Source: Catajapyx aquilonaris (lineage: Eukaryota). From it: a stretch of DNA of 64,000 nt. Every line of letters starts with the position of its first letter. The first letter of the stretch is position 1. Shown here piece after piece: positions 1-64,000 of this stretch. The translations under genes and the position numbers were made by a program. The notes under the pieces are model-generated. The model worked only from the letters and a program-made list of their open reading frames with translations. It did no database searches and was not told the origin of the DNA. The stretch covers positions 1 through 64,000 of the forward strand of contig KZ538294.1 of NCBI GenBank assembly GCA_000934665.2, in the 5' to 3' direction.

Positions 1-60
1 TCCAATATGGCGGCACAATATGTGCACTTACCCCGGGTGTGCACTTCTCCCACTTCACCC
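1..60. mobile_element. Right terminus of a TA-flanked DNA transposon with GGG...CCC ends (cut by the window edge)
   Basis: 1-60 is the near-exact reverse complement of 26443-26502. It ends ...CTTCACCC followed by TA (61-62). Confidence 0.65.
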
Positions 61-1225
61 TATATCATTTTAGTTGCAGAAAATGTCACCCTGAGTTGTT
101 ATTTTTGTATAGTGGTCGAATGCAGCAACTGCTACTGGATTAGGCACCTCCACCAAGACCCAAGAAGCTACACACAAAAATAACGATTTTGTTGGGCAAA
201 ATTTGAGATAACTAAAAGGACCAAAATATTAGTAACACACTGTAGCCTATATATACAGTATAATGCCCTCTACATATTTTCTGATTAGTTGATGGGTGTT
301 CCATTGTATCGTATATACATTATACATTACACTCCTACACTACATTTCTACTGATTCTGCAATCTTTAAAGGATGACCTCAAAGGAAGTCATATCCCTAT
401 ATCAAGCTTGATGTATGCTCATGAACCATTCATGCCTGTCTAAATATTTTAGCTCAGCCATTTTCAGAGCATCAACGGTTTAAACAAAGCGTTTGTGCTA
501 CAGCAGAATATATTTATAAAAAATCCTGATAGCTTCATGAGTTCAATGTTTTCTGGTGCATTTTCTCCGAAAACAGCCTGTATTAATAGCCGTATATAGT
601 CCTTAGTGTGGGTGGGGTGGGTGTGTGTGTGTGTGTACGCGTAGGAATGCGTGCTAGATACATATCGCTTCTGCCACGGTCGATTCATGCGTGCGATAAC
701 CATAAAATCATTGATGGCAAGAACAGTGACTTGCAAGTTGTGCCAACTGCATTAATCTTCTAACCGTGTAAGTGCATTTATGTCGAGTTTTATCACTAGA
801 AAATGGGATGTTTAAGCCTGTCAATTTTATTTAATTCGCGTCCTTACAATTTGCTTAAAAGTAATTGTTGACCCCTTTTATGAACCTCACCAATAGCTCT
901 GACAGTCGAAAGGTTCAATTTACATGTCGTAAAATGACTGCTGGAGATTAATTAAGCGCAAAGCAATTTTAGCCTCAACGCTGAGTAATTGCAAACAATG
1001 GTTCGTATAACTGCAACTGTTTTTGTGGGTAAAGCAAAGTGTAGTTCAATGAATGGTGTTGTCAGTGTTGTGGCTATTAAATAATTGCTCAGTAATTAAA
1101 TGTTTTAAGTACGTAGCGTTTTGCAATTGAAACAAAGTAATATGTCTGACTCGAATTTATTGAATGGAAATAAGGCTTTAGCGATTGATATTTAATGAAA
1201 CAAAAATACTACTGATATGATGTAA

Positions 1226-1364
1226 AGGCCTGTTTCCACCGGGCATAATTTTTGAGCACAAAATCAAACAAACTTTATTATTACTAATGTTATTACTTTA
1301 TTATTAATCGCCTAGCAACAAAAAACTGTTCTGGCTTAAATTTTGCCCAGAACAAAAATGGCCT
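1226..1364. mobile_element. Possible degenerate PIF/Harbinger-like MITE
   Basis: Left end AGGCCTGTTTCCACCGGGCATAATTT. Right end reverse complement AGGCCATTTTTGTTCTGGGCAAAATTT. Flanks TAA/ATA are an imperfect 3-bp TSD. Confidence 0.3.
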
Positions 1365-2840
1365 ATAAGTGATACTTAAGTGTGATAAAACTATTCGCGC
1401 TTCCAGAAAGATAAATGCAATTTGTCCATAAGAAATGTATACTGAGTTAATTACAAAATGCGTCATTTAACCATATGATGGTGACTGTTATACAATAAGC
1501 AAACACCAATTAGTTCGAAGCACCATTATGTCTATAGCACTCTCCTTATTCGTCTCTTCAGGCTATCACTCTTGCTTTAAAAAAATATCAGAATGAGCAA
1601 CATAAGTGATTCACTCGGTGGATGTAAGGTCCGGACCATGGTCTCGACAATATGCTCAAAAGATTTTTTTTTTTTTAAATTTCTCAATAGTTTGAGTCCA
1701 GTGGCCAGATCGGTGGTCATACACCGATTGGCAATTAGGCAACTTGAAAGAAGCTGAAGTGGAACATCTTTTGAGTCTAATGAATCGCAAGTACATATTT
1801 TCTCCTGTATTGTCGGGCACTTTGAAACGGCCTAGAAGATGCTGCAGCAAAACATGGTAGCCGCATTTATGTTGCTGGCGGCCAGAAGAGCCAATATAGG
1901 CTTAGCCAAACGGCCTCCGGCAAACACGGTTTTTGTCTCTGGAAGCCTTTATTTCACCTCCCCCTCACCCCATCCCCCCCTCCTTTTCTTTTCTTTCTTT
2001 TTGCTCCACGCTTCCTCCGTAGGGCCTAACGTATAATTAGTCGCTATACAACCTGGCAATTGCTAGGTTGAGGCCGAGAGGAGCTTGGCTTGTCTTTTTC
2101 CCGAGCACAACCCCCCCCCCCCCCNCATCCTCCCAACTACCATCTACCCCTACCAAGTCAGACTGGAGCCTGCTTGGCCTCGCCTCGGGTCATCGTCATT
2201 TTCGGCTACCTGTAAGGCTTGTAATTACTGCGCAAGCTGGAGGGCCATAAGGCCTCACACTTCGCCTCCTCTTTGCCTTCTTGCTTTTGCCTTTCATTCC
2301 CCCTCTACCTTCCTCCCCCGCCCTCTTTCTTTGGCCACAAAAGGATCCCCTGGGCACTACCCAAAAACACTCCAAATTTGGGGATTCCAAATTAGTCCAG
2401 ATTTTGAGTCAATTGCACCACACTCTTTTGTTCTCGCATGTTGGCGGGAATTTTTGAGTTGCTAAAAAAATGGGGGAGAAAAATGGTTTATGGGATTCAT
2501 AAAGGTGATAGGTTTTGTGGTGATTGCATCGCCTTGCCCAGGGCCACTTTCTTTTTTAGTGGGAGGGGAAAAAAAATTTAATGTTTTCCGGTTTTGCTAC
2601 GGAAACAAAATATTAGTTGGAAATAATGCGTCCGAATGAATCTTCATTTTTGGCTGTTGGATCCGACTTGATTTGTTATCAGGGTTTCGGTCTCGAAGGC
2701 TTGATTGGAGTGAGGGGAGAATCAATTGATTATCTAGTCACTTCTCAATGATGAGACAAGGACGCCAAGGGGTGTTCAAGTTTCTTGTTTTATGTTAGAT
2801 GTCAGTACTTGCATTGTTTGTTTATTTATTTTGAAAACTA

Positions 2841-3139
2841 CACTGAAAAAAAATTTAGTTGAACGAACCAAAATAATCGGCCATGATGGGTTGAAGTAAC
2901 CAAATAAGTACCGGTATGGTTGTCGTTCAATATAAATATTTGGTTGATGCAACCAGAAGTTTGGGTATTATATTGTGATACATGTTTTGGTTGTGCTAAA
3001 CCGATTTGGTTGAAACAATCCCGTCAAATATTTTGGTGAGTTCAACTAGTGAAAATTTCAAAGTAGCCGAATTTTGGCTGAAATAACTCTTATTTCTCTC
3101 AACCAGATAGTTTTGTTTACTTCAACCATTTTTGCAGTG
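2841..3139. mobile_element. CACTG-ended (CACTA/EnSpm-like) non-autonomous DNA transposon with internal palindromic motif array
   Basis: Ends TA|CACTGAAAAAAAATTTAGTTGAA ... TTCAACCATTTTTGCAGTG|TA. The interior carries repeated GGTTGANNNAACC-like motifs (ggttgaagtaacc, ggttgatgcaacc, ggttgtgctaaacc, ggttgaaacaatc, ggtgagttcaact, ggctgaaataact). Confidence 0.65.
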
Positions 3140-3192
3140 TAGACTTGAGAAGTTATAATATAGTGTGAGTAACTTATTATTTACAAGTAGAA

Positions 3193-3783
3193 TACTTTAG
3201 TGGGGGGCTTAACATCGGTATATTTCAACGCCGACGCCAGGGGGTGGTTCTCCTCCTGGAATTTTTTATTTTATTTTAATTACCCCGTGATGCAACCCTA
3301 GGCCGCTATAGGGGGGTGGCAGACCACCATACAGTTTTCTTAATGGTTTATCTTCAAACTCCGGTGCAAGGAGTACTAGGAAATGGGGTAAGGGATAGGG
3401 GGGTTTGGGGAGGGGACACATGTGCAGGTGCATTGTCCGGCGGTGGGCCAGGTGCAGTCCCCCAGGAGGTCAGGTTGCCAAGACGCCTCCTTAGGTGCGG
3501 GTCACGACCCATTGACGCAAGCTAAAGGTTTGTTCCCGGGTGGGGATTAGAACCCGGGACCTTTCGCATAGCAAGCCGAGACCATCTCGGCCACCGTGCC
3601 TCCCCCTCCTCCTGGAAATTTGGCCACTCTGGGGATCTTTAACGTGCACTCGCGCAAGCACACGGGATCGACGGCTTTACTTCCCTTATCACCCAGAGAA
3701 AAGTCACCGATCTCGGCCGGGTTCGAACCCACAACTTTGGGACCAGAGGCGAGCACGCTAACCACTAGTCCAGCAGCGCCGGC
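3193..3783 (-). mobile_element. tRNA-derived SINE (family A) with Nin/Deu-like core, interrupted by a second SINE
   Basis: Minus strand: A box TGGACTAGTGG (3762-3772), B box GGGTTCGAACCC (3719-3730), core GTGCACGTTAAAGATCCCC (3631-3649), 3' part GATGTTAAGCCCC. Perfect 13-bp TSD TTTACAAGTAGAA at 3180-3192 and 3784-3796. Confidence 0.9.
3262..3605 (-). mobile_element. tRNA-derived SINE (family B) nested in family A
   Basis: Minus strand head GGGGAGGCACGGTGGCCGAGATGG...GCGAAAGGTCCCGGGTTCTAATCCC. A-rich tail AATTAAAATAAAATAAAAAA. 12-bp TSD CTCCTCCTGGAA at 3250-3261 and 3606-3617. Confidence 0.9.
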
Positions 3784-5244
3784 TTTACAAGTAGAACAAG
3801 TTTGATCATGCAAACGTTTTAAAAATAATTATCACCAATATAGGGTCCACTAAGAGGCCACAGGCCAATCATGGAGTAACCATTATTATAAATTTACGAG
3901 GCACGTCTCAATAGCGTTTAAAACCAGACATTTAACCAAATTAGTGATAATTATTTGCTAATTTTTCACGTGGGCCACGCAAATTTTCAATTTTCACACA
4001 TGTCTGGTTTTGCCAGTCAGGTATCATTATGTATTTTTTTTTAGCTGTCCAATGTGGTACACTGTAGTACTTTTCTCCTTATTATGACACAACTTGAAAA
4101 AAAAATCATCAAATCCCAAAATTGTCATGCTTGAAACAGAAAGGAAAATGTTGACCTTTCCACATTTTTTTTTCTCCTCACTTTTTTGTATAGCGTGTAT
4201 GCAGCATTGGACGTGAAAGTGTTTGACCTCCGTGGTCCGTGTGGGAGAGAAAATATGGAAGGCGAGGCCAAAGTGGCTAAATTTCATGTCACGTGGCTCA
4301 CCCTCCCCGAGGCCAATCTATAACCAGCATCTATATGCAGGTCGCGCGAGTGCAGATAGGACTAGAATATATTATAGTGGTGGAAGTGGAAAGGGGGGGG
4401 AGGAGGGGGGGGGAATGCAAAATAGCTAGAGGGGGAGTCGAGGGAGGGGTTTACGGTGGACGATGACATCGATTTGCAAAGTCCAGAATGGCTGGACGAG
4501 TAGGATTGCCTGAGGTTGACTTCACGTTAGATGCTGTATGTCTGGTCCCCATAGGTGGATATAGGGGGTGGGTAACTTCAAGGTATATAACAACAGTTCC
4601 CTCCTTCCACCCCCCCTACTATTCCCCCCCTCTAAAGTTGGCGGTAATAACAGCCAGGCGCTTTGGAGAGTTGAGCCCTGAAATCTCCCAGCGGGACAAT
4701 TACCCGCTACAGGCAGGCTAAAAATTATAATCAGAGAGCAAAATTGCTCCATTACCCATTCCCTCCAAATTATACTCATTAGATACCGACATTGATTATT
4801 AGGCGAGATCGAAAAGAGAGGGCTGGAGCAAAGGCACAAAAGCAGAGAGAGAAGGGTCAGTTAGCGGACAGGAGCGTTGGGAAGCGGGGCGGGAAAAGGG
4901 CGTCGTTGGGGGAAGAAGACGCCGACGACGCCCAAGACGCCATGCTCCAGCCTCATGGTATCCTGGCTGGACACGAATCGCAACGGCAATGGTAAACCAT
5001 TTTGTTCCTTGTTACCATGTTGTGTGTGCATATCCGCCATATTGACTAGGCCTAGCCGGCCGGCTAAGACGAAGAGTGATGGGAGAGTGTCGCAAGTGTT
5101 GGGCTAGGGCGTGTTGAGGCCGTATATTTTCGGCTCTCCGATTCTTTGTAAGGGTCAGACTCAACTCCTCCTATGCCGGCCCTCCGACACTCCCATTTTG
5201 GGCACCTGACCTCCGCTTGATTCAGTGTTGACTTTGGGCTTTGG

Positions 5245-5266
5245 TATATATATATATATATATATA
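5245..5266. repeat. (TA)n microsatellite
   Basis: About 11 TA units. Confidence 0.9.
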
Positions 5267-7436
5267 AAAAAGCTCGTGTCAATTCAATATTCAGGGGCTT
5301 ATCCATAAGTATAAATCTATTAATAAGGCACGTAAGGTCTTCAAAGTTGGCTGAAAATTGCAAGGACCTTATGGGGGAAGGGTGCCGTTGGATTAATTAA
5401 ATTGGTCTAAATGAACTCGGGGGGTTTTAGCGTCCCAAGTCTATCGGCGTAAATCTGAAATGGTTACGACTTCCGGTCCTGAGAGCCATTGTTGCCAAAT
5501 CTGCACGAAGACGACGAGTCCAATGAAGAGAATATGTTTGATTATAGGTTGGGGACATCTCGCTGCACATATTTGAGAATAAAAGAACATGAGGTATTTT
5601 CCACCTTTGAAATTTTGACAAACATGTAAAAAAGGGGGGTAATTTCTTAATGAACTTGAAGGCCAATCTTGGCAGCATGGGACCCCCTGTCCATTATATC
5701 ATTTCACGGTTTATACAGCGAGTGGGATCCTAGGGCTCTTCGTTCCACAGACTAATTAGAGGCCCATAAAAGTGCAGCTTCTGTGCTTGGGAGTTTTTTT
5801 TTTGAAAAGGGGGTNGGGGGGGGGACAGGGCAATCTGGGGGGCATGCACTGGGGGCTCCCATTAGACCCTTTCTTCCGACTGCATGTCCTCCCTGAAGAA
5901 TTTGGAAGGATGGAAGTGGCGCCAGCACACTTTCCAACTTGTGTGTAATTCTTGCGTCTGTCTGCTCTGGGTTATCACGGATAAAGCTTTATTGTTCTGC
6001 CTACTAACCCGTCTTCAGCGGTGTTGTTGTAAAAAGGCGGGTAGGGAGCAATCAATGGGAATCATTACGACCGACTTCTTTTTGTGGCATGATATAAATG
6101 TCCAATGCAACAGGATTCAGAAGTAAAAGATATGAACTTACCTATGGTTCAGCAAGAGGATCTAAAAAAAAAGAAGTATACATGACATGACTCAAAGCCG
6201 TGAGTCAAATGGGCGTCATGTTGCGGAAGTAGGGTATGCGAATCGATACCCAGAGTGCTAATCCTGCCCCCCCCCCCCCAATCCCTACCTTTACCACCAC
6301 CATCAAAAAGGAAGAAAATCTTCACACACATGCTACAGCAAAGGGGACGATGAGCATTAATCCTAGTTTCTGTTTCCTAATTCGTTTCACACTCGAGTAG
6401 ATGTGCAAGCAATGGCTGTCTGGATGAAGTATTATGTTTGGAGGGGGTAGGCAAGAGGCAGTGGTAATTTATTGATTACAGGCAGTCATAGTTCCCCCCA
6501 CTTCTCCCTATGAAAATTTGCTCTATGGGCCAGGGGGCGGTGCCAAGCCCCATATTACCTAGGTGTGGCTGTTTTTCGAGCCCCCAAAAAGGTCGATATG
6601 CGCCAGGCCCCAAAACCCCACGCCATACTTCACTCGTTTCATTCCCCCAAACTCCGCCTTTCCTGCTAGGATTCTTCACTTCCACAAATTCAGCATATAG
6701 CCATCTGACAAGGCTTAATGTCAAAACTTTGAGTTGTGTACAATCGGGGCCGATGAAGCCGATTTTGTTATTTGACAGCAAACGCCAACGGCCATTTTAG
6801 TTACCACGAGGAATCAAAATGGCGCCTAAGGTGGCGTCTTTTTCGAATAGTTTTCAAGCTTGGGTTGAAAACATGTATCTGTCACTCAATCCTCAATGGT
6901 TTTTTGGGGGGAGCCATTTGCGTATTGGAGGCACAGGTGTGCGATATATTTTGCTCTTGTCAGACACGAGAAGAAAGATTTGAAGAGTGACTCACGCCTT
7001 CGTGCACTATGCATACACTAGACTCTACCCTTCCCGATAAACAATCGCAAACGTGTTTTCCCTTTTCGAAGCTATTTCCATGGCAACTACACACCACAAT
7101 CGTATGTCGCATCGTGGGGGGAAAGGGTGTGGGAATATATAAAAAAGAATAAGGGGGTGTGAGCGCGTGAAGGGGACACATGAATATTCGCGGTTCGTGT
7201 GAATACTCTTCGGTCCAGTCCAACTGCTCGCACTTACTCGTTAGCTTTACATATATCAGAAGAAAGGAACCAACCAGATGTGACTGGCAAATTTTCGGGT
7301 TGAATCGTGAGTGACAAGATGACAGAAGGGATATGTTTCAAGCAGAGTCGCATAGATCGGCGAAAATTTGCACACAGGTTGAAACCTTAGGGGTCAGGAT
7401 GAGGTAGTGTGTATGGCCTATTGTTGTAATCACATT

Positions 7437-7508
7437 TCTAACACTACTCTCATCCTTTCTTTAGTTATATACAGTATAACCAAAAGAAAGGATGAGAGTA
7501 GTATTAGA
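7437..7508. repeat. 72-bp near-perfect hairpin (probably a collapsed MITE)
   Basis: Left arm TCTAACACTACTCTCATCCTTTCTTTAGTTATA. Right arm reverse complement TCTAATACTACTCTCATCCTTTCTTTTGGTTATA. Loop TACAG. Confidence 0.8.
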
Positions 7509-10070
7509 GTACACTCTTGATGATGACTGCATGGAAATAATATGACTGCAGGTTAATATCATATCGGTTTCACCCTATGGTGGCCTATTTAGAAACGCTC
7601 TCCGTTGCTTACAATAAGAATATGAATATTGTCCGGATGAAATATCCATAATAATGACAATAATTTTAAAGAGCTATCTTAGAGTGTTTTTCGCAACAGC
7701 TCTGGACATCACGGGCAGTTGAAAGTACTTTTGCGATATCATTAATTGTCATTTGGTATATACAGATGTGGCGAAAATTCGGCTTTCCTGATGGTCAAAG
7801 CACGCTTCAATGGTATAGCTTGTAAAATTTAATTTTGCAGTTATTATATCTCCCCAGCATGAAAGTTGATATTGTGCAAAGAATCTACAACATGTCTCGA
7901 ATAAATCAGTAGATCACAGTCATCACACCATATTCTATCCGGTGACAAATAAATATTTGAAAAATAAAAGAAGCACTTCTTATGTTATTTTGCCGCGATG
8001 TTGCATTTTAAACAATATTTTGAGGATGAAGTTTACTAGAACTTAGTCTGGCTCGCCTGCCAGAAAAGTTAGACACGTCTTCCAAACACGAACCTTAGAT
8101 CAGGTAGTCACCGCAATCTGGACAAGAAACTAAATCCGAGTTTGGAATCGAATCTCTGTCTATATATGGTCGGGAGCATTGCGACAGTGCCACGTTGCTT
8201 CCTCCACACCAATTAGATGGAAAGACCACTGATTCCCAGAAATCTAGTGTCACACACAATAAACCACAATTTTATGGAACTCTTTCACACTCTTACGCGT
8301 AAACTTTGTACTTGTATACGCCAGTGTAATTTAACGGGAAATTAGCACTGTTCCCGTCTGATAATTTGCTACATGAATTACAGTGTACACACGTCTTGAT
8401 TACTTCTAAAAACATGTGGGTGTAAAAATGGATATCACTTTTAATTTTCTTTTTGAACCATCTGCATTGAGCAAGCAGCCATCTTGCTCTGTAGTAACTG
8501 ATGCGCTAAGCGTCCGGCGTATTTCTGCGATCAAAGCCCCAGATAGTTGAATGGTTCATATATTTTAAAAAATACCCAGAGCAACGTGTGAAATTCCATT
8601 TGACTCATTAGCACACACAGCGAATGAACATGAATAATTAGCAAGCAGAACAATGGTGGCAGTGGACGCGAACCAAATCAAAATATGTTGCTGAGGCCGC
8701 GTTGTCTCTCACGAGGGTCATCCGGAAAAGGAAAGCAAATGACCACCGCCACAGTGGTGGAAACTTCCATCAGTAAGGGTTTGTAATTATCAGGTCATGA
8801 GCCGTGTCCAAGGCCCCCCTCAAAACATCACTGATGGATTTTTAATGGCGCAAGAAAAGTTTTTTTTAAATGCGATGCACACTTAGCCGAGCCTAACTTG
8901 GTTCACGGGTAAGAGACCTTTGATTTGCCGGGGCTCCGAGTCGACATGTCCCGGCAATCCGGCCTGTTCCCTCCGCGCATCGGATCGGCCTATTGAGGTA
9001 CCGGCAGGTACCGGTAACATAAGAACATTCGCACACTAGCGTGATAACAAAGGACAATTTATGTGTGTAATAATGACCATCAGGAAAAATGTGGTGGGAA
9101 CAGAATGGCACTCGACAGTGTGCTGTAACTTGTAGGCATATGTAATAAATGTCCCGAGATATGAGTGGCTAACGATGTTGATGAAAATGATGGCGGGCAT
9201 GTGAAATGTGTGTACTTAGGACAATTGATAGCCTGATTAAAAAATAATAAGGAGCTATCATAAAGTTGATTTTTACGCGGGAAATTTGCCATGAGGAACG
9301 GACAATTTTGTAGGCTTAGAGCTTATGACCTGCTTATTCAATAGGTGCTGTGTTCCTTTCGTTCTTTAATGAGAGGTGTGAAAGTCAAATTTTCAAACTG
9401 ATGTCGCATGCAGTGTAATTATCAATTGCAGGATATACATGAGCTGATTCCGATCGCGCCTGCCGCCATAATATGGCCAAACATCTCTCGGCCGTAAATA
9501 CGTTGGAAAGACAAGGTTTTATTGCATATAAATAATTGTTTGTACTTGGATGCACGCTGTTGCGATCTGTCAGGAGGTGTAGTTAAACTGTCAAAATTAT
9601 CCCACCATAGTAATTAAAGTGTTAAAATTATGTCAATCGCATACCAAACAAACGATTAAAACCCGGGCGAGAGCAAATGGATGCGGAGCGATTAATCTTG
9701 TACACAGTATTGTGTACGTGTCAATTGCTGGCTCATATTTTACTATTGTTAGTGCCACGCTTCAATGTATGCCTATTTAATTATGTCATATTATGACTAG
9801 GCCTACTAATAATGTTAGTTTTGGAGCGACACACGCGTGTACCCTAACTGTCATGCCGTGGAAAAAGAACCTAATAGAAAAAAGTCATAATGCAGTTACC
9901 GTATCTCTATATATAAAAGTTTTTACCTTATATAACTTAACAGAAGTATTTCTTAATTGTAAATAATGCAACGTTGAGGACATTGCAATTTTAAAATAAT
10001 TAATGTGGTATGCTCGATTAAAGGCGAGAGATGTATTTCTCCAAAAACGGGTACGGGGTGCGGGGAAATG

Positions 10071-10132
10071 AAATAAAATAACAATAAATAAATAAATAAG
10101 TAAATAAATAAATAACTAAATAAATAAATAAA
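10071..10132 (+). repeat. Imperfect (TAAA)n microsatellite, possibly a retroposon tail
   Basis: aaataaaataacaataaataaataaataagtaaataaataaataactaaataaataaataaa. Confidence 0.85.
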
Positions 10133-13100
10133 CAGCACATCGCTAATGCAAATTTATTAGCATGAATTTTTATAACTGCGATAGACAGCCTATTATATTA
10201 AATAGGCATGTAAATATGAAACATTAAAAATAACGAAGATGCCATTCTTTTGATAATGAGCAATAGTTTACATTATGAGGTTCATAAGTTGCAAGTACAT
10301 TATCTCGAGCAGGGTGTCGGAATGGTGATATATACACTATACGCAAAAAGCTTATGAAATGTTGATTACATTCTTATTTCAGAATCACCTGCTATGTTAC
10401 ATAATTATGACGTTAGCCTATATTGCGCTTTGAATTATATTATTGTTTACGTGTTTCATTGAATAAACAAATTATATAATCAAAAAACATGAGCCAATGT
10501 GCGTTACATGCGTGTGTGATGTACGGTAAAGTGTAACATATGTGGATTGGTCCCTCATTAGACCCTATTACAATTCCGACCATCATAATTATGTATGTTT
10601 AATGCATAATGTGCATTTCTCTAGTTATTACCTCATGTTAAGATAATTATATTTTCAAATCAGAAACGAACCTTCTGTATATAACTGTCGCATTTATATT
10701 CCCGCAATCTTCAGTAGGCCGATGCAACGGAAAATTTTCGCAATGCATTAATCAACTCGATAATAGTTATAATACATCCTATATACAGTTGCAAGCATTT
10801 TGGTTTTATCCTTTGAATATTAATGTCAAACCTGAATAAAATATAGGCCATTTGGATCTCAATAATGAACACGAATGCTTATTGCTATATTTACGAGTAT
10901 ATGCGCTGCTGCACATTTTTTCACGTTGTAATATCCCCGATTGAAATTTTGCTATTTTATCTAGGCTATAGGGCCTATGCACTGATGCTGAGAAGAGTGC
11001 CCTATATATAGTTACATCGAAAATAGATTCTGCAGCACAGATACTGAAAGCTGAGCTTTTGTGATGTAACTTATAATAAACTGAGACAAAAGCGGGATTC
11101 AGTCAAACACATGCCATTTTGGTGAGTAATATATTTGCTTGTTTATTCTCATCGAATGTTACATAATCTGAATTATGTCAGAAGCATGTGTTTATGCCAG
11201 CAGTCTCGAGAGATGATAACCTCATATTGATATTCACTGTGCAGGATGCCAAGTTTTTTCAAGCTTTAATGATATTATTGTTTAGGCCATATCGTGCTTG
11301 GCCCGATGCCTGTGAGTTAAATAAGAAAACCTTCTGCCGACCTCTGAATACCCGTGTCTCGTCTTTTAACATAAAATTCTCCTGGACAAAAGTGAAAATG
11401 ACAAATATGGCTACGAGGATTATTATAGGCTGTAAAATGTTACATGCTATATACTATAGTCGGAATATGGACATGCTCAGAAAATGATCGCCTAATATAT
11501 TTAAAACAGGCCGGTAACCAACTCGATGTAATACAGCGTGTATATCCCTTATGTTATCATAACCGGAATAATATCTATAGTTCAATATATAGGACAATTA
11601 TTATACTTTACGATGGGCTGTAAGTTTGTGCCACATGTTATTGTCGGGCTTCTGGAAATGTAACATTTAAATGTCTGAAATAATGGTTTAATGAGTCATA
11701 AAAATACTTTCAACTGGCGCATCAGTTTACATATTATGAGAATTTCATCCATCAGTTAGCCCTACTGTAATATACTTAGGTAGCATATTGAATAGTTGAA
11801 ATGATAATTCAGATCACTCTATGTCCAAGTGTTTCATTTGTTTAATTGAAGCTGTTCGTGTTCCTGATTGCTTTAATTTCACCTAAATTCTCGCAGTGTA
11901 TTTCATATTATAGAAATAATCTGACATCTGGAAAACCGTACGGTGTGCAAGATATCTGATTGAGCATAATCATCAAAAATGAAGAAACAACTGAATCGGG
12001 TGTCCTATATGCCACTATTATACATACTGTACTTTTATATGTAATAATCACAATATTTCTGTAAATGAAAATGCAAGTCAGCAGGGAAGCGGTGCCAAAT
12101 CGCAACTGCTGAAGCAATTCTCATATTTCTAAAATGCGTAACAAATCCAAACATCAATTGAATTCTGCTCATTGCAATGATACGTAGATATAGCTAGTAT
12201 CTTAATCACATCATTTGTGTTGTTTATGTTGCTGTACTACGTCTGTTTTTAATGGTTTTTAGAAAACACTCTGCCTTATTCCTCATACTCACATCGTCAT
12301 AGTCGACTAGAATTGAACCAAATGAAAATTACACACCACTGCTGCAGTCACACTAAATGACACTCTGCTCACTTACTGATCCGTGAGAATTATAACTAAA
12401 ATACAAGTTACACGCCTTCCCAGAGGAAAGAAAAAATCTATATTGACAGCAGTGGAAGCCTTTAAAGCGACCACTCATTGTGTAAGTAATTTGAGCCTTT
12501 GAATTGTAAGCAAGAATAGGACGCAAAGAATGAGCATCAACTAAGCATGTCGCCAATCATAACCGGGACTGGACGTGTGGTCGATGTAAGCCGGTTACTC
12601 AAAATAAAACCAGCTCTGAATATGCTGTAAACATTGTTTTCTTCTAAAGACACCCCAGCAGTTTGCATAGTTCTGTACATACCAAAAGTGTAATAAAATC
12701 CATGCCACCGTGCTATATTACATGCATGAGGGCTCAGACCTTTAACTCCGTTCCTCCTGAGAACATTGTCATCCGTCCTTCTTAATAAATTGTCACATTC
12801 ATTAGTGTCCACACACAGACCGCGCAATAATCCCCGCACCAATTCCAACCGCGGAAATGACGACCAAATGAGCCTGTAACATTCGGAAGCCATGGTTATG
12901 ATGGGCTGTGCCACTTGTTAAAAATCATGACATGCATTATGTATGGTGACGCTTCCTCCATAAGGCGGTGGCGGTTAGGCTTCCAAAAAATCCACCGACT
13001 TGGAAGCCTGAACAATCGGACCCGCATTGTAACAGTCTCGGTTTGATTCTAAATGATCCTTCCACATTTCATGCCCGATTATGATTATGTACGTTGTTTT

Positions 13101-13683
13101 ATTTTTTTTATTCTGTACCAAGAGGTTCAAACGATGAGTGAAAATCACGGTGTATGAGCAATTAGGCGCAATATTCTGTAGGCGGAAAAAAAGGGCAGAC
13201 AAAAGATGAGCACTGTGAAAGTGTTGGGAGGATGAAAACCTATGGGTCGCCCACAATTCACTTTCTGACAACTGCTGAGGATTTTTTTTTTCCATCCCTG
13301 TGCAGTCTCTATATTTTTCTCGGACCATGCCCATCTTATTCTTCGATAATTACAGGCATTCTTTATTAATCCGTCAGCATGAGGAAGAAGAGAGATTTTG
13401 TAAGAAGGTAGAAAAAATATTTTTTCTACGAACTAGGCCTATATCATCTGCTGTGTATATCATCCGCTTTCCTGATACGCCCAGGACCTATAAATTTCCC
13501 GCTCCATATTATAAGACAGCGTATTCTTATCAATTTTGGCTCCGTATATAATGTATTTTTCCAAATAAAATTCCACATTAATAATAGTCAACTGGATGCC
13601 ACATCCGCCTCAAGCACCAACAGCTTCATAAACATTCATATAGTGCTATTACACTTTCACATCAAGTCGCATGATAGCAAATA

Positions 13684-13890
13684 CAGGGTGGTCCAAGTTC
13701 AAGTGTCGTTTTATAACGGCGATTAATAGCAGTGATTTTGCGATGACGTAGCAGCGACGCGTAAAATATCCCACTTCGGCGCATCTTCGGCGCAATCGAA
13801 GTGGGCAATTTTACACGTCGCTGCTACGTCATCGTTAAGCGCTTCTATTAATCGCCATTATAAAACGACACTTGAACTTGGACCACCCTA
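13684..13890. mobile_element. Tc1/mariner-type hairpin MITE
   Basis: TA|CAGGGTGGTCCAAGTTCAAGTGTCG... with ~95-bp inverted arms ending ...CGACACTTGAACTTGGACCACCCTA|TA (terminal G>A). TA TSD. Confidence 0.9.
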
Positions 13891-15599
13891 TATTACAGTT
13901 CATTATTATCGATATGAAAGTCACGTGCAAAAACTGTAGCAGCTATTGTAGCAGCGACTGACATTATGTGGAAAGGCTACATCAGCTGCTGTCACCTTAT
14001 TGGTTTGACAAAGGTCTGCCAATAGGAGAATCCTCACAATAATTCCGATTGTTTGGAAAATATTCAGACGAAAAAAGCTGTCGTGCATTGGTATAGAGCA
14101 GATCATGTAAAATTTAACCCCCCCAGTTGTAAACGCTGACCACTACCATCCCATTATTGACATTCCGATGTTCTATTATTCCTCGATTAATTGTTGTTGC
14201 ATGTAGAGTCTATATTTGTAATTAGTATAAGCAATTACAATCTGTCTGCTTCTTTGGGCTAAATGCGCACGCACGGCCTGTCATTTTGACGGACTTGGGA
14301 GGTAAAAGTACCCGCTTGTCCCNCCCCCCCTTCCCCTACCTCACCGCTTATTACTATATTTTCTTTATTCTTGATCAAAGCACAGGTGTTTCTTTCATTC
14401 CTAGGCCTAACCACGGCGTCATGATATGCGGTCGCTATTGCAAATTCAGTTTAGTAATAAAACAGTAGGGTGACACCAGGCGCGGTTAACCACCGCGACA
14501 ACCGCGTGGGGACGCGCGGGACCGCAAAAACCACAACCCCCCTTCAAAAATGCATTGAGTGCGCCATCGATTGGAGGCCGCGTAAAAATGCTGCAATTAG
14601 TTACACCCTGTAGATAACAAGCTTTTCTTGTCGCGTAACAAAGGTGATAAAAGCCAACACTCTTCTATTTATCGCCTGACGTGTATTTTTAATCCGGGAC
14701 TATAGTTATGTATTTTTTTTTTTTTCGCTTTTAATCACTTGAACCAACCTTAGTGTCGTCGTTAGGGGGTGCTGATAAATGCATTGTGATTTTGTGAACG
14801 AGCAGGACGCACGGAAGGTTCGAGTAAGGAACAAAAACATTGTTCGTGTTTTATGCTCCTTTGGTTCTTGGCAGTAAGTCGTAATTCTTTGAGACGGGTT
14901 TGGTGTATATTTGCATGGAGTGATGGGCCTTTAGTGTCATTTGACTCCTAATTCATATGTCGGATCTATTTATTTTATTCCTACATGTTTGGTGGTTGGA
15001 AACCTTTGATGTGTTATAACTTTTATGGTGCTTAATGGATTTGCATGCAATTTAGCATCAACCTTGTATTCTTGTATTTATCAATGTCTGCATGGTTGCG
15101 GGATGATAAGCTAACCAAATGCAATGTGGAGGAAAGCAGAAGCTGCTTCTCGAAAATATTATGAAAATTAATTTTGTGAATCGTATACAGCGTACATTGA
15201 GCTGAATAAATCAACCCACATGAATTGCCCCCTGATCATACAGCCATGCAGGGTGAAGGTTGCAAGAAAAGGTTATAAGACTGCCTAAAGAACAAAGAAA
15301 TACATCTTACATTATTATGTGAGATATAATGTACTCTTATTAATGGAGATTCAAAGTAATGTAATAGTGTATATAGCTGCTATATCAATTATTCTGCCAA
15401 GTCAATAAATAAGTAAATTTCAAGAATCTAGAAATTAATATAATTAATAATTATAAATAAGATGCCATGATTCATGCAGAAGCCAATAAAAGTCACTCTG
15501 ATATATGAAAACCTTACAGAAAGTAACTTTACGGCCTGCTTTTGAAGTGCTACAATTTGAAAGATCACCAGTGTATAGCCAGTTGCTATAAAGCTGTAG

Positions 15600-15688
15600 T
15601 TACGCCAAGTAAGCAGTTATAAAATGTGGAATGTGAGGCTTGTAGCTATATGTATACACATCCTGTTGTAACTGCTTACTCGGCCTAA
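15600..15688. mobile_element. Small degenerate terminal-inverted-repeat (TIR) element
   Basis: TTACGCCAAGTAAGCAGTTATAA versus right end reverse complement TTAGGCCGAGTAAGCAGTTACAA (20/23 match). Confidence 0.5.
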
Positions 15689-17144
15689 GGTAACCGCAGC
15701 GATCCCGCGTGTTTCAAATAAGTTAACTTATAACGGTAAACATTCCGCGAACACTATTTCCACTCACCTTCAATTTTGATATATTAGGGTTTAGTTATTT
15801 GCTACACAAATTATTGGAAAACACATTAAATTGGCTAGCGTCAACTTGTAAACAATATTGTCTGTGATATTATACCGGAGCAATGCGGCACCCCCCATTT
15901 TAAGCCAGCACTATACCGGTATTCTTCGAAGTCTCAATATTCCCCAGCAATAACGCTGTAGATACTTGTTACTAAGCGTAATCATGATAAAATAATAATC
16001 ATAACACTGCCAATGGAGGGAACCGCTAAAAATGAATACAACATCGTATATCACAATCAACAGTTTGCTAATAGTTTATCCAATTATCCTGTGAAGTGTA
16101 TAGCCTATGAGCTATACTGTGCGTGTGTTTGTGCGTATATAATAAGAATAGTACCTCTAATTTGTAGATGTACCTGAAAGAGGTAGAAATTTGAGTATCC
16201 TTGCAATGGGGGAGCTCATGAAAATGTGATACACATCTGAATAAGGTATACAAGTACATTCCCTGATATTGCCAGAAACCCCAACGACGAAGCCTGCACT
16301 TGTAGACCTTGAAAAGTATAGACCTCATATCGCACAGGTTGTGCAGTACTCTGTGATCGAGGAGCCTAATTTGGGTAATTGAGTAGTCTTATGTACACAA
16401 CCGAAATGAGCCACACAGCAAGTATCCTTTGCACAAATGGGTTCATTATGGCGTACCAAAACACATGTTATCTTCATATGGCTCGAGTATTAGCCCATAT
16501 ATGAGCGAGGCCTTTAAAAATTTGATATAGCACACTACAAAGTGCTCTTTGCTGAAATGGACATTCAATATGCAACGTCACAATATAGTTATTATTTTGG
16601 CGGCCCATGTACCAAATATGAGAGTAATAAAGCGTGAAAATATGTTATTTTTAAAGCCGTGCTGTAATATTGGTATGATGAGTAGTATTTCATGGTTTTT
16701 TTTGGCGATGTTTGAGGAATATCATTTATAATATACTCACGAATTTTGAAACAGTATTGGTCAAAATTGCGAATTGTGCGTGACTTTCATATAGGGCAAC
16801 ATCTGAGGGAAAAATCATCTGACGTGATTTAGATTGTTTCTTTTTTACTTCTGGCCTTACAGGACACAATAATTTTAACGGCAGGGATATTTATGTCAGT
16901 CATCTATATAGCATAGATCCATGCTCCGATAGAGGTTACAAACATTCAGAGTTAAAAGCGAAATATGACCTGCCCATATGACCAGCAATTTAGAGCTTGC
17001 AGGCTGTGATAAATGAGTGCAATAATATTATTGAGTACGCAAGTCTGCTATAATGTACTCTAAACACCAATGGCCTAATCCTTCAAGACATAAGACATGC
17101 ATACAGGTATTCCTCCACATAATATGTGGAGAACTACCGGTATG

Positions 17145-17206
17145 CTGCTCTAAAACTCGAACTATATGACTATATATTATAATTCATAGTCCGAGTTTTA
17201 GAGCAG
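17145..17206. repeat. Short inverted repeat / hairpin
   Basis: CTGCTCTAAAACTCGAACTAT ... ATAGTCCGAGTTTTAGAGCAG. 21-bp arms with 1 mismatch. Confidence 0.75.
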
Positions 17207-18212
17207 TTTTTGGGCAATATGACAACCGCAGTGGTGCCGACAAGACATCGGAAAAAAAGCCATACATTTCGAAATGCCACCAGAAGCGACAAAACTATTG
17301 GTCATCATTCGGCCTCCGTTAATAACAACCGCGACGATGACATTCCATCATTCCCCGAGCAGCCCTCCCGTATTATTAGCCCGTCCATTTGTCAACCATA
17401 TTTGTAATTAAGGCTAATTACATTGTTCCCTGTGTTCTCTTGCTGACAGTGACTCTGCATCAAAAGTGCTTCCCGAGTTCCTTAATAAGAAGTGCGTCAT
17501 TATTTCAATAACGGAGCGTTATTGTGACCCATACAAACGCATTTCAATTCGGTTTCAAAGGGAAGCTGCTGGGCCAAACAAAAGGCCGCGTTATCAATAG
17601 CCTGAGCCAACAATGGCGTAAATGAGAGAGGAGTCGGAGGAGTGTCAAGTCTTCGTCAAATGTCATACTCGTCAGAGTGAAATGTTTTTTGAACTGAGAT
17701 GCATGAAGAATTCAGGACGAAATACGTCGTCTTTGGTGCGGATGACATGATTTTAGTGTTGAATGGAATTGTGGGAGTGATTCTGTGACCTAATGGGCTC
17801 GAATCAAAACATTGGACGTGAGAACCATTAATGCCATTCATTGGTATCCTTATTGGGGGCAGTGCGTCGAGTGACGATATAGAGTAAGTAAATTATACCT
17901 GCCATACTTGTTCTCTATATACAATAGAATTCATATCCTGAATATGTTCTGAATTGGAGACGGGAAAAGTTGGTCATTTTCACGTCTCCAAATCGGAACA
18001 TGGCTCGTAACAAAATAGGCAAGCCTGTCACCATGCATGTACTGTCTATATACATGACCCCTAATCGGGACACCACCATCTATGTGCAATGTGCATATAA
18101 CCATGTGCTTTATGGCGGTTCTAATGTTCGTGGGCAGGTTATGCCAGCAACAAATTCCCTTTGAAATGTTGCATTCATAGCAGCTTTGTTGAACAGATAA
18201 GCAGCGCATACC

Positions 18213-18250
18213 NNNNNNNNNNNNNNNNNNNNNNNNNNNNNNNNNNNNNN
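18213..18250. other. Assembly gap (N run)
   Basis: Ns. Other gaps at 28869-28934 and 53537-53564. Confidence 1.
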
Positions 18251-19224
18251 ATCGGAATTTTGGTAGGCTGTCCCATTGGCTGTAATTATTGTGTGAGAAC
18301 CTTCAGGTCACCCTTCGATATCAATGGTGCTAGCAGCACGAAGTTGCCATAAGACGCCACAACTCAACATCCGCCCAATGTGATCCACCTACCCCCTTCA
18401 CCACAACTCGCATGATGCATGTAGGAGGAAAGGCAAGGGAAAACTTGCACACTGTATATAACTCTTGGAGCATTTGACAGGACCCATACCAACAGGTTTA
18501 CAACCCTTGTGTTACATGTACATAGTTTTATCGGTCTGAAAAATTCATGGCCGGGGACCACCGTCTTCTGATCTTTTTCTTTGCTTGCTTTCACACGATG
18601 CAGGGCGTTTCCCAACTCTGTGAAAACTGCCAGCTCTCGTTTCCAAAAGCTTCATTGTTGCCAACCTCGATGTCTGGTCTGATAAACAATGGCAGGCGTC
18701 AACTGATTTGGGTTGGGAACTAAGCCGGTCACATTTTTGCGCGCGAATATAAGGAGTGTAGGGGGTAATAGCAACAAAAAAAATGCGCAAATTGGAGGAG
18801 CAAGTGTAGGAAACTGTTCCAGGTATTTGAGCACAAACGTGACGCTCACACTGTTGGGCGACTGGTTTGCTTATGCTTCGATTCCTTATTCTAAGAGAGA
18901 GGAGAGATAATCATCGCAAGTGGTCAGGATAATGATATGCTGTGCAGGTAATGCGTAAGCACAAATTGAGAGTAAACTCGGCAATTAGCATGAAACTTGC
19001 CAAAACAATTAATAACTTTGCAATTTCCAAATTATCCACTTAGCTCCGCAATTATATCGGTTGCACTGCTTTCAATCAGGTGCATTAGAGAAATACGGGA
19101 GCCAGTTGGTAGGACTTTTATGTACGCCTGGAAGCCTTATAGCAAGGTTCTTGTTTTTTTGTACTGAGTGCACTGAATCATTAATTTTGGAATTTAAATG
19201 TACAGTATAATCCATTGTCCAGAG

Positions 19225-19800
19225 CAGTGCTTCCCAATTTCTTTCGTTGGCGACCCCACAAAATCGTCTTGTAAAATTTGCGATCCCCTATATACAGGGT
19301 GTTTCAACTTTTTTGTCCGAACAGTTATAGGAAAAGTACACGTAGCTGCTACTTTGTAAGCAGTGACTTGCAACCGGTGATTTGTCGGAGGAATGGGGAA
19401 TGGGGAAAAAGAGGATCACACATCCCAAGGCATGTGTGACCCTATTTTTCCCACGCTTGACCCTCAATTTTCAGCGGGCAGCACGTATGCCACTTCAACG
19501 ATTAGCAGGGAATATTGCCCGTTCCTCCGAAAAATCACCGTTTGCAAGTCACTGCTTACAGAGTAGCAGCTACGTGCAATTTTCCGATAACTGTTCGGAC
19601 AAAAAAAGTTGAAACACCCTGTATGTGCACATTTCGATCCACCAACATGAAAAGACAGGTAAACAGTGAAATGACCTTAGTCATGATTTTCAAGAATATG
19701 GCATCATATTGTGAAAATAATTTGTTACCCTCTCTCGCGACCCCAAATATTATTTTTGCGACCCCAAATGGGGTCGCGACCCACAGTTTGGGAAGCACTG
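19225..19800. mobile_element. hAT (Charlie-like) MITE containing a nested mariner MITE
   Basis: TIR CAGTGCTTCCCAA ... TTGGGAAGCACTG. Perfect 8-bp TSD GTCCAGAG at 19217-19224 and 19801-19808. Subterminal GCGACCCC repeats. Confidence 0.92.
19295..19621. mobile_element. Tc1/mariner-type MITE (family M1)
   Basis: ~90-bp TIRs CAGGGTGTTTCAACTTTTTTGTCCGAACAGTTAT... with TA TSD. Second copy at 43372-43687. Confidence 0.92.
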
Positions 19801-22800
19801 GTCCAGAGTGTGGATGTCATTTAAATACACAAAAAAATTTAACTATCTGTACACTATATTGGACATTGGATTGTATAGCGTACTGTACAAGAATACTGTA
19901 CAAGTACATACTTACTCTAAGCTGGGCTGATATACATTGCGACTTATAACCTGCAGGACGATTATTCTTTTTCACAAAAGAAAACGGAGGTGAAGGGTAT
20001 ACAAGTCCTTGTGGATTCATGCAGACCCTGTTGTCAAAACGCAAGACTTGTTTCACTTCCTGCTGTCGGCTGTCTTCCCCTGTTATCATCTAAAGCCGAA
20101 ATGACCGACCACGTTTTTGTTTCCAGAAAGAAAGGTAGTGTTTGTCAAACGTGCCAGTACATACAGGGTACAACATGTCGTTTGAATCATTGATACGTTA
20201 TGTACCCACATTGGAGTATGGGTATACCAAGCCAGTCCTTTTTTTTAAAAAAAAAAATATTGTAGATCAGGGGGGGTTGGGGGGGGGGGGGGCGCTTCCC
20301 TGCGGTAAGGTTGGCTGCGAGCTGCATTGGAGCGGCGCCATTGCTCGTTGGAGCCGCCGGCAAGGCCCGGCCCCAATCCCCGCCCATTTAGGACCCTGCC
20401 TCGCAACTGTCTACCCCCCCTCTGCAACCACCCTCCGTACTTATATTTTTTTATACATTTTTTTTGCCCGATTCCTCCGGCTACAGACTTCTTTTGCGGC
20501 CCACTTCCTTCCCCTCCTCCTACTAACAAACAAAGGAAGGCAGACCATTACTCGAAGGCTTCCCGCCGGAGAGGAGCGAAAATTTTCGGCGTCTGATTTC
20601 TCTAACTTTCATTCCGGCCATGTCATTCATCCTTACTAGGGCCTTGAGAGTTAGGGGGGCTAAAGAAGGCCAACTATTGAGTGTGAAAGGTACATAGTGA
20701 CCCACAAGATACACTCTGGACTCAATTTGTAAGCGGTTAAATATGGTCCTATGTAAAGTCCTGAACCGATTTGCAGAAGGTTCTCTAGCTGCATCCTCAT
20801 TATAGATAATCTAGTCATTAGTATTTACAGCCTGTTGTAGGACCCCTTTTTTGCTCTCCCTTCATACCCCCTACCCGCTCTTGCCAGCAGAGACGGAAGA
20901 AATCCCCAATTAGCTAGCATGACAAGACTGATTATCGCGGGGGGGGCCTAGTGTCTCTAGACAAGCGGCGAATTTCCCCCAACTCGGCGGCCTCTCGACG
21001 CTTCGTTAGTCCCACAAAGGTAGGCCAGGTCTTTTCAAAAGAAGCACGCGCCGACACTGTGTATGCCCCCACTCCAGGCCTATGAATCCGCGTAGCAAGG
21101 GTTGATGGGAGTTTATTCTCCTTTTCTATATCTATACTCCTGGTATATTCTGCTATAAAATCGAGGGGGTTTATTCAGCCAGAGGGCAGCAGTGGTGCTG
21201 CGGTGCTGGGCTCTATACCTCTTTTCTCATTACACACTCAGGTCCTAAATTAAGGAACCAGCTTCCCCACTTGATTGTCCTCCAAGCGTATTTTTTTTTT
21301 AATCCATATAAATCGTCTGGTGGCACGTGACACGAATTTTTAGAAAAATATATATATGGGGGAAGAAGGTAACCGAACCTCATCAGGAGTATTATGAAGT
21401 GCAATTTCACATTTGGAGGAGATAAACATCATGAAAGAGTGGTGCTGCCATTCTCATAAAATGGGGGGTGGGGGTGGGGGATTTTTTTTTATTTTGTTTT
21501 TATTTTGTTTTTCGTTTGGTCGTCTTCGTTGTATCCGACAGGAGATTATCATCTCTTCTTGCCATGCATGTTAATGCAAGTCTACGCTACATGTCTTGAA
21601 AGGTGGGCGGGTCATGGGAGGGTGGATTAGATGCCCACGGGGCTAGGTACTTTTTTCGCCACCTTAAGATGGAAAATCAGCGTATCTAAGGCAGAAAATC
21701 AGCGTAAAGATCCTTCGTGCCGTCCGTCATGGGAGGCTTGCCTTATATTTCTGGGAGAAGTCGTGTTATTGTGTAGCGTGTTACGCTTGTGGTCGAATCA
21801 GCTTCAAAAAATAGATCTTAACAGTCAGATCTTGATATAGGACTTCATATAGGCTTGCTTCTTTAGCCTCAGTCCTCAATGTAATAATCATCCATTTCCT
21901 GGAGGACTAACTTGAAAGGATATCCAGAATTTGCTATCATTTAAATCGAACTTACATGATGATTGGCTATAACAGCTATATCAGTGATCCAAACATTTTT
22001 ATATGCTAAATCTGTACCAATAGAATACAGATATTCCGGTGGTATAATTGCATAGGATGCATTTAGCATAATTGCATATTCTGTGGAACGTGATGTAGTC
22101 ATAACTGAGGCCATGATCTGTCAATATATATAAAGCTAGATAGCCTATTGTGTCCGCTGCACACTAATTGAATGGTTAGAAAACTAGAAATCAAAGATTA
22201 CTAGAATAAAGAGCCTTGATGCAAGTTTATGCAATATTTCTGTGCAGTATGAGTGTGCTGAATGAACATATGGTAATCTGTAATGCAATGATATTATTGG
22301 TCAGTAAAGAGGCCAATATTTCCCTATATGAAACATGCATGCGCTTATTGTCTATTGTTAATCACGAGTTTTGCCCGTGATATGGAACAGCTTAAGACTA
22401 TAGTATCACTCATAGAAACGAATTGTTTGTACTTGTTAAATGCCATACCGGTACTTTATATATGCAAGCCATTTTGTATAATTACCCTTTTTTTGCTTAC
22501 ATGAGACCGATTTATATTTAAGAATATTACAAAACCAATGATTACAAACCCTGCTTGAATTTCATCCTGGAAGCTAGCCAACTGAACCGCCTCTCTTGCC
22601 AGTCGTAGTGTCGCACTTTCAGGAGCAAAAAATTGTCACCTCCAGGTTGCGGATTATTATTAACGCATCTTCTCGAAGACAATGGAGGGGAATAATGTGT
22701 CTAATGTTGTCCTGGCCGTGTGAAATTATCTCTCAGTGTACGTGCCACAAAATAATAAAGTACATGGCTTTTCACTTAATTCAAAATAGCTATCATATAC

Positions 22801-25800
22801 AATATTGTCATAAATTCATAATGCATCTATTTGTATACAGAACATACCGTTTACTTGTACAGCTTACGGGTATTAGACCTTCACTGTTAAATAATGATGC
22901 ATTGTAGTACGTGCATGAGCTTTAAATACTTTTCTACATCGTGGGAAAATCATCGGTAGATAGAAATTTGGCAATTAATTATTGTCCCTTATAGATACAA
23001 GATAACTCTTTTTTTGAACCTATCCGGCGCAAGTGGTTCATCATAAGTAGTCAAACAGGTCCATGGCTTTTTCTGTATAGCCTGCCCCAATAATATAATT
23101 ATGATGCGAAGCCGTTTCGTAAGCCTATCTGTGCCCCTGTCACTGCACAACCATCCACACACAGCAGGCATTCACCTTGCTAGAGTACTAATGGTTTATA
23201 GAAACAACGACATGCCCGAAACTGTTTTTTGGCATATATCTATAGTATAAGAAACTGGCACGTGTTTTCTGCGTGTTACATAATAAGGCAGTGTTTGAGT
23301 AAGTTTTAACTTACCGGAAAATTCCATCACTTTAATAATCAGCAGTTTATTAAGGAAAAGTGGGAAATATTCTGATTCAAGGACAGCTGCATATATTATA
23401 GGACTGTCATGGGATATCATCCGACGAAGGTTAGAAAATAAGAGGCAGCTGTCTGGCAATCGTTAGCATCATATCCGCTATAGTGTGCTATATAGCTGAG
23501 CATTGAATTACGCAGATGCATATTTGGCGATACCAAAATATTGTGAAAACATTGCGACCTATCAATTATTTAAAAAACGAATGAAACCATAATACCTGCA
23601 GTGTACAACAAAATAGGGCTTGAAAAGCATTGAAGCGTACAAATATTCCTAGCCTTGATTTTTGTTGAAACAAGTACCATTGAATGTATAGAAAGAGAAG
23701 CCATTAATCCCATTCTCCAACCTTGATGACCCCATCAAGGGCCAAACCGTTGCTTTGCCTCTGATGATTGGCACTTTCCCTGCATAATGTACTTCCTTTG
23801 CTGTGCAGCCAAGCGGAAGGAAATCTCTAACCACTTTCACACTTTGTCCCAGAAAATGAGCTGCACTTACTCCGACCAATCATTTACCTGATCTTCTGGT
23901 CATTCATCAAAGGACACTAATATAAGTATGCCTATCTGTCTCTTGAAATTGCATTGTATTTTGTATGGTATGAATAAGCATATTTTAGAAAACAACTATA
24001 TATATGAATCTGTTGAGGCTATTCTGCGGCGATGGGATTTTAAAAAAAATACACTAATAAATTATATTATAAAATAATCACAATATTTATGTTTTGTATG
24101 CTCCGCCTGAGTTGGCCAATTTGCACATTACACAGTACAGATTAGCTCAAGTATACCGTACCGTATATTAAAATCTGAAATATCTATACAAAAATATATT
24201 GTAGCGTGTTTCAGCAAATTATATGCATCAATTACGCTCTCAGGACCATTTTCGTGATATAGGCTTGTGTACGGTGTATTGACCGTCCTGCTGTGCCAGA
24301 AGGGAGCTATTCGGAAATCAAGTGCAATGTACGGCGAAGTTTATGGGGTGTAACCGGCTGCTACTTTGTCTGATTCACGAGTCGGTAATGGATAGAAAGG
24401 GCCATGAACAGAGGGTGCAAAATACACTCTGTCATGTGTTTTGCATACATGGCGAAGAGAGTAAAGAAATATATATTGCCGTTAAATATTCACTAATCTT
24501 TCGAAGCCTTTTGAATATTATGTCATTTTTAATGTAACGTGTTGTGACATTAGGCCTGGTTACTCTTTGTGACTTTCAAAAGTAGGCATACGAGTTTCTA
24601 ATATTAACTTGATTTGAAATTGCATTCTGCATTGTATGAAGCAAAATACCGGCAACAACAATTCAATTTCTTGTCCATGTTTAATCTAGCCCAAATGCAT
24701 CCACGTTACTATAGCAAGAAGTGTGTTTAGGTTGATTGCAAAGCCGTCCAAAAAATCCATACTAAAAAGCGACATAATCTTTTGCAGAAACAATATTCCA
24801 TGAAAGCAATCCGAAATCTGTTGAATTTCATTTCCCGTTGATTGTCATCTGGCAGTCTAGAGCAGTCAATAATGATTGGAGGTACACGTCTATGAAATTC
24901 TAGCTCTTATCAGCTGATGTGTCAGCCTGGTGAGTGAAGCATGCCATGCAATGGAATCGTCTACACTGTACAAATAACGCAGCTGACAATCACACAGCAT
25001 GCTGGGTAACCCGGACGAAAAAGGCTTACTTCCACCGTTGCCAATAACGTTCATAAGCAATATATTTCATTGGACGTAACCTGTACCAATTTGGCAATGA
25101 GGTTTATCGCAGTTAATCATTTTGCTAAACCAGGCTTGTTCCTTCATTGCTGATACACAACCTCTTCCTGCAATGGCATGATGTGAGAGTATCAATCAGT
25201 ACAACAAGCCGGAAAACATAGAGGTAGATGGCAGCATGTTAGAACAAAATGGCGGCCATCGAAAACATTTTTTTTTTTTTGGTATATGGTGGAGGGGAGG
25301 CAGATGGTGCAGGGAGGGCGTGAGTTGGTAAGGGGGGAGAAAATAGCGTCTATATGTGGGGAGAAAACTTTGGAGATTTATAAAGGCTAGTGTCTTGGTT
25401 CTTAGCAGGGTATAAATCGTGGTGCCAAGTCGTGCTTTGCCGAATCTTGGCGGCCACTCTAAGATAAGCTGGACGGGTTAGTGCGCGCCCCTGCTGAATT
25501 ACGGGCTCTAAGGGAGGGTGCCCCACCGACAATAAATTCCCGGATCCGGATCGTTTCTCGGCCAGTCAGTTTTGGGGGGGGTAGAGGAGAATGGGGGGNG
25601 ATTGGAGAATGGGAGGGGATGTTTAATCATGACTTGATGTGATAGTGGAATTCGCTAGTTTTGCCACTAATTTACACTGACTTGTAAGCCTGGGTTTGCA
25701 ATCAGGGGGCGTATGTGTATTTAATGAGGTAGATTTATGATTAATTGTAATAAAATTTGCTGTATGATGTCATTGGTAGATTGTTTTGGAACATTCTGAA

Positions 25801-26442
25801 ACTTATCCTTACTCTCCTTAAGTGTAAGTGTATGTTTATAGACATTTGATAGGGGGGGAAGGACCTGTTCAGACATGATTGCAAAAAGCGACAATAAATT
25901 CTATAGGGAAATAACTACTTAATTTGGCTAAGAGAGTGAATGCAGATTTATTTACATATAATTTTAGGCCTATATTGAAAGAATTTATAGGGTTATATGA
26001 ATTGTCACACTGACAACTCCATAATTATGTGCGTGAAATCGGGTAGGCTCCTATAGAAGTGTTCAGTGCAGGTATGGACTAATGAAAATTTTGTTGTTAA
26101 ATATTCGTGCGATTCATTCATACTGGTAACAATTCGTGAATATGATGAGCATGTAATATATGAGACTTGTAAATTACCCTGCAATTCAGTTACCGGCAGC
26201 ACGCAATGTATAGGCAACTCTCGTCACACATGACAACTACAATCACGATGATTTTTAGTCGGTTTTTCCTTATTGATAACTTATATTTGAACATCTGTGT
26301 TCATTATAGTAGTTACTTGGAACATTTTAGAAGCATAGCATTCACCATTAACGCAGCTGATTGTTATTGTTATTGCCAAATGCGCCTAGCACTTCATTGA
26401 AAATGGTTGTTTGATTCAATGACGGCGGCATTTTTTCATATA

Positions 26443-26502
26443 AGGTGAAGTGGGGGAAGTGCATACCCGGGGTAAGTGCATATATTGTGCCGCCATATTG
26501 GA
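26443..26502. mobile_element. Left terminus of the GGG...CCC-ended TA-flanked DNA transposon (partner end not found)
   Basis: TA|AGGTGAAGTGGGGGAAGTGCATACCCGGGGTAAGTGCATATATTGTGCCGCCATATTGGA matches the reverse complement of 1-60. Confidence 0.65.
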
Positions 26503-29500
26503 ATGAAAATGGCTGACGACACCAAAACGCGTCAGCTATGTAGCTGCACTTATATCCTTTTAAACTTCTCACAATAGGCCTTTACTGAAAGTTCTTGGGA
26601 ATGTTCTGAATTTTTCAACATCCTTGCCAGTTTACACAAGGAAGTGCTGTGTATGCTCAGAATAATTAGTAAACAAGCAAAAGGCTGTATAATTATTTGA
26701 ACTTGCAGTTTAAGAGTTGACTGAAATAAAATTAGGGCCAATTGAAATTTTACCTCATGTGATTCAGAGTAAATAAACACATCCATAACATATACGGTAG
26801 AATAACGCTATTAAATTTTTTGAACGGTGGTTCAGGCAATAGCGTAACTATAATCTTTCCACCACTTTATTGTGTTATTAATTACAAAATAGGTATAATT
26901 TCTAAAATATCGCAAGTCCAACCTGTATATAAGAAAGCAGCGAAGAAGATGATGCACCCTTGCGCGTCGCAGTTACAATCTTGACAATCAAAATAATTGG
27001 GGTTAAAGTATCTGAAATTAGCAGCAAATCAATACGAAATATATGATTTGACATTGCAGAATCTAATTAACATTACATGATGAATTTGCATTCATCATTT
27101 CATTTATTACGTTCATAATGAAAATATTATTCTTCAAATAACGTTCACACAAAATTGCGGCAACAAGGAACGTTGGGTGCAGCAGCATCTGTTCCTCATC
27201 AGCGCAATATTAATATTAGTGTTTTTTTAAATCAGTATCAGCGGTTAATGATAAATAAAGCGATAGTTGAAATTTTACTAGTGCTTCTTGACCGATCTCT
27301 GTGGCAGACTTGTACAGTATGAAAAAGTTGTGCCTTATCATTGTGCCATATTGCAACTACAGAGAGTCCAACCATGCATGATGATATTGTAGATGAGAGG
27401 AATGTAAGCCCATCAGTGTTACTGTGTGTTACAGTACAATGAGAGGTGCTGAGATTGCTACATTGTTGTGGCCCACTCTCGCTGCTAAGAAAACAGTAAC
27501 ATGACTTGCAGGCCATATTTATATGTTGTAATTAATATGTTTGTGGCTATTACATGTAAATTGCAATGTTCTTGTGCATGTACACAATTTTAATCCCAAT
27601 GATTTAATTACCAAATGACGTCATCAACAACTTGACTATCCACACCCTTTTTTTTTGGGGGGGGGGGGTAGAGTGTATCAGTTCATTGGAACAGCACGCA
27701 GTGAATTATATTTAATCGTATATTATATTCTTCTTAACACAGTAAATAATATGTCGGTTTATACCATATTGCAAATAGTTTTTCCCGCGTTGCCTATACT
27801 TGTAGCAGGTTATTACGTCGTTACACTGCCCACATATCATGCCAGAATTTGAGTTTCAAAAACGAAACAAATTTCTTATGATCAAACCATAAGTTTCTCA
27901 CATTCCAGAAAATTAACGGCCTTTTTTTTGTTGTTTTTACCCCGCAAGCGTGAATTACAAAACAAAGCACTTCCTTTTTTGTACCGTTGGGTGTAGGGTA
28001 AAAAGGTGAGGGTTGGTTCAAAAATACCTCAAAATACGGAATCTTTCAAAAAGAAAAAAAGTTATGGGCGCTAATGTTCGGTGTGTTCCATCCCGGGCTT
28101 TAATTACACATGCAGGGTTTCTTCACCTGTGATGACGATTATCGAATCATTATCAAAATAATAATTATTGGATAATTATGATCTGCCTTGGCCCTCAATC
28201 ACCGAGCTGCCGTCAGCATTTCAGATTCCCCAAAATTGGGTTGATCTGAAACGTGCCGATCAGAGCAGGGGATTATCACGCCAGCCCAAGATAGTAATTA
28301 GGCAGTTGTAAATTGAAGTTGGGGCCAAGAAGCCTGACGTTCCATTGAAGCGAGGCAGCATGGCCACGTCAAGAAAGTTATGAGAGGTGGCAGTTGGGAT
28401 GGGGGTGTATATACTGTAGGTCAGACCTTTTTTTTTTCCTTTTTAGCTTTGGATGTCTTGCAGAGGTTGTTGTTGCATGATGTGGCACGGAACATCATTG
28501 GGTTGGTTCACGACCTGGTACACACTGCCTCAAATTCTGAGTTCAAATGTGTAGGTGAAGTAGGGCCTATAGTTATGATTGTTTTCTCTTAGAAACTATA
28601 TGGTTTAAAAAAGAAGCAATAAGTTTGGTCGTGATTGTTGTTTCTATTAAAGTTGTTGTTGGAATGAGAAATTCAGACCATATCACCTACTCATGTCTAT
28701 ATAAAAATGGGGCTATAGGGCCGAGTGAACAGCAGGGTGTGGCCCGCGATAGTTTGCCAAGTCTGCATAGTCCCATATAAAATCCAAGTGTTATAGCCTA
28801 CTTTATTACTAATTATGCATTACTAGCAGCAGACCCGTTGCCAAATTTTAGCAACACTGCCCCCCCCCNNNNNNNNNNNNNNNNNNNNNNNNNNNNNNNN
28901 NNNNNNNNNNNNNNNNNNNNNNNNNNNNNNNNNNGGGGGGGGGGGCAATGGAGAAAAGGCTTGTCCCCAGCCAGTGACGTCACCCAATGGCTACCATTTC
29001 TTACTCGCACGGCTCGCACTCTATCATTTCGATTTGCATGTCTGCCGCATCGGGAAATGTCGCTAGCAGTATGGCGGAATTAATGATCAGCACTGTACGA
29101 GAATCGATTTTGGACAAAGTTGCTATTTTAGTGATGGATTTTGCTCAAGTTTCGCAAACGTTTCGATTCAGTATCTTCTAACCTATGATAATTATAGCCT
29201 ATCACAAGTGACTCCATATTTTCCAAACACCCTATGCACACGGTGAAATTTTATCAGAAAGATTCCAGAGCTTTGTTGTGGCAGCAATGGGCCGGAAAGT
29301 CTCCGTTTTTTTCTATGGAATAAGATCCCTGATTTTACTGGGAAATATTTCCGTGTCGGCTCAGGAATTTTTCCAGCGAGAAGGCGAATAATATACTGGA
29401 GGAACGTTGCGAAGATTACTGAATACAGTATTATTACTCATTATAATTATAACCTCATTTCACTGAATGTTCAAATCAATTATTGGAAATTCACTGACTC

Positions 29501-30991
29501 GAATTTGTTATTTTTCATTACACTTATGATACACTGCAGAGAAGGCGGACTTGGTGTAAGTCTTAAGTTGTGTATACTGAAGTGGACATGATTTTGTAAA
29601 CCTCAAACACTTAAAAAAACCATTCCTCTCTTAAATATACGTCCCTAAACAACTGCACCTTGCGCTGTTGTGTAGTAAATAGATTTGGATATGCAGCCTG
29701 TGTATAGTTTCTTGTTATTATTTACCAACACTTATATAGATCGTGCACTGATGATCCAGTTTGTCATTAATTGTTTCAGTTTATTGTTTTCAACAATTAA
29801 TAACAAGGAAAATCCTCGGCTGATGGTTTACCTTTAATGATCATTTATCACTTTTGCATGTCCGTATTGCCACCATAAGTCATTGTAGTTAATTGATCCC
29901 AAACAGTTCCATCATGGGAAAATGGCACGCTGAAGTGGCCGTTATATATAGAAGCCTCGATATCTGAGTATGCAAATTGCATGTACAGCCAATATGCCCG
30001 GTGATTTTCTAAGTTACGATCTTTTCAGATTTTTAAATTTACAATGACCCGTTACGCTGCCTGTACGCGAATAAAAAGCATCCTTAAAATAATATTTTTA
30101 CATGGACCACGGCCTTGTTTGATTGGCTTAATTTAATGACGTTCACAAGCAAACCGTGAACAGCAGTCATGTCTGTAAAAGGACAGGGTTTAATGAATTA
30201 ACGACAAGTTCATATATCACGGGAGCATGCTGTATCCAATAGAGCGCTAAACCAATGTTCCTTATTAAGCTAGTTAATATTATTAACTTTCACTCTTATT
30301 ATTATGGTGATATTTACTCACAGCACAGTATATTACAGACATGGCTTGGAGTGCATGTCCAAACATTGTGTAATTATTAAGATGAGATGTTTATTTTTCA
30401 GTAAAGGTGGTCGTGATGGGAACTCCAGCATAACGTTGCATGTTAATTTAATCCCACGTCTTTTTTTTCTAAAAATGTAACGCTACAATCTTACAGATAA
30501 ATAATCTGACGATAATACTGCAGAATGGTCACAGGTTCTTGTGAATATTCGAGTTTATTATCATACGGCACAACATGGTTCTCTCTTGATCAAGATGTTT
30601 AAATAAATCACCATCAGTGTCCTGCATGCATTCAAATCACTAAATTTGTGCATTGTTTTATCCCTTTCAGATCATGCGGCAGTAAACATCGGCGATTGCT
30701 TACATAGGCATATATATTGAAGAACTGCAACCCATATTCGTGGGCTTCATTTTGTGTAGGTATGCAGCATGATTTTGCGGGTCAACACACTGGGATATTC
30801 AGCCATTTCCTATTGGCTTTTTCCTTCAATCGATTGTCATATTTCACCATTGTCGCAAATATATTGGAGCCACAACTGTTTCGATTCATTTGAAAAATCT
30901 GCTGGTGTCTGAGGAGGTATAGGCTACTTGTATATAGCATGAAATATGCAACTCATTGTAAAACTAAGGTAGAATATTGTAGCCATATATA

Positions 30992-31122
30992 CAGGGTGTC
31001 TCAACTTTTTTGTCATATCAGTTATCGGAAAAGCCTATGTATCTTCTAGCTATGTAGCCAGAATATGCCCCAACATTCAGGGCACATCCCTCAACACTGG
31101 ACAAAAAAGTTGAGACACCCTG
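30992..31122. mobile_element. Short mariner-type MITE related to M1
   Basis: TA|CAGGGTGTCTCAACTTTTTTGTC ... GACAAAAAAGTTGAGACACCCTG|TA. Shares CAGTTATCGGAAAA with M1. Confidence 0.88.
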
Positions 31123-34100
31123 TATATTTGGCAGCCTGCTGAAGAAATGTTCTAAATCAACGTGTTTATAATAGGCCTAGTACAGCCTTTATATGCAGGG
31201 CTGGGGAACACTTTGTGCTTTAAAAGTAAGTAGACATATATATTATTGTTAGGCAAACTTAGCAAATGAAATCAAATTGAAAGTGGTGGGTCAAGTGCAG
31301 GACAACTTTCATCAGTTCTTTGCTGTTAAAAGTATAATATTATCTGTTATAGGCCTATTATAGGCCTATATAGGTCTATTATACCGCTTACAACTACCTA
31401 ATAGCTTGTTATAGCGATATACTTTAAGGACAGCTTTAGTTAATCAATTTTATATTTTGCTGACTTATAAGATTTACACAATCAAGACATGAATTCAAGC
31501 ATTCTGACCAGGATTATAATTATACTGTAGGCTACATCGAGAGCAATGTCAGAGTAAAACTAATTAAATATGATGATCTCTGCTATTATTTTTCAAGTGA
31601 AATTTAATTATACCTTATATACTCATTCACTATTGCATAAAAAAACAAGAACCGCTATTAAATATCGTACATCACTTGAGCTGTTTACGTTGCAAAAATT
31701 AATGAAAAACAATTGGCGTTAGATATTTGTGCTGTTACATTATGCTGACTAAACTAAATTTTAAAATAATAAATCAGTTACACTGATATGAAAAGGACAA
31801 TGGTCTCCACATTGACAACTATTGGTGCAGGAAATTCAGGTATATGTAAATAAACCTAGACCAATGTGAATAAAACATTTAGAATGGTAAATACAGCCTG
31901 TAAAATCATTCCCAGCATTGTAAATAATTTTATTCATACTCCACCATAATATTTATTTACCTATCCAAAATTTGTTCACAGAGTTTTAAGTGAATCCAGC
32001 CATCATTATAGTAAGTGTAAGGTCTTTTACCGCAATTGGCATGGAGCATAATAAGCTTATAGTAAGGTTTTCAATAACATAGGTTTACCCCTATATGAAT
32101 TTTTTATTGTCTTGTAAGTGGAGTGTTACAGTCATAAATTAGCAGTTACCGATTTTGTTGTCTTGGTCGTCACCAATATATGCTGTGTTTGTCTTTAAAA
32201 CATGGGGAAATATTATGCGATGCCTTTAGTGTGCTATAGCAGTTGGAAGCAAAAGTAACTACTACATTATATTACAATTATAGTTCATTTTGCAGTTTTG
32301 CTTTCAACCTTCCATTCTTCGTATATATACTTTTCATGCTACTTTCTACTACCACTCCCTTCATCCAGCAGTCGGTCAATAATGTTTCCATGACAACAGT
32401 TGATGCTAAGCCTTTACAGAAAATGCGTTAGAAGGGCTTCATGTTGATAAAAATCAATCATCTTCTTTATTTCCTACTTTATAGGAGTTGATGTATTACA
32501 TGGAGAAAAAAAACCTTACCTGTTGATATATGACGAATGGATTTGTTGATATATCTCTGCATAGATTCAAATGAGTGAAGGAAAAATATATATGAGGGAG
32601 TCTTGGGACGTAATTACAATACGAAAATTCAATCTCTCTGTGATTGTATGTGGGATATGAAGGATATGGGGGCAATCTCAACTGACGGACGTGTCGTTTT
32701 CTCGTCCACCTGATTGAGTGAAGCAAAGGAAACAATGTATCTTGTGCAAGCATTTGCCCATGATTTATTCACACAGAAAAATTGCTACCCATAAACGCAT
32801 TTTTTGGAAAGGCAGAATGTTGTTCTTAGTGCATATCGTCTGATGGAACGCAAATATATTTACTGAACGTTCGAAAAGTGTCAGAACCTGATGGGTTTTT
32901 TTTTCAGTAAACACTTGCACAGTTTGACTTTCATTACCTGCAGTATTAATTACTTTACAGGTTATATTACTCTGTCAATATTGTAACAATATATTTTGGA
33001 AATAAACAATCATCCTGACTTCCATGACCTTCAGATTCTTGGTCCATGTGTTGAAGGAACACGCAAGAGCCGCTAAGATGGCGGCCAGAAGAAGAAGACC
33101 TTGGTAAGCAGATCGGTGGTCAACGGACGGGTCACGTCATCCGCTGTCCTTCGGCACGTCACAAAATACTAGAAGAACAGACTTTCAACCAACTGCCAGC
33201 AATTTCTCCATATTCTTACAGCTCGTTCCTATCTTGCCGACAGCCTGTAGAAGTAATTACGGAGCAGAGCTTTGTCATAAGTCAACCTCACGTCCACACT
33301 GACATAGCACGGAATGACCAACATTGCACTTGCGTAAACACCGAATTACCTGATGTAGCCTCCCAGCAAAGTACACACTTACCAAAAAAAAATTGTTAAG
33401 TTATTGGTGTGTGAGTTGGATTCAGAAATTGGAGTGTTGTCGGGTTCGAGTATATTGTTGGTAGAAAGGAAAAGGCACGCCCTGCACTTTGCCCACATCG
33501 GCTTTTCAATCTCAATTCATCAAGCGGGCCTTTCCTCCTTTCTGACTCTCGAGATGGAAGCGGCCTGCCTCGGCACAGAAACGATCAATTAGACCCTTCC
33601 TAGTTATGCAAATCATGCTTAGAGGGACTAGAATCGAAGCAAGGCTCGTAACTCAAGCGATTAGTTAAGAGTTTTTAAAAAAAACTATCATTCTTCATCG
33701 ATAATAGTCAAAGAGGGGGGGGGGGGGGGGGCNNATTATCGATGATATAGAACGTTGAAAATTGTTGGACATTGCACTGGATAACTTAGACGCCATGTTG
33801 GACAACAGTTGGTATTTTCCTAATGTTTGGAGAGAATTGGGTCAAAATGAAGCCTGAAGCAGCAGATGCCCTGCATGCAATGCACTATTTTTTTTTTTCC
33901 TAAGTCAGTATTGTCTGATCGTGAACTGTGAGCCTAATGACAGTGTGAAGTCTGAACAAATTTTGAGTCGCAATTTTTATTCCAAGTGTGAGCGATTTTT
34001 TTGACTCAGTCCAGTGATTTTTTGGAGGAAAATTAGTAGAAATTACTGCTCACCCACTTGAGTTAATTGGATTCAATCTAGTGAAAATCACACAAAAATG

Positions 34101-34217
34101 CAAATCCGATTTATAGGGAATGATTGCGTGAAAGTGACTCAAATATTGAGCTAAATCCGCCTTATAATGTGTGCCCTAGTATTTTTTATATAACTTACCG
34201 GTATTAATGATATAATT

Positions 34218-34310
34218 TTGATGGTGGTGTACCCCCCCCCCCCAACAGGGCCTATGTAGGCCTATCGGGGTAAAATAAAAAAATTAAATAAATAAAATAA
34301 ATAAATAAAA
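34218..34310 (+). mobile_element. 5'-truncated retroposon tail (family-B-like 3' end)
   Basis: GATGGTGGTGTACCCCCC...GGGGTAAAATAAA plus (TAAA)n tail. 9-bp TSD GATATAATT at 34209-34217 and 34311-34319. Confidence 0.75.
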
Positions 34311-36654
34311 GATATAATTATAACCGTTGTGTTACATACATACCAGGGTATAGTTCTAATTTTAGAGTTTACTATTAATTTATAGGCCTTTCTCGCTGTC
34401 TTTTATTTAAATAGCCCTCAGTGCTGATATAGGGCTGAAATATTTATTCTAACTGATCAATTATTATTAGAGATGCCCATGAAAATGTTTCCTCAAATCG
34501 AAGGAACAATTTGGTCAACTGAGAGGGAATTTCACTCAAAAACACTCAAACTGAGCAGAGGATGGCAAAGTAATTTAAAGCGTGCAAATTAACCTATTAA
34601 AATAGTCCATACCTGCCACACACAAATTACTGGGGGAAAAAAACACATTGCATCACATACGATTGACTATAACCATATAATTTAGATCAGACGACACCGA
34701 TGACCCCCATTTGTACCTGGTGTTTTATAGTCTGATACACCTTTAATTTGACACTGCATTCCAAAGTACATACTGCCTCCATGGAATTCCTGAAGGGGGA
34801 GGTACAAAAAATGCAAAGTAAACCGGACGGATCGGGTTAACTTTCCACCCCCTCAACTCGTACTAAGTCCACCTTCTATAAATCAAGTTGCAGAATCTTG
34901 TACGTATTCTTCCAAGCTAGTCAAGATGGTCGATAAGGGTTTGCCGGCCCCCGAAAATTTACGAGGAGAGACCCCTTGTGACCTCGGCATGGATCCGCTG
35001 ATGCTCGCCATGATGGATTCAATACATCAAACAGGGTTAGAGAGGTACACATAAAAAACTCTTTTTGGAGTACAACATTCTTCATGGTGTCTGCCACATT
35101 ATTTATGATCGGGTGTGTTATTGCATATTTACAACAGATTGCCTCACTTGTTTACAATGGACTGTTTTTTTAATGGCCCTGAAGGGATGGATGCAATCGG
35201 GATCCGTGTAAGAGAGGTAATGGAAATTAAAATGGCGGCTTGGCGTCACTTTGGAATGACACAGCATGACCGTGACGCTCCTGATTTTTATCACTTGCAG
35301 ACTGCAATTTAACAATAAATAGACTGGGCCACTATATATTTTCCCTCATTTAAGGGCGTCGAAGATGTATACTTCCTTCCCGTTAAGTGCGACTGGCCCT
35401 AATGTTTACTTCTTTTTGTGTTCTTGGCACGCCACTGTTGATTACAATGCATCGGGGCTTTTAACTGGCCGTGTAATCGGATGGCGGGTAAAAGGGGACA
35501 TGTGTAGGGACATATGATTGGGCGCAATTAGAATGATTGCGTGTACGAGACGTTTTCTTCAGCCCTTCAGACCCAGTTGTTGTCTTCCTATCTGGTCGAC
35601 AAGCCGTTCTTCTTCAGCTCTCAGCAGGTAAGATTCCCTTTTTAAACTCATACACATACTTTAGTTGAATATTCTGATATTACTGTACATGTACTGAAAA
35701 TCGCATGCACGTCGTGAAATGACGCATATTTTTAAAAAAATTTGTCCGGTGTCACATTGTATTGCATGCTACTAACTCTGGTAGTAAACAAGTAGTTTGC
35801 CCATAAACGTCCAAGAGTTACCTGCGTACAGGAGTGTGACATGCTGTAAAATGAGAAAATGTCACGTATAAAATACAGGTACCGGGGGTCAGCCAATGTA
35901 TATAGGGAAGGTGTCCCCCCTACACCGTGCTGCCTCACCGCGGCAGAATTGAGAATCACATGGCGCCCAGTGGAATAATCATGCCCGTACGCACTATATG
36001 GTACAATGGCTAATTGGATAGTTTAAAAAATAGTGTTTTTTTGTTGCGATGTATACCATCTGTTCAGTGTACAACCAACCTTCCCATAAATTCATTGCGG
36101 AAAAAGCCCAGCAGTTGTGCTTGCATTAACCTACAGGGGCGCCCACTTCGAGGCTAACTAACCACCACAGGGGTCGCTCATTGAGACTTTTCCAGCTGTG
36201 ACCAGAAAGAGCGTCTAAATGCGGAAAAAAATATGTTCTACAAGTACAAAACAGTTTGATTCCGACACTGCTGCCCTCAGTCATAAGAAAGGTCGCATAA
36301 ATCAACAATGATAATTTACGGGTGTGTGTATTGTCGTCAGGTAGGTCGGGTTATTCATTATGTAAGTCCCCATTAGACTGTCCGCCTCTGTGTTATCAAG
36401 GGGCATTCATTTGCCACCCTTATGACCATTCCGGGATAGTTCAGACTTGTGTTTTTCCACAGAAAAAAAAAAATCAGAGTAAAGGGTACAGGGGGGAATG
36501 AGGGGGTGGAGGGGTGGATTCCGGGTGAAAGAGTTTGCGCTTAGATGAGGCCCAAGCACGCATCCCTCAAACCGTATGTTTATTAAATGATAGAACCGAT
36601 GATAATGAAGGTAATGCTTGTAATTGCGGTAACACTCGCCATATAAATGGTAAT

Positions 36655-36686
36655 GAGAGAGAGAGAGAGAGAGAGAAGAGAGAGAA
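36655..36686. repeat. (GA)n microsatellite
   Basis: GA run with one interruption. Confidence 0.9.
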
Positions 36687-37920
36687 AGAAAAAAACAACT
36701 ATAACAGCGCACACAATGTGGCCACTAGGTGGTTAATGGGACGTGGTAATGATAATATGATAATAAGATAATCATTATAATTGCACCGCAGTGACAATAG
36801 AATTTCAAAGGTAATCACGCTAATGGGACGGCTGAAGGGGGTTAGAGGGGATGGTATAAGGACACCTTACTGCCACCACTTTTCTTGTTATGCTATAAGC
36901 TACGTATACCTCCCCACCTTTTTTGTGCTTGTGTCACTTGTTTACCTGAAACACTCGAATGATTAATAGTTGTCGCAGGAATATGATTTATACCGAGGCC
37001 GTTACGCGTAAGTGAGTTACACTTACACGTAACTGAAAGGGTTTGAAGGCACGTCCGTATTTCAATACAGTGTGTCAGTATATCAGTCAATTACTGTAGA
37101 AACCCGCCAAATAACACATTGGTCCTATATGTTGCAAGACAATGCATATTAAGCATTGCATCATGATAAACATACATACGTTCAATTCTGCAAAAGCATC
37201 GTATCGGGGTCGCAGGAAAGTCACACAAGTTGTACACTGTATATAGAATATTATATAGTGCATTGTAAACACATTTTCTCTCTCGAAAATAATGGCATCC
37301 ACATTTCCCTTCTACCGTTAGCGCAAATTGGAGTTACTCATCCTTTACGTAAGTCATAGTCGGTTTATCAAGGGCACCTATTTTTTAAAGTAGTATAGGC
37401 CTACTAGTATAGAGTCTATCCTTATTGATTTGGCTTTGAAATGTGTAGGTAAGCAGCGAAATGTAAGTTACGTGAGAAAGGGATCAAACTGGCTAGCTAT
37501 TACATTGTGTTCCAATTGAAATGACCTTAAGAGCTAGCGAGTTTTTGGCTCATTTTAAGCAGTTACTTTAGTGGTTATTTTATTAGCTGCCAATATTAGG
37601 CCGAATGAATAATTTATCCAAGATGTGAATTGCAACAGTGAGCTTCATATTGGAAATGGTCCAATGGGGGAAAAAAATGTCAATAATATAATCCTTATAA
37701 GTTTACATTATTGCAGGTTTTTAAAAGGATGGGTCCACGTATCCTATAATATTATAGGATAAAATAATTTGATAGCTTAAAAATTAGCAGCTTAGAGCCA
37801 AAATCACTGTGGCCATTTCAATTAGAACACTCATACAATAAAATCTTATTATTTGAGGTTTGTAGTAAAAGCGACAGTTAAATTATCACTGTAACTGGAT
37901 CATTATTATGTCCCACCTTA

Positions 37921-38171
37921 TAACCGAAACAGGTTGGTGTGGTGGTTAAGGAGTCCGACTGCTAATCGGGAGGTCCTGGGTTCGAATCCCGGGGCCGGCG
38001 CCCGGCTGTGGTTTTCCAAAGTCCCTCCAGGACAATTCCGGGATCGTTTCCGTATAATAGGCCACAGCCGCTTCCTTCCTTCCCTATCCTTGGCCTCATC
38101 CAATAGTGGTATTCTACCCCCCCTAATGGAGCGCCGATTCTCCCAATGGGGTAAAATAAATAAAATAAATC
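37921..38171 (+). mobile_element. tRNA-derived SINE (family C)
   Basis: A box TGGTGTGGTGG. Anticodon-like arm CCGACTGCTAATCGG. B box GGGTTCGAATCCC (37978-37990). Core GTGGTTTTCC..CCTCCAGG..TTCCGGGAT..AGGCCACAGCCGCTTCCTTCC. AAAT tail. 13-bp TSD ATGTCCCACCTTA at 37908-37920 and 38172-38184. Confidence 0.92.
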
Positions 38172-41100
38172 ATGTCCCACCTTACATGAGTTCTGCAGAC
38201 ATGTTTTAACACTCACACCTTTTTGCTGAATATAATACACACATTTTGGTTGCTACTGTGAGACAGATATCACAATGTTAAGTACTTGTACAGTGCACCT
38301 GTCGCATGTAAAAAGAAAAGAGGCAACAGCAGGTGAAAAAAAAGTGAAAAAGGAAGGAAGCGGGTCGAAAGAGAGAAAAATGGCCTAGTTGAAGCGTGAA
38401 GCAGTACCTTTGGCGAGTCGGTAGCGTCTTCCAGCTAGGATGCATTTAGGTATTGAGACTCTTATTCCACGCCACATATTCGGTCGGAGCACGACATTCA
38501 TAGTTGGACGGGGAAAACGAAAGAAAAAGCGGCCGTTTATCATTCGGTCTGCCAGCAAGCACAGCATGTAGTTTCCTCTCTTGGCTGCATTCTGCACTCT
38601 TTTTCTGAGCCCCCCTATAATTCAAGATGTTCCTCTTCTTTTGCGTCTTCTCTCGGTTGTCAAACATTTCCACCACGCTTGCCTTCAGCTGTAGGATACG
38701 TACAGTCATGCCCAATCTAGACCGACTTTTTTTTAAAGCTATTGTGATAGCAGTTTTTGACACATCACGTTGTATTGTGTGCAGTTTAAGTTTTTTTTTC
38801 ACACCTGGTGAAATACTGAGTCCTTGTGCAGTACAAATATCACGTAACATTATCACCATTTTTAATTGTCGTGCATGTCTTTGCCATGTATTTAACGTAA
38901 ATTGAAGACCCGCCCATGAGTTTGGCCGTTACACATCGTCAAGTACCACATGCATAGACCACGTCGCTGAACATGGCCTATGTATATATCATCAATGTGA
39001 TATCGCACCATTTATCACGTCATGTATCGTTTCCAGTATCGTATATCGGCCATGAAGTGCATTTGTTTACTATTATTTGCGCTCTGTCTGTGACATAAAA
39101 TAATTAGAAAATTATGCCAGATAAAAAGATTATGGAGTCAGTGTTGCATAAGAAACAACAAGCAATAGACTCAGAGTTAGGAAGGTGAGAGGTCAGATGT
39201 ATAGAAGGTCTTGGTGATACATGCCACGATTAGAAAGCAGGGACTGGGGGAGGGTAGGGGGCAGAGAGAGTCTTTTGGCGGAGTCTTGAGAGGGTGTCAA
39301 GGTACAATGGACGAGACAGGAAACACAAGTCCTGGCCCAGAGTAGTCTTCCCTCGAGTCCGACTTGACCCTACCCTCCCAAATGATAAATTAGTTCCGCA
39401 GTAGCGGCCAGAGTGATTATCGTCCTCAGCCAAGTGTTTCAATGCGCATCGGCTGCTGCAGCGGGAGAAAACTGAACTTGTATGGTACTACGCAGGTAGA
39501 GACCTCGTTTTTTTCCAATGCGGGGGACGAAATGGCGAGACTCCCCAAGATATATGGCCACACCCAAGTCACCAAACCCTGACGTGGAATCACTCTTGTC
39601 AAGCCAGTACTAATTGCATGTACAGGGAGTCAACCCCATGTCTCATACACGACGTATTAAGGCGATGCAATTTGTTAAATGAGACGCTCCTCATATTATG
39701 TAATTGGTGGGTTAACACAGCTTCAGGAGAGACGACATGGGTGCGGGCTGGTGCGGGAATATTCATTTAAGCTGGTCTGACTAAATGATTACAAAGTAAA
39801 TGTGAAGCTGACCTATAAATTAATTATTATTAATAAAATTGTATTCGAGCTGTTAAGTTCTAAGCTATTTTTGCCCCTATTGCGGTTTTTTTTTGTCATT
39901 TTTTGCAGGTGACATAGATGCGACACAACTCAAAATATTAGTAAAAATGATCAAATGTCGGCAACAGAATGCGACTCTGGCAAACAGAATAGCGGCCTGA
40001 TGAATCGATATACAATATCAAGTGACAACCTATGGCCAATTTTTAAAATCAATTAGTTTGAATTTTCCACAAGGCTGGATAAAATGAAAAGATTGTGCGA
40101 TAACCAGCATGTATATTGATAGCAGTTGGCTACATGACTGCCATATATTTATGGCAAATACTAATGTTGACAAAGTCAGCTGTTGTGTAACGTTCAAAAA
40201 AAAAGTACGAGAGCATTTAAGCATGAAATCAAGGGTTTAGGGGGGGGGGGGGGTTGTAAAAATTTAATGCCGGGCGTTTACCCTCGTAGGAAGACGATAG
40301 ATGTGATGAATTTTCGCGAATTCTGCAAAGTGAATGGGCGCATATAAACAAGGTTATAAAAATAGTAATCCTAAAAGTACCACCTGGATGACTATACCTT
40401 TCTGAGCAGGACTGACAGTCATTTACGACAGAAAAATATTTTTGGTGTTGTAAAGACATTTTCTTTATAATATTATTATATAGAACCGAATATGAACGTT
40501 CACGTTTAAAACTTCAGCGTTCTTTCCACTGGAACAGATGGCCTCACGTAACAATTATGTGTTGCCTTTCATTTATGACCGCTCTAAAATGGTCTAGGTT
40601 GCCCATTTTTTACCACACCATCAGCCTTTTTTTTCCTTTATGTGTCAACGTCTATAATTTGAAAGTCTGCAGCAGACACTATTAAGCAAGGCGACTGTTA
40701 AGTTCGTTTCGAGCATTGTTGCCTAGCTATTATTTCCCTGTGGGAATCAGCATGACGAGGCCTACCCGGACTCGTTCATTAACAACAGGCCATCCGAAAA
40801 TTAGTTTGATTTGCAGGAGCAGCATGTCGGCCAACAACCTTCCTGGGAAAAAAAGACGTTATGCAATAGAATGATGCAAAAAAAATTGATTTCTTTACTA
40901 TCCAATTAACTAAAGATCATCAGTGACATAACGTGCCCTTGCTCAAACTCCACCTTGAGAACTGGGTTTGGTACCTTTTTGCTGTCATAATTGAGCGATA
41001 CAGTTGTCTGTACGATTATTGTACTGCTCCCTTGATTTCATGTCTTGCAGATCTAGAAAAAATAATAAGAAGGCAAAAAAAAAAAAGGACCTGAAGGGCT

Positions 41101-41439
41101 GTCGGGTGGTCATGTGAATGGGGCTGTGTTAGTCTGAGGAATGATCCTTGGCCTGTTTCCTCGTCCGTTTTCCATTTCCCCCGCCCTGTCAATCCGTGTG
41201 CGGCCACTCCGCCCATCTTGCGTGTCACATTCTCCTCATGCGCCACTTTCCCCCCCATCACCCTCCTTCCCCCCCATCACCCTCCTTCCCTCTTCCCCTC
41301 TAGCCCTCTTCCATTCCCAACTACACAGCACATGTCAAAAACTTTGCAAGGTTTTTCCTCCAGTCCCTGTAGCCTACCGCCGCCTTGCATCTCTTTATTA
41401 CAGTCTTTTGGTCTGGTTTTCCAGCTGAAAACACCACAA

Positions 41440-41607
41440 GTCACGCACTGCGTGAAATGGCAGAGAGCGATTTGGCATCGTTGCCACGCGAACCGCAGCT
41501 TCTGGCCCAATCAGCTGCCTTCCCGCCAAACTGAAACGTTGCGCACGCATCCAACTGCCCAATCAGAACGCTTGATGACAAAACGCGAGCGTGCACGCTG
41601 CCATTTT
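41440..41607. promoter_or_regulatory. Dense cluster of promoter-type motifs (candidate promoter/enhancer)
   Basis: Palindrome TCACGCA-C-TGCGTGA (41441-41455), X-box-like GTTGCCACGCGAAC (41480-41493), two CCAAT boxes in GCCCAATCAG context (41507, 41559), E2F-like TTCCCGCCAAA (41520-41530), NRF1-like TGCGCACGCA (41540-41549), YY1/Pho-like GCCATTTT (41600-41607). Confidence 0.45.
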
Positions 41608-43371
41608 TTTAATAAATATATATAAACAATTGATGTGTATCTCAGAAATTGTCGCACGCTCTATTTTCTCACTAAGAAAATGATAAAAGATGACCGTGAG
41701 TTTCTCAGCCGAATGGAAATTAATTAAGGAACGATTGTTATGAATGGAGCGTTTTTCAGGGTAGCTAGGGAAAAACGAACGTTCACGGTATGCGATTCAT
41801 TAAATCCTGAAAACAGGTGGCACGCGAATGCAATCTTTGATTCGATGTGGATCAGCAATTTGCAGGAATGGGAAAGATTTTTTTTTTTTGGTACAAAAAA
41901 ATGTAAATGGGGTTTGCAGGATGGACAGGATTCGAGCTGGTGTCGCCTTTGAAGCAGGTGATGGCCAAGGGATGTTTCTTAATGTCTGCGTGACCAGAAG
42001 CCAAGCCTCACCCCCCGTCGACCTCGTGTAATTGGACTCATGCAGTAGCCGGACGGACGACTTGCTCACCTGGCTCTCCTTATACAAACCCCCCCCCCCC
42101 CTTTTTCCAATTATGAAAATTTATGAATGGCCTTGCTTGCAAATTCCTATATACTTATGCAAAAAAAAATATGTATGCAGATTCGGATGAGTTATGACGT
42201 TTGGGGGGTGTAATTAAGGCCGTTTTGCTCATTGTGGGCTGGTATGTCCAGTGTAACGTAACGACAACAGCACTGGTCCGGACTAGTTCGTGTATATACC
42301 TCGAAGGTGTCTTTGCTGCCGACAGTTGTTATCGCAATTGAATTCAGAAATTCAAAACGGGTAGCAGATCCAGGTGAGGAACGAATTAGGTATCCGACTG
42401 ATGTGGCAACATGCTCTCGGGGGGTGTCTCTTTTCCTTTTCTCAGCTGGACGCTGACAGGAACAACGTGAAAAATGGCAATGAAACGGCTCACTTTAATT
42501 ACCTTCCCGCCTGGGATGGGGGTCGTACAACAGAGGCCTTTAAACCCTATACAAACCTATGTCAATAAAAGGAGCTACAAAGTATAGATGGCGCGATGTG
42601 GGCCATGTAATGCCGCGGAAATTTAAACGTCCCACGTGCGTATAATGAACGTGGGTGTTGGGTGGCCTATTGAATTTTTTTTCCAAAAGTTTGACCTCCC
42701 AAACCGTGTAGACAAATTTTTCATCGCGGCAGAACTCGTTAGCTCATTAGCTGGGTCCGCGGGTCATAAATCATGGGAGGCCCAAGGTGAAGGTTGAGCA
42801 GGTGTGATTGTTGGCAATCAAGTCGTCATGTTATGCTGGACCAAGCGTGACAATGCATTGGTTTTAGCGCATCCCAGGAAATGAAGCGGAACAGCCCCCC
42901 CCCCCTCCCCTTCCCGATTAATTGTATCCTGATATTGGGCAGAACCCCTAAGAATGTCTCGATTGTTGTCGTGACATGGCATGTGGACCAAATCTTGACG
43001 CGTGACTCAGAAAGGACGCGCGTTTACACATGATGTCATACGATTAGGTCTCATTAGGACCACATCCCCTTGCTACGCAATTTGAATGCATGATCTAGCA
43101 CTAATGGGGTGGTCAAAATTTGGCTTCACCCAATTTTTTTTAAAGGCTACAATTTTTTTTAAGGTTCGAAGGTGAAAATTTATGGATAACCTCTGTCCGC
43201 TGGTAAGTTTCCTGTCGGGTCTGTTATAGGAAAGGTTGGGTGTAAATCGCCTACGCTTGGTAAGCCATATGGAACATTGGGCCACCCCCCATTGGGAAGA
43301 ACCGTCACTTGCGTTATGTGCACCGTCGATACACTCCACGACATTGTTCTATTTTTAGGTACGGGTATATA

Positions 43372-43687
43372 CAGATACACTTTTTATAACCATGTTATCG
43401 GAAAATTTCACGTAGCTGCTGCTTTGTAAGCAGTGACTTGCAACCGGTGATTTGTCGGAGGAATGGGAAATGGGGAAAAAGAGGGTCACACATCCCATGG
43501 CATGTGTGACCCTCTTTATTCTAGGATTGACCCTCATCAATTTTCAGCGGGCAGCACATATGCCACTTCAACCTACGATTCGCAGGGAATATTCCGAAAA
43601 ATCACAGTTTGCAAGTCACTGCTTACATAGTAGCAGCTACGTGCAATTTTCCGATAACTGTTCGGACAAAAAAGTTAAAACACCCTG
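43372..43687. mobile_element. Second copy of mariner MITE M1 (left TIR degraded)
   Basis: Interior closely matches 19295-19621. Right TIR ...GGACAAAAAAGTTAAAACACCCTG|TA is intact. Confidence 0.9.
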
Positions 43688-43734
43688 TATATTGTAGTCT
43701 GTAGGATACAACTTGATCAAATATTATTTTCAAT

Positions 43735-44019
43735 AACCGAAGCAGTTTGGAGGAGGGGGATATGGTGTCCGACTGCTAATCGGGAGGTCCTGGGATCAAA
43801 TCCCGGGGCCGGCAACTCTGACCGTGGTTTTCTGTGGTTTCCCACGGTCCTTCCAGGAAAATTCCGGAGTTGCTTCCGTAATTAATAGGCCACAGCCGCT
43901 TCCTTTCGCCCCTATCCTATCCCAAAGAGCACAGTAAAATGAAATCAAAGAGGTCCAGGTAAAACAAACTTCCCCCCTAAAGAGCCGATGGCTGAGAACG
44001 GGGTATGAATATTTTTAAA
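43735..44019 (+). mobile_element. tRNA-derived SINE (subfamily D: C-type head/core, different tail)
   Basis: Head and core homologous to 37921-38171. B box variant GGGATCAAATCCC (43792-43804). Near-identical to 61004-61303. 16-bp TSD with 2 mismatches at 43719-43734 and 44020-44035. Confidence 0.9.
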
Positions 44020-46575
44020 AAATATTACATTCAATGGCTAAATACGTTGTGACATTTCCCGCATACACAAGATGGAGTTAGTTGCGAGTTTTCCTAGAGA
44101 TGGCGAGATGCGGGTGGTGGACCTGATGGGGGGAATCTTGAAGTTGTAATATTGTTCACGACCCTGAGTGACTATTCTGGTAGAGGAGATGACCTATAGG
44201 CAGGTCACAGCTTTTAGTAAACGCAGTGCCTGATGGCGGCCCCAAAATATTCAAAAGGCAATTTCAGAATGTATGAAGATGCGAATCTGGCGTATACCAT
44301 CAGTGATAATGAATAACAGAGTGCACACGTGTAATGAAGCAAAAGAACGAGAAGAAAACACACGAGGAGCTGAAACGCACGGGCAAGCGTGAGAACGGCG
44401 CATGATATTAAATCAAGGAGTGTGCGTGCTCGTTCCGTATACGAAATGCGCCGCATGCAAATGCTCTTGTCCCTGGAAATTCCCCACTGTGTGTATACAG
44501 ACATACACCCAACAGCAGTTCGGGGTTATCTATTTTTCCTGAAGAGACTTATGGCTTCCTCTTATCCATCCATATAACTGCTGCTCTTCTGACAAAAGAG
44601 ATTCGCATCGAAAAAAAAAAAAAAGTTTTTGGCCATTTGAGTCCACCCCTGTTGTTGTCGCAAATCTCTCAAAAAACGTTTCGCAAAGTCGACGACAAGC
44701 GTTTTCTCATGCTACGAGGCTGTAACAAGCAAAAAGATGGCGATAAGGGCCTCTGATAATCGCGCATAACAGAGCTGCTTCCCTCAGATGATAATAAGGG
44801 TGATAATGAGCAAGGCATTAAATGTTATAATCACGATGGCGGTGGTCAGAAAGCAGAAATGTCTCGTGTTCAGAGCCGATTTTTCAGCCAAAAAGTTTGC
44901 TTTGTGGTAAAACGGCCTATTTGTTCAGCCCCGCCATTGTTGGGTTAAGGGTGTTTCGCAAGCATGGCATACCATAATGTAAAATACGAATCGTCACAAA
45001 AAAAAAAATTTGAGCAAATGCATCTTGTTCCATTATAAAAAGTTTATATAGTTCTGAGAGGACATTTGGGTGAACTTGTTAAGCTTAAAATTTTGAGGAC
45101 TGAAAGGGAAGGTGCAATTTTCTAAAAGTGATGGAAAAATATAGCATTTCCACTTTTTTTTTTTAAAACCACTGTAACACCGCCTTTCTCCATATATGGC
45201 CACAAAAGTATTCTAATTTCTCAACTTCTTTCGCATAGGGAGAGGAAACTTTTCTTGACTGAATTCTTGCTGGCTTTTAATGTTTTAACAGAATAGGTGG
45301 GGAGGGTGGGGTAAGGGAGAGGGAAAAGGGCTGGAAAAATCAGATGAGAAAATTTTTCTGGAAGCCTGACTATTGGGTGCGGAATATCGACTTCTTTTTT
45401 TTTTAGAGGTGTAGAAAAGCTTTCTATCGTAATGCCCTTTCCTTTAATGGCTCAGGCAGAGTGAATTTTAAATAACAATGATTTCTGAGAAGAGCAAAGG
45501 TTATTTTACACTTCGCTCGCACAGGAAAGGAGAGGAGGAAAAATCATTTAGAATTTGCTCAAGAAGCAGTCATATCTTCAGCAGTTAACTTTATAGCAGG
45601 AAACTCCGTTTATATATTAATAAATTAAGGTACGTAATTGTATGCACGTTTAAAAAAAATACATGCTATATGTTAAATTAGTTGAAAACTGATAGTGACA
45701 AGTTTGATCATTCTCAGGGTCACTATGCCTTGAACTTCGATCATTACCAGAATACGCACACAACAAGCCGTTACATATCCGTACTTGAACACGAAAATGA
45801 GCCACCAACTACAGTGTTCACATATTGAACAAGTACCAATTCTGAAGCTGGCCTGTAGCCTTTAGGTACACATAAAGTCCACGATCACTCGAGCATTTCC
45901 AACTGAGGGAAAACTTCGGGTAGAAAAACCCATAATATTGCATTATTTGGAATGTAGCGTGGGGAGGGAAAAGGGGAGAGAACAATACTGCAAAGGTACG
46001 TTATAATATTATTCATCAGGTAATAGCAGACAGGTGGGTACTCGATATCTTTGGCTCTGGGCACAAATCCCAGGAGCTTGGCTTCAAGGGTGGAGGAGGA
46101 GTGGTGGTGGTGGTTGAGTTAAGGAAGAAAAAAAAAATGTAAAAGGGGCCTTTCAATCACTCGGTTTGTATGTAATGGCTTTGTGCAGCATAAGGTAGTA
46201 TTAGGCTGGCATTTTCCGGGTCGAAACCCTTCATTTGACAGAATAGGCTGTTAGTGCACGGCCGGTCTGGAAATGGGTATACTGTCCTATTCTGTATTAC
46301 TGAACATGAATTTTTAGTTTCTCATCCCCCCCCCCCTCCACCCCTACTTCCACCCAAGCCACCGCCTCTACCTTACGTTGCATACCATGCATGCAGCGCC
46401 ATGTTTCTAAATAATTAAACTTGAAAATAAGCGCTATGGAGGCCACTTGTGATATGGTCGTGGGTAGAATGGCGTCGATAAAAATGGTATAATTTTTTTG
46501 ACCATATTTTGGCCTAGCCTATGTCGAAAGCACGTCCAGTGGCAATAAGGCATAACATTTTAAATTTCAATATTT

Positions 46576-46728
46576 TTATTTATTTTATTTATTTTTATTT
46601 GCCCCGTGATGTCCCTTACGGGATCTATAGGGGGGGGGGGGGTGGCACACCACCATCAGTTTTCAGTATATTTTTCAGCTACTTTCTCCGGTGCAAGGAA
46701 ACAGGGGCATTGGGAACAATCCCTATCC
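46576..46728 (-). mobile_element. 5'-truncated copy of the family-B 3' region
   Basis: Homologous to 3262-3380 (CCCCGTGATG...CTATAGGGGGG..TGGCA.ACCACCAT.CAGTTTTC...CTCCGGTGCAAGGA). T-rich tail on the plus strand. 18-bp TSD TTTTAAATTTMAATATTT at 46558-46575 and 46729-46746. Confidence 0.85.
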
Positions 46729-49700
46729 TTTTAAATTTAAATATTTAACTACATTGCCCTCATCTCTGCTAATCTTCTGTACTCCGATGTATACACCTGG
46801 CAGGGAGCAGGTACTACTTGAATTTGTTACTCCGGTGTACACTTTACAGTCGAGTGAGTAACCCCTTGGTTTACATGAAAGTTCAGCAAGTAACATTTTG
46901 TTGGCTATATTTGGAAGCTAACTGTGTTACACTCAAATATACCAGACAATTTCGTCGACATACAAATAACCACTGAACCATATCCCAATTATTATTTTCT
47001 TTTTTTTTAAAGAAACACCTAAACTCATCCCATTCGGTAAAGCATGCAGATCGCATGGGACCTCCATCCTCTAGAAAGTTTTCTAGTCAAAAATTGTGAC
47101 TGAGAAGCGTGACAAGGTAGCACACCAAAAGTGGCTCCCGAAAAATGTTTCTCTTCGGCCCGCCTTTCTTCATCTTTCTCAAAAATTTTTTTGGCGGGCT
47201 TTGCAAGCAAAGTATGGCGTCAGGGACAGATTTATAAACCCCCTGGTGAGAGGACGGAAGGGGTGTGTGAAACAAAAGGCTGCCGGTTGGAGGCGCAAAA
47301 AGAGAGATTGATGGTTTCCGGTGGCTGGAAAACAGTCCGGAGGCTCTGTTTCCAGTCGTTTGTTTCCAACTATTCTCCAGGAAAAGGTGCGTCCTCTGCC
47401 TTACCTGATGGGTCTCTTGGTCATTTCTCCTGGAGGGCACTGTTTGTTTTTCGTAATGGTTTGTGTGAAAGACGGTATTATCTGGATGACATTAGAATAA
47501 ATCAATTGATTGACAGACAACTTTTAGGCCAATTAACACAAAACGTAATGGGGTGAACCATAAGGAAGTAATATAGTTAACCCCCCACAAATTTTATGGT
47601 AATCGAATCACATAGCAGACACATTGATGCTCCACAATGCACAGTGACTTTGCTAAAAATAAAAATGTTACGGGCCTATTTTTTTACGTTATAGAAAACA
47701 TGGAAGGTTATGCAAATTTTCCTCATAATATACTCGTACTATGAATGTGCATGGAATGAGTAGTTTTACATGTCTGAATTGCATGTATTGTCAATTAATA
47801 CAACAAACCATATGATTTCCCATGTGGTGAGAAGCACTTAACGTAATAATGCTCACCAGCTTCACGGAAAGGATGATAATAATATATTAAAATAGCGCAA
47901 TTGCATATCTGTCTGAATATAATGTGAGCCCTTCGTAGATTTTTATCAAACAGTTGATTTCAGGGTTTTCTTGCGTAATACCACTGCCTCCTATGAAGGG
48001 TTTTTTTCTGTCGTAAGTGTGGCTCGTTTGTGAAAAATCTATCATATTCGTCCCAAACAAAATTATTTCCAACGTCCATCGTAGATATTGCACCGGTGAT
48101 CGAACTCGAGACCTCAGATGTAGAGTACTATGGCGCTATGGCTTCACCACCCATGAGAATAATCACATGTTTTGGCAGCAAATTCTTGACTTTGCTTCTT
48201 GTGCCCTACAGTGTAAGTGTACCGAAAAGCATCGCGTGTTTCACAGTATATGACGCACAGGAGAGGTAGGGGGGGGGGGAGGAGGAAGATGCCCTGATGC
48301 GTGATGACCCTCGGTCAGAGGCTCTGAAAAGTGGGGACATCTGCGTTGAGACCAAGTGTACCTCAGAGTCATCTGTGCTGGGACAATGGATGGCGGGATG
48401 CGCATGAGGTGGCGGTTAGCAAGCGCTCATTTTCCAACTTTACGTGACTGCCACGGATTTGTCTCCGACCTAAGAAAATGTAGCGGGGGGAAGGGGGATG
48501 GGGGGGGGGGGGAGAAAGCTGGCCTTGGACAGAACTTTAAGGAGTAAGAAAAAATATAATAAATGAAAAAGAGAGGAAAAGACCGACAGTCGACACGCTA
48601 CAGGGGGGGTGGGGGTAATGGGGGATGGAGCTGTGGAGGGAGGACAGTCCTATTGTTGTGCAGACAATGCTATTGTTGTTCATTCATAGTTGGTTAACCT
48701 GCCAAGATGTATGGTTATTCATGTATGACCGGTGATAATGTCGTGCAGGGCCTTGACTTTGCCACATTTGATGCTCTCGAAGGTGACTCGCTCTATATGT
48801 TCCAACTTGCTGATATCGTCTTAATATTATTGGTCGCAAATGATATCGTTTTTGCATTATGTGCATAAAGAAAGAACTGAACTCAGTTGCCATGGAGAGA
48901 ATGTTATTGACAAAGAGAGCCTGCTATCTAATGCAACTGTTTAAATTATGCAGATGCATTATAGTGGCAATAACATCCTGAAATGATTCCTAATATTTGG
49001 GGTAATAGAAAATGTTGGAACACCTTTTGATGGTTGTTAATTTTACCGCGACTTGACAGGAAACACATTTTTGCATAATATTATTACCATATTTATCATC
49101 CTACTATTGTACTCTGCAGCTGAAGTCAAATTTATACAGGCTGTTCCAATTGAAAGGCCATTTAGTCGTTACCAAGGTCTTATAGCAGTTACTCTTAGTT
49201 GTTGTCAAAAGTAGTAGCTGCGGCCTGCAACCTGATGACAATAAATAAAGTCTATTGTAAAAAGCAAGAAGGATGGATCAGGAAGATGCGAACAATGAAA
49301 CCATTGAGTGTGTGAATGACCCTGGTACCTTGATGCCAGTTCCTTAGAGGAAGTCACACAATTTTCTTTCATCTCTCTCAAACGATAGAAACACTGTAAT
49401 TAAAACGGTTCAGATCACATGCTGAAAGTGGTTATGTCACCTATCGATATAACCTACCTCCCACCATTAGTAACTGAGTCATCTCAAGTCAGCTTTACCC
49501 AACACCCAGGTCAGAGGGATGTAAAAGTTCATGCATTGTTACTAATCGCTGCAGGGCACCAAGGTTCTCATGAACTTCTAGGATAATGTTGCTTACGTTA
49601 CTACAAGTTGTTGCTCGAAAGCAGGAATCTCGAACTGTCCCAACGACACGGACGTCAGTCCACGCCCGATGACCCTTCGCTCGTGCGGTGATCTTATGTT

Positions 49701-50778
49701 CCGTTGATCGCTCTGGGGCACATTGTGACTTTTGAAGCGAACAATGTTTTAGTAGACGGATGCTGCGTCATTTACTCAACTTGCAGATGGGAGATGCAGA
49801 GTGTTTGTTGGATTATGATAATCTTAATAGTGGTATAAGTTGAGTGTATCGTACAGCAGTATACGGAGGAATTTACGACTAACTTATAGCGTATTTGCAT
49901 TTCACAGTCGTAATATTGCAAAATTTCCTTAGTTCTAAACCACGTTGAAATCAAACATGCATAAACGTATATTAAAATTATGCTGTAATAATTGCGTAAT
50001 ATGACCGTGACTATCGAGGAAGTTGCAGTGAATTATGAATTTCTAATTAACAAAGAGTCTGATGTTTGCGTGTATTGCCTATAGACTTCGTGGCGCTTGT
50101 ACTATAAGGAAGGACATTATTTCCATGAATTCCCTTTTTAGTTACTGTTTATTTCAGTTTACGTACACTCTAAACCATGTCCCATCAAAATAGAAAATTG
50201 TCTTTCCCCCCCCCACCACCATTTACTGTATTTAGATGTCAACAGCACTTTCCCATATACACTTATGTAGTTTTAATTGTTGCCTAAGGGGCATGTAATT
50301 TGTGATTAATAGCAATATTAGTCGTTACGTGTTGCGGGGAGTTGAGCAGCTAGGGACCACACCACAAATAGAGGACTTAAACGCTATATGACAGCACCGA
50401 GTAACTTAAATTAATGAAACCCAAGCTATTCAATTACTTCAGTCATTGAGTACAGCACAAACTGGCATTTCTGCTAGTTAGCGCAACAGGATTAACGTCT
50501 GGTCTAATAATGATGATAAATATTTCACGCGCTGTCCAAACATAAACGGCCTAAAGATTAGGATCGACATGTATCGTTTTATATGGCTGTCATAGACCGA
50601 AATATTATTCGTAGAGATTTTTCAGTTACCGTAAAATGAAACCGTCCAACCAATACCCTACAAAACAAAAAAGCAGGGTTAATAAAAGTCACATAATTAC
50701 CATGGATTACTTAGTGGTAATCTAATTTATTAATTTCATATAGTAACAAGTGGAAGTAGCCAGTTTTACCTAAGTATA

Positions 50779-50871
50779 CAGGGTGTTCCAAGTTCGGGGG
50801 GTCACTTCTTGATAACTGCTACCAAGGGATATCAGTTATCAAGAAGTGACCCTCGAACTTGGAACACCCTG
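50779..50871. mobile_element. 93-bp mariner-type hairpin MITE
   Basis: TA|CAGGGTGTTCCAAGTTCGGGGGGTCACTTCTTGATAACTG ... CAGTTATCAAGAAGTGACCCTCGAACTTGGAACACCCTG|TA. Confidence 0.92.
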
Positions 50872-51233
50872 TATACATTGTTGTCATATATTACGTATAC
50901 AAGTATTATTCGATGTCTTTAAAAAAATGAGCATGTCACTCACTGCATAGGATAACAGTATTCCTGAGCTAACTTAAAATACATTGATATACCATTGGGT
51001 ATGATGTGTAAAAATGAAAGTATACGTTTCCAATCTTCCGACTGGTTCAATTTAATTGTTGTACTACGCTGATTCTGGACGTTTGTCAGAAGTGAAGTCG
51101 GAGTGGAAAAGAATATACCGTAGGCCTATAGCCCTAATTATGTCTAGAACTACACACTACAAGAGTTTCTGCTGAAATTGGATCAAATTCTGCAGAAAAC
51201 AAGTACGCTGCACAGTGGTCTGCGAGACAGGTA

Positions 51234-51918
51234 CAGGGTGTTCCATACTGATTCAAACAAAAAGTTCAGGTGCTATATGAAATTTTACGTAATTTAAATT
51301 GTGATTTCATTAGATGTACATCAGGCCGAGTCGATGCAATGTCGCAAGTTGTATCCGCCACCTACAAGATAGTGTCATGAACACTACTTTAATGAACTGG
51401 ATCTCATCAGTAACGAGTGTTACACAGGGTTCGTAAATTTAACCTACCGTCGCTTTGGGAAATGATCGAGGGGTTTTAAGGGTTGAGTATATGCAACATG
51501 GGTCTCCGACGCATAGTTACCGAGATAATTAGCATTAAATAAAACGTGTATTATCCCAGCTTATAGGTTTAGGATACTGCTTACGATACTTCCATCGCCT
51601 AGGCCATTCCCTTCTACATCTAACAGGATCGTAAATTAAAATTAAATTCATGGTAACACCTTAAATTTAAATGAAAAAGGTAAGGTCGCGTGGAGGGACG
51701 CATATTATATGTGCCAGTATACCTTGTGTTTGAAGCACATTATCTCGGTAACTATATGCGTCGGAGACCCATGATGGATATACCCAAAGTGCTCGTCTAG
51801 AACCCCTATATCATTTTCCCAAATCGACCGTAAGTTAAATTTCCGAACCCTGTGTATAGTGATCCACTGATGCGCGTAGTTCTCTCTAAAAGTGTCCCTC
51901 TCATTTTGAAACACCCTA
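51234..51918. mobile_element. Probable outer mariner-type MITE
   Basis: TA|CAGGGTGTTCCATACTGA ... TCATTTTGAAACACCCTA|TA. TIRs are short and imperfect. Confidence 0.5.
51423..51854. mobile_element. Inner TA-flanked MITE with ~110-bp inverted arms
   Basis: TA|CACAGGGTTCGTAAATTTAAC...CATGGGTCTCCGACGCATAGTTACCGAGATAAT versus ATTATCTCGGTAACTATATGCGTCGGAGACCCATG...GTTAAATTTCCGAACCCTGTG|TA. Confidence 0.8.
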
Positions 51919-52698
51919 TACTCCAACAGTATACAGGGAGTTTCTGAATTCAACCGACGAACTTGGAGGGGTAATAGAGGGGACCAAGACAAACATATTT
52001 GGCATAGGAAACCGTGTCCGGAAACGCCATCTAGAGGGGGTTCATAGACAAGGAACGGGTGCGCTCAGACGCGTCAGGCTGGCGGCGTGTAGAGTTTCTA
52101 TGGTGACAGATTCCTGAACCAAGTTTCCCCATAAATAAGCCTCTTATCCTTGGTGCGATATTTCTTTTATTTGAATCCGGATTGGTTTCTGCGTAGTAAC
52201 TTAATGGTGTTATTTTCTTCCTAGTGGGCGTGTGCCAACGTGACCGTAAGAAGGGCAAACAAAAAAGTCTATTTTGCTATTAATCGCAACGTGATGAATA
52301 AAGAAAATGATGAATACGTCAGTATGATAATTATGTCATAATTAACCGGATTTTGTCATTAAACTATTTTTTTCTTACACTAAGCCCGATTATACGTATC
52401 TACTTACAAAAACTGAAATAATACGTGTATTTTGGGGTGGAAATAAATCCGGTTTTTTAACCAATGAAAAATGAGCCGCGGAATGTCGATAGACCGTAAC
52501 ATATAATCCACTAAATGAGAAAAATGTTTCAAATTTCTCATTGTCAATTTGAGCAGCCCCCTTTCAGGCTTGGTGGGCCCTTCGACCTATCCGCCCCCTA
52601 TGGGCTATATTGGGGATTATTTCTCAATGTTTCTCTCCTGTTTCCTTTACAATACCGGTACCAAGAATCGCCGTACGGTCCATGACACATTCATCGTC

Positions 52699-52876
52699 AT
52701 GTACTACGGGACTCAAATTGTTTTGGCCACTTTATCCTGGTCTTGAAGCAACCCTTCACACAGGCCCCACGGTGAGGAAGGGTGTGTGTGTAACCTTCCT
52801 CACCATGGGGCCTGTGTGAAGGGTTGCTTCAAGACCAGGATAAAGTGGCCAAAACAATTTGAGCCCCATAGTACAT
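52699..52876. repeat. 178-bp near-perfect palindrome (foldback MITE, unclassified)
   Basis: ~83-bp arms with 3 mismatches. Loop GTGTGTGTGTAA. Confidence 0.9.
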
Positions 52877-52919
52877 ATCACATTGCCTTAATCCGCTACA
52901 TGGCGCCACCAAATGGGAC

Positions 52920-53161
52920 CAGGGTCACCTACATGAGTGCCTCCCCCACCTAGACAGGGTATTGTCTCTCCGCCATATTGGAGCTAATTCGCATAGGAGC
53001 TACATGCAGTGAAAAAAACAATTGAAAAAAGCAAAAACGAATCGCTTGCCAATTCCCTATCCTGCAGCATGGGGCGGCCATATTGGAGCTAGATTGCATA
53101 AGGACTACGTGAAGACAATACCCTGGTTAGGGTGGGGGAGGCAACCATGTAGGGGACCCTG
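52920..53161. mobile_element. 8-bp-TSD (hAT/P-type) MITE
   Basis: ~48-bp TIR CAGGGTCMCCTACATG..TGCCTCCCCCACC...CAGGGTATTGTCT. TSD AATGGGAC/AATGTGAC (7/8). Internal direct repeat GCCATATTGGAGCTA..GCATA occurs twice. Confidence 0.8.
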
Positions 53162-54034
53162 AATGTGACAAGTGCTGGTACGCTACCCCAAGATGGCACT
53201 CGGTGACTCAAAAGCATTTGAGCCATGCCCGCAGGATTGTCACCACAGGACTCCTACTTGACATATAGGCCTACTCAAAATGGGTGAATGCAAGCCTACC
53301 GAAAATGGGCAGGGGGAAGGTGGGGGAGAAGGGAGGACATGGAAGGGAGGAACAGCATGGCAGCCATGCAGCTTCCTGCCTGCCCAAGCGAAGTACTTGG
53401 GCACAATAGGTTAGTTAGGCCGGCGGGCGCAACCGGAAGCTGAATCATAAGCCCTTGCAGACGAACCTTCCGTCCGGCCTGAATTAGGAGACCTCTTCAG
53501 CCTGATTAGGAGAGGGGGAGTTAGGTGGGGGGGGGGNNNNNNNNNNNNNNNNNNNNNNNNNNNNGGGGGGGGGATCCAAAAGAGTAGGCTTTGGATGCTG
53601 CAAGTACAATTTCAATCGGAGAGTACCTAGGTCTTAGTGTGTAATTATTTGTGGAAAAGCACGCAGGGACAGTGTTTCGCCACAGAATCACGACCAGGAG
53701 GAGTGTGGAAAAAAAATAATTGCAAGGCTTGGAGAGATAATGATACGATAGGTATGGGTAGTGTATCCTTGACATTATTCCGTGTTCGGCTTGTATTTCC
53801 TGCAACTTCTCTTTTCTTATTTTTTTCCAGAATCCCCCCACTTTAGGATTAATTTGCGCTGGTGCCTATATCTAGTCGGTATATTGAAGGTGTTGCAAGA
53901 ATAGGGCTGTACAAATCGTGATTGCAATTCCGTTGTAAATTATAAGTTACGTTTGATTATTATGGGCTTAGGTTGTATTCAGTAAATGTAAGTTACGCAA
54001 GTTGGAGTACGTCAAGTCTGGACGTATGAGCCTA

Positions 54035-54610
54035 CAGGGTGATCCAATTGTTCGATTCAGTTAACAACGTTGTGGCATTATAGTTACTGTTAGTGATTGT
54101 GAAAAGTATTAGCTGCTAATACTATTTGTTAGTCGGGCCGAATGGGGCAGGGAACAATATTTAAATATTCAAAAATATTTTAATGATTTCAATCCAATTA
54201 AAGCATCCTTAATAGGGTTTGGGTACGTCATGTTACGGTTACAATAAGAAGAGACAATTTTGTACATTTAAATACAAGGTGTACCAAGTATAATATCAGT
54301 TTCATAACGATTTCATCGGCCCTAACCAACTTATTTAAAAGAAGTTACTTTTACATTATTTCTTTTAGTTAATTTAGTAGATATACCAGCTGCCAATGTG
54401 AGGTTTTCTACCATTTACTCTATCATAGCCTAAGTAATGGGGTTATACAAGTATTATCATTGATATTCGATGCCAATTATTAAAATCGGAAATTAAAAGC
54501 TATGATAGATGATTCAGTTCTGCCTACCAGCTAATAACTGCTTAAAAACAATGTATCACAATGCCCCCAAAAATGCCATATGAAATGAAAAATTCAACAG
54601 GACCACCCTG
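54035..54610. mobile_element. Old mariner-type element
   Basis: TA|CAGGGTGATCC ... GGACCACCCTG|TA, with an internal TACAAGGTGTACCAA repeat of the left end near 54273. Confidence 0.5.
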
Positions 54611-57600
54611 TATTCCTCAACCATCATGACAAATGTGATCAACATTTCTTTCTCCAGACACAAGTTTCCCTCCAGAGAATTCCATTCACATTGTAGCTAG
54701 AACTTGGGTAACTTTTTACGACCCTCGGACCCCTACAATTTTTGTCTATACCCCTGATGATGACTGGAATGCTTTGAATCCGAGCAAATGAGTATGACCG
54801 TTGGTTTGGGGAGAGGACAAGTTGGCCCTTTCCCCGTCAATCCAACCCTTAATATCTATACTTCCAGTCAAGGGCTAGTGGGGGCGCTCAGGGGGGTGGG
54901 GGGTGTCGAGGGGGGGCCCGAATCAAATGCCCTACACTCTTTGAACACCCCCCCCCCCCTTACCCTAAATAATCCCCCCCGTTTCTTTTCAAACGGACTA
55001 AGGCCCGAATCATGTTTAGTTTTATTCGGGAATATTTAAAAAATTGTGCAAATTTGGAACTAATGACGGCAATCAAGTCCAATTACTGTGGCCGGGGACC
55101 ATGTTCAATGGCAGAGGAAATAGCAGCAGCAGTGGCGGGGAAGAGACTTTGGGGGCTCCCTTGGTGACACGGAATAGTAGGAATCCGGGGCTCGGAAAGA
55201 GAAGCAGCAGCACACTGACTGCAATAAAGCAGCTCGGTGGATATCTTCTGGGGTCTTCTGCATCAGTATTTATCCGGGGGTGGATGTCCGGAACATTTCG
55301 GGTGAGCCCAGGATGACTGTCAGGCAGGTGAATTACCGCTCACTTATTTTCAAACATGTGTCTCATGTGTTATGGTAGCGATTGCTGGTAGTGGTAGTTG
55401 TATTGTTGTAGAGTTGTGAGAAACAATATGGCGACGGATGAGGGTCAGAAGCGCCAAATAGTTCAGTGTAAAGCCGGTGATGTCTCTCCTACAACTGACT
55501 CCAGATGGGGTAAATTGCAACAGTGGGGGTAACGGCTGATAATATGAACTATGGTGTTAAAGTTGTGGGCATAACACATTATTGCACATTGCTGCAAAAA
55601 TTGCCGCGCATATTTTGGCGCATGTCCGAAGAGTTTATTACAGGGAGAAGGTCCCAAATAAGGAATATTATCCATTTCCACTATTACGATGTGGCAGTAA
55701 GCCATTCAATTCCTATATATACTATATTATCACAAAGTATGTTTCCAGGTGTCACTGAATAGGAACTGGCGCATACACTGTACATACCGTATATATGAAT
55801 AACATGGGGGCTATTTTTGAAGTGCCTCTTTAGAAGATGCCGTGTCTAGAAAACCTCCAATTTGATCCTAAATATTTATGCAATAAGAATACGTTCAGGT
55901 ATGCGAATTTGGACAGCGTTTGCTTGATACCCTTATGCCTGATAATAAATAATAAATCAAGGTGTTACTGTATGCTGTTTATGCACCTGGAGTTGGGTGC
56001 AAATAATATTTTTCCTATACGAACACGGAATTTTTTAAATGGACTCTTATCACAAATGCACATAATATTCAAGCGGACCTAATCGAATGATTAGAATCAG
56101 TATGTTGGTGTGCCTTTTCGAGTCCACATAGTTTAGGCATGATCATTTTTGACGCCTGAGAGCAAACCTGTGTACACAAATAAACTGCGATCGAGTCAGT
56201 TGGAGCTTTAGGTACACAAGATGGGAATCAGACAGATTTACTCAGATGGCAACTTAGATGGGGTTAGAATTATTTACCGGAGTCGAATGTCCCCCCCCCC
56301 CCNGCACACAAATTCCTGGCTTGATAGAACTGTTTTGGTTCTTGCCATGTTTGTGTACACAAGCCTAGTTATAGGGAGCTTACCGTAGTCCACATCGGAA
56401 TAATAGTGTAATTATAGAGGGGTAGGTATAGGCCTAATGCATTTTGCTTGTACCTGATTTATGCCATTGTGTGTACCTAGATTTGGCACAGACAGTTTTT
56501 GGCACGATTGCCTTCACTTGAGGCTAGTACTTCTTGGAATTGCCATGTGGATAGGGCTGGGCAATAATAATTATCTGTTTATTACTAGTGAAGCTGGGGC
56601 AACAATTAAGAGGTGGGGGGCTGGGTTAGGGGGAGGGAGGGGGAATGTCAAGAAAAGTTTACGGTGCAGGTCATTGTTCATATATCGCGGCAAGAAACAC
56701 AAAGTTAGGTGGTGCTGATAAGAAACACGGCAACAGTGCAAATAAAGTCATATCCTATGAATGGTGCATGCACAGTGTTGGTAAGAAATGGGTCAAGTAT
56801 GCTATAAGGTCTCTTATAGTCATACTGCATTTGCATGTTTCATTAAAGGACAATATTCATGACTATGTACTGTATATATGGAGACAATTTTTTTTTGATC
56901 ATTTGAAGCAAATAGGTATAGTGCGCCTACGCAGCAGGCACTCTTGATTTCCAGTACTGATTACCAGCCCTTTATATTGATTGAGACCGAAGTGGCACTG
57001 AAATACTATTGATTGGCGTCACAAACCTGCCAGAAATTTAGCTCAGATATGACTCAACCCACATTTTTGGTCCAAAATTGTTCAGATTTATGACTTACAT
57101 GGGTGTTGGCCCCTACCCCCCCCAAAAAAAACCCACGATTTGTCGTTGTATTTGACTGCTGGCAATGGCAACTATGTTAGGGGGTTTTTCTATTGGCACT
57201 TCGACCCGCGACTTGTGTCGGCGGTATAGAAAGGTTCGTGCCACTCGGGTGTGAGTGTGGTGAATAATTCATGCCGGATTTGACACGCAGGAGTCGCCAC
57301 AACCTCTTCCTCGATTCACCGCATGCAGGGGAAGCCCCGATGTGTCCATCCACTTCCGACCCCAGCCAACAAAATAGCTGCGATCGAAAATGACCGAGCA
57401 GGTACCCCGTGACACAATTTGGTCATCCGGAACGATTAGGTTTACCGTAGTCACATATCGGTTGGAGCAATGACCACTGACGGCCGACTAATTGCAAGAT
57501 TGTGAATTTCCCGAATGTGGATATAATCCATTATCCAGTAGAAAATTCCATGATGACGATCGACAGCCCAACCACAATTACCACTTAATTGGGGGCACAA

Positions 57601-58659
57601 AATGCAAACAATTCTGTCGGGCAGTCATTCATGGCGGAGCGGCACCCCGCATGCATGCATGCATGCATGCACAACTTGTGCTTAATGCATATGTTCCTCT
57701 CGTTCCCTCTACGTGCTGCATTGCTTTCAGTTAATTAGGCCTACTAGTGAATGATCCTGGCTAGTGATGGGAAGGGGGGCGAATCATTTTTTTTTATATA
57801 GTTGGCGACCATTAAAACCTATCGAATGCGAAACAATCGCGGGAGCATGCGGAAAAGTCGTGGTTCATAGGTGCAAAAGAGCGGTTAAAATGTTCCGCAT
57901 AATAGCAGCTTTTGGTGGATGTTAAAAAGACTGTTGGGGACATTGACATGGTAGGATGTCACAATTTTTTTTTAGAGATGCGATTCACATATTTCTGATG
58001 TAGGTATACTTTATGGAATGAGTTTTGATTATATCGAAGCTGCTTATTATTCGGGACTTTTAAAATATTAGCTGCGCATATTAATTTAGACTATTTCAGG
58101 AATGATCTTATATGAAGTTCGCAGCAGAACAGACCCACCTGCAGTAGTTTCTAATATTTTCATAACCTATAAAATAGCTGTTTAAAAGTAACTGCTTAGA
58201 AAATTCATAACCACTGGAACACATCCCATGCGACATTTTTAGCATGTGAAAAAACTGTTCCGTCAAAGATCGCTATTTGACCCCATATCACAAGCGACAT
58301 GGATTTAATTATGATGGCCAATTAAAGGGTTAAAGTTAGCTACGTAATTGTCCATTACCAATTTGAAAAGTTCATATTTAAGCTTTGAACACAACTTTAC
58401 TGTGGAAACCAGCCGCATGCATGCGCATGATAGTCTGAGTGATAAAACCAGACACCCCCATCCCCCATCCCCAGTCTACTGAGTGGTATGAGTCGTAAAT
58501 TAGTCTATGAACCAGTTAAGTCTTTCACACGGCTCATTATCACGAGTACTGCACATACCCTTTACTCCTTTGTGTCAGTCACAATATGTAGCTATGTGTG
58601 GATGCCCCTACAATGGTATGTTCTCTAAGAACTATATTATTTAAAAACCAAATACTGTC

Positions 58660-58789
58660 TAGCCTCCTGAGACCCGGAGTACAGTATACTGTACCTTTGT
58701 TTTTGGTTTTTTACGCGCTTGAGTTAGTCAGAAGGTGCTGGAAAAAAAACAAAGGTACAGTATACTGTACCAGGGGTCTCAGGAGGCTA
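58660..58789. mobile_element. TAG...CTA-ended hairpin MITE (Academ-like termini)
   Basis: TAGCCTCCTGAGACCC..GTACAGTATACTGTACCTTTGTTTTT ... AAAAACAAAGGTACAGTATACTGTAC..GGGTCTCAGGAGGCTA. Flanks GTC/GTA. Superfamily assignment is tentative. Confidence 0.7.
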
Positions 58790-61003
58790 GTATATATCCA
58801 TAAGAAGTGTAGTAGCTACTCCATAGCAAATCCATATCCCCTATTGGTGAAGTTCCGTGCCATTTGATATGTGACTAGCCTGCCACATAAATCATCGGCA
58901 AAGAGATGAGATTGTCGCAACGGATTCATTTAGCGGTAAGAAGCGACCATGATATCAATTTGTTTCAACGAGGCTGCAGCCAGTTAGGGCTCCTCGTGCT
59001 GCATGCCGGTCCTCATGCACCGCAAGCGCCATTTGCTCAATTGAGTTACACGCTACGTGCATTTGCTGGCACTCGATACAACCTTGGAAACACTGCATCC
59101 AATTGTCGCCATGATTGCCCCACCCTGTACATACGTTATAAACCCCACCCAAGTTACTCTATACACAATGGGATGAAACTTCTCACTATCTTTGTCCTAT
59201 ACTATATTTCGAAACCAATCACTGCTGGATTGAACCATCAGATAGGACCCATTTTGACCCTCATTTTATGCTCACTTTAGTCCGTTTTCGATAGCAAAGT
59301 ATTGTCTGTTATATTGCTCCGGTGCATGCTGAGGAACGGACGTGAGTTTGCATTGGCAGTGTTGACAGTGTGACATGTCACGCACACGACCAAGTGGCAA
59401 AAACTCGACAAATCAGCGTTCTCTGTTCAAACCAACCAGGACTTGGTGATTGGGGCAGAGGGCAGGCACGTTGCCGCTTTGTGCGCCTCCAGACGGCAGG
59501 TCTTAATGTTATTTTAATGATGAATCTTCTGAGATGCTCAATTGTAGACGTATGTAAGCCCGGGTCAAAAGAGCTTATTTGTTGCATTGTTACATACCGG
59601 CAAAGTCGTTTCGAGTCGGGCCCATTTTCTGCGAACTTCATGCCGGTTATGACTTTCGGATGGCAGTGGCCTGTAATTACTCCTGCTAATTGCATGCCTT
59701 CTCTCGAAGACTTCTTTTCTATTACGCCATGATTGAAGAGCTGCGTCGACGGGCTTTCATCATTACCGTCAAGGACTCCAAAGGGTGTCAAAATTCTTTA
59801 GTTTCTCCCCCAAGCTTCGCTCTTATTCGACTCTCTTGACTCCCAATTAATACATGGGGAGGCTGTTGGAGCATTATAAATGGTACATCCCAACAATACA
59901 AAGCAAAAAAAATAATATTTCTTCGGCCAGTCGATTTTTGATGCGTTTCACACCTCTGAGTCTTATAAATTGCGTCAAATCATAGTGATTGGGTACGATG
60001 GCTCCATGTAGCGTGAATATCACTCGGTCTGTCTTGGAAGTGTGAAAAATAAGAGATTCCACGCTTTATGACCTGAAGGTGCACTAGATATTTAGCAGCA
60101 CGATGTAAACATTCGCGTGCGTTACTTTTTTTCCCCCCATTGTTTACATTGGCTGATGTGAATACCGCGGGGCCTCATTACTTTAGCGTGCATCATGTCG
60201 GATTGGCGACATGGAGACAGTGGGATGACGTCTTTATATATACTTATGAATCGTTTCAATTAGAGTGTGCACGCTCTTACGTGCAGGAGGAGTATATTGA
60301 TCTGCCAATTGGCTATTAAACGATGGTGTATAACGAGAGTAGTTGGTAGAATATGGCTAGCTTGTAAAATGGTGTTATTGTGTATTGGACGATGGTATAA
60401 TGACTGTTATACCGATGCGGCGTAACTTTTTAGAGGGTGAGATTACAAGACACGGTTATTCGATTGGGAGTTTAGCATGAACTTGTAGTCCACGCTATAG
60501 TTTCCAGTCTGACATGATATTTCCACGCGTAATGTGAAAATAAGTGCGATCATTGCCCCTATAATAAAATATGATTTTCTCACTGGTGTTCGAGTGGGTT
60601 TTCTCGGATCCATCTGTTTTCCAATATGTCCTCTTTCCATGTTTCATGACTTCAGTTAGAGGCGCAAAATGGCTTTTGGGCCTTCAGAATGATTACGTCA
60701 TTCTCTTCCACGCAATGGAAGAAGGGGGTGGAGAAGATTCCCAACCTACAGTACCTGGTGGTTCACATGAAATGTAGCAAGTTATATAAAATAAAGTTCG
60801 ACAGCAGTCTATCCCCACGTCATGTGCCTGTGGTACCGCTTGCGTAGTTTGAATTATGTAAGGTTTATATCAATATGGAGCCAGTGAAACCCAAATTTTG
60901 AGTAACAGATAAGAGCTAACTGCCGGCAGTTTTAGTTAGTTGCAAAAGTAGAAGCGTTTTGGCCAGTTAAAAGTTTCATGCTGTAGATATAATATCGTAA
61001 TTA

Positions 61004-61303
61004 ACCGAAGCAGTTTGGAGTAGGGGATATGGTGTCCGACTGCTAATCGGGAGGTCCTGGGATCAAATCCCGGGGCCGGCAACTCTGACCGTGGTTTTCT
61101 GTGGTTTCCCACGGTCCTTCCAGGAAAATTCCGGAGTTGCTTCCGTAATTAACAGGCCACAGCCGCTTCCTTCTGTCCCTATCATATCCCAAAAAGCGCA
61201 GTAAAATGAAAGCAAGGAGTTCCAGGCAAAACAAAAACTTCCCCCCTAAAGAGCCGATAGGCTGATAACAGGGTATGAATTATTTTATATTATTTTATTA
61301 TTT
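61004..61303 (+). mobile_element. tRNA-derived SINE (subfamily D), second copy
   Basis: Near-identical to 43735-44019. 14-bp TSD TAATATCGTAATTA at 60990-61003 and 61304-61317. Confidence 0.92.
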
Positions 61304-63457
61304 TAATATCGTAATTATGCTATTGAAATACATGCAACATGATTGTAGCAGAGTATAATAAACGAGTCACACTTTAAGCTTGCATTACGTCAGCCATGAA
61401 CTTGTGCAATATATCTGGAATCCGCTTAAAATAATTCTACACGTAGTTTTTCGCTTTTTCCAGTATTTTGAGTATACATTTTATAACGTCTACATCTTAC
61501 TCGGGACGTCAGCATAATATTTCAGCCTATGTCAGGAGAGCATGTTGTATGTAATCAACAGCACGAGGCATATGTAACGTATACATGAGGTAAAAAAAAA
61601 TCAATTCTCACGTTATTTTGTTCATTTTTCTTTTTTTTCCCAGGTTACACTAGAATCAAGATTGCGAATATTCTCACCGCTTTGTTTTCTACTCATCCTG
61701 CATGTGCCTAAAAATTACTTCCACTTATTTTTGGGACTATTCCTTGAACTATAGCAGAGTGTTGCGTTTGTAGCATATTCTTGCTAGAAGTTGTATTTTA
61801 AGTCGTGGCCTATAACTCTGGTACCCTTGCTGATGCCTGAGAAAAAAAAGATGTATAGGCGTGCATCCGGAGAAAAGACACGAAATGTTACTACGATATA
61901 GTGGTCGTGTATACGGTGCCGAATATATAGTTTCGTGAGAATGTGCAATGGGAATAGGCTTTTTAGATAGCGTGTGCTAATATATATAAAAAAGTGGAGG
62001 TTAAAAAAAATTGTTTCAGGAGTTTTCCGAAATCACTCCCGAGACTACCGCCGTTCCAAATGTCACTCACACCATAAGTCAGGTTTTAAATACGTGCCAC
62101 ACACCGGGAAACGGTCCCGAGGGTAACGTAAGGTACAATTTCAACCATGTTGAAGCACTCACGGGTTTGATTAATATAGACTTATGCCGAGGGAACGACT
62201 GTTCGACACGACATATCGTACCGACTCGGGGACCAAAAATCTATTTTGAACCATCTTGGGGCCACCCCAAATATTGATTAATTGGGCCTAGGAGGGGGAT
62301 ACAACGACTGTTGAAGTCGATGTTGAGTTATATGAACCAGAATATAGTCAGTTGACTACCTAGAAAATTTGATGTGTATGGTCACACGACTCATGCAAAC
62401 AGGGTGCTAACAATCATCGGGAGTCCCACTGCTAGTTGCTGCTAAGTTAGCAGTACTAAGCAGCAGTGGGACAAAAATTCCACCCAATAGTGGTCGAATG
62501 AGCCTGAGCAGATGGGGTGGTCAGTCAGGTAGGGAGAAATTAGACGCCATTTCGCATGTGTGTCGACCATCAAAGCAGGCTCCAAGGGAGCCAAATCCAT
62601 CAATCATCTAGCCACTCGCTGACGACAGGAATCAATTAATAATCAGACGTCCGACGTAAGCGATGACATCCCCTAGTAGAAATTTGCAGCAGTACAGAAC
62701 ATGCGTGGACGCTGATTAATAATATGTGAATTCCAATAGTGAACGTGGAGTCGTCAGCGGCAGGTACGAAAATCCTAATCATCAATCCCAATCCCGATCG
62801 GTTTTATCAAGTTGGCCGATCACTTGGGACAAAATAATGATTTCGCCCCCCCTCTACCATCACCACCTACCCCCCCCCCCCTTCTACAATCCGGAGTCTG
62901 CCGCCGTGCAAGGGGACGTACGGCAATCTAAATTACAGTGTGGTGCTAAGGCTTCTTTAGCATAATGGGTAAATATAGGGTTGATACCCAGGAGGAGCCC
63001 AGCCGAAGCTGGACTTTGCGTGCTTTGGGTGATCGACTTGGTGTGTGAACCCCGTTGGGTATATGCATCGTTACTATTTTTTCGCTCTAGGCACATAAAC
63101 GGTCGATATTGCTAATTTGGTGCGGGATATTTTGTTGAAAATGGGGATAGGTAGGAGGGGCATTTTTATAAAAATGTGGGGTTGATGTAGTTTGCGTTAT
63201 ACAGTCAGGTTAGCGTATGTGGAGTGTCTACACAGGTGACGTGTAGCGTGCATGCCGGTATGGCTTTTGTTGGCGGGTTTTCATTCGGTGGCGATTATAA
63301 ATTATTAGAACACTAATGTTCCGACTTGAGAGACGGAAGAATGTCTCATTATTTTGATGTCCCGTGTCTTGGGAACGGGATATTTTATGGGACGTATATG
63401 TATTTTAAAAAATCACTGGTATAACTTATGGCTATTCAGGTGAACGGTATCATATAC

Positions 63458-63618
63458 CAAACCGCCCGATGCACATTCGCCCGCCGCCAACTCGCCCGCC
63501 GCCAACTCGCCCGACGACAACTCGCCCGACGACAACTCGCCCGACGACAACTCGCCCGACGACAACTCGCCCGACGACAACTTGCCCGACGTAGGCTATA
63601 TACATATTCACCCGATGC
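63458..63618. repeat. 15-bp tandem minisatellite CAACTCGCCCGACGA (9 units plus 1 displaced unit)
   Basis: Units start at 63458, 63473, 63488, 63503, 63518, 63533, 63548, 63563 and 63578. A degenerate tenth unit lies at 63604-63618. Confidence 0.92.
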
Positions 63619-64000
63619 AAACGTTGATCTCGATAGGTTCAGCCAAATGTTATCGCACTGGCCATTTTTCCATCAGATATATACATAAGTGGCCACGACA
63701 TTTGGTCGACATCAGTCATATAATAAAATTCTTCCAAATATACAAATTGCATCGCTCTATTTCTGTTTTAATAATTAGGCCGTAATTGTTGGGGGCATGT
63801 GAGCATTGTATGCAGGTACGTGGTTCAATCAATTGTTGGGATAATTTTCGTTATTTTAAAGCCTATTATAGGCTACTTAAGTAAAATAGTGTACTCCGTA
63901 GCTCACTCGAATGTGACACGAGGCGTGTGAGTGCACTGCGCGCGTGCATTAAATGGTAGGCTACTCGGATCATTAAATTATTGATTGATTGATTTAATTA

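Follow-up and report, generated by a model that had tools for sequence, protein, structure and literature searches.

TA-bounded palindromic words in excess across a 64-kb window: candidate transposon excision scars

Tc1 and Tc3 of C. elegans leave two-base overhangs, and Minos in Drosophila leaves four terminal bases plus TA, a net insertion of 6 bases. In the cited account of Tc1/mariner elements, the footprint consists of the first or last 2–4 transposon bases between TAs (PMC6943129), and the footprints of Sleeping Beauty are given as TACAGTA/TACTGTA (PMC6943129, PMC7827188, PMC2874221). Insertions, deletions and excision footprints of Stowaway MITEs are described for Triticeae (PMC1925063). 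The ends of PIF/Harbinger-ISL2EU (PHIS) elements usually begin with GG or GGG, and the PHIS groups duplicate TWA, AT, ANT, CWG or TNA, not TA (PMC4482050). Tc1/mariner footprints are known from single-locus experiments, whereas the evidence presented here is statistical and window-wide. Our literature search returned no report of a genome whose most over-represented words are footprints.

The window, that is, the whole 64-kb stretch of DNA analysed, comes from one sample and has 41.0% G+C and 139 N. It has the character of animal-like DNA. Two words, TAGGCCTA and TACCGGTA, occur 14 and 7 times, respectively, exactly at the positions listed in a first-pass annotation of this DNA, with no further copies in the full window. 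Dinucleotide-preserving shuffles gave 0.68 for TAGGCCTA (maximum 4) and 0.67 for TACCGGTA (maximum 3), in line with the annotation's estimate of less than one of each per 64 kb. The both-strand counts of 28 and 14 compare with the following Markov expectations (orders 1–5): 1.56, 1.22, 2.00, 5.83 and 10.37 (TAGGCCTA); 1.22, 0.88, 1.04, 1.23 and 3.64 (TACCGGTA). The excess persists in the window under the Markov background and dinucleotide correction that the annotation had proposed; the observed counts were attained in none of 100 shuffles. In the significance ranking of 8-mers, the two words directly follow four homopolymers, and they take the first two places among the 256 palindromic 8-mers. 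Their sites, with no strand assigned, are:

5047..5054, TAGGCCTA, then the TA-bounded 10-base palindrome GCCGGCCGGC (5055-5064) and TA at 5065-5066
9798..9805, TAGGCCTA, word count; on single-copy-depth contig
13434..13441, TAGGCCTA, word count; read-assembly contig
14402..14409, TAGGCCTA, word count; read-assembly contig
25965..25972, TAGGCCTA, word count
31172..31179, TAGGCCTA, word count
31347..31383, 3.5 tandem copies of the 11-base unit TTATAGGCCTA, with two TAGGCCTA (31350, 31361) and one TAGGTCTA
34257..34264, TAGGCCTA, GGGCCTA ahead at 34248-34254
37396..37403, TAGGCCTA, word count
51116..51136, chain TACCGTA-TAGGCCTA with common TA (TAGGCCTA at 51121), TAGCCCTA directly after
53266..53273, TAGGCCTA, word count
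56429..56436, TAGGCCTA, word count
57736..57743, TAGGCCTA, word count
2909..2916, TACCGGTA, site of a 6-base difference in a second contig
9009..9016, TACCGGTA, 2 bases past TACCGGCA at 8999-9006
15914..15921, TACCGGTA, word count; read-assembly contig
17135..17142, TACCGGTA, word count; read-assembly contig
22446..22453, TACCGGTA, word count; read-assembly contig
34191..34203, TAACTTA and TACCGGTA with common TA (TACCGGTA at 34196)
52653..52660, TACCGGTA, word count

The excess of both words requires TA at both sides. For NNGGCCNN words the TA..TA ratio is 14.0 and that of the next-best boundary 4.1; the corresponding ratios of NNCCGGNN words are 13.4 and 7.1. The excess is restricted to TA-bounded inner words of 3–4 bases that are palindromic or near-palindromic: 85 sites with near-palindromic 3-mers (vs 47.1±6.8) and 33 with fully palindromic 4-mers (vs 9.6±3.4), neither count being attained in any of 300 order-3 Markov simulations. 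Non-palindromic inner words between TAs showed ratios of 1.03–1.09. The other 15 boundary classes were mostly at about 1 and none had a consistent excess; single raised ratios were seen for AG..CT near-palindromic 3-mers (1.69), CA..TG palindromic 4-mers (1.84) and CG..CG outer-pair-only 4-mers (1.86). The top four enriched TA-N3-TA classes all have the mirrored form a-b-a', which is held by 8 of the 32 classes. Of the ten classes with the form TA-SSSS-TA, four are palindromic and together comprise 24 sites (vs 2.3 expected), all in three classes (TAGCGCTA does not occur), while the six non-palindromic ones comprise 8 (vs 7.2); mixed words, for instance TAGGGGTA/TACCCCTA, occur about as often as expected (2 vs 2.4). 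No enrichment was seen for longer TA-bounded palindromes (44 with TA vs 59 with AT boundaries). The total excess amounts to roughly 60 sites per 64 kb, or about one per kilobase.

Most of the partial forms described as common in the annotation exceed their order-3 expectations: TAGGCTA/TAGCCTA (15 sites vs 6.25); TACCGTA/TACGGTA (10 vs 3.89); TACAGTA/TACTGTA (22 vs 9.37); and TAGGGCCTA/TAGGCCCTA (3 vs 0.34). The exception is TAGCCCTA/TAGGGCTA (2 vs 1.05). The 7-mer excesses are modest and vary with the model, the expectation for TAGGCTA rising to 9.8 (order 4) and 11.6 (order 5). One-substitution neighbours numbered 48 vs 39.4 for TAGGCCTA and 30 vs 27.8 for TACCGGTA (both-strand counts). The observed spectrum, in which the full 8-mer exceeds the one-base-shorter forms and substitution variants show almost no excess, would be expected from end-joining after excision. 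Further enriched TA words are TACGCGTA (3 sites vs 0.38), TACAAGTA/TACTTGTA and TAACTTA/TAAGTTA. The annotation proposed three transposon lineages as the source, a number that 64 kb does not allow to be counted. Sites of the partial and further words, unstranded except where given, are:

636..643, TACGCGTA
8294..8301, TACGCGTA
37003..37010, TACGCGTA
2020..2028, TAGGGCCTA
10962..10977, TAGGCTA, then directly TAGGGCCTA
28552..28569, plus strand, TA GGTGAAG TA GGGCC TA: initial 7 bases of the terminus of the GG-ended family described below, between TAs, with TAGGGCCTA on the middle TA
24154..24165, TACCGTACCGTA, two TACCGTA with common TA
31523..31534, TACTGTA and TAGGCTA with common TA
30920..30932, TAGGCTA and TACTTGTA with common TA

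The flanks of TAGGCCTA and TACCGGTA are mutually unrelated and indistinct from those of all 4865 TA dinucleotides (p 0.19–0.97). No common signal was found in the bases on either side of the two 8-mers, and clustering of the 16 bases after each TAGG, TACC and TACG yielded only inner parts of a known SINE and of MITEs. All nine words in the 19.7-kb stretch compared with reads lie on contigs of single-copy depth (16–31), which adjoin repeat bins with depth in the thousands. Separate read assemblies of the sample reproduced 9 of 9 words; because the reads may be the window's own source, this agreement excludes assembly error only. At the TACCGGTA of 2909-2916, a second contig, obtained in four of four runs of the sample, is without 2910-2914 and 2916 (6 bases). 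This is the only length difference of at least 5 bases among the matches listed (12 of 15, 19.7 kb). The annotation had named a bare TA at a word site as support for excision; the length difference does coincide with a word, but the shorter form reads TT. Its depth, 26.7 of 45.4 (X1) and 7.6 of 26.1 (X2), is compatible with an allele as well as with a second copy.

The survey of the window for resident elements revealed the following (strand where assigned):

1..59, minus strand, GG-ended element terminus GGGTGAAGTGGGAGAAGTG..., TA at 60-61; remainder outside the window
26443..26502, plus strand, second terminus of the same GG-ended (GGTGAAG) family, AGGTGAAGTGGGGGAAGTG..., TA at 26441-26442
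19293..19623, MITE of 327 bases, TA duplicated, ends CAGGGTG..., inverted over 20 of 20 terminal bases
30990..31124, MITE of 131 bases, CAGGGTG family, TA-flanked
50777..50873, MITE of 93 bases, TA-flanked, CAGGGTGTTCC... ends
51421..51856, MITE of 432 bases, TA-flanked, inverted ends of about 110 bases starting CACAGGG
58680..58769, palindromic mini-element of 86 bases, TA-flanked, starting CAGTATACTGTA

The CAG-ended, TA-flanked MITEs reported by the annotation are thus present. Of the canonical words predicted for these abundant MITEs, only the 3-base one, the Sleeping Beauty word TACAGTA/TACTGTA, is enriched (22 vs 9.4), and its 22 sites include at least 4 that belong to the ends of a resident element, the four supplied by the mini-element 58680..58769. 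The GG-ended family, also found in one metagenome contig, had been proposed as a source of words. It is indeed represented at 1-59 and 26443, but its predicted canonical words are not enriched: TAGGTA (23 vs 25.2); TAGGTTA (7 vs 6.4); and TAGGTGTA (0 vs 2.4). No other end matching the terminus 26443..26502 was found. The family resembles PHIS elements, as described in the source cited above, in its GG-starting ends and in that two of four instances are readable with a TAA/TTA duplication; unlike in PHIS, TA directly abuts GG in the words and lies 0–1 base upstream of the GGTGAAG terminus in 4/4 instances. It may account for TAGGCCTA only via a non-canonical "2+2" join, with two bases from each end. 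No transposase domain was detected among the 175 open frames of at least 70 codons in the window. Neither GGCC- nor CCGG-ended elements occur there, nor inverted-repeat elements of the form TA-GG..CC-TA or TA-CC..GG-TA, and the annotation's suggested search for TA-flanked GG..CC or CCG..CGG elements came out empty within the window. Its statement that no CCG..CGG element is present is correct; a 'CCG-ended' unit at 51518-51750 proved to be merely an inner part of the inverted ends of the MITE 51421..51856.

We consider it moderately probable that the TA-bounded words are excision scars, sealed by end-joining, that TA-targeting cut-and-paste transposons left behind. An element of Tc1/mariner type would enter at TA and duplicate it; its cut-out would leave a few terminal bases on each flank as 3' overhangs, and cellular end-joining would close the break, turning TA into TA, a few terminal bases and TA. 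Such elements have inverted-repeat ends, so the bases left behind would be palindromic or nearly so. TAGGCCTA may then combine GG and CC, each end of a GG..CC element contributing two bases, or alternatively hold all four bases of a self-complementary GGCC end; TACCGGTA would arise equivalently from CC..GG or CCGG ends, and the one-base-shorter TAGGCTA/TAGCCTA and TACCGTA/TACGGTA would be nibbled versions. Since one-substitution variants are nearly absent, our own estimate suggests that the scars have diverged by no more than a few percent on average. The transposon origin, the families responsible and the stagger of the cut are what we infer from this pattern.

Like Tc1/mariner footprints in the cited account, the words have TA on both sides with 2–4 bases between, and they read likewise as end-joined 3' overhangs with nibbled variants. 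Stowaway in Triticeae likewise offers traces that the excision of TA-targeting MITEs left in nature over evolutionary time, although the cited study concerns single loci across species and a known element (PMC1925063). Differences are that the cores of the two dominant words consist of G and C only, with no source element seen in the window, and that, if derived from GG..CC or CC..GG ends, they keep bases of both ends where the canonical footprint keeps those of one. The footprint lengths of Tc1/Tc3 and Minos are those required for an 8-base word, but these elements terminate in bases other than GG/CC. Four-base ends that are self-complementary (GGCC, CCGG, CGCG) could give cohesive, directly ligatable overhangs; we know of no description of such ligation for transposon ends. 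The annotation's reading of the words as excision footprints is partly supported. In its favour are their dispersal, TA dependence, palindromy and scar-like spectrum, the 6-base difference at 2909-2916, the TA-flanked CAG-ended MITEs, the GG-ended termini with their nearby TA and the sequence at 28552-28569. The absence of GGCC- and CCGG-ended source elements from the window is its main weakness.

Selection might instead preserve the palindromes as binding sites of a dimeric architectural or promoter factor. Perfect 8-base palindromes suit a homodimer, purifying selection would likewise leave one-substitution variants almost without excess, and small clusters exist (31350/31361 and 34196/34257). 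The Drosophila DRE, an eight-base TA-bounded palindromic promoter motif, has the same word shape, but such motifs are promoter-concentrated and variant-tolerant, whereas the sites here are spread in gene-poor DNA. Degeneracy is the norm for binding motifs; here, by contrast, there is no enrichment of substitution variants but an enrichment of forms with a deleted core base, which counts against binding sites because half-sites would shift. The unrelated cores GGCC, CCGG and CGCG have only the TA frame and palindromy in common, one site changes length by 6 bases within the sample, and about one site per 3 kb in DNA without recognisable genes is high for a specific factor. We know of no factor with such motifs and regard this explanation as unlikely. 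Another TA-anchored mutational process inserting short palindromes appears similarly improbable; a domesticated transposase or nuclease cutting TA repeatedly with fill-in, or aborted integration, could be responsible. It would agree with the missing source element and with an excess set solely by TA boundaries and palindromy. Untemplated G/C addition is, however, excluded by the non-palindromic S4 classes (8 vs 7.2), and hairpin opening (P nucleotides) would copy the variable flank in mirror form and raise palindromes of every kind, whereas the enrichment is limited to a few specific cores and does not extend to longer palindromes (44 vs 59). To our knowledge, no process of this kind has been described.

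That the words are the TA duplication and opening bases of elements too decayed to have been recognised, or fragments of short dispersed repeats, is true of some TACAGTA sites (58680, 58756), and TACAGTATA (9 occurrences vs 0.97 expected) points the same way. As a general explanation it is very unlikely for TAGGCCTA and TACCGGTA, given their featureless surroundings, the SINE and MITE identity of the follow-on clusters and the single-copy depth of the contigs. Chance, base composition or assembly artefact is hardly credible: the excess does shrink with rising Markov order (TAGGCCTA at order 5, 10.4 vs 28 on both strands), but no shuffle or simulation attains the counts, and the separate assemblies reproduce every word compared.

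On the excision-scar reading, the tandem array 31347..31383 is probably a single scar multiplied by slippage. Chains of words with a common TA show a weak excess (7 vs 3.2, p 0.04).

All coordinates listed in the first-pass annotation proved exact, with 14 sites of TAGGCCTA (the TA-bounded 8-mer with a GGCC core) and seven of TACCGGTA (the corresponding word with a CCGG core). Their enrichment also withstood dinucleotide correction: shuffled sequences contained on average 0.68 copies of TAGGCCTA and 0.67 of TACCGGTA, and none of 100 shuffles reached the observed numbers. Counted on both strands, TAGGCCTA occurs 28 times against Markov expectations of 1.6, 1.2, 2.0, 5.8, and 10.4 (orders 1 to 5), and TACCGGTA 14 times against 1.2, 0.9, 1.0, 1.2, and 3.6. 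After homopolymers, these are the top two 8-mers of the window by significance, and they also occupy the first two ranks among the 256 palindromic 8-mers.

The excess was found only with TA..TA boundaries, that is, with the duplicated TA on both sides expected of a Tc1/mariner footprint. Among NNGGCCNN words, only the TA..TA form stands out (ratio 14.0; next 4.1), and the same is true for NNCCGGNN words (13.4; next 7.1). On both strands, 28 of the 66 occurrences of TAGGCC and 14 of the 24 of TACCGG continue with TA. The ten classes of TA-SSSS-TA divide by symmetry: the four palindromic ones account for 24 sites against 2.3 expected (GGCC, 14; CCGG, 7; CGCG, 3; GCGC, 0), and the six non-palindromic ones for 8 against 7.2. 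More generally, TA-bounded inner 3-mers with mirrored outer bases (a-b-a') number 85 against 47.1 ± 6.8, and fully palindromic inner 4-mers 33 against 9.6 ± 3.4; neither count was reached in any of 300 order-3 Markov simulations. For non-mirrored inner words between TA boundaries, the ratios were 1.03-1.09. The 15 other boundary dinucleotides showed no comparable excess, apart from isolated exceptions (AG..CT 3-mers, 1.69; CA..TG 4-mers, 1.84; CG..CG 4-mers paired at the outer bases only, 1.86); one CA..TG word, CATGCATG, belongs to the over-represented 8-mers. Enrichment of TA-N3-TA classes is strongest in CAG/CTG, ACT/AGT, GCC/GGC, and CCG/CGG; all four are mirrored, a form that only 8 of the 32 classes have. 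At inner lengths of five or more, no overall TA-specific excess was detected, longer TA-bounded palindromes included; among a few recurring inner 5-mers, GGGCC has 3 sites and CACTG/CAGTG has 6 against 0.94 expected.

Several other TA-bounded words were observed. Two non-palindromic ones are enriched: TACAAGTA/TACTTGTA has 12 sites against 2.84, with unrelated flanks, and TAACTTA/TAAGTTA has 21 against 8.95 (example sites of the two enrichments: 3182, 16249, 36239, 50898, 8309, and 22852); each may represent an additional class of scar. At 5055-5064, a 10-base GC palindrome with TA boundaries, GCCGGCCGGC, directly adjoins TAGGCCTA at 5047 and may be a scar in which another element left five bases of either end. 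Chains of words sharing a TA are weakly in excess (7 against 3.2 expected).

We favour, with modest confidence and on the basis of one window and one sample, the reading of these words as excision scars of TA-targeting cut-and-paste transposons. This interpretation had been put forward in the first-pass annotation; the word excess and its spectrum support it in part, and the source elements of TAGGCCTA and TACCGGTA were not seen in the window. Insertion at TA would duplicate the TA, excision with a stagger of 2-4 bases would leave each flank with a 3' overhang of terminal bases, and end-joining would then seal these overhangs. The inverted-repeat ends of an element would make the bases left behind mirror each other, so that only palindromic or near-palindromic TA-bounded words become enriched. 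In one version, two-base overhangs of GG..CC or CC..GG elements would be joined, and the loss of one base would give the 7-mers. In another, the four-base overhangs of GGCC or CCGG ends would be self-complementary and thus open to direct ligation, which would explain the uniformity of TAGGCCTA and TACCGGTA. The total excess is about 60 sites in 64 kb, so many excisions along the lineage would be needed; by rough arithmetic, some 10 million generations with a few hundredths of an excision per genome in each would suffice, a rate within the range of active families. A bolder proposal, which we regard as rather unlikely, holds that the genome carries about one excision scar per kb, left mainly by rare or extinct hit-and-run TA-targeting families with self-complementary GGCC, CCGG, or CGCG ends. 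Here, a four-base staggered cut would give the donor flanks cohesive ends, like those of a restriction cut, to be ligated into uniform scars; at this density the most over-represented 8-mers would be scars, and their spectrum a readable fossil record of the families and their stagger.

The variant spectrum around the two words is narrow in substitutions and rich in shorter forms. The 24 one-substitution neighbours, counted on both strands, amount to 48 against 39.4 expected for TAGGCCTA and 30 against 27.8 for TACCGGTA, so the enrichment of degenerate variants expected of a protein-binding motif was not seen. Forms lacking one core base are in excess (TAGGCTA/TAGCCTA, 15 against 6.25; TACCGTA/TACGGTA, 10 against 3.89), more weakly so under order-4 and order-5 models, and the 9-mer TAGGGCCTA, a TA-bounded GGGCC form, has 3 sites against 0.34. 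Such shorter variants beside a full form correspond to the end-joining heterogeneity of Tc1/mariner footprints. Because decay gives far more substitutions than deletions, and because a binding site would not tolerate the loss of a core base, we read the shorter forms as end-joining variants made at the birth of the scars. The substitution halo comprises about 4 excess sites, compared with an excess of 13 for the intact words; setting 8d/(1-d) ≈ 0.33 would give a mean age of about 4% divergence, with a wide error.

Hidden repeats could be excluded as the source of the two main words from their flanks and from the clustering of continuations. The 40-base flanks of the 21 words, compared on both sides, show no relationship to one another. 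At the four adjoining positions, base composition did not differ from that next to TA dinucleotides in general (4865 in all; p 0.19 to 0.97), and no extended target-site motif was found around the words. All nine words within 2800-22500 were reproduced by separate assemblies of four sequencing runs of one sample, analyzed as contigs, in long contigs with a depth of 16-31; true repeats in this range reach depths of thousands. These runs may be the window's own source, so their agreement excludes assembly error only. An origin of the words as MITE or SINE fragments was rejected as well, given that they have no sequence in common beyond the word itself and that nine of nine sites were at single-copy depth. 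Alignment of the three SINE copies and of the MITE copies within the window revealed no difference consisting of a TA-bounded word.

One site offered the comparison with another state that had been proposed as a check. A second contig lacks positions 2910-2914 and 2916, six bases inside TACCGGTA at 2909-2916. It was present in all four runs, with depths of 26.7 of 45.4, 7.6 of 26.1, 8.0 of 24.3, and 25.8 of 54.1. Among the 12 of 15 insertions and deletions listed for 19.7 kb, this was the only event of at least five bases. With only 72 of 19,701 bases falling within the nine words, coincidence is unlikely (roughly 0.1-0.4%, as an estimate). The shorter form falls exactly on the word but reads TT, not TA, and is not a clean case; two of the four contigs have a further one-base gap at 2928. 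It may represent the other allele or a second copy.

Candidate source elements are unevenly represented in the window. CAG-ended, TA-flanked MITEs are plentiful, and two related TA-flanked elements were found:
19293-19623, CAG-ended MITE, TA-flanked
30990-31124, CAG-ended MITE, TA-flanked
50777-50873, CAG-ended MITE, TA-flanked
43394-43692, copy of a CAG-ended MITE
51421-51856, related TA-flanked element, starting CACAGGG
58680-58769, related TA-flanked element, starting CAGTATA
In PMC6943129, PMC7827188, and PMC2874221, the Tc1/mariner footprint is described as 2-4 bases from one transposon end, either the first or the last, with TA on both sides; for Sleeping Beauty it is TACAGTA or TACTGTA. 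Of the footprint words predicted by this rule for the CAG-ended MITEs, only the three-base CAG word is enriched (22 sites against 9.4), and at least 4 of these 22 mark ends of an element that is still present. Among retained bases, CAG is matched by ends of resident MITEs, and GGCC can be matched only through a 2+2 join of the GG-ended family. A separate near-perfect inverted repeat at 52699-52876 has two 83-base arms that are 96% complementary and separated by 12 bases. In the TA scan it appears as a TA-flanked unit at 52733-52842, with 35 matching terminal bases.

The GG-ended termini reported earlier were confirmed: an 18-base end is found at 42-59 (minus strand) and again at 26444-26461, where chance predicts 0.02 occurrences. 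In this family, named here after its GGTGAAG end, TA lies 0-1 base upstream of the terminus in four of four instances. Bases -3 to -1 read TAG, TAA, TTA, and GTA; the copies are incomplete, and TWA fits two of the four. A three-base TWA duplication is described for PIF/Harbinger in PMC4482050, and the GGTGAAG family may have TWA instead of TA duplications. At 28552-28569 the window reads TA GGTGAAG TA GGGCC TA, that is, the first seven end bases of the family between TAs, joined to TAGGGCCTA; this arrangement ties the family to TA-bounded remnants. Its canonical footprint words are not enriched (TAGGTA, 23 against 25.2; TAGGTTA, 7 against 6.4; TAGGTGTA, 0 against 2.4), and it could yield TAGGCCTA only if two bases were kept from each end. 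A local-alignment scan, whose range began beyond the copy at the window start, found no copies other than the query, and similarity to the GG-ended element near 5020-5046 was below the scan threshold. A metagenome scan with the GG terminus gave 15 matches, 14 of them G+C-rich and apparently due to chance. In the remaining contig (L011; 41% G+C), TA directly precedes the GG terminus and the contig ends 54 bases later. Its features are as follows:
2620-2949 (minus strand) and 2999-3054, GG-ended terminus directly after a TA, with a 109-codon frame just outside it
This open frame ends ...GGGHFEHML and may be the tail of a transposase; the open frames neighbouring the terminus, this one included, matched no Pfam family. 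A scan of viral contigs gave no matches.

No CCGG- or CGCG-ended element was seen in the window. A candidate MITE with CCG..CGG ends at 51518-51750 turned out to be an internal segment of the long inverted ends that bound the MITE at 51421-51856, and was rejected. Relaxed scans for TA|GG..CC|TA, TA|CC..GG|TA, and TA|CG..CG|TA (12-base ends, at least 10 matches, up to 3 kb) returned only the words pairing with one another and weak pairs, and clustering of all TAGG, TACC, and TACG continuations recovered only inner parts of known repeats.

Other origins of the words have to be weighed against excision. Untemplated or random addition of G and C is excluded, as the non-palindromic S4 classes are flat. 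Hairpin intermediates of the hAT, Mutator, Transib, or RAG type leave P-nucleotide palindromes; these would mirror whatever bases happen to flank them, and every palindrome would be enriched. Neither was seen: enrichment is limited to specific cores, TAGCGCTA (the TA-bounded 8-mer with a GCGC core) has no sites, the majority of the 16 TA-palindrome-TA words have counts at or close to expectation, and longer palindromes contribute no surplus. This model was therefore rejected.

A selected protein-binding palindrome is disfavoured. The absence of a substitution halo together with the excess of shorter forms, the occurrence of three unrelated cores in one frame, and the length difference at 2909 all argue against it; if the words were nevertheless conserved, they would point to an abundant DNA-binding factor new to knowledge. 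As long as the source elements are missing, a TA-anchored process of another kind keeps a low probability as the origin of the words.

Among known systems, the favoured excision scars come closest to the Tc1/mariner excision footprint, whose formation at experimental loci is well established; the novelty would lie in the GC-ended source families and in the scale. The literature covered, from which subscription journals were mostly absent, yielded no mention of these words, of a genome-wide excess of footprints, or of footprints leading the word counts of a genome. If the scar reading is correct, cut-and-paste excision has contributed small insertions to this lineage on a major scale, adding 5-6 bases at TA about once per kb. 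Simple counting of words could then expose transposon families no longer present in any copy, and show how their cuts were staggered and roughly when they were active. Motif searches would also call for caution, as a palindrome that is over-represented in an animal genome may be a scar of repair and not a regulatory site.

The window comprises 64,000 bases, with 41.0% G+C, 139 N in nine small gaps, and a CpG observed/expected ratio of 0.77. It contains TA-flanked MITEs, three tRNA-Ser-like SINE copies, and many long G or C runs. It holds no long open frames; a Pfam search of the 175 frames of at least 70 codons gave no match above family cut-offs, and none of these frames matched a transposase domain. 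Given these results and the MITEs and SINE copies, the window looks like gene-poor DNA from an animal of invertebrate type. An open frame at 17659-17892 (minus strand) weakly matches SP-RING (zf-MIZ; E 0.0024, below the Pfam cut-off) and could be a single exon belonging to a PIAS-like gene. Low-complexity Pfam noise arises in a tandem repeat: the 15-base unit TCGCCCGACGACAAC at 63477-63591 (7.7 copies, 97% identity) yields spurious low-complexity protein matches. An Rfam search gave no matches.

The tRNA-like SINE copies lie at 37921-38130, 43735-43990, and 61002-61260. In the first, ARAGORN calls a tRNA-Ser(GCT) at 37929-38002; the second and third are 95% alike over 213 bases, and their common body is absent from the first. 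Depth in the sample's contigs reaches thousands at 2800-4113, 13312-13968, and 19225-19881, against about 25 elsewhere. These bins mark very high-copy repeats, including the host repeat of the nested MITE at 19293-19623. The most over-represented 8-mer of the window is CCCCCCCC/GGGGGGGG. Runs of at least eight G or C number 27 (up to 17 long) and those of A or T 62, and in several cases a single N lies in or beside a G or C run (14323 and 56303).
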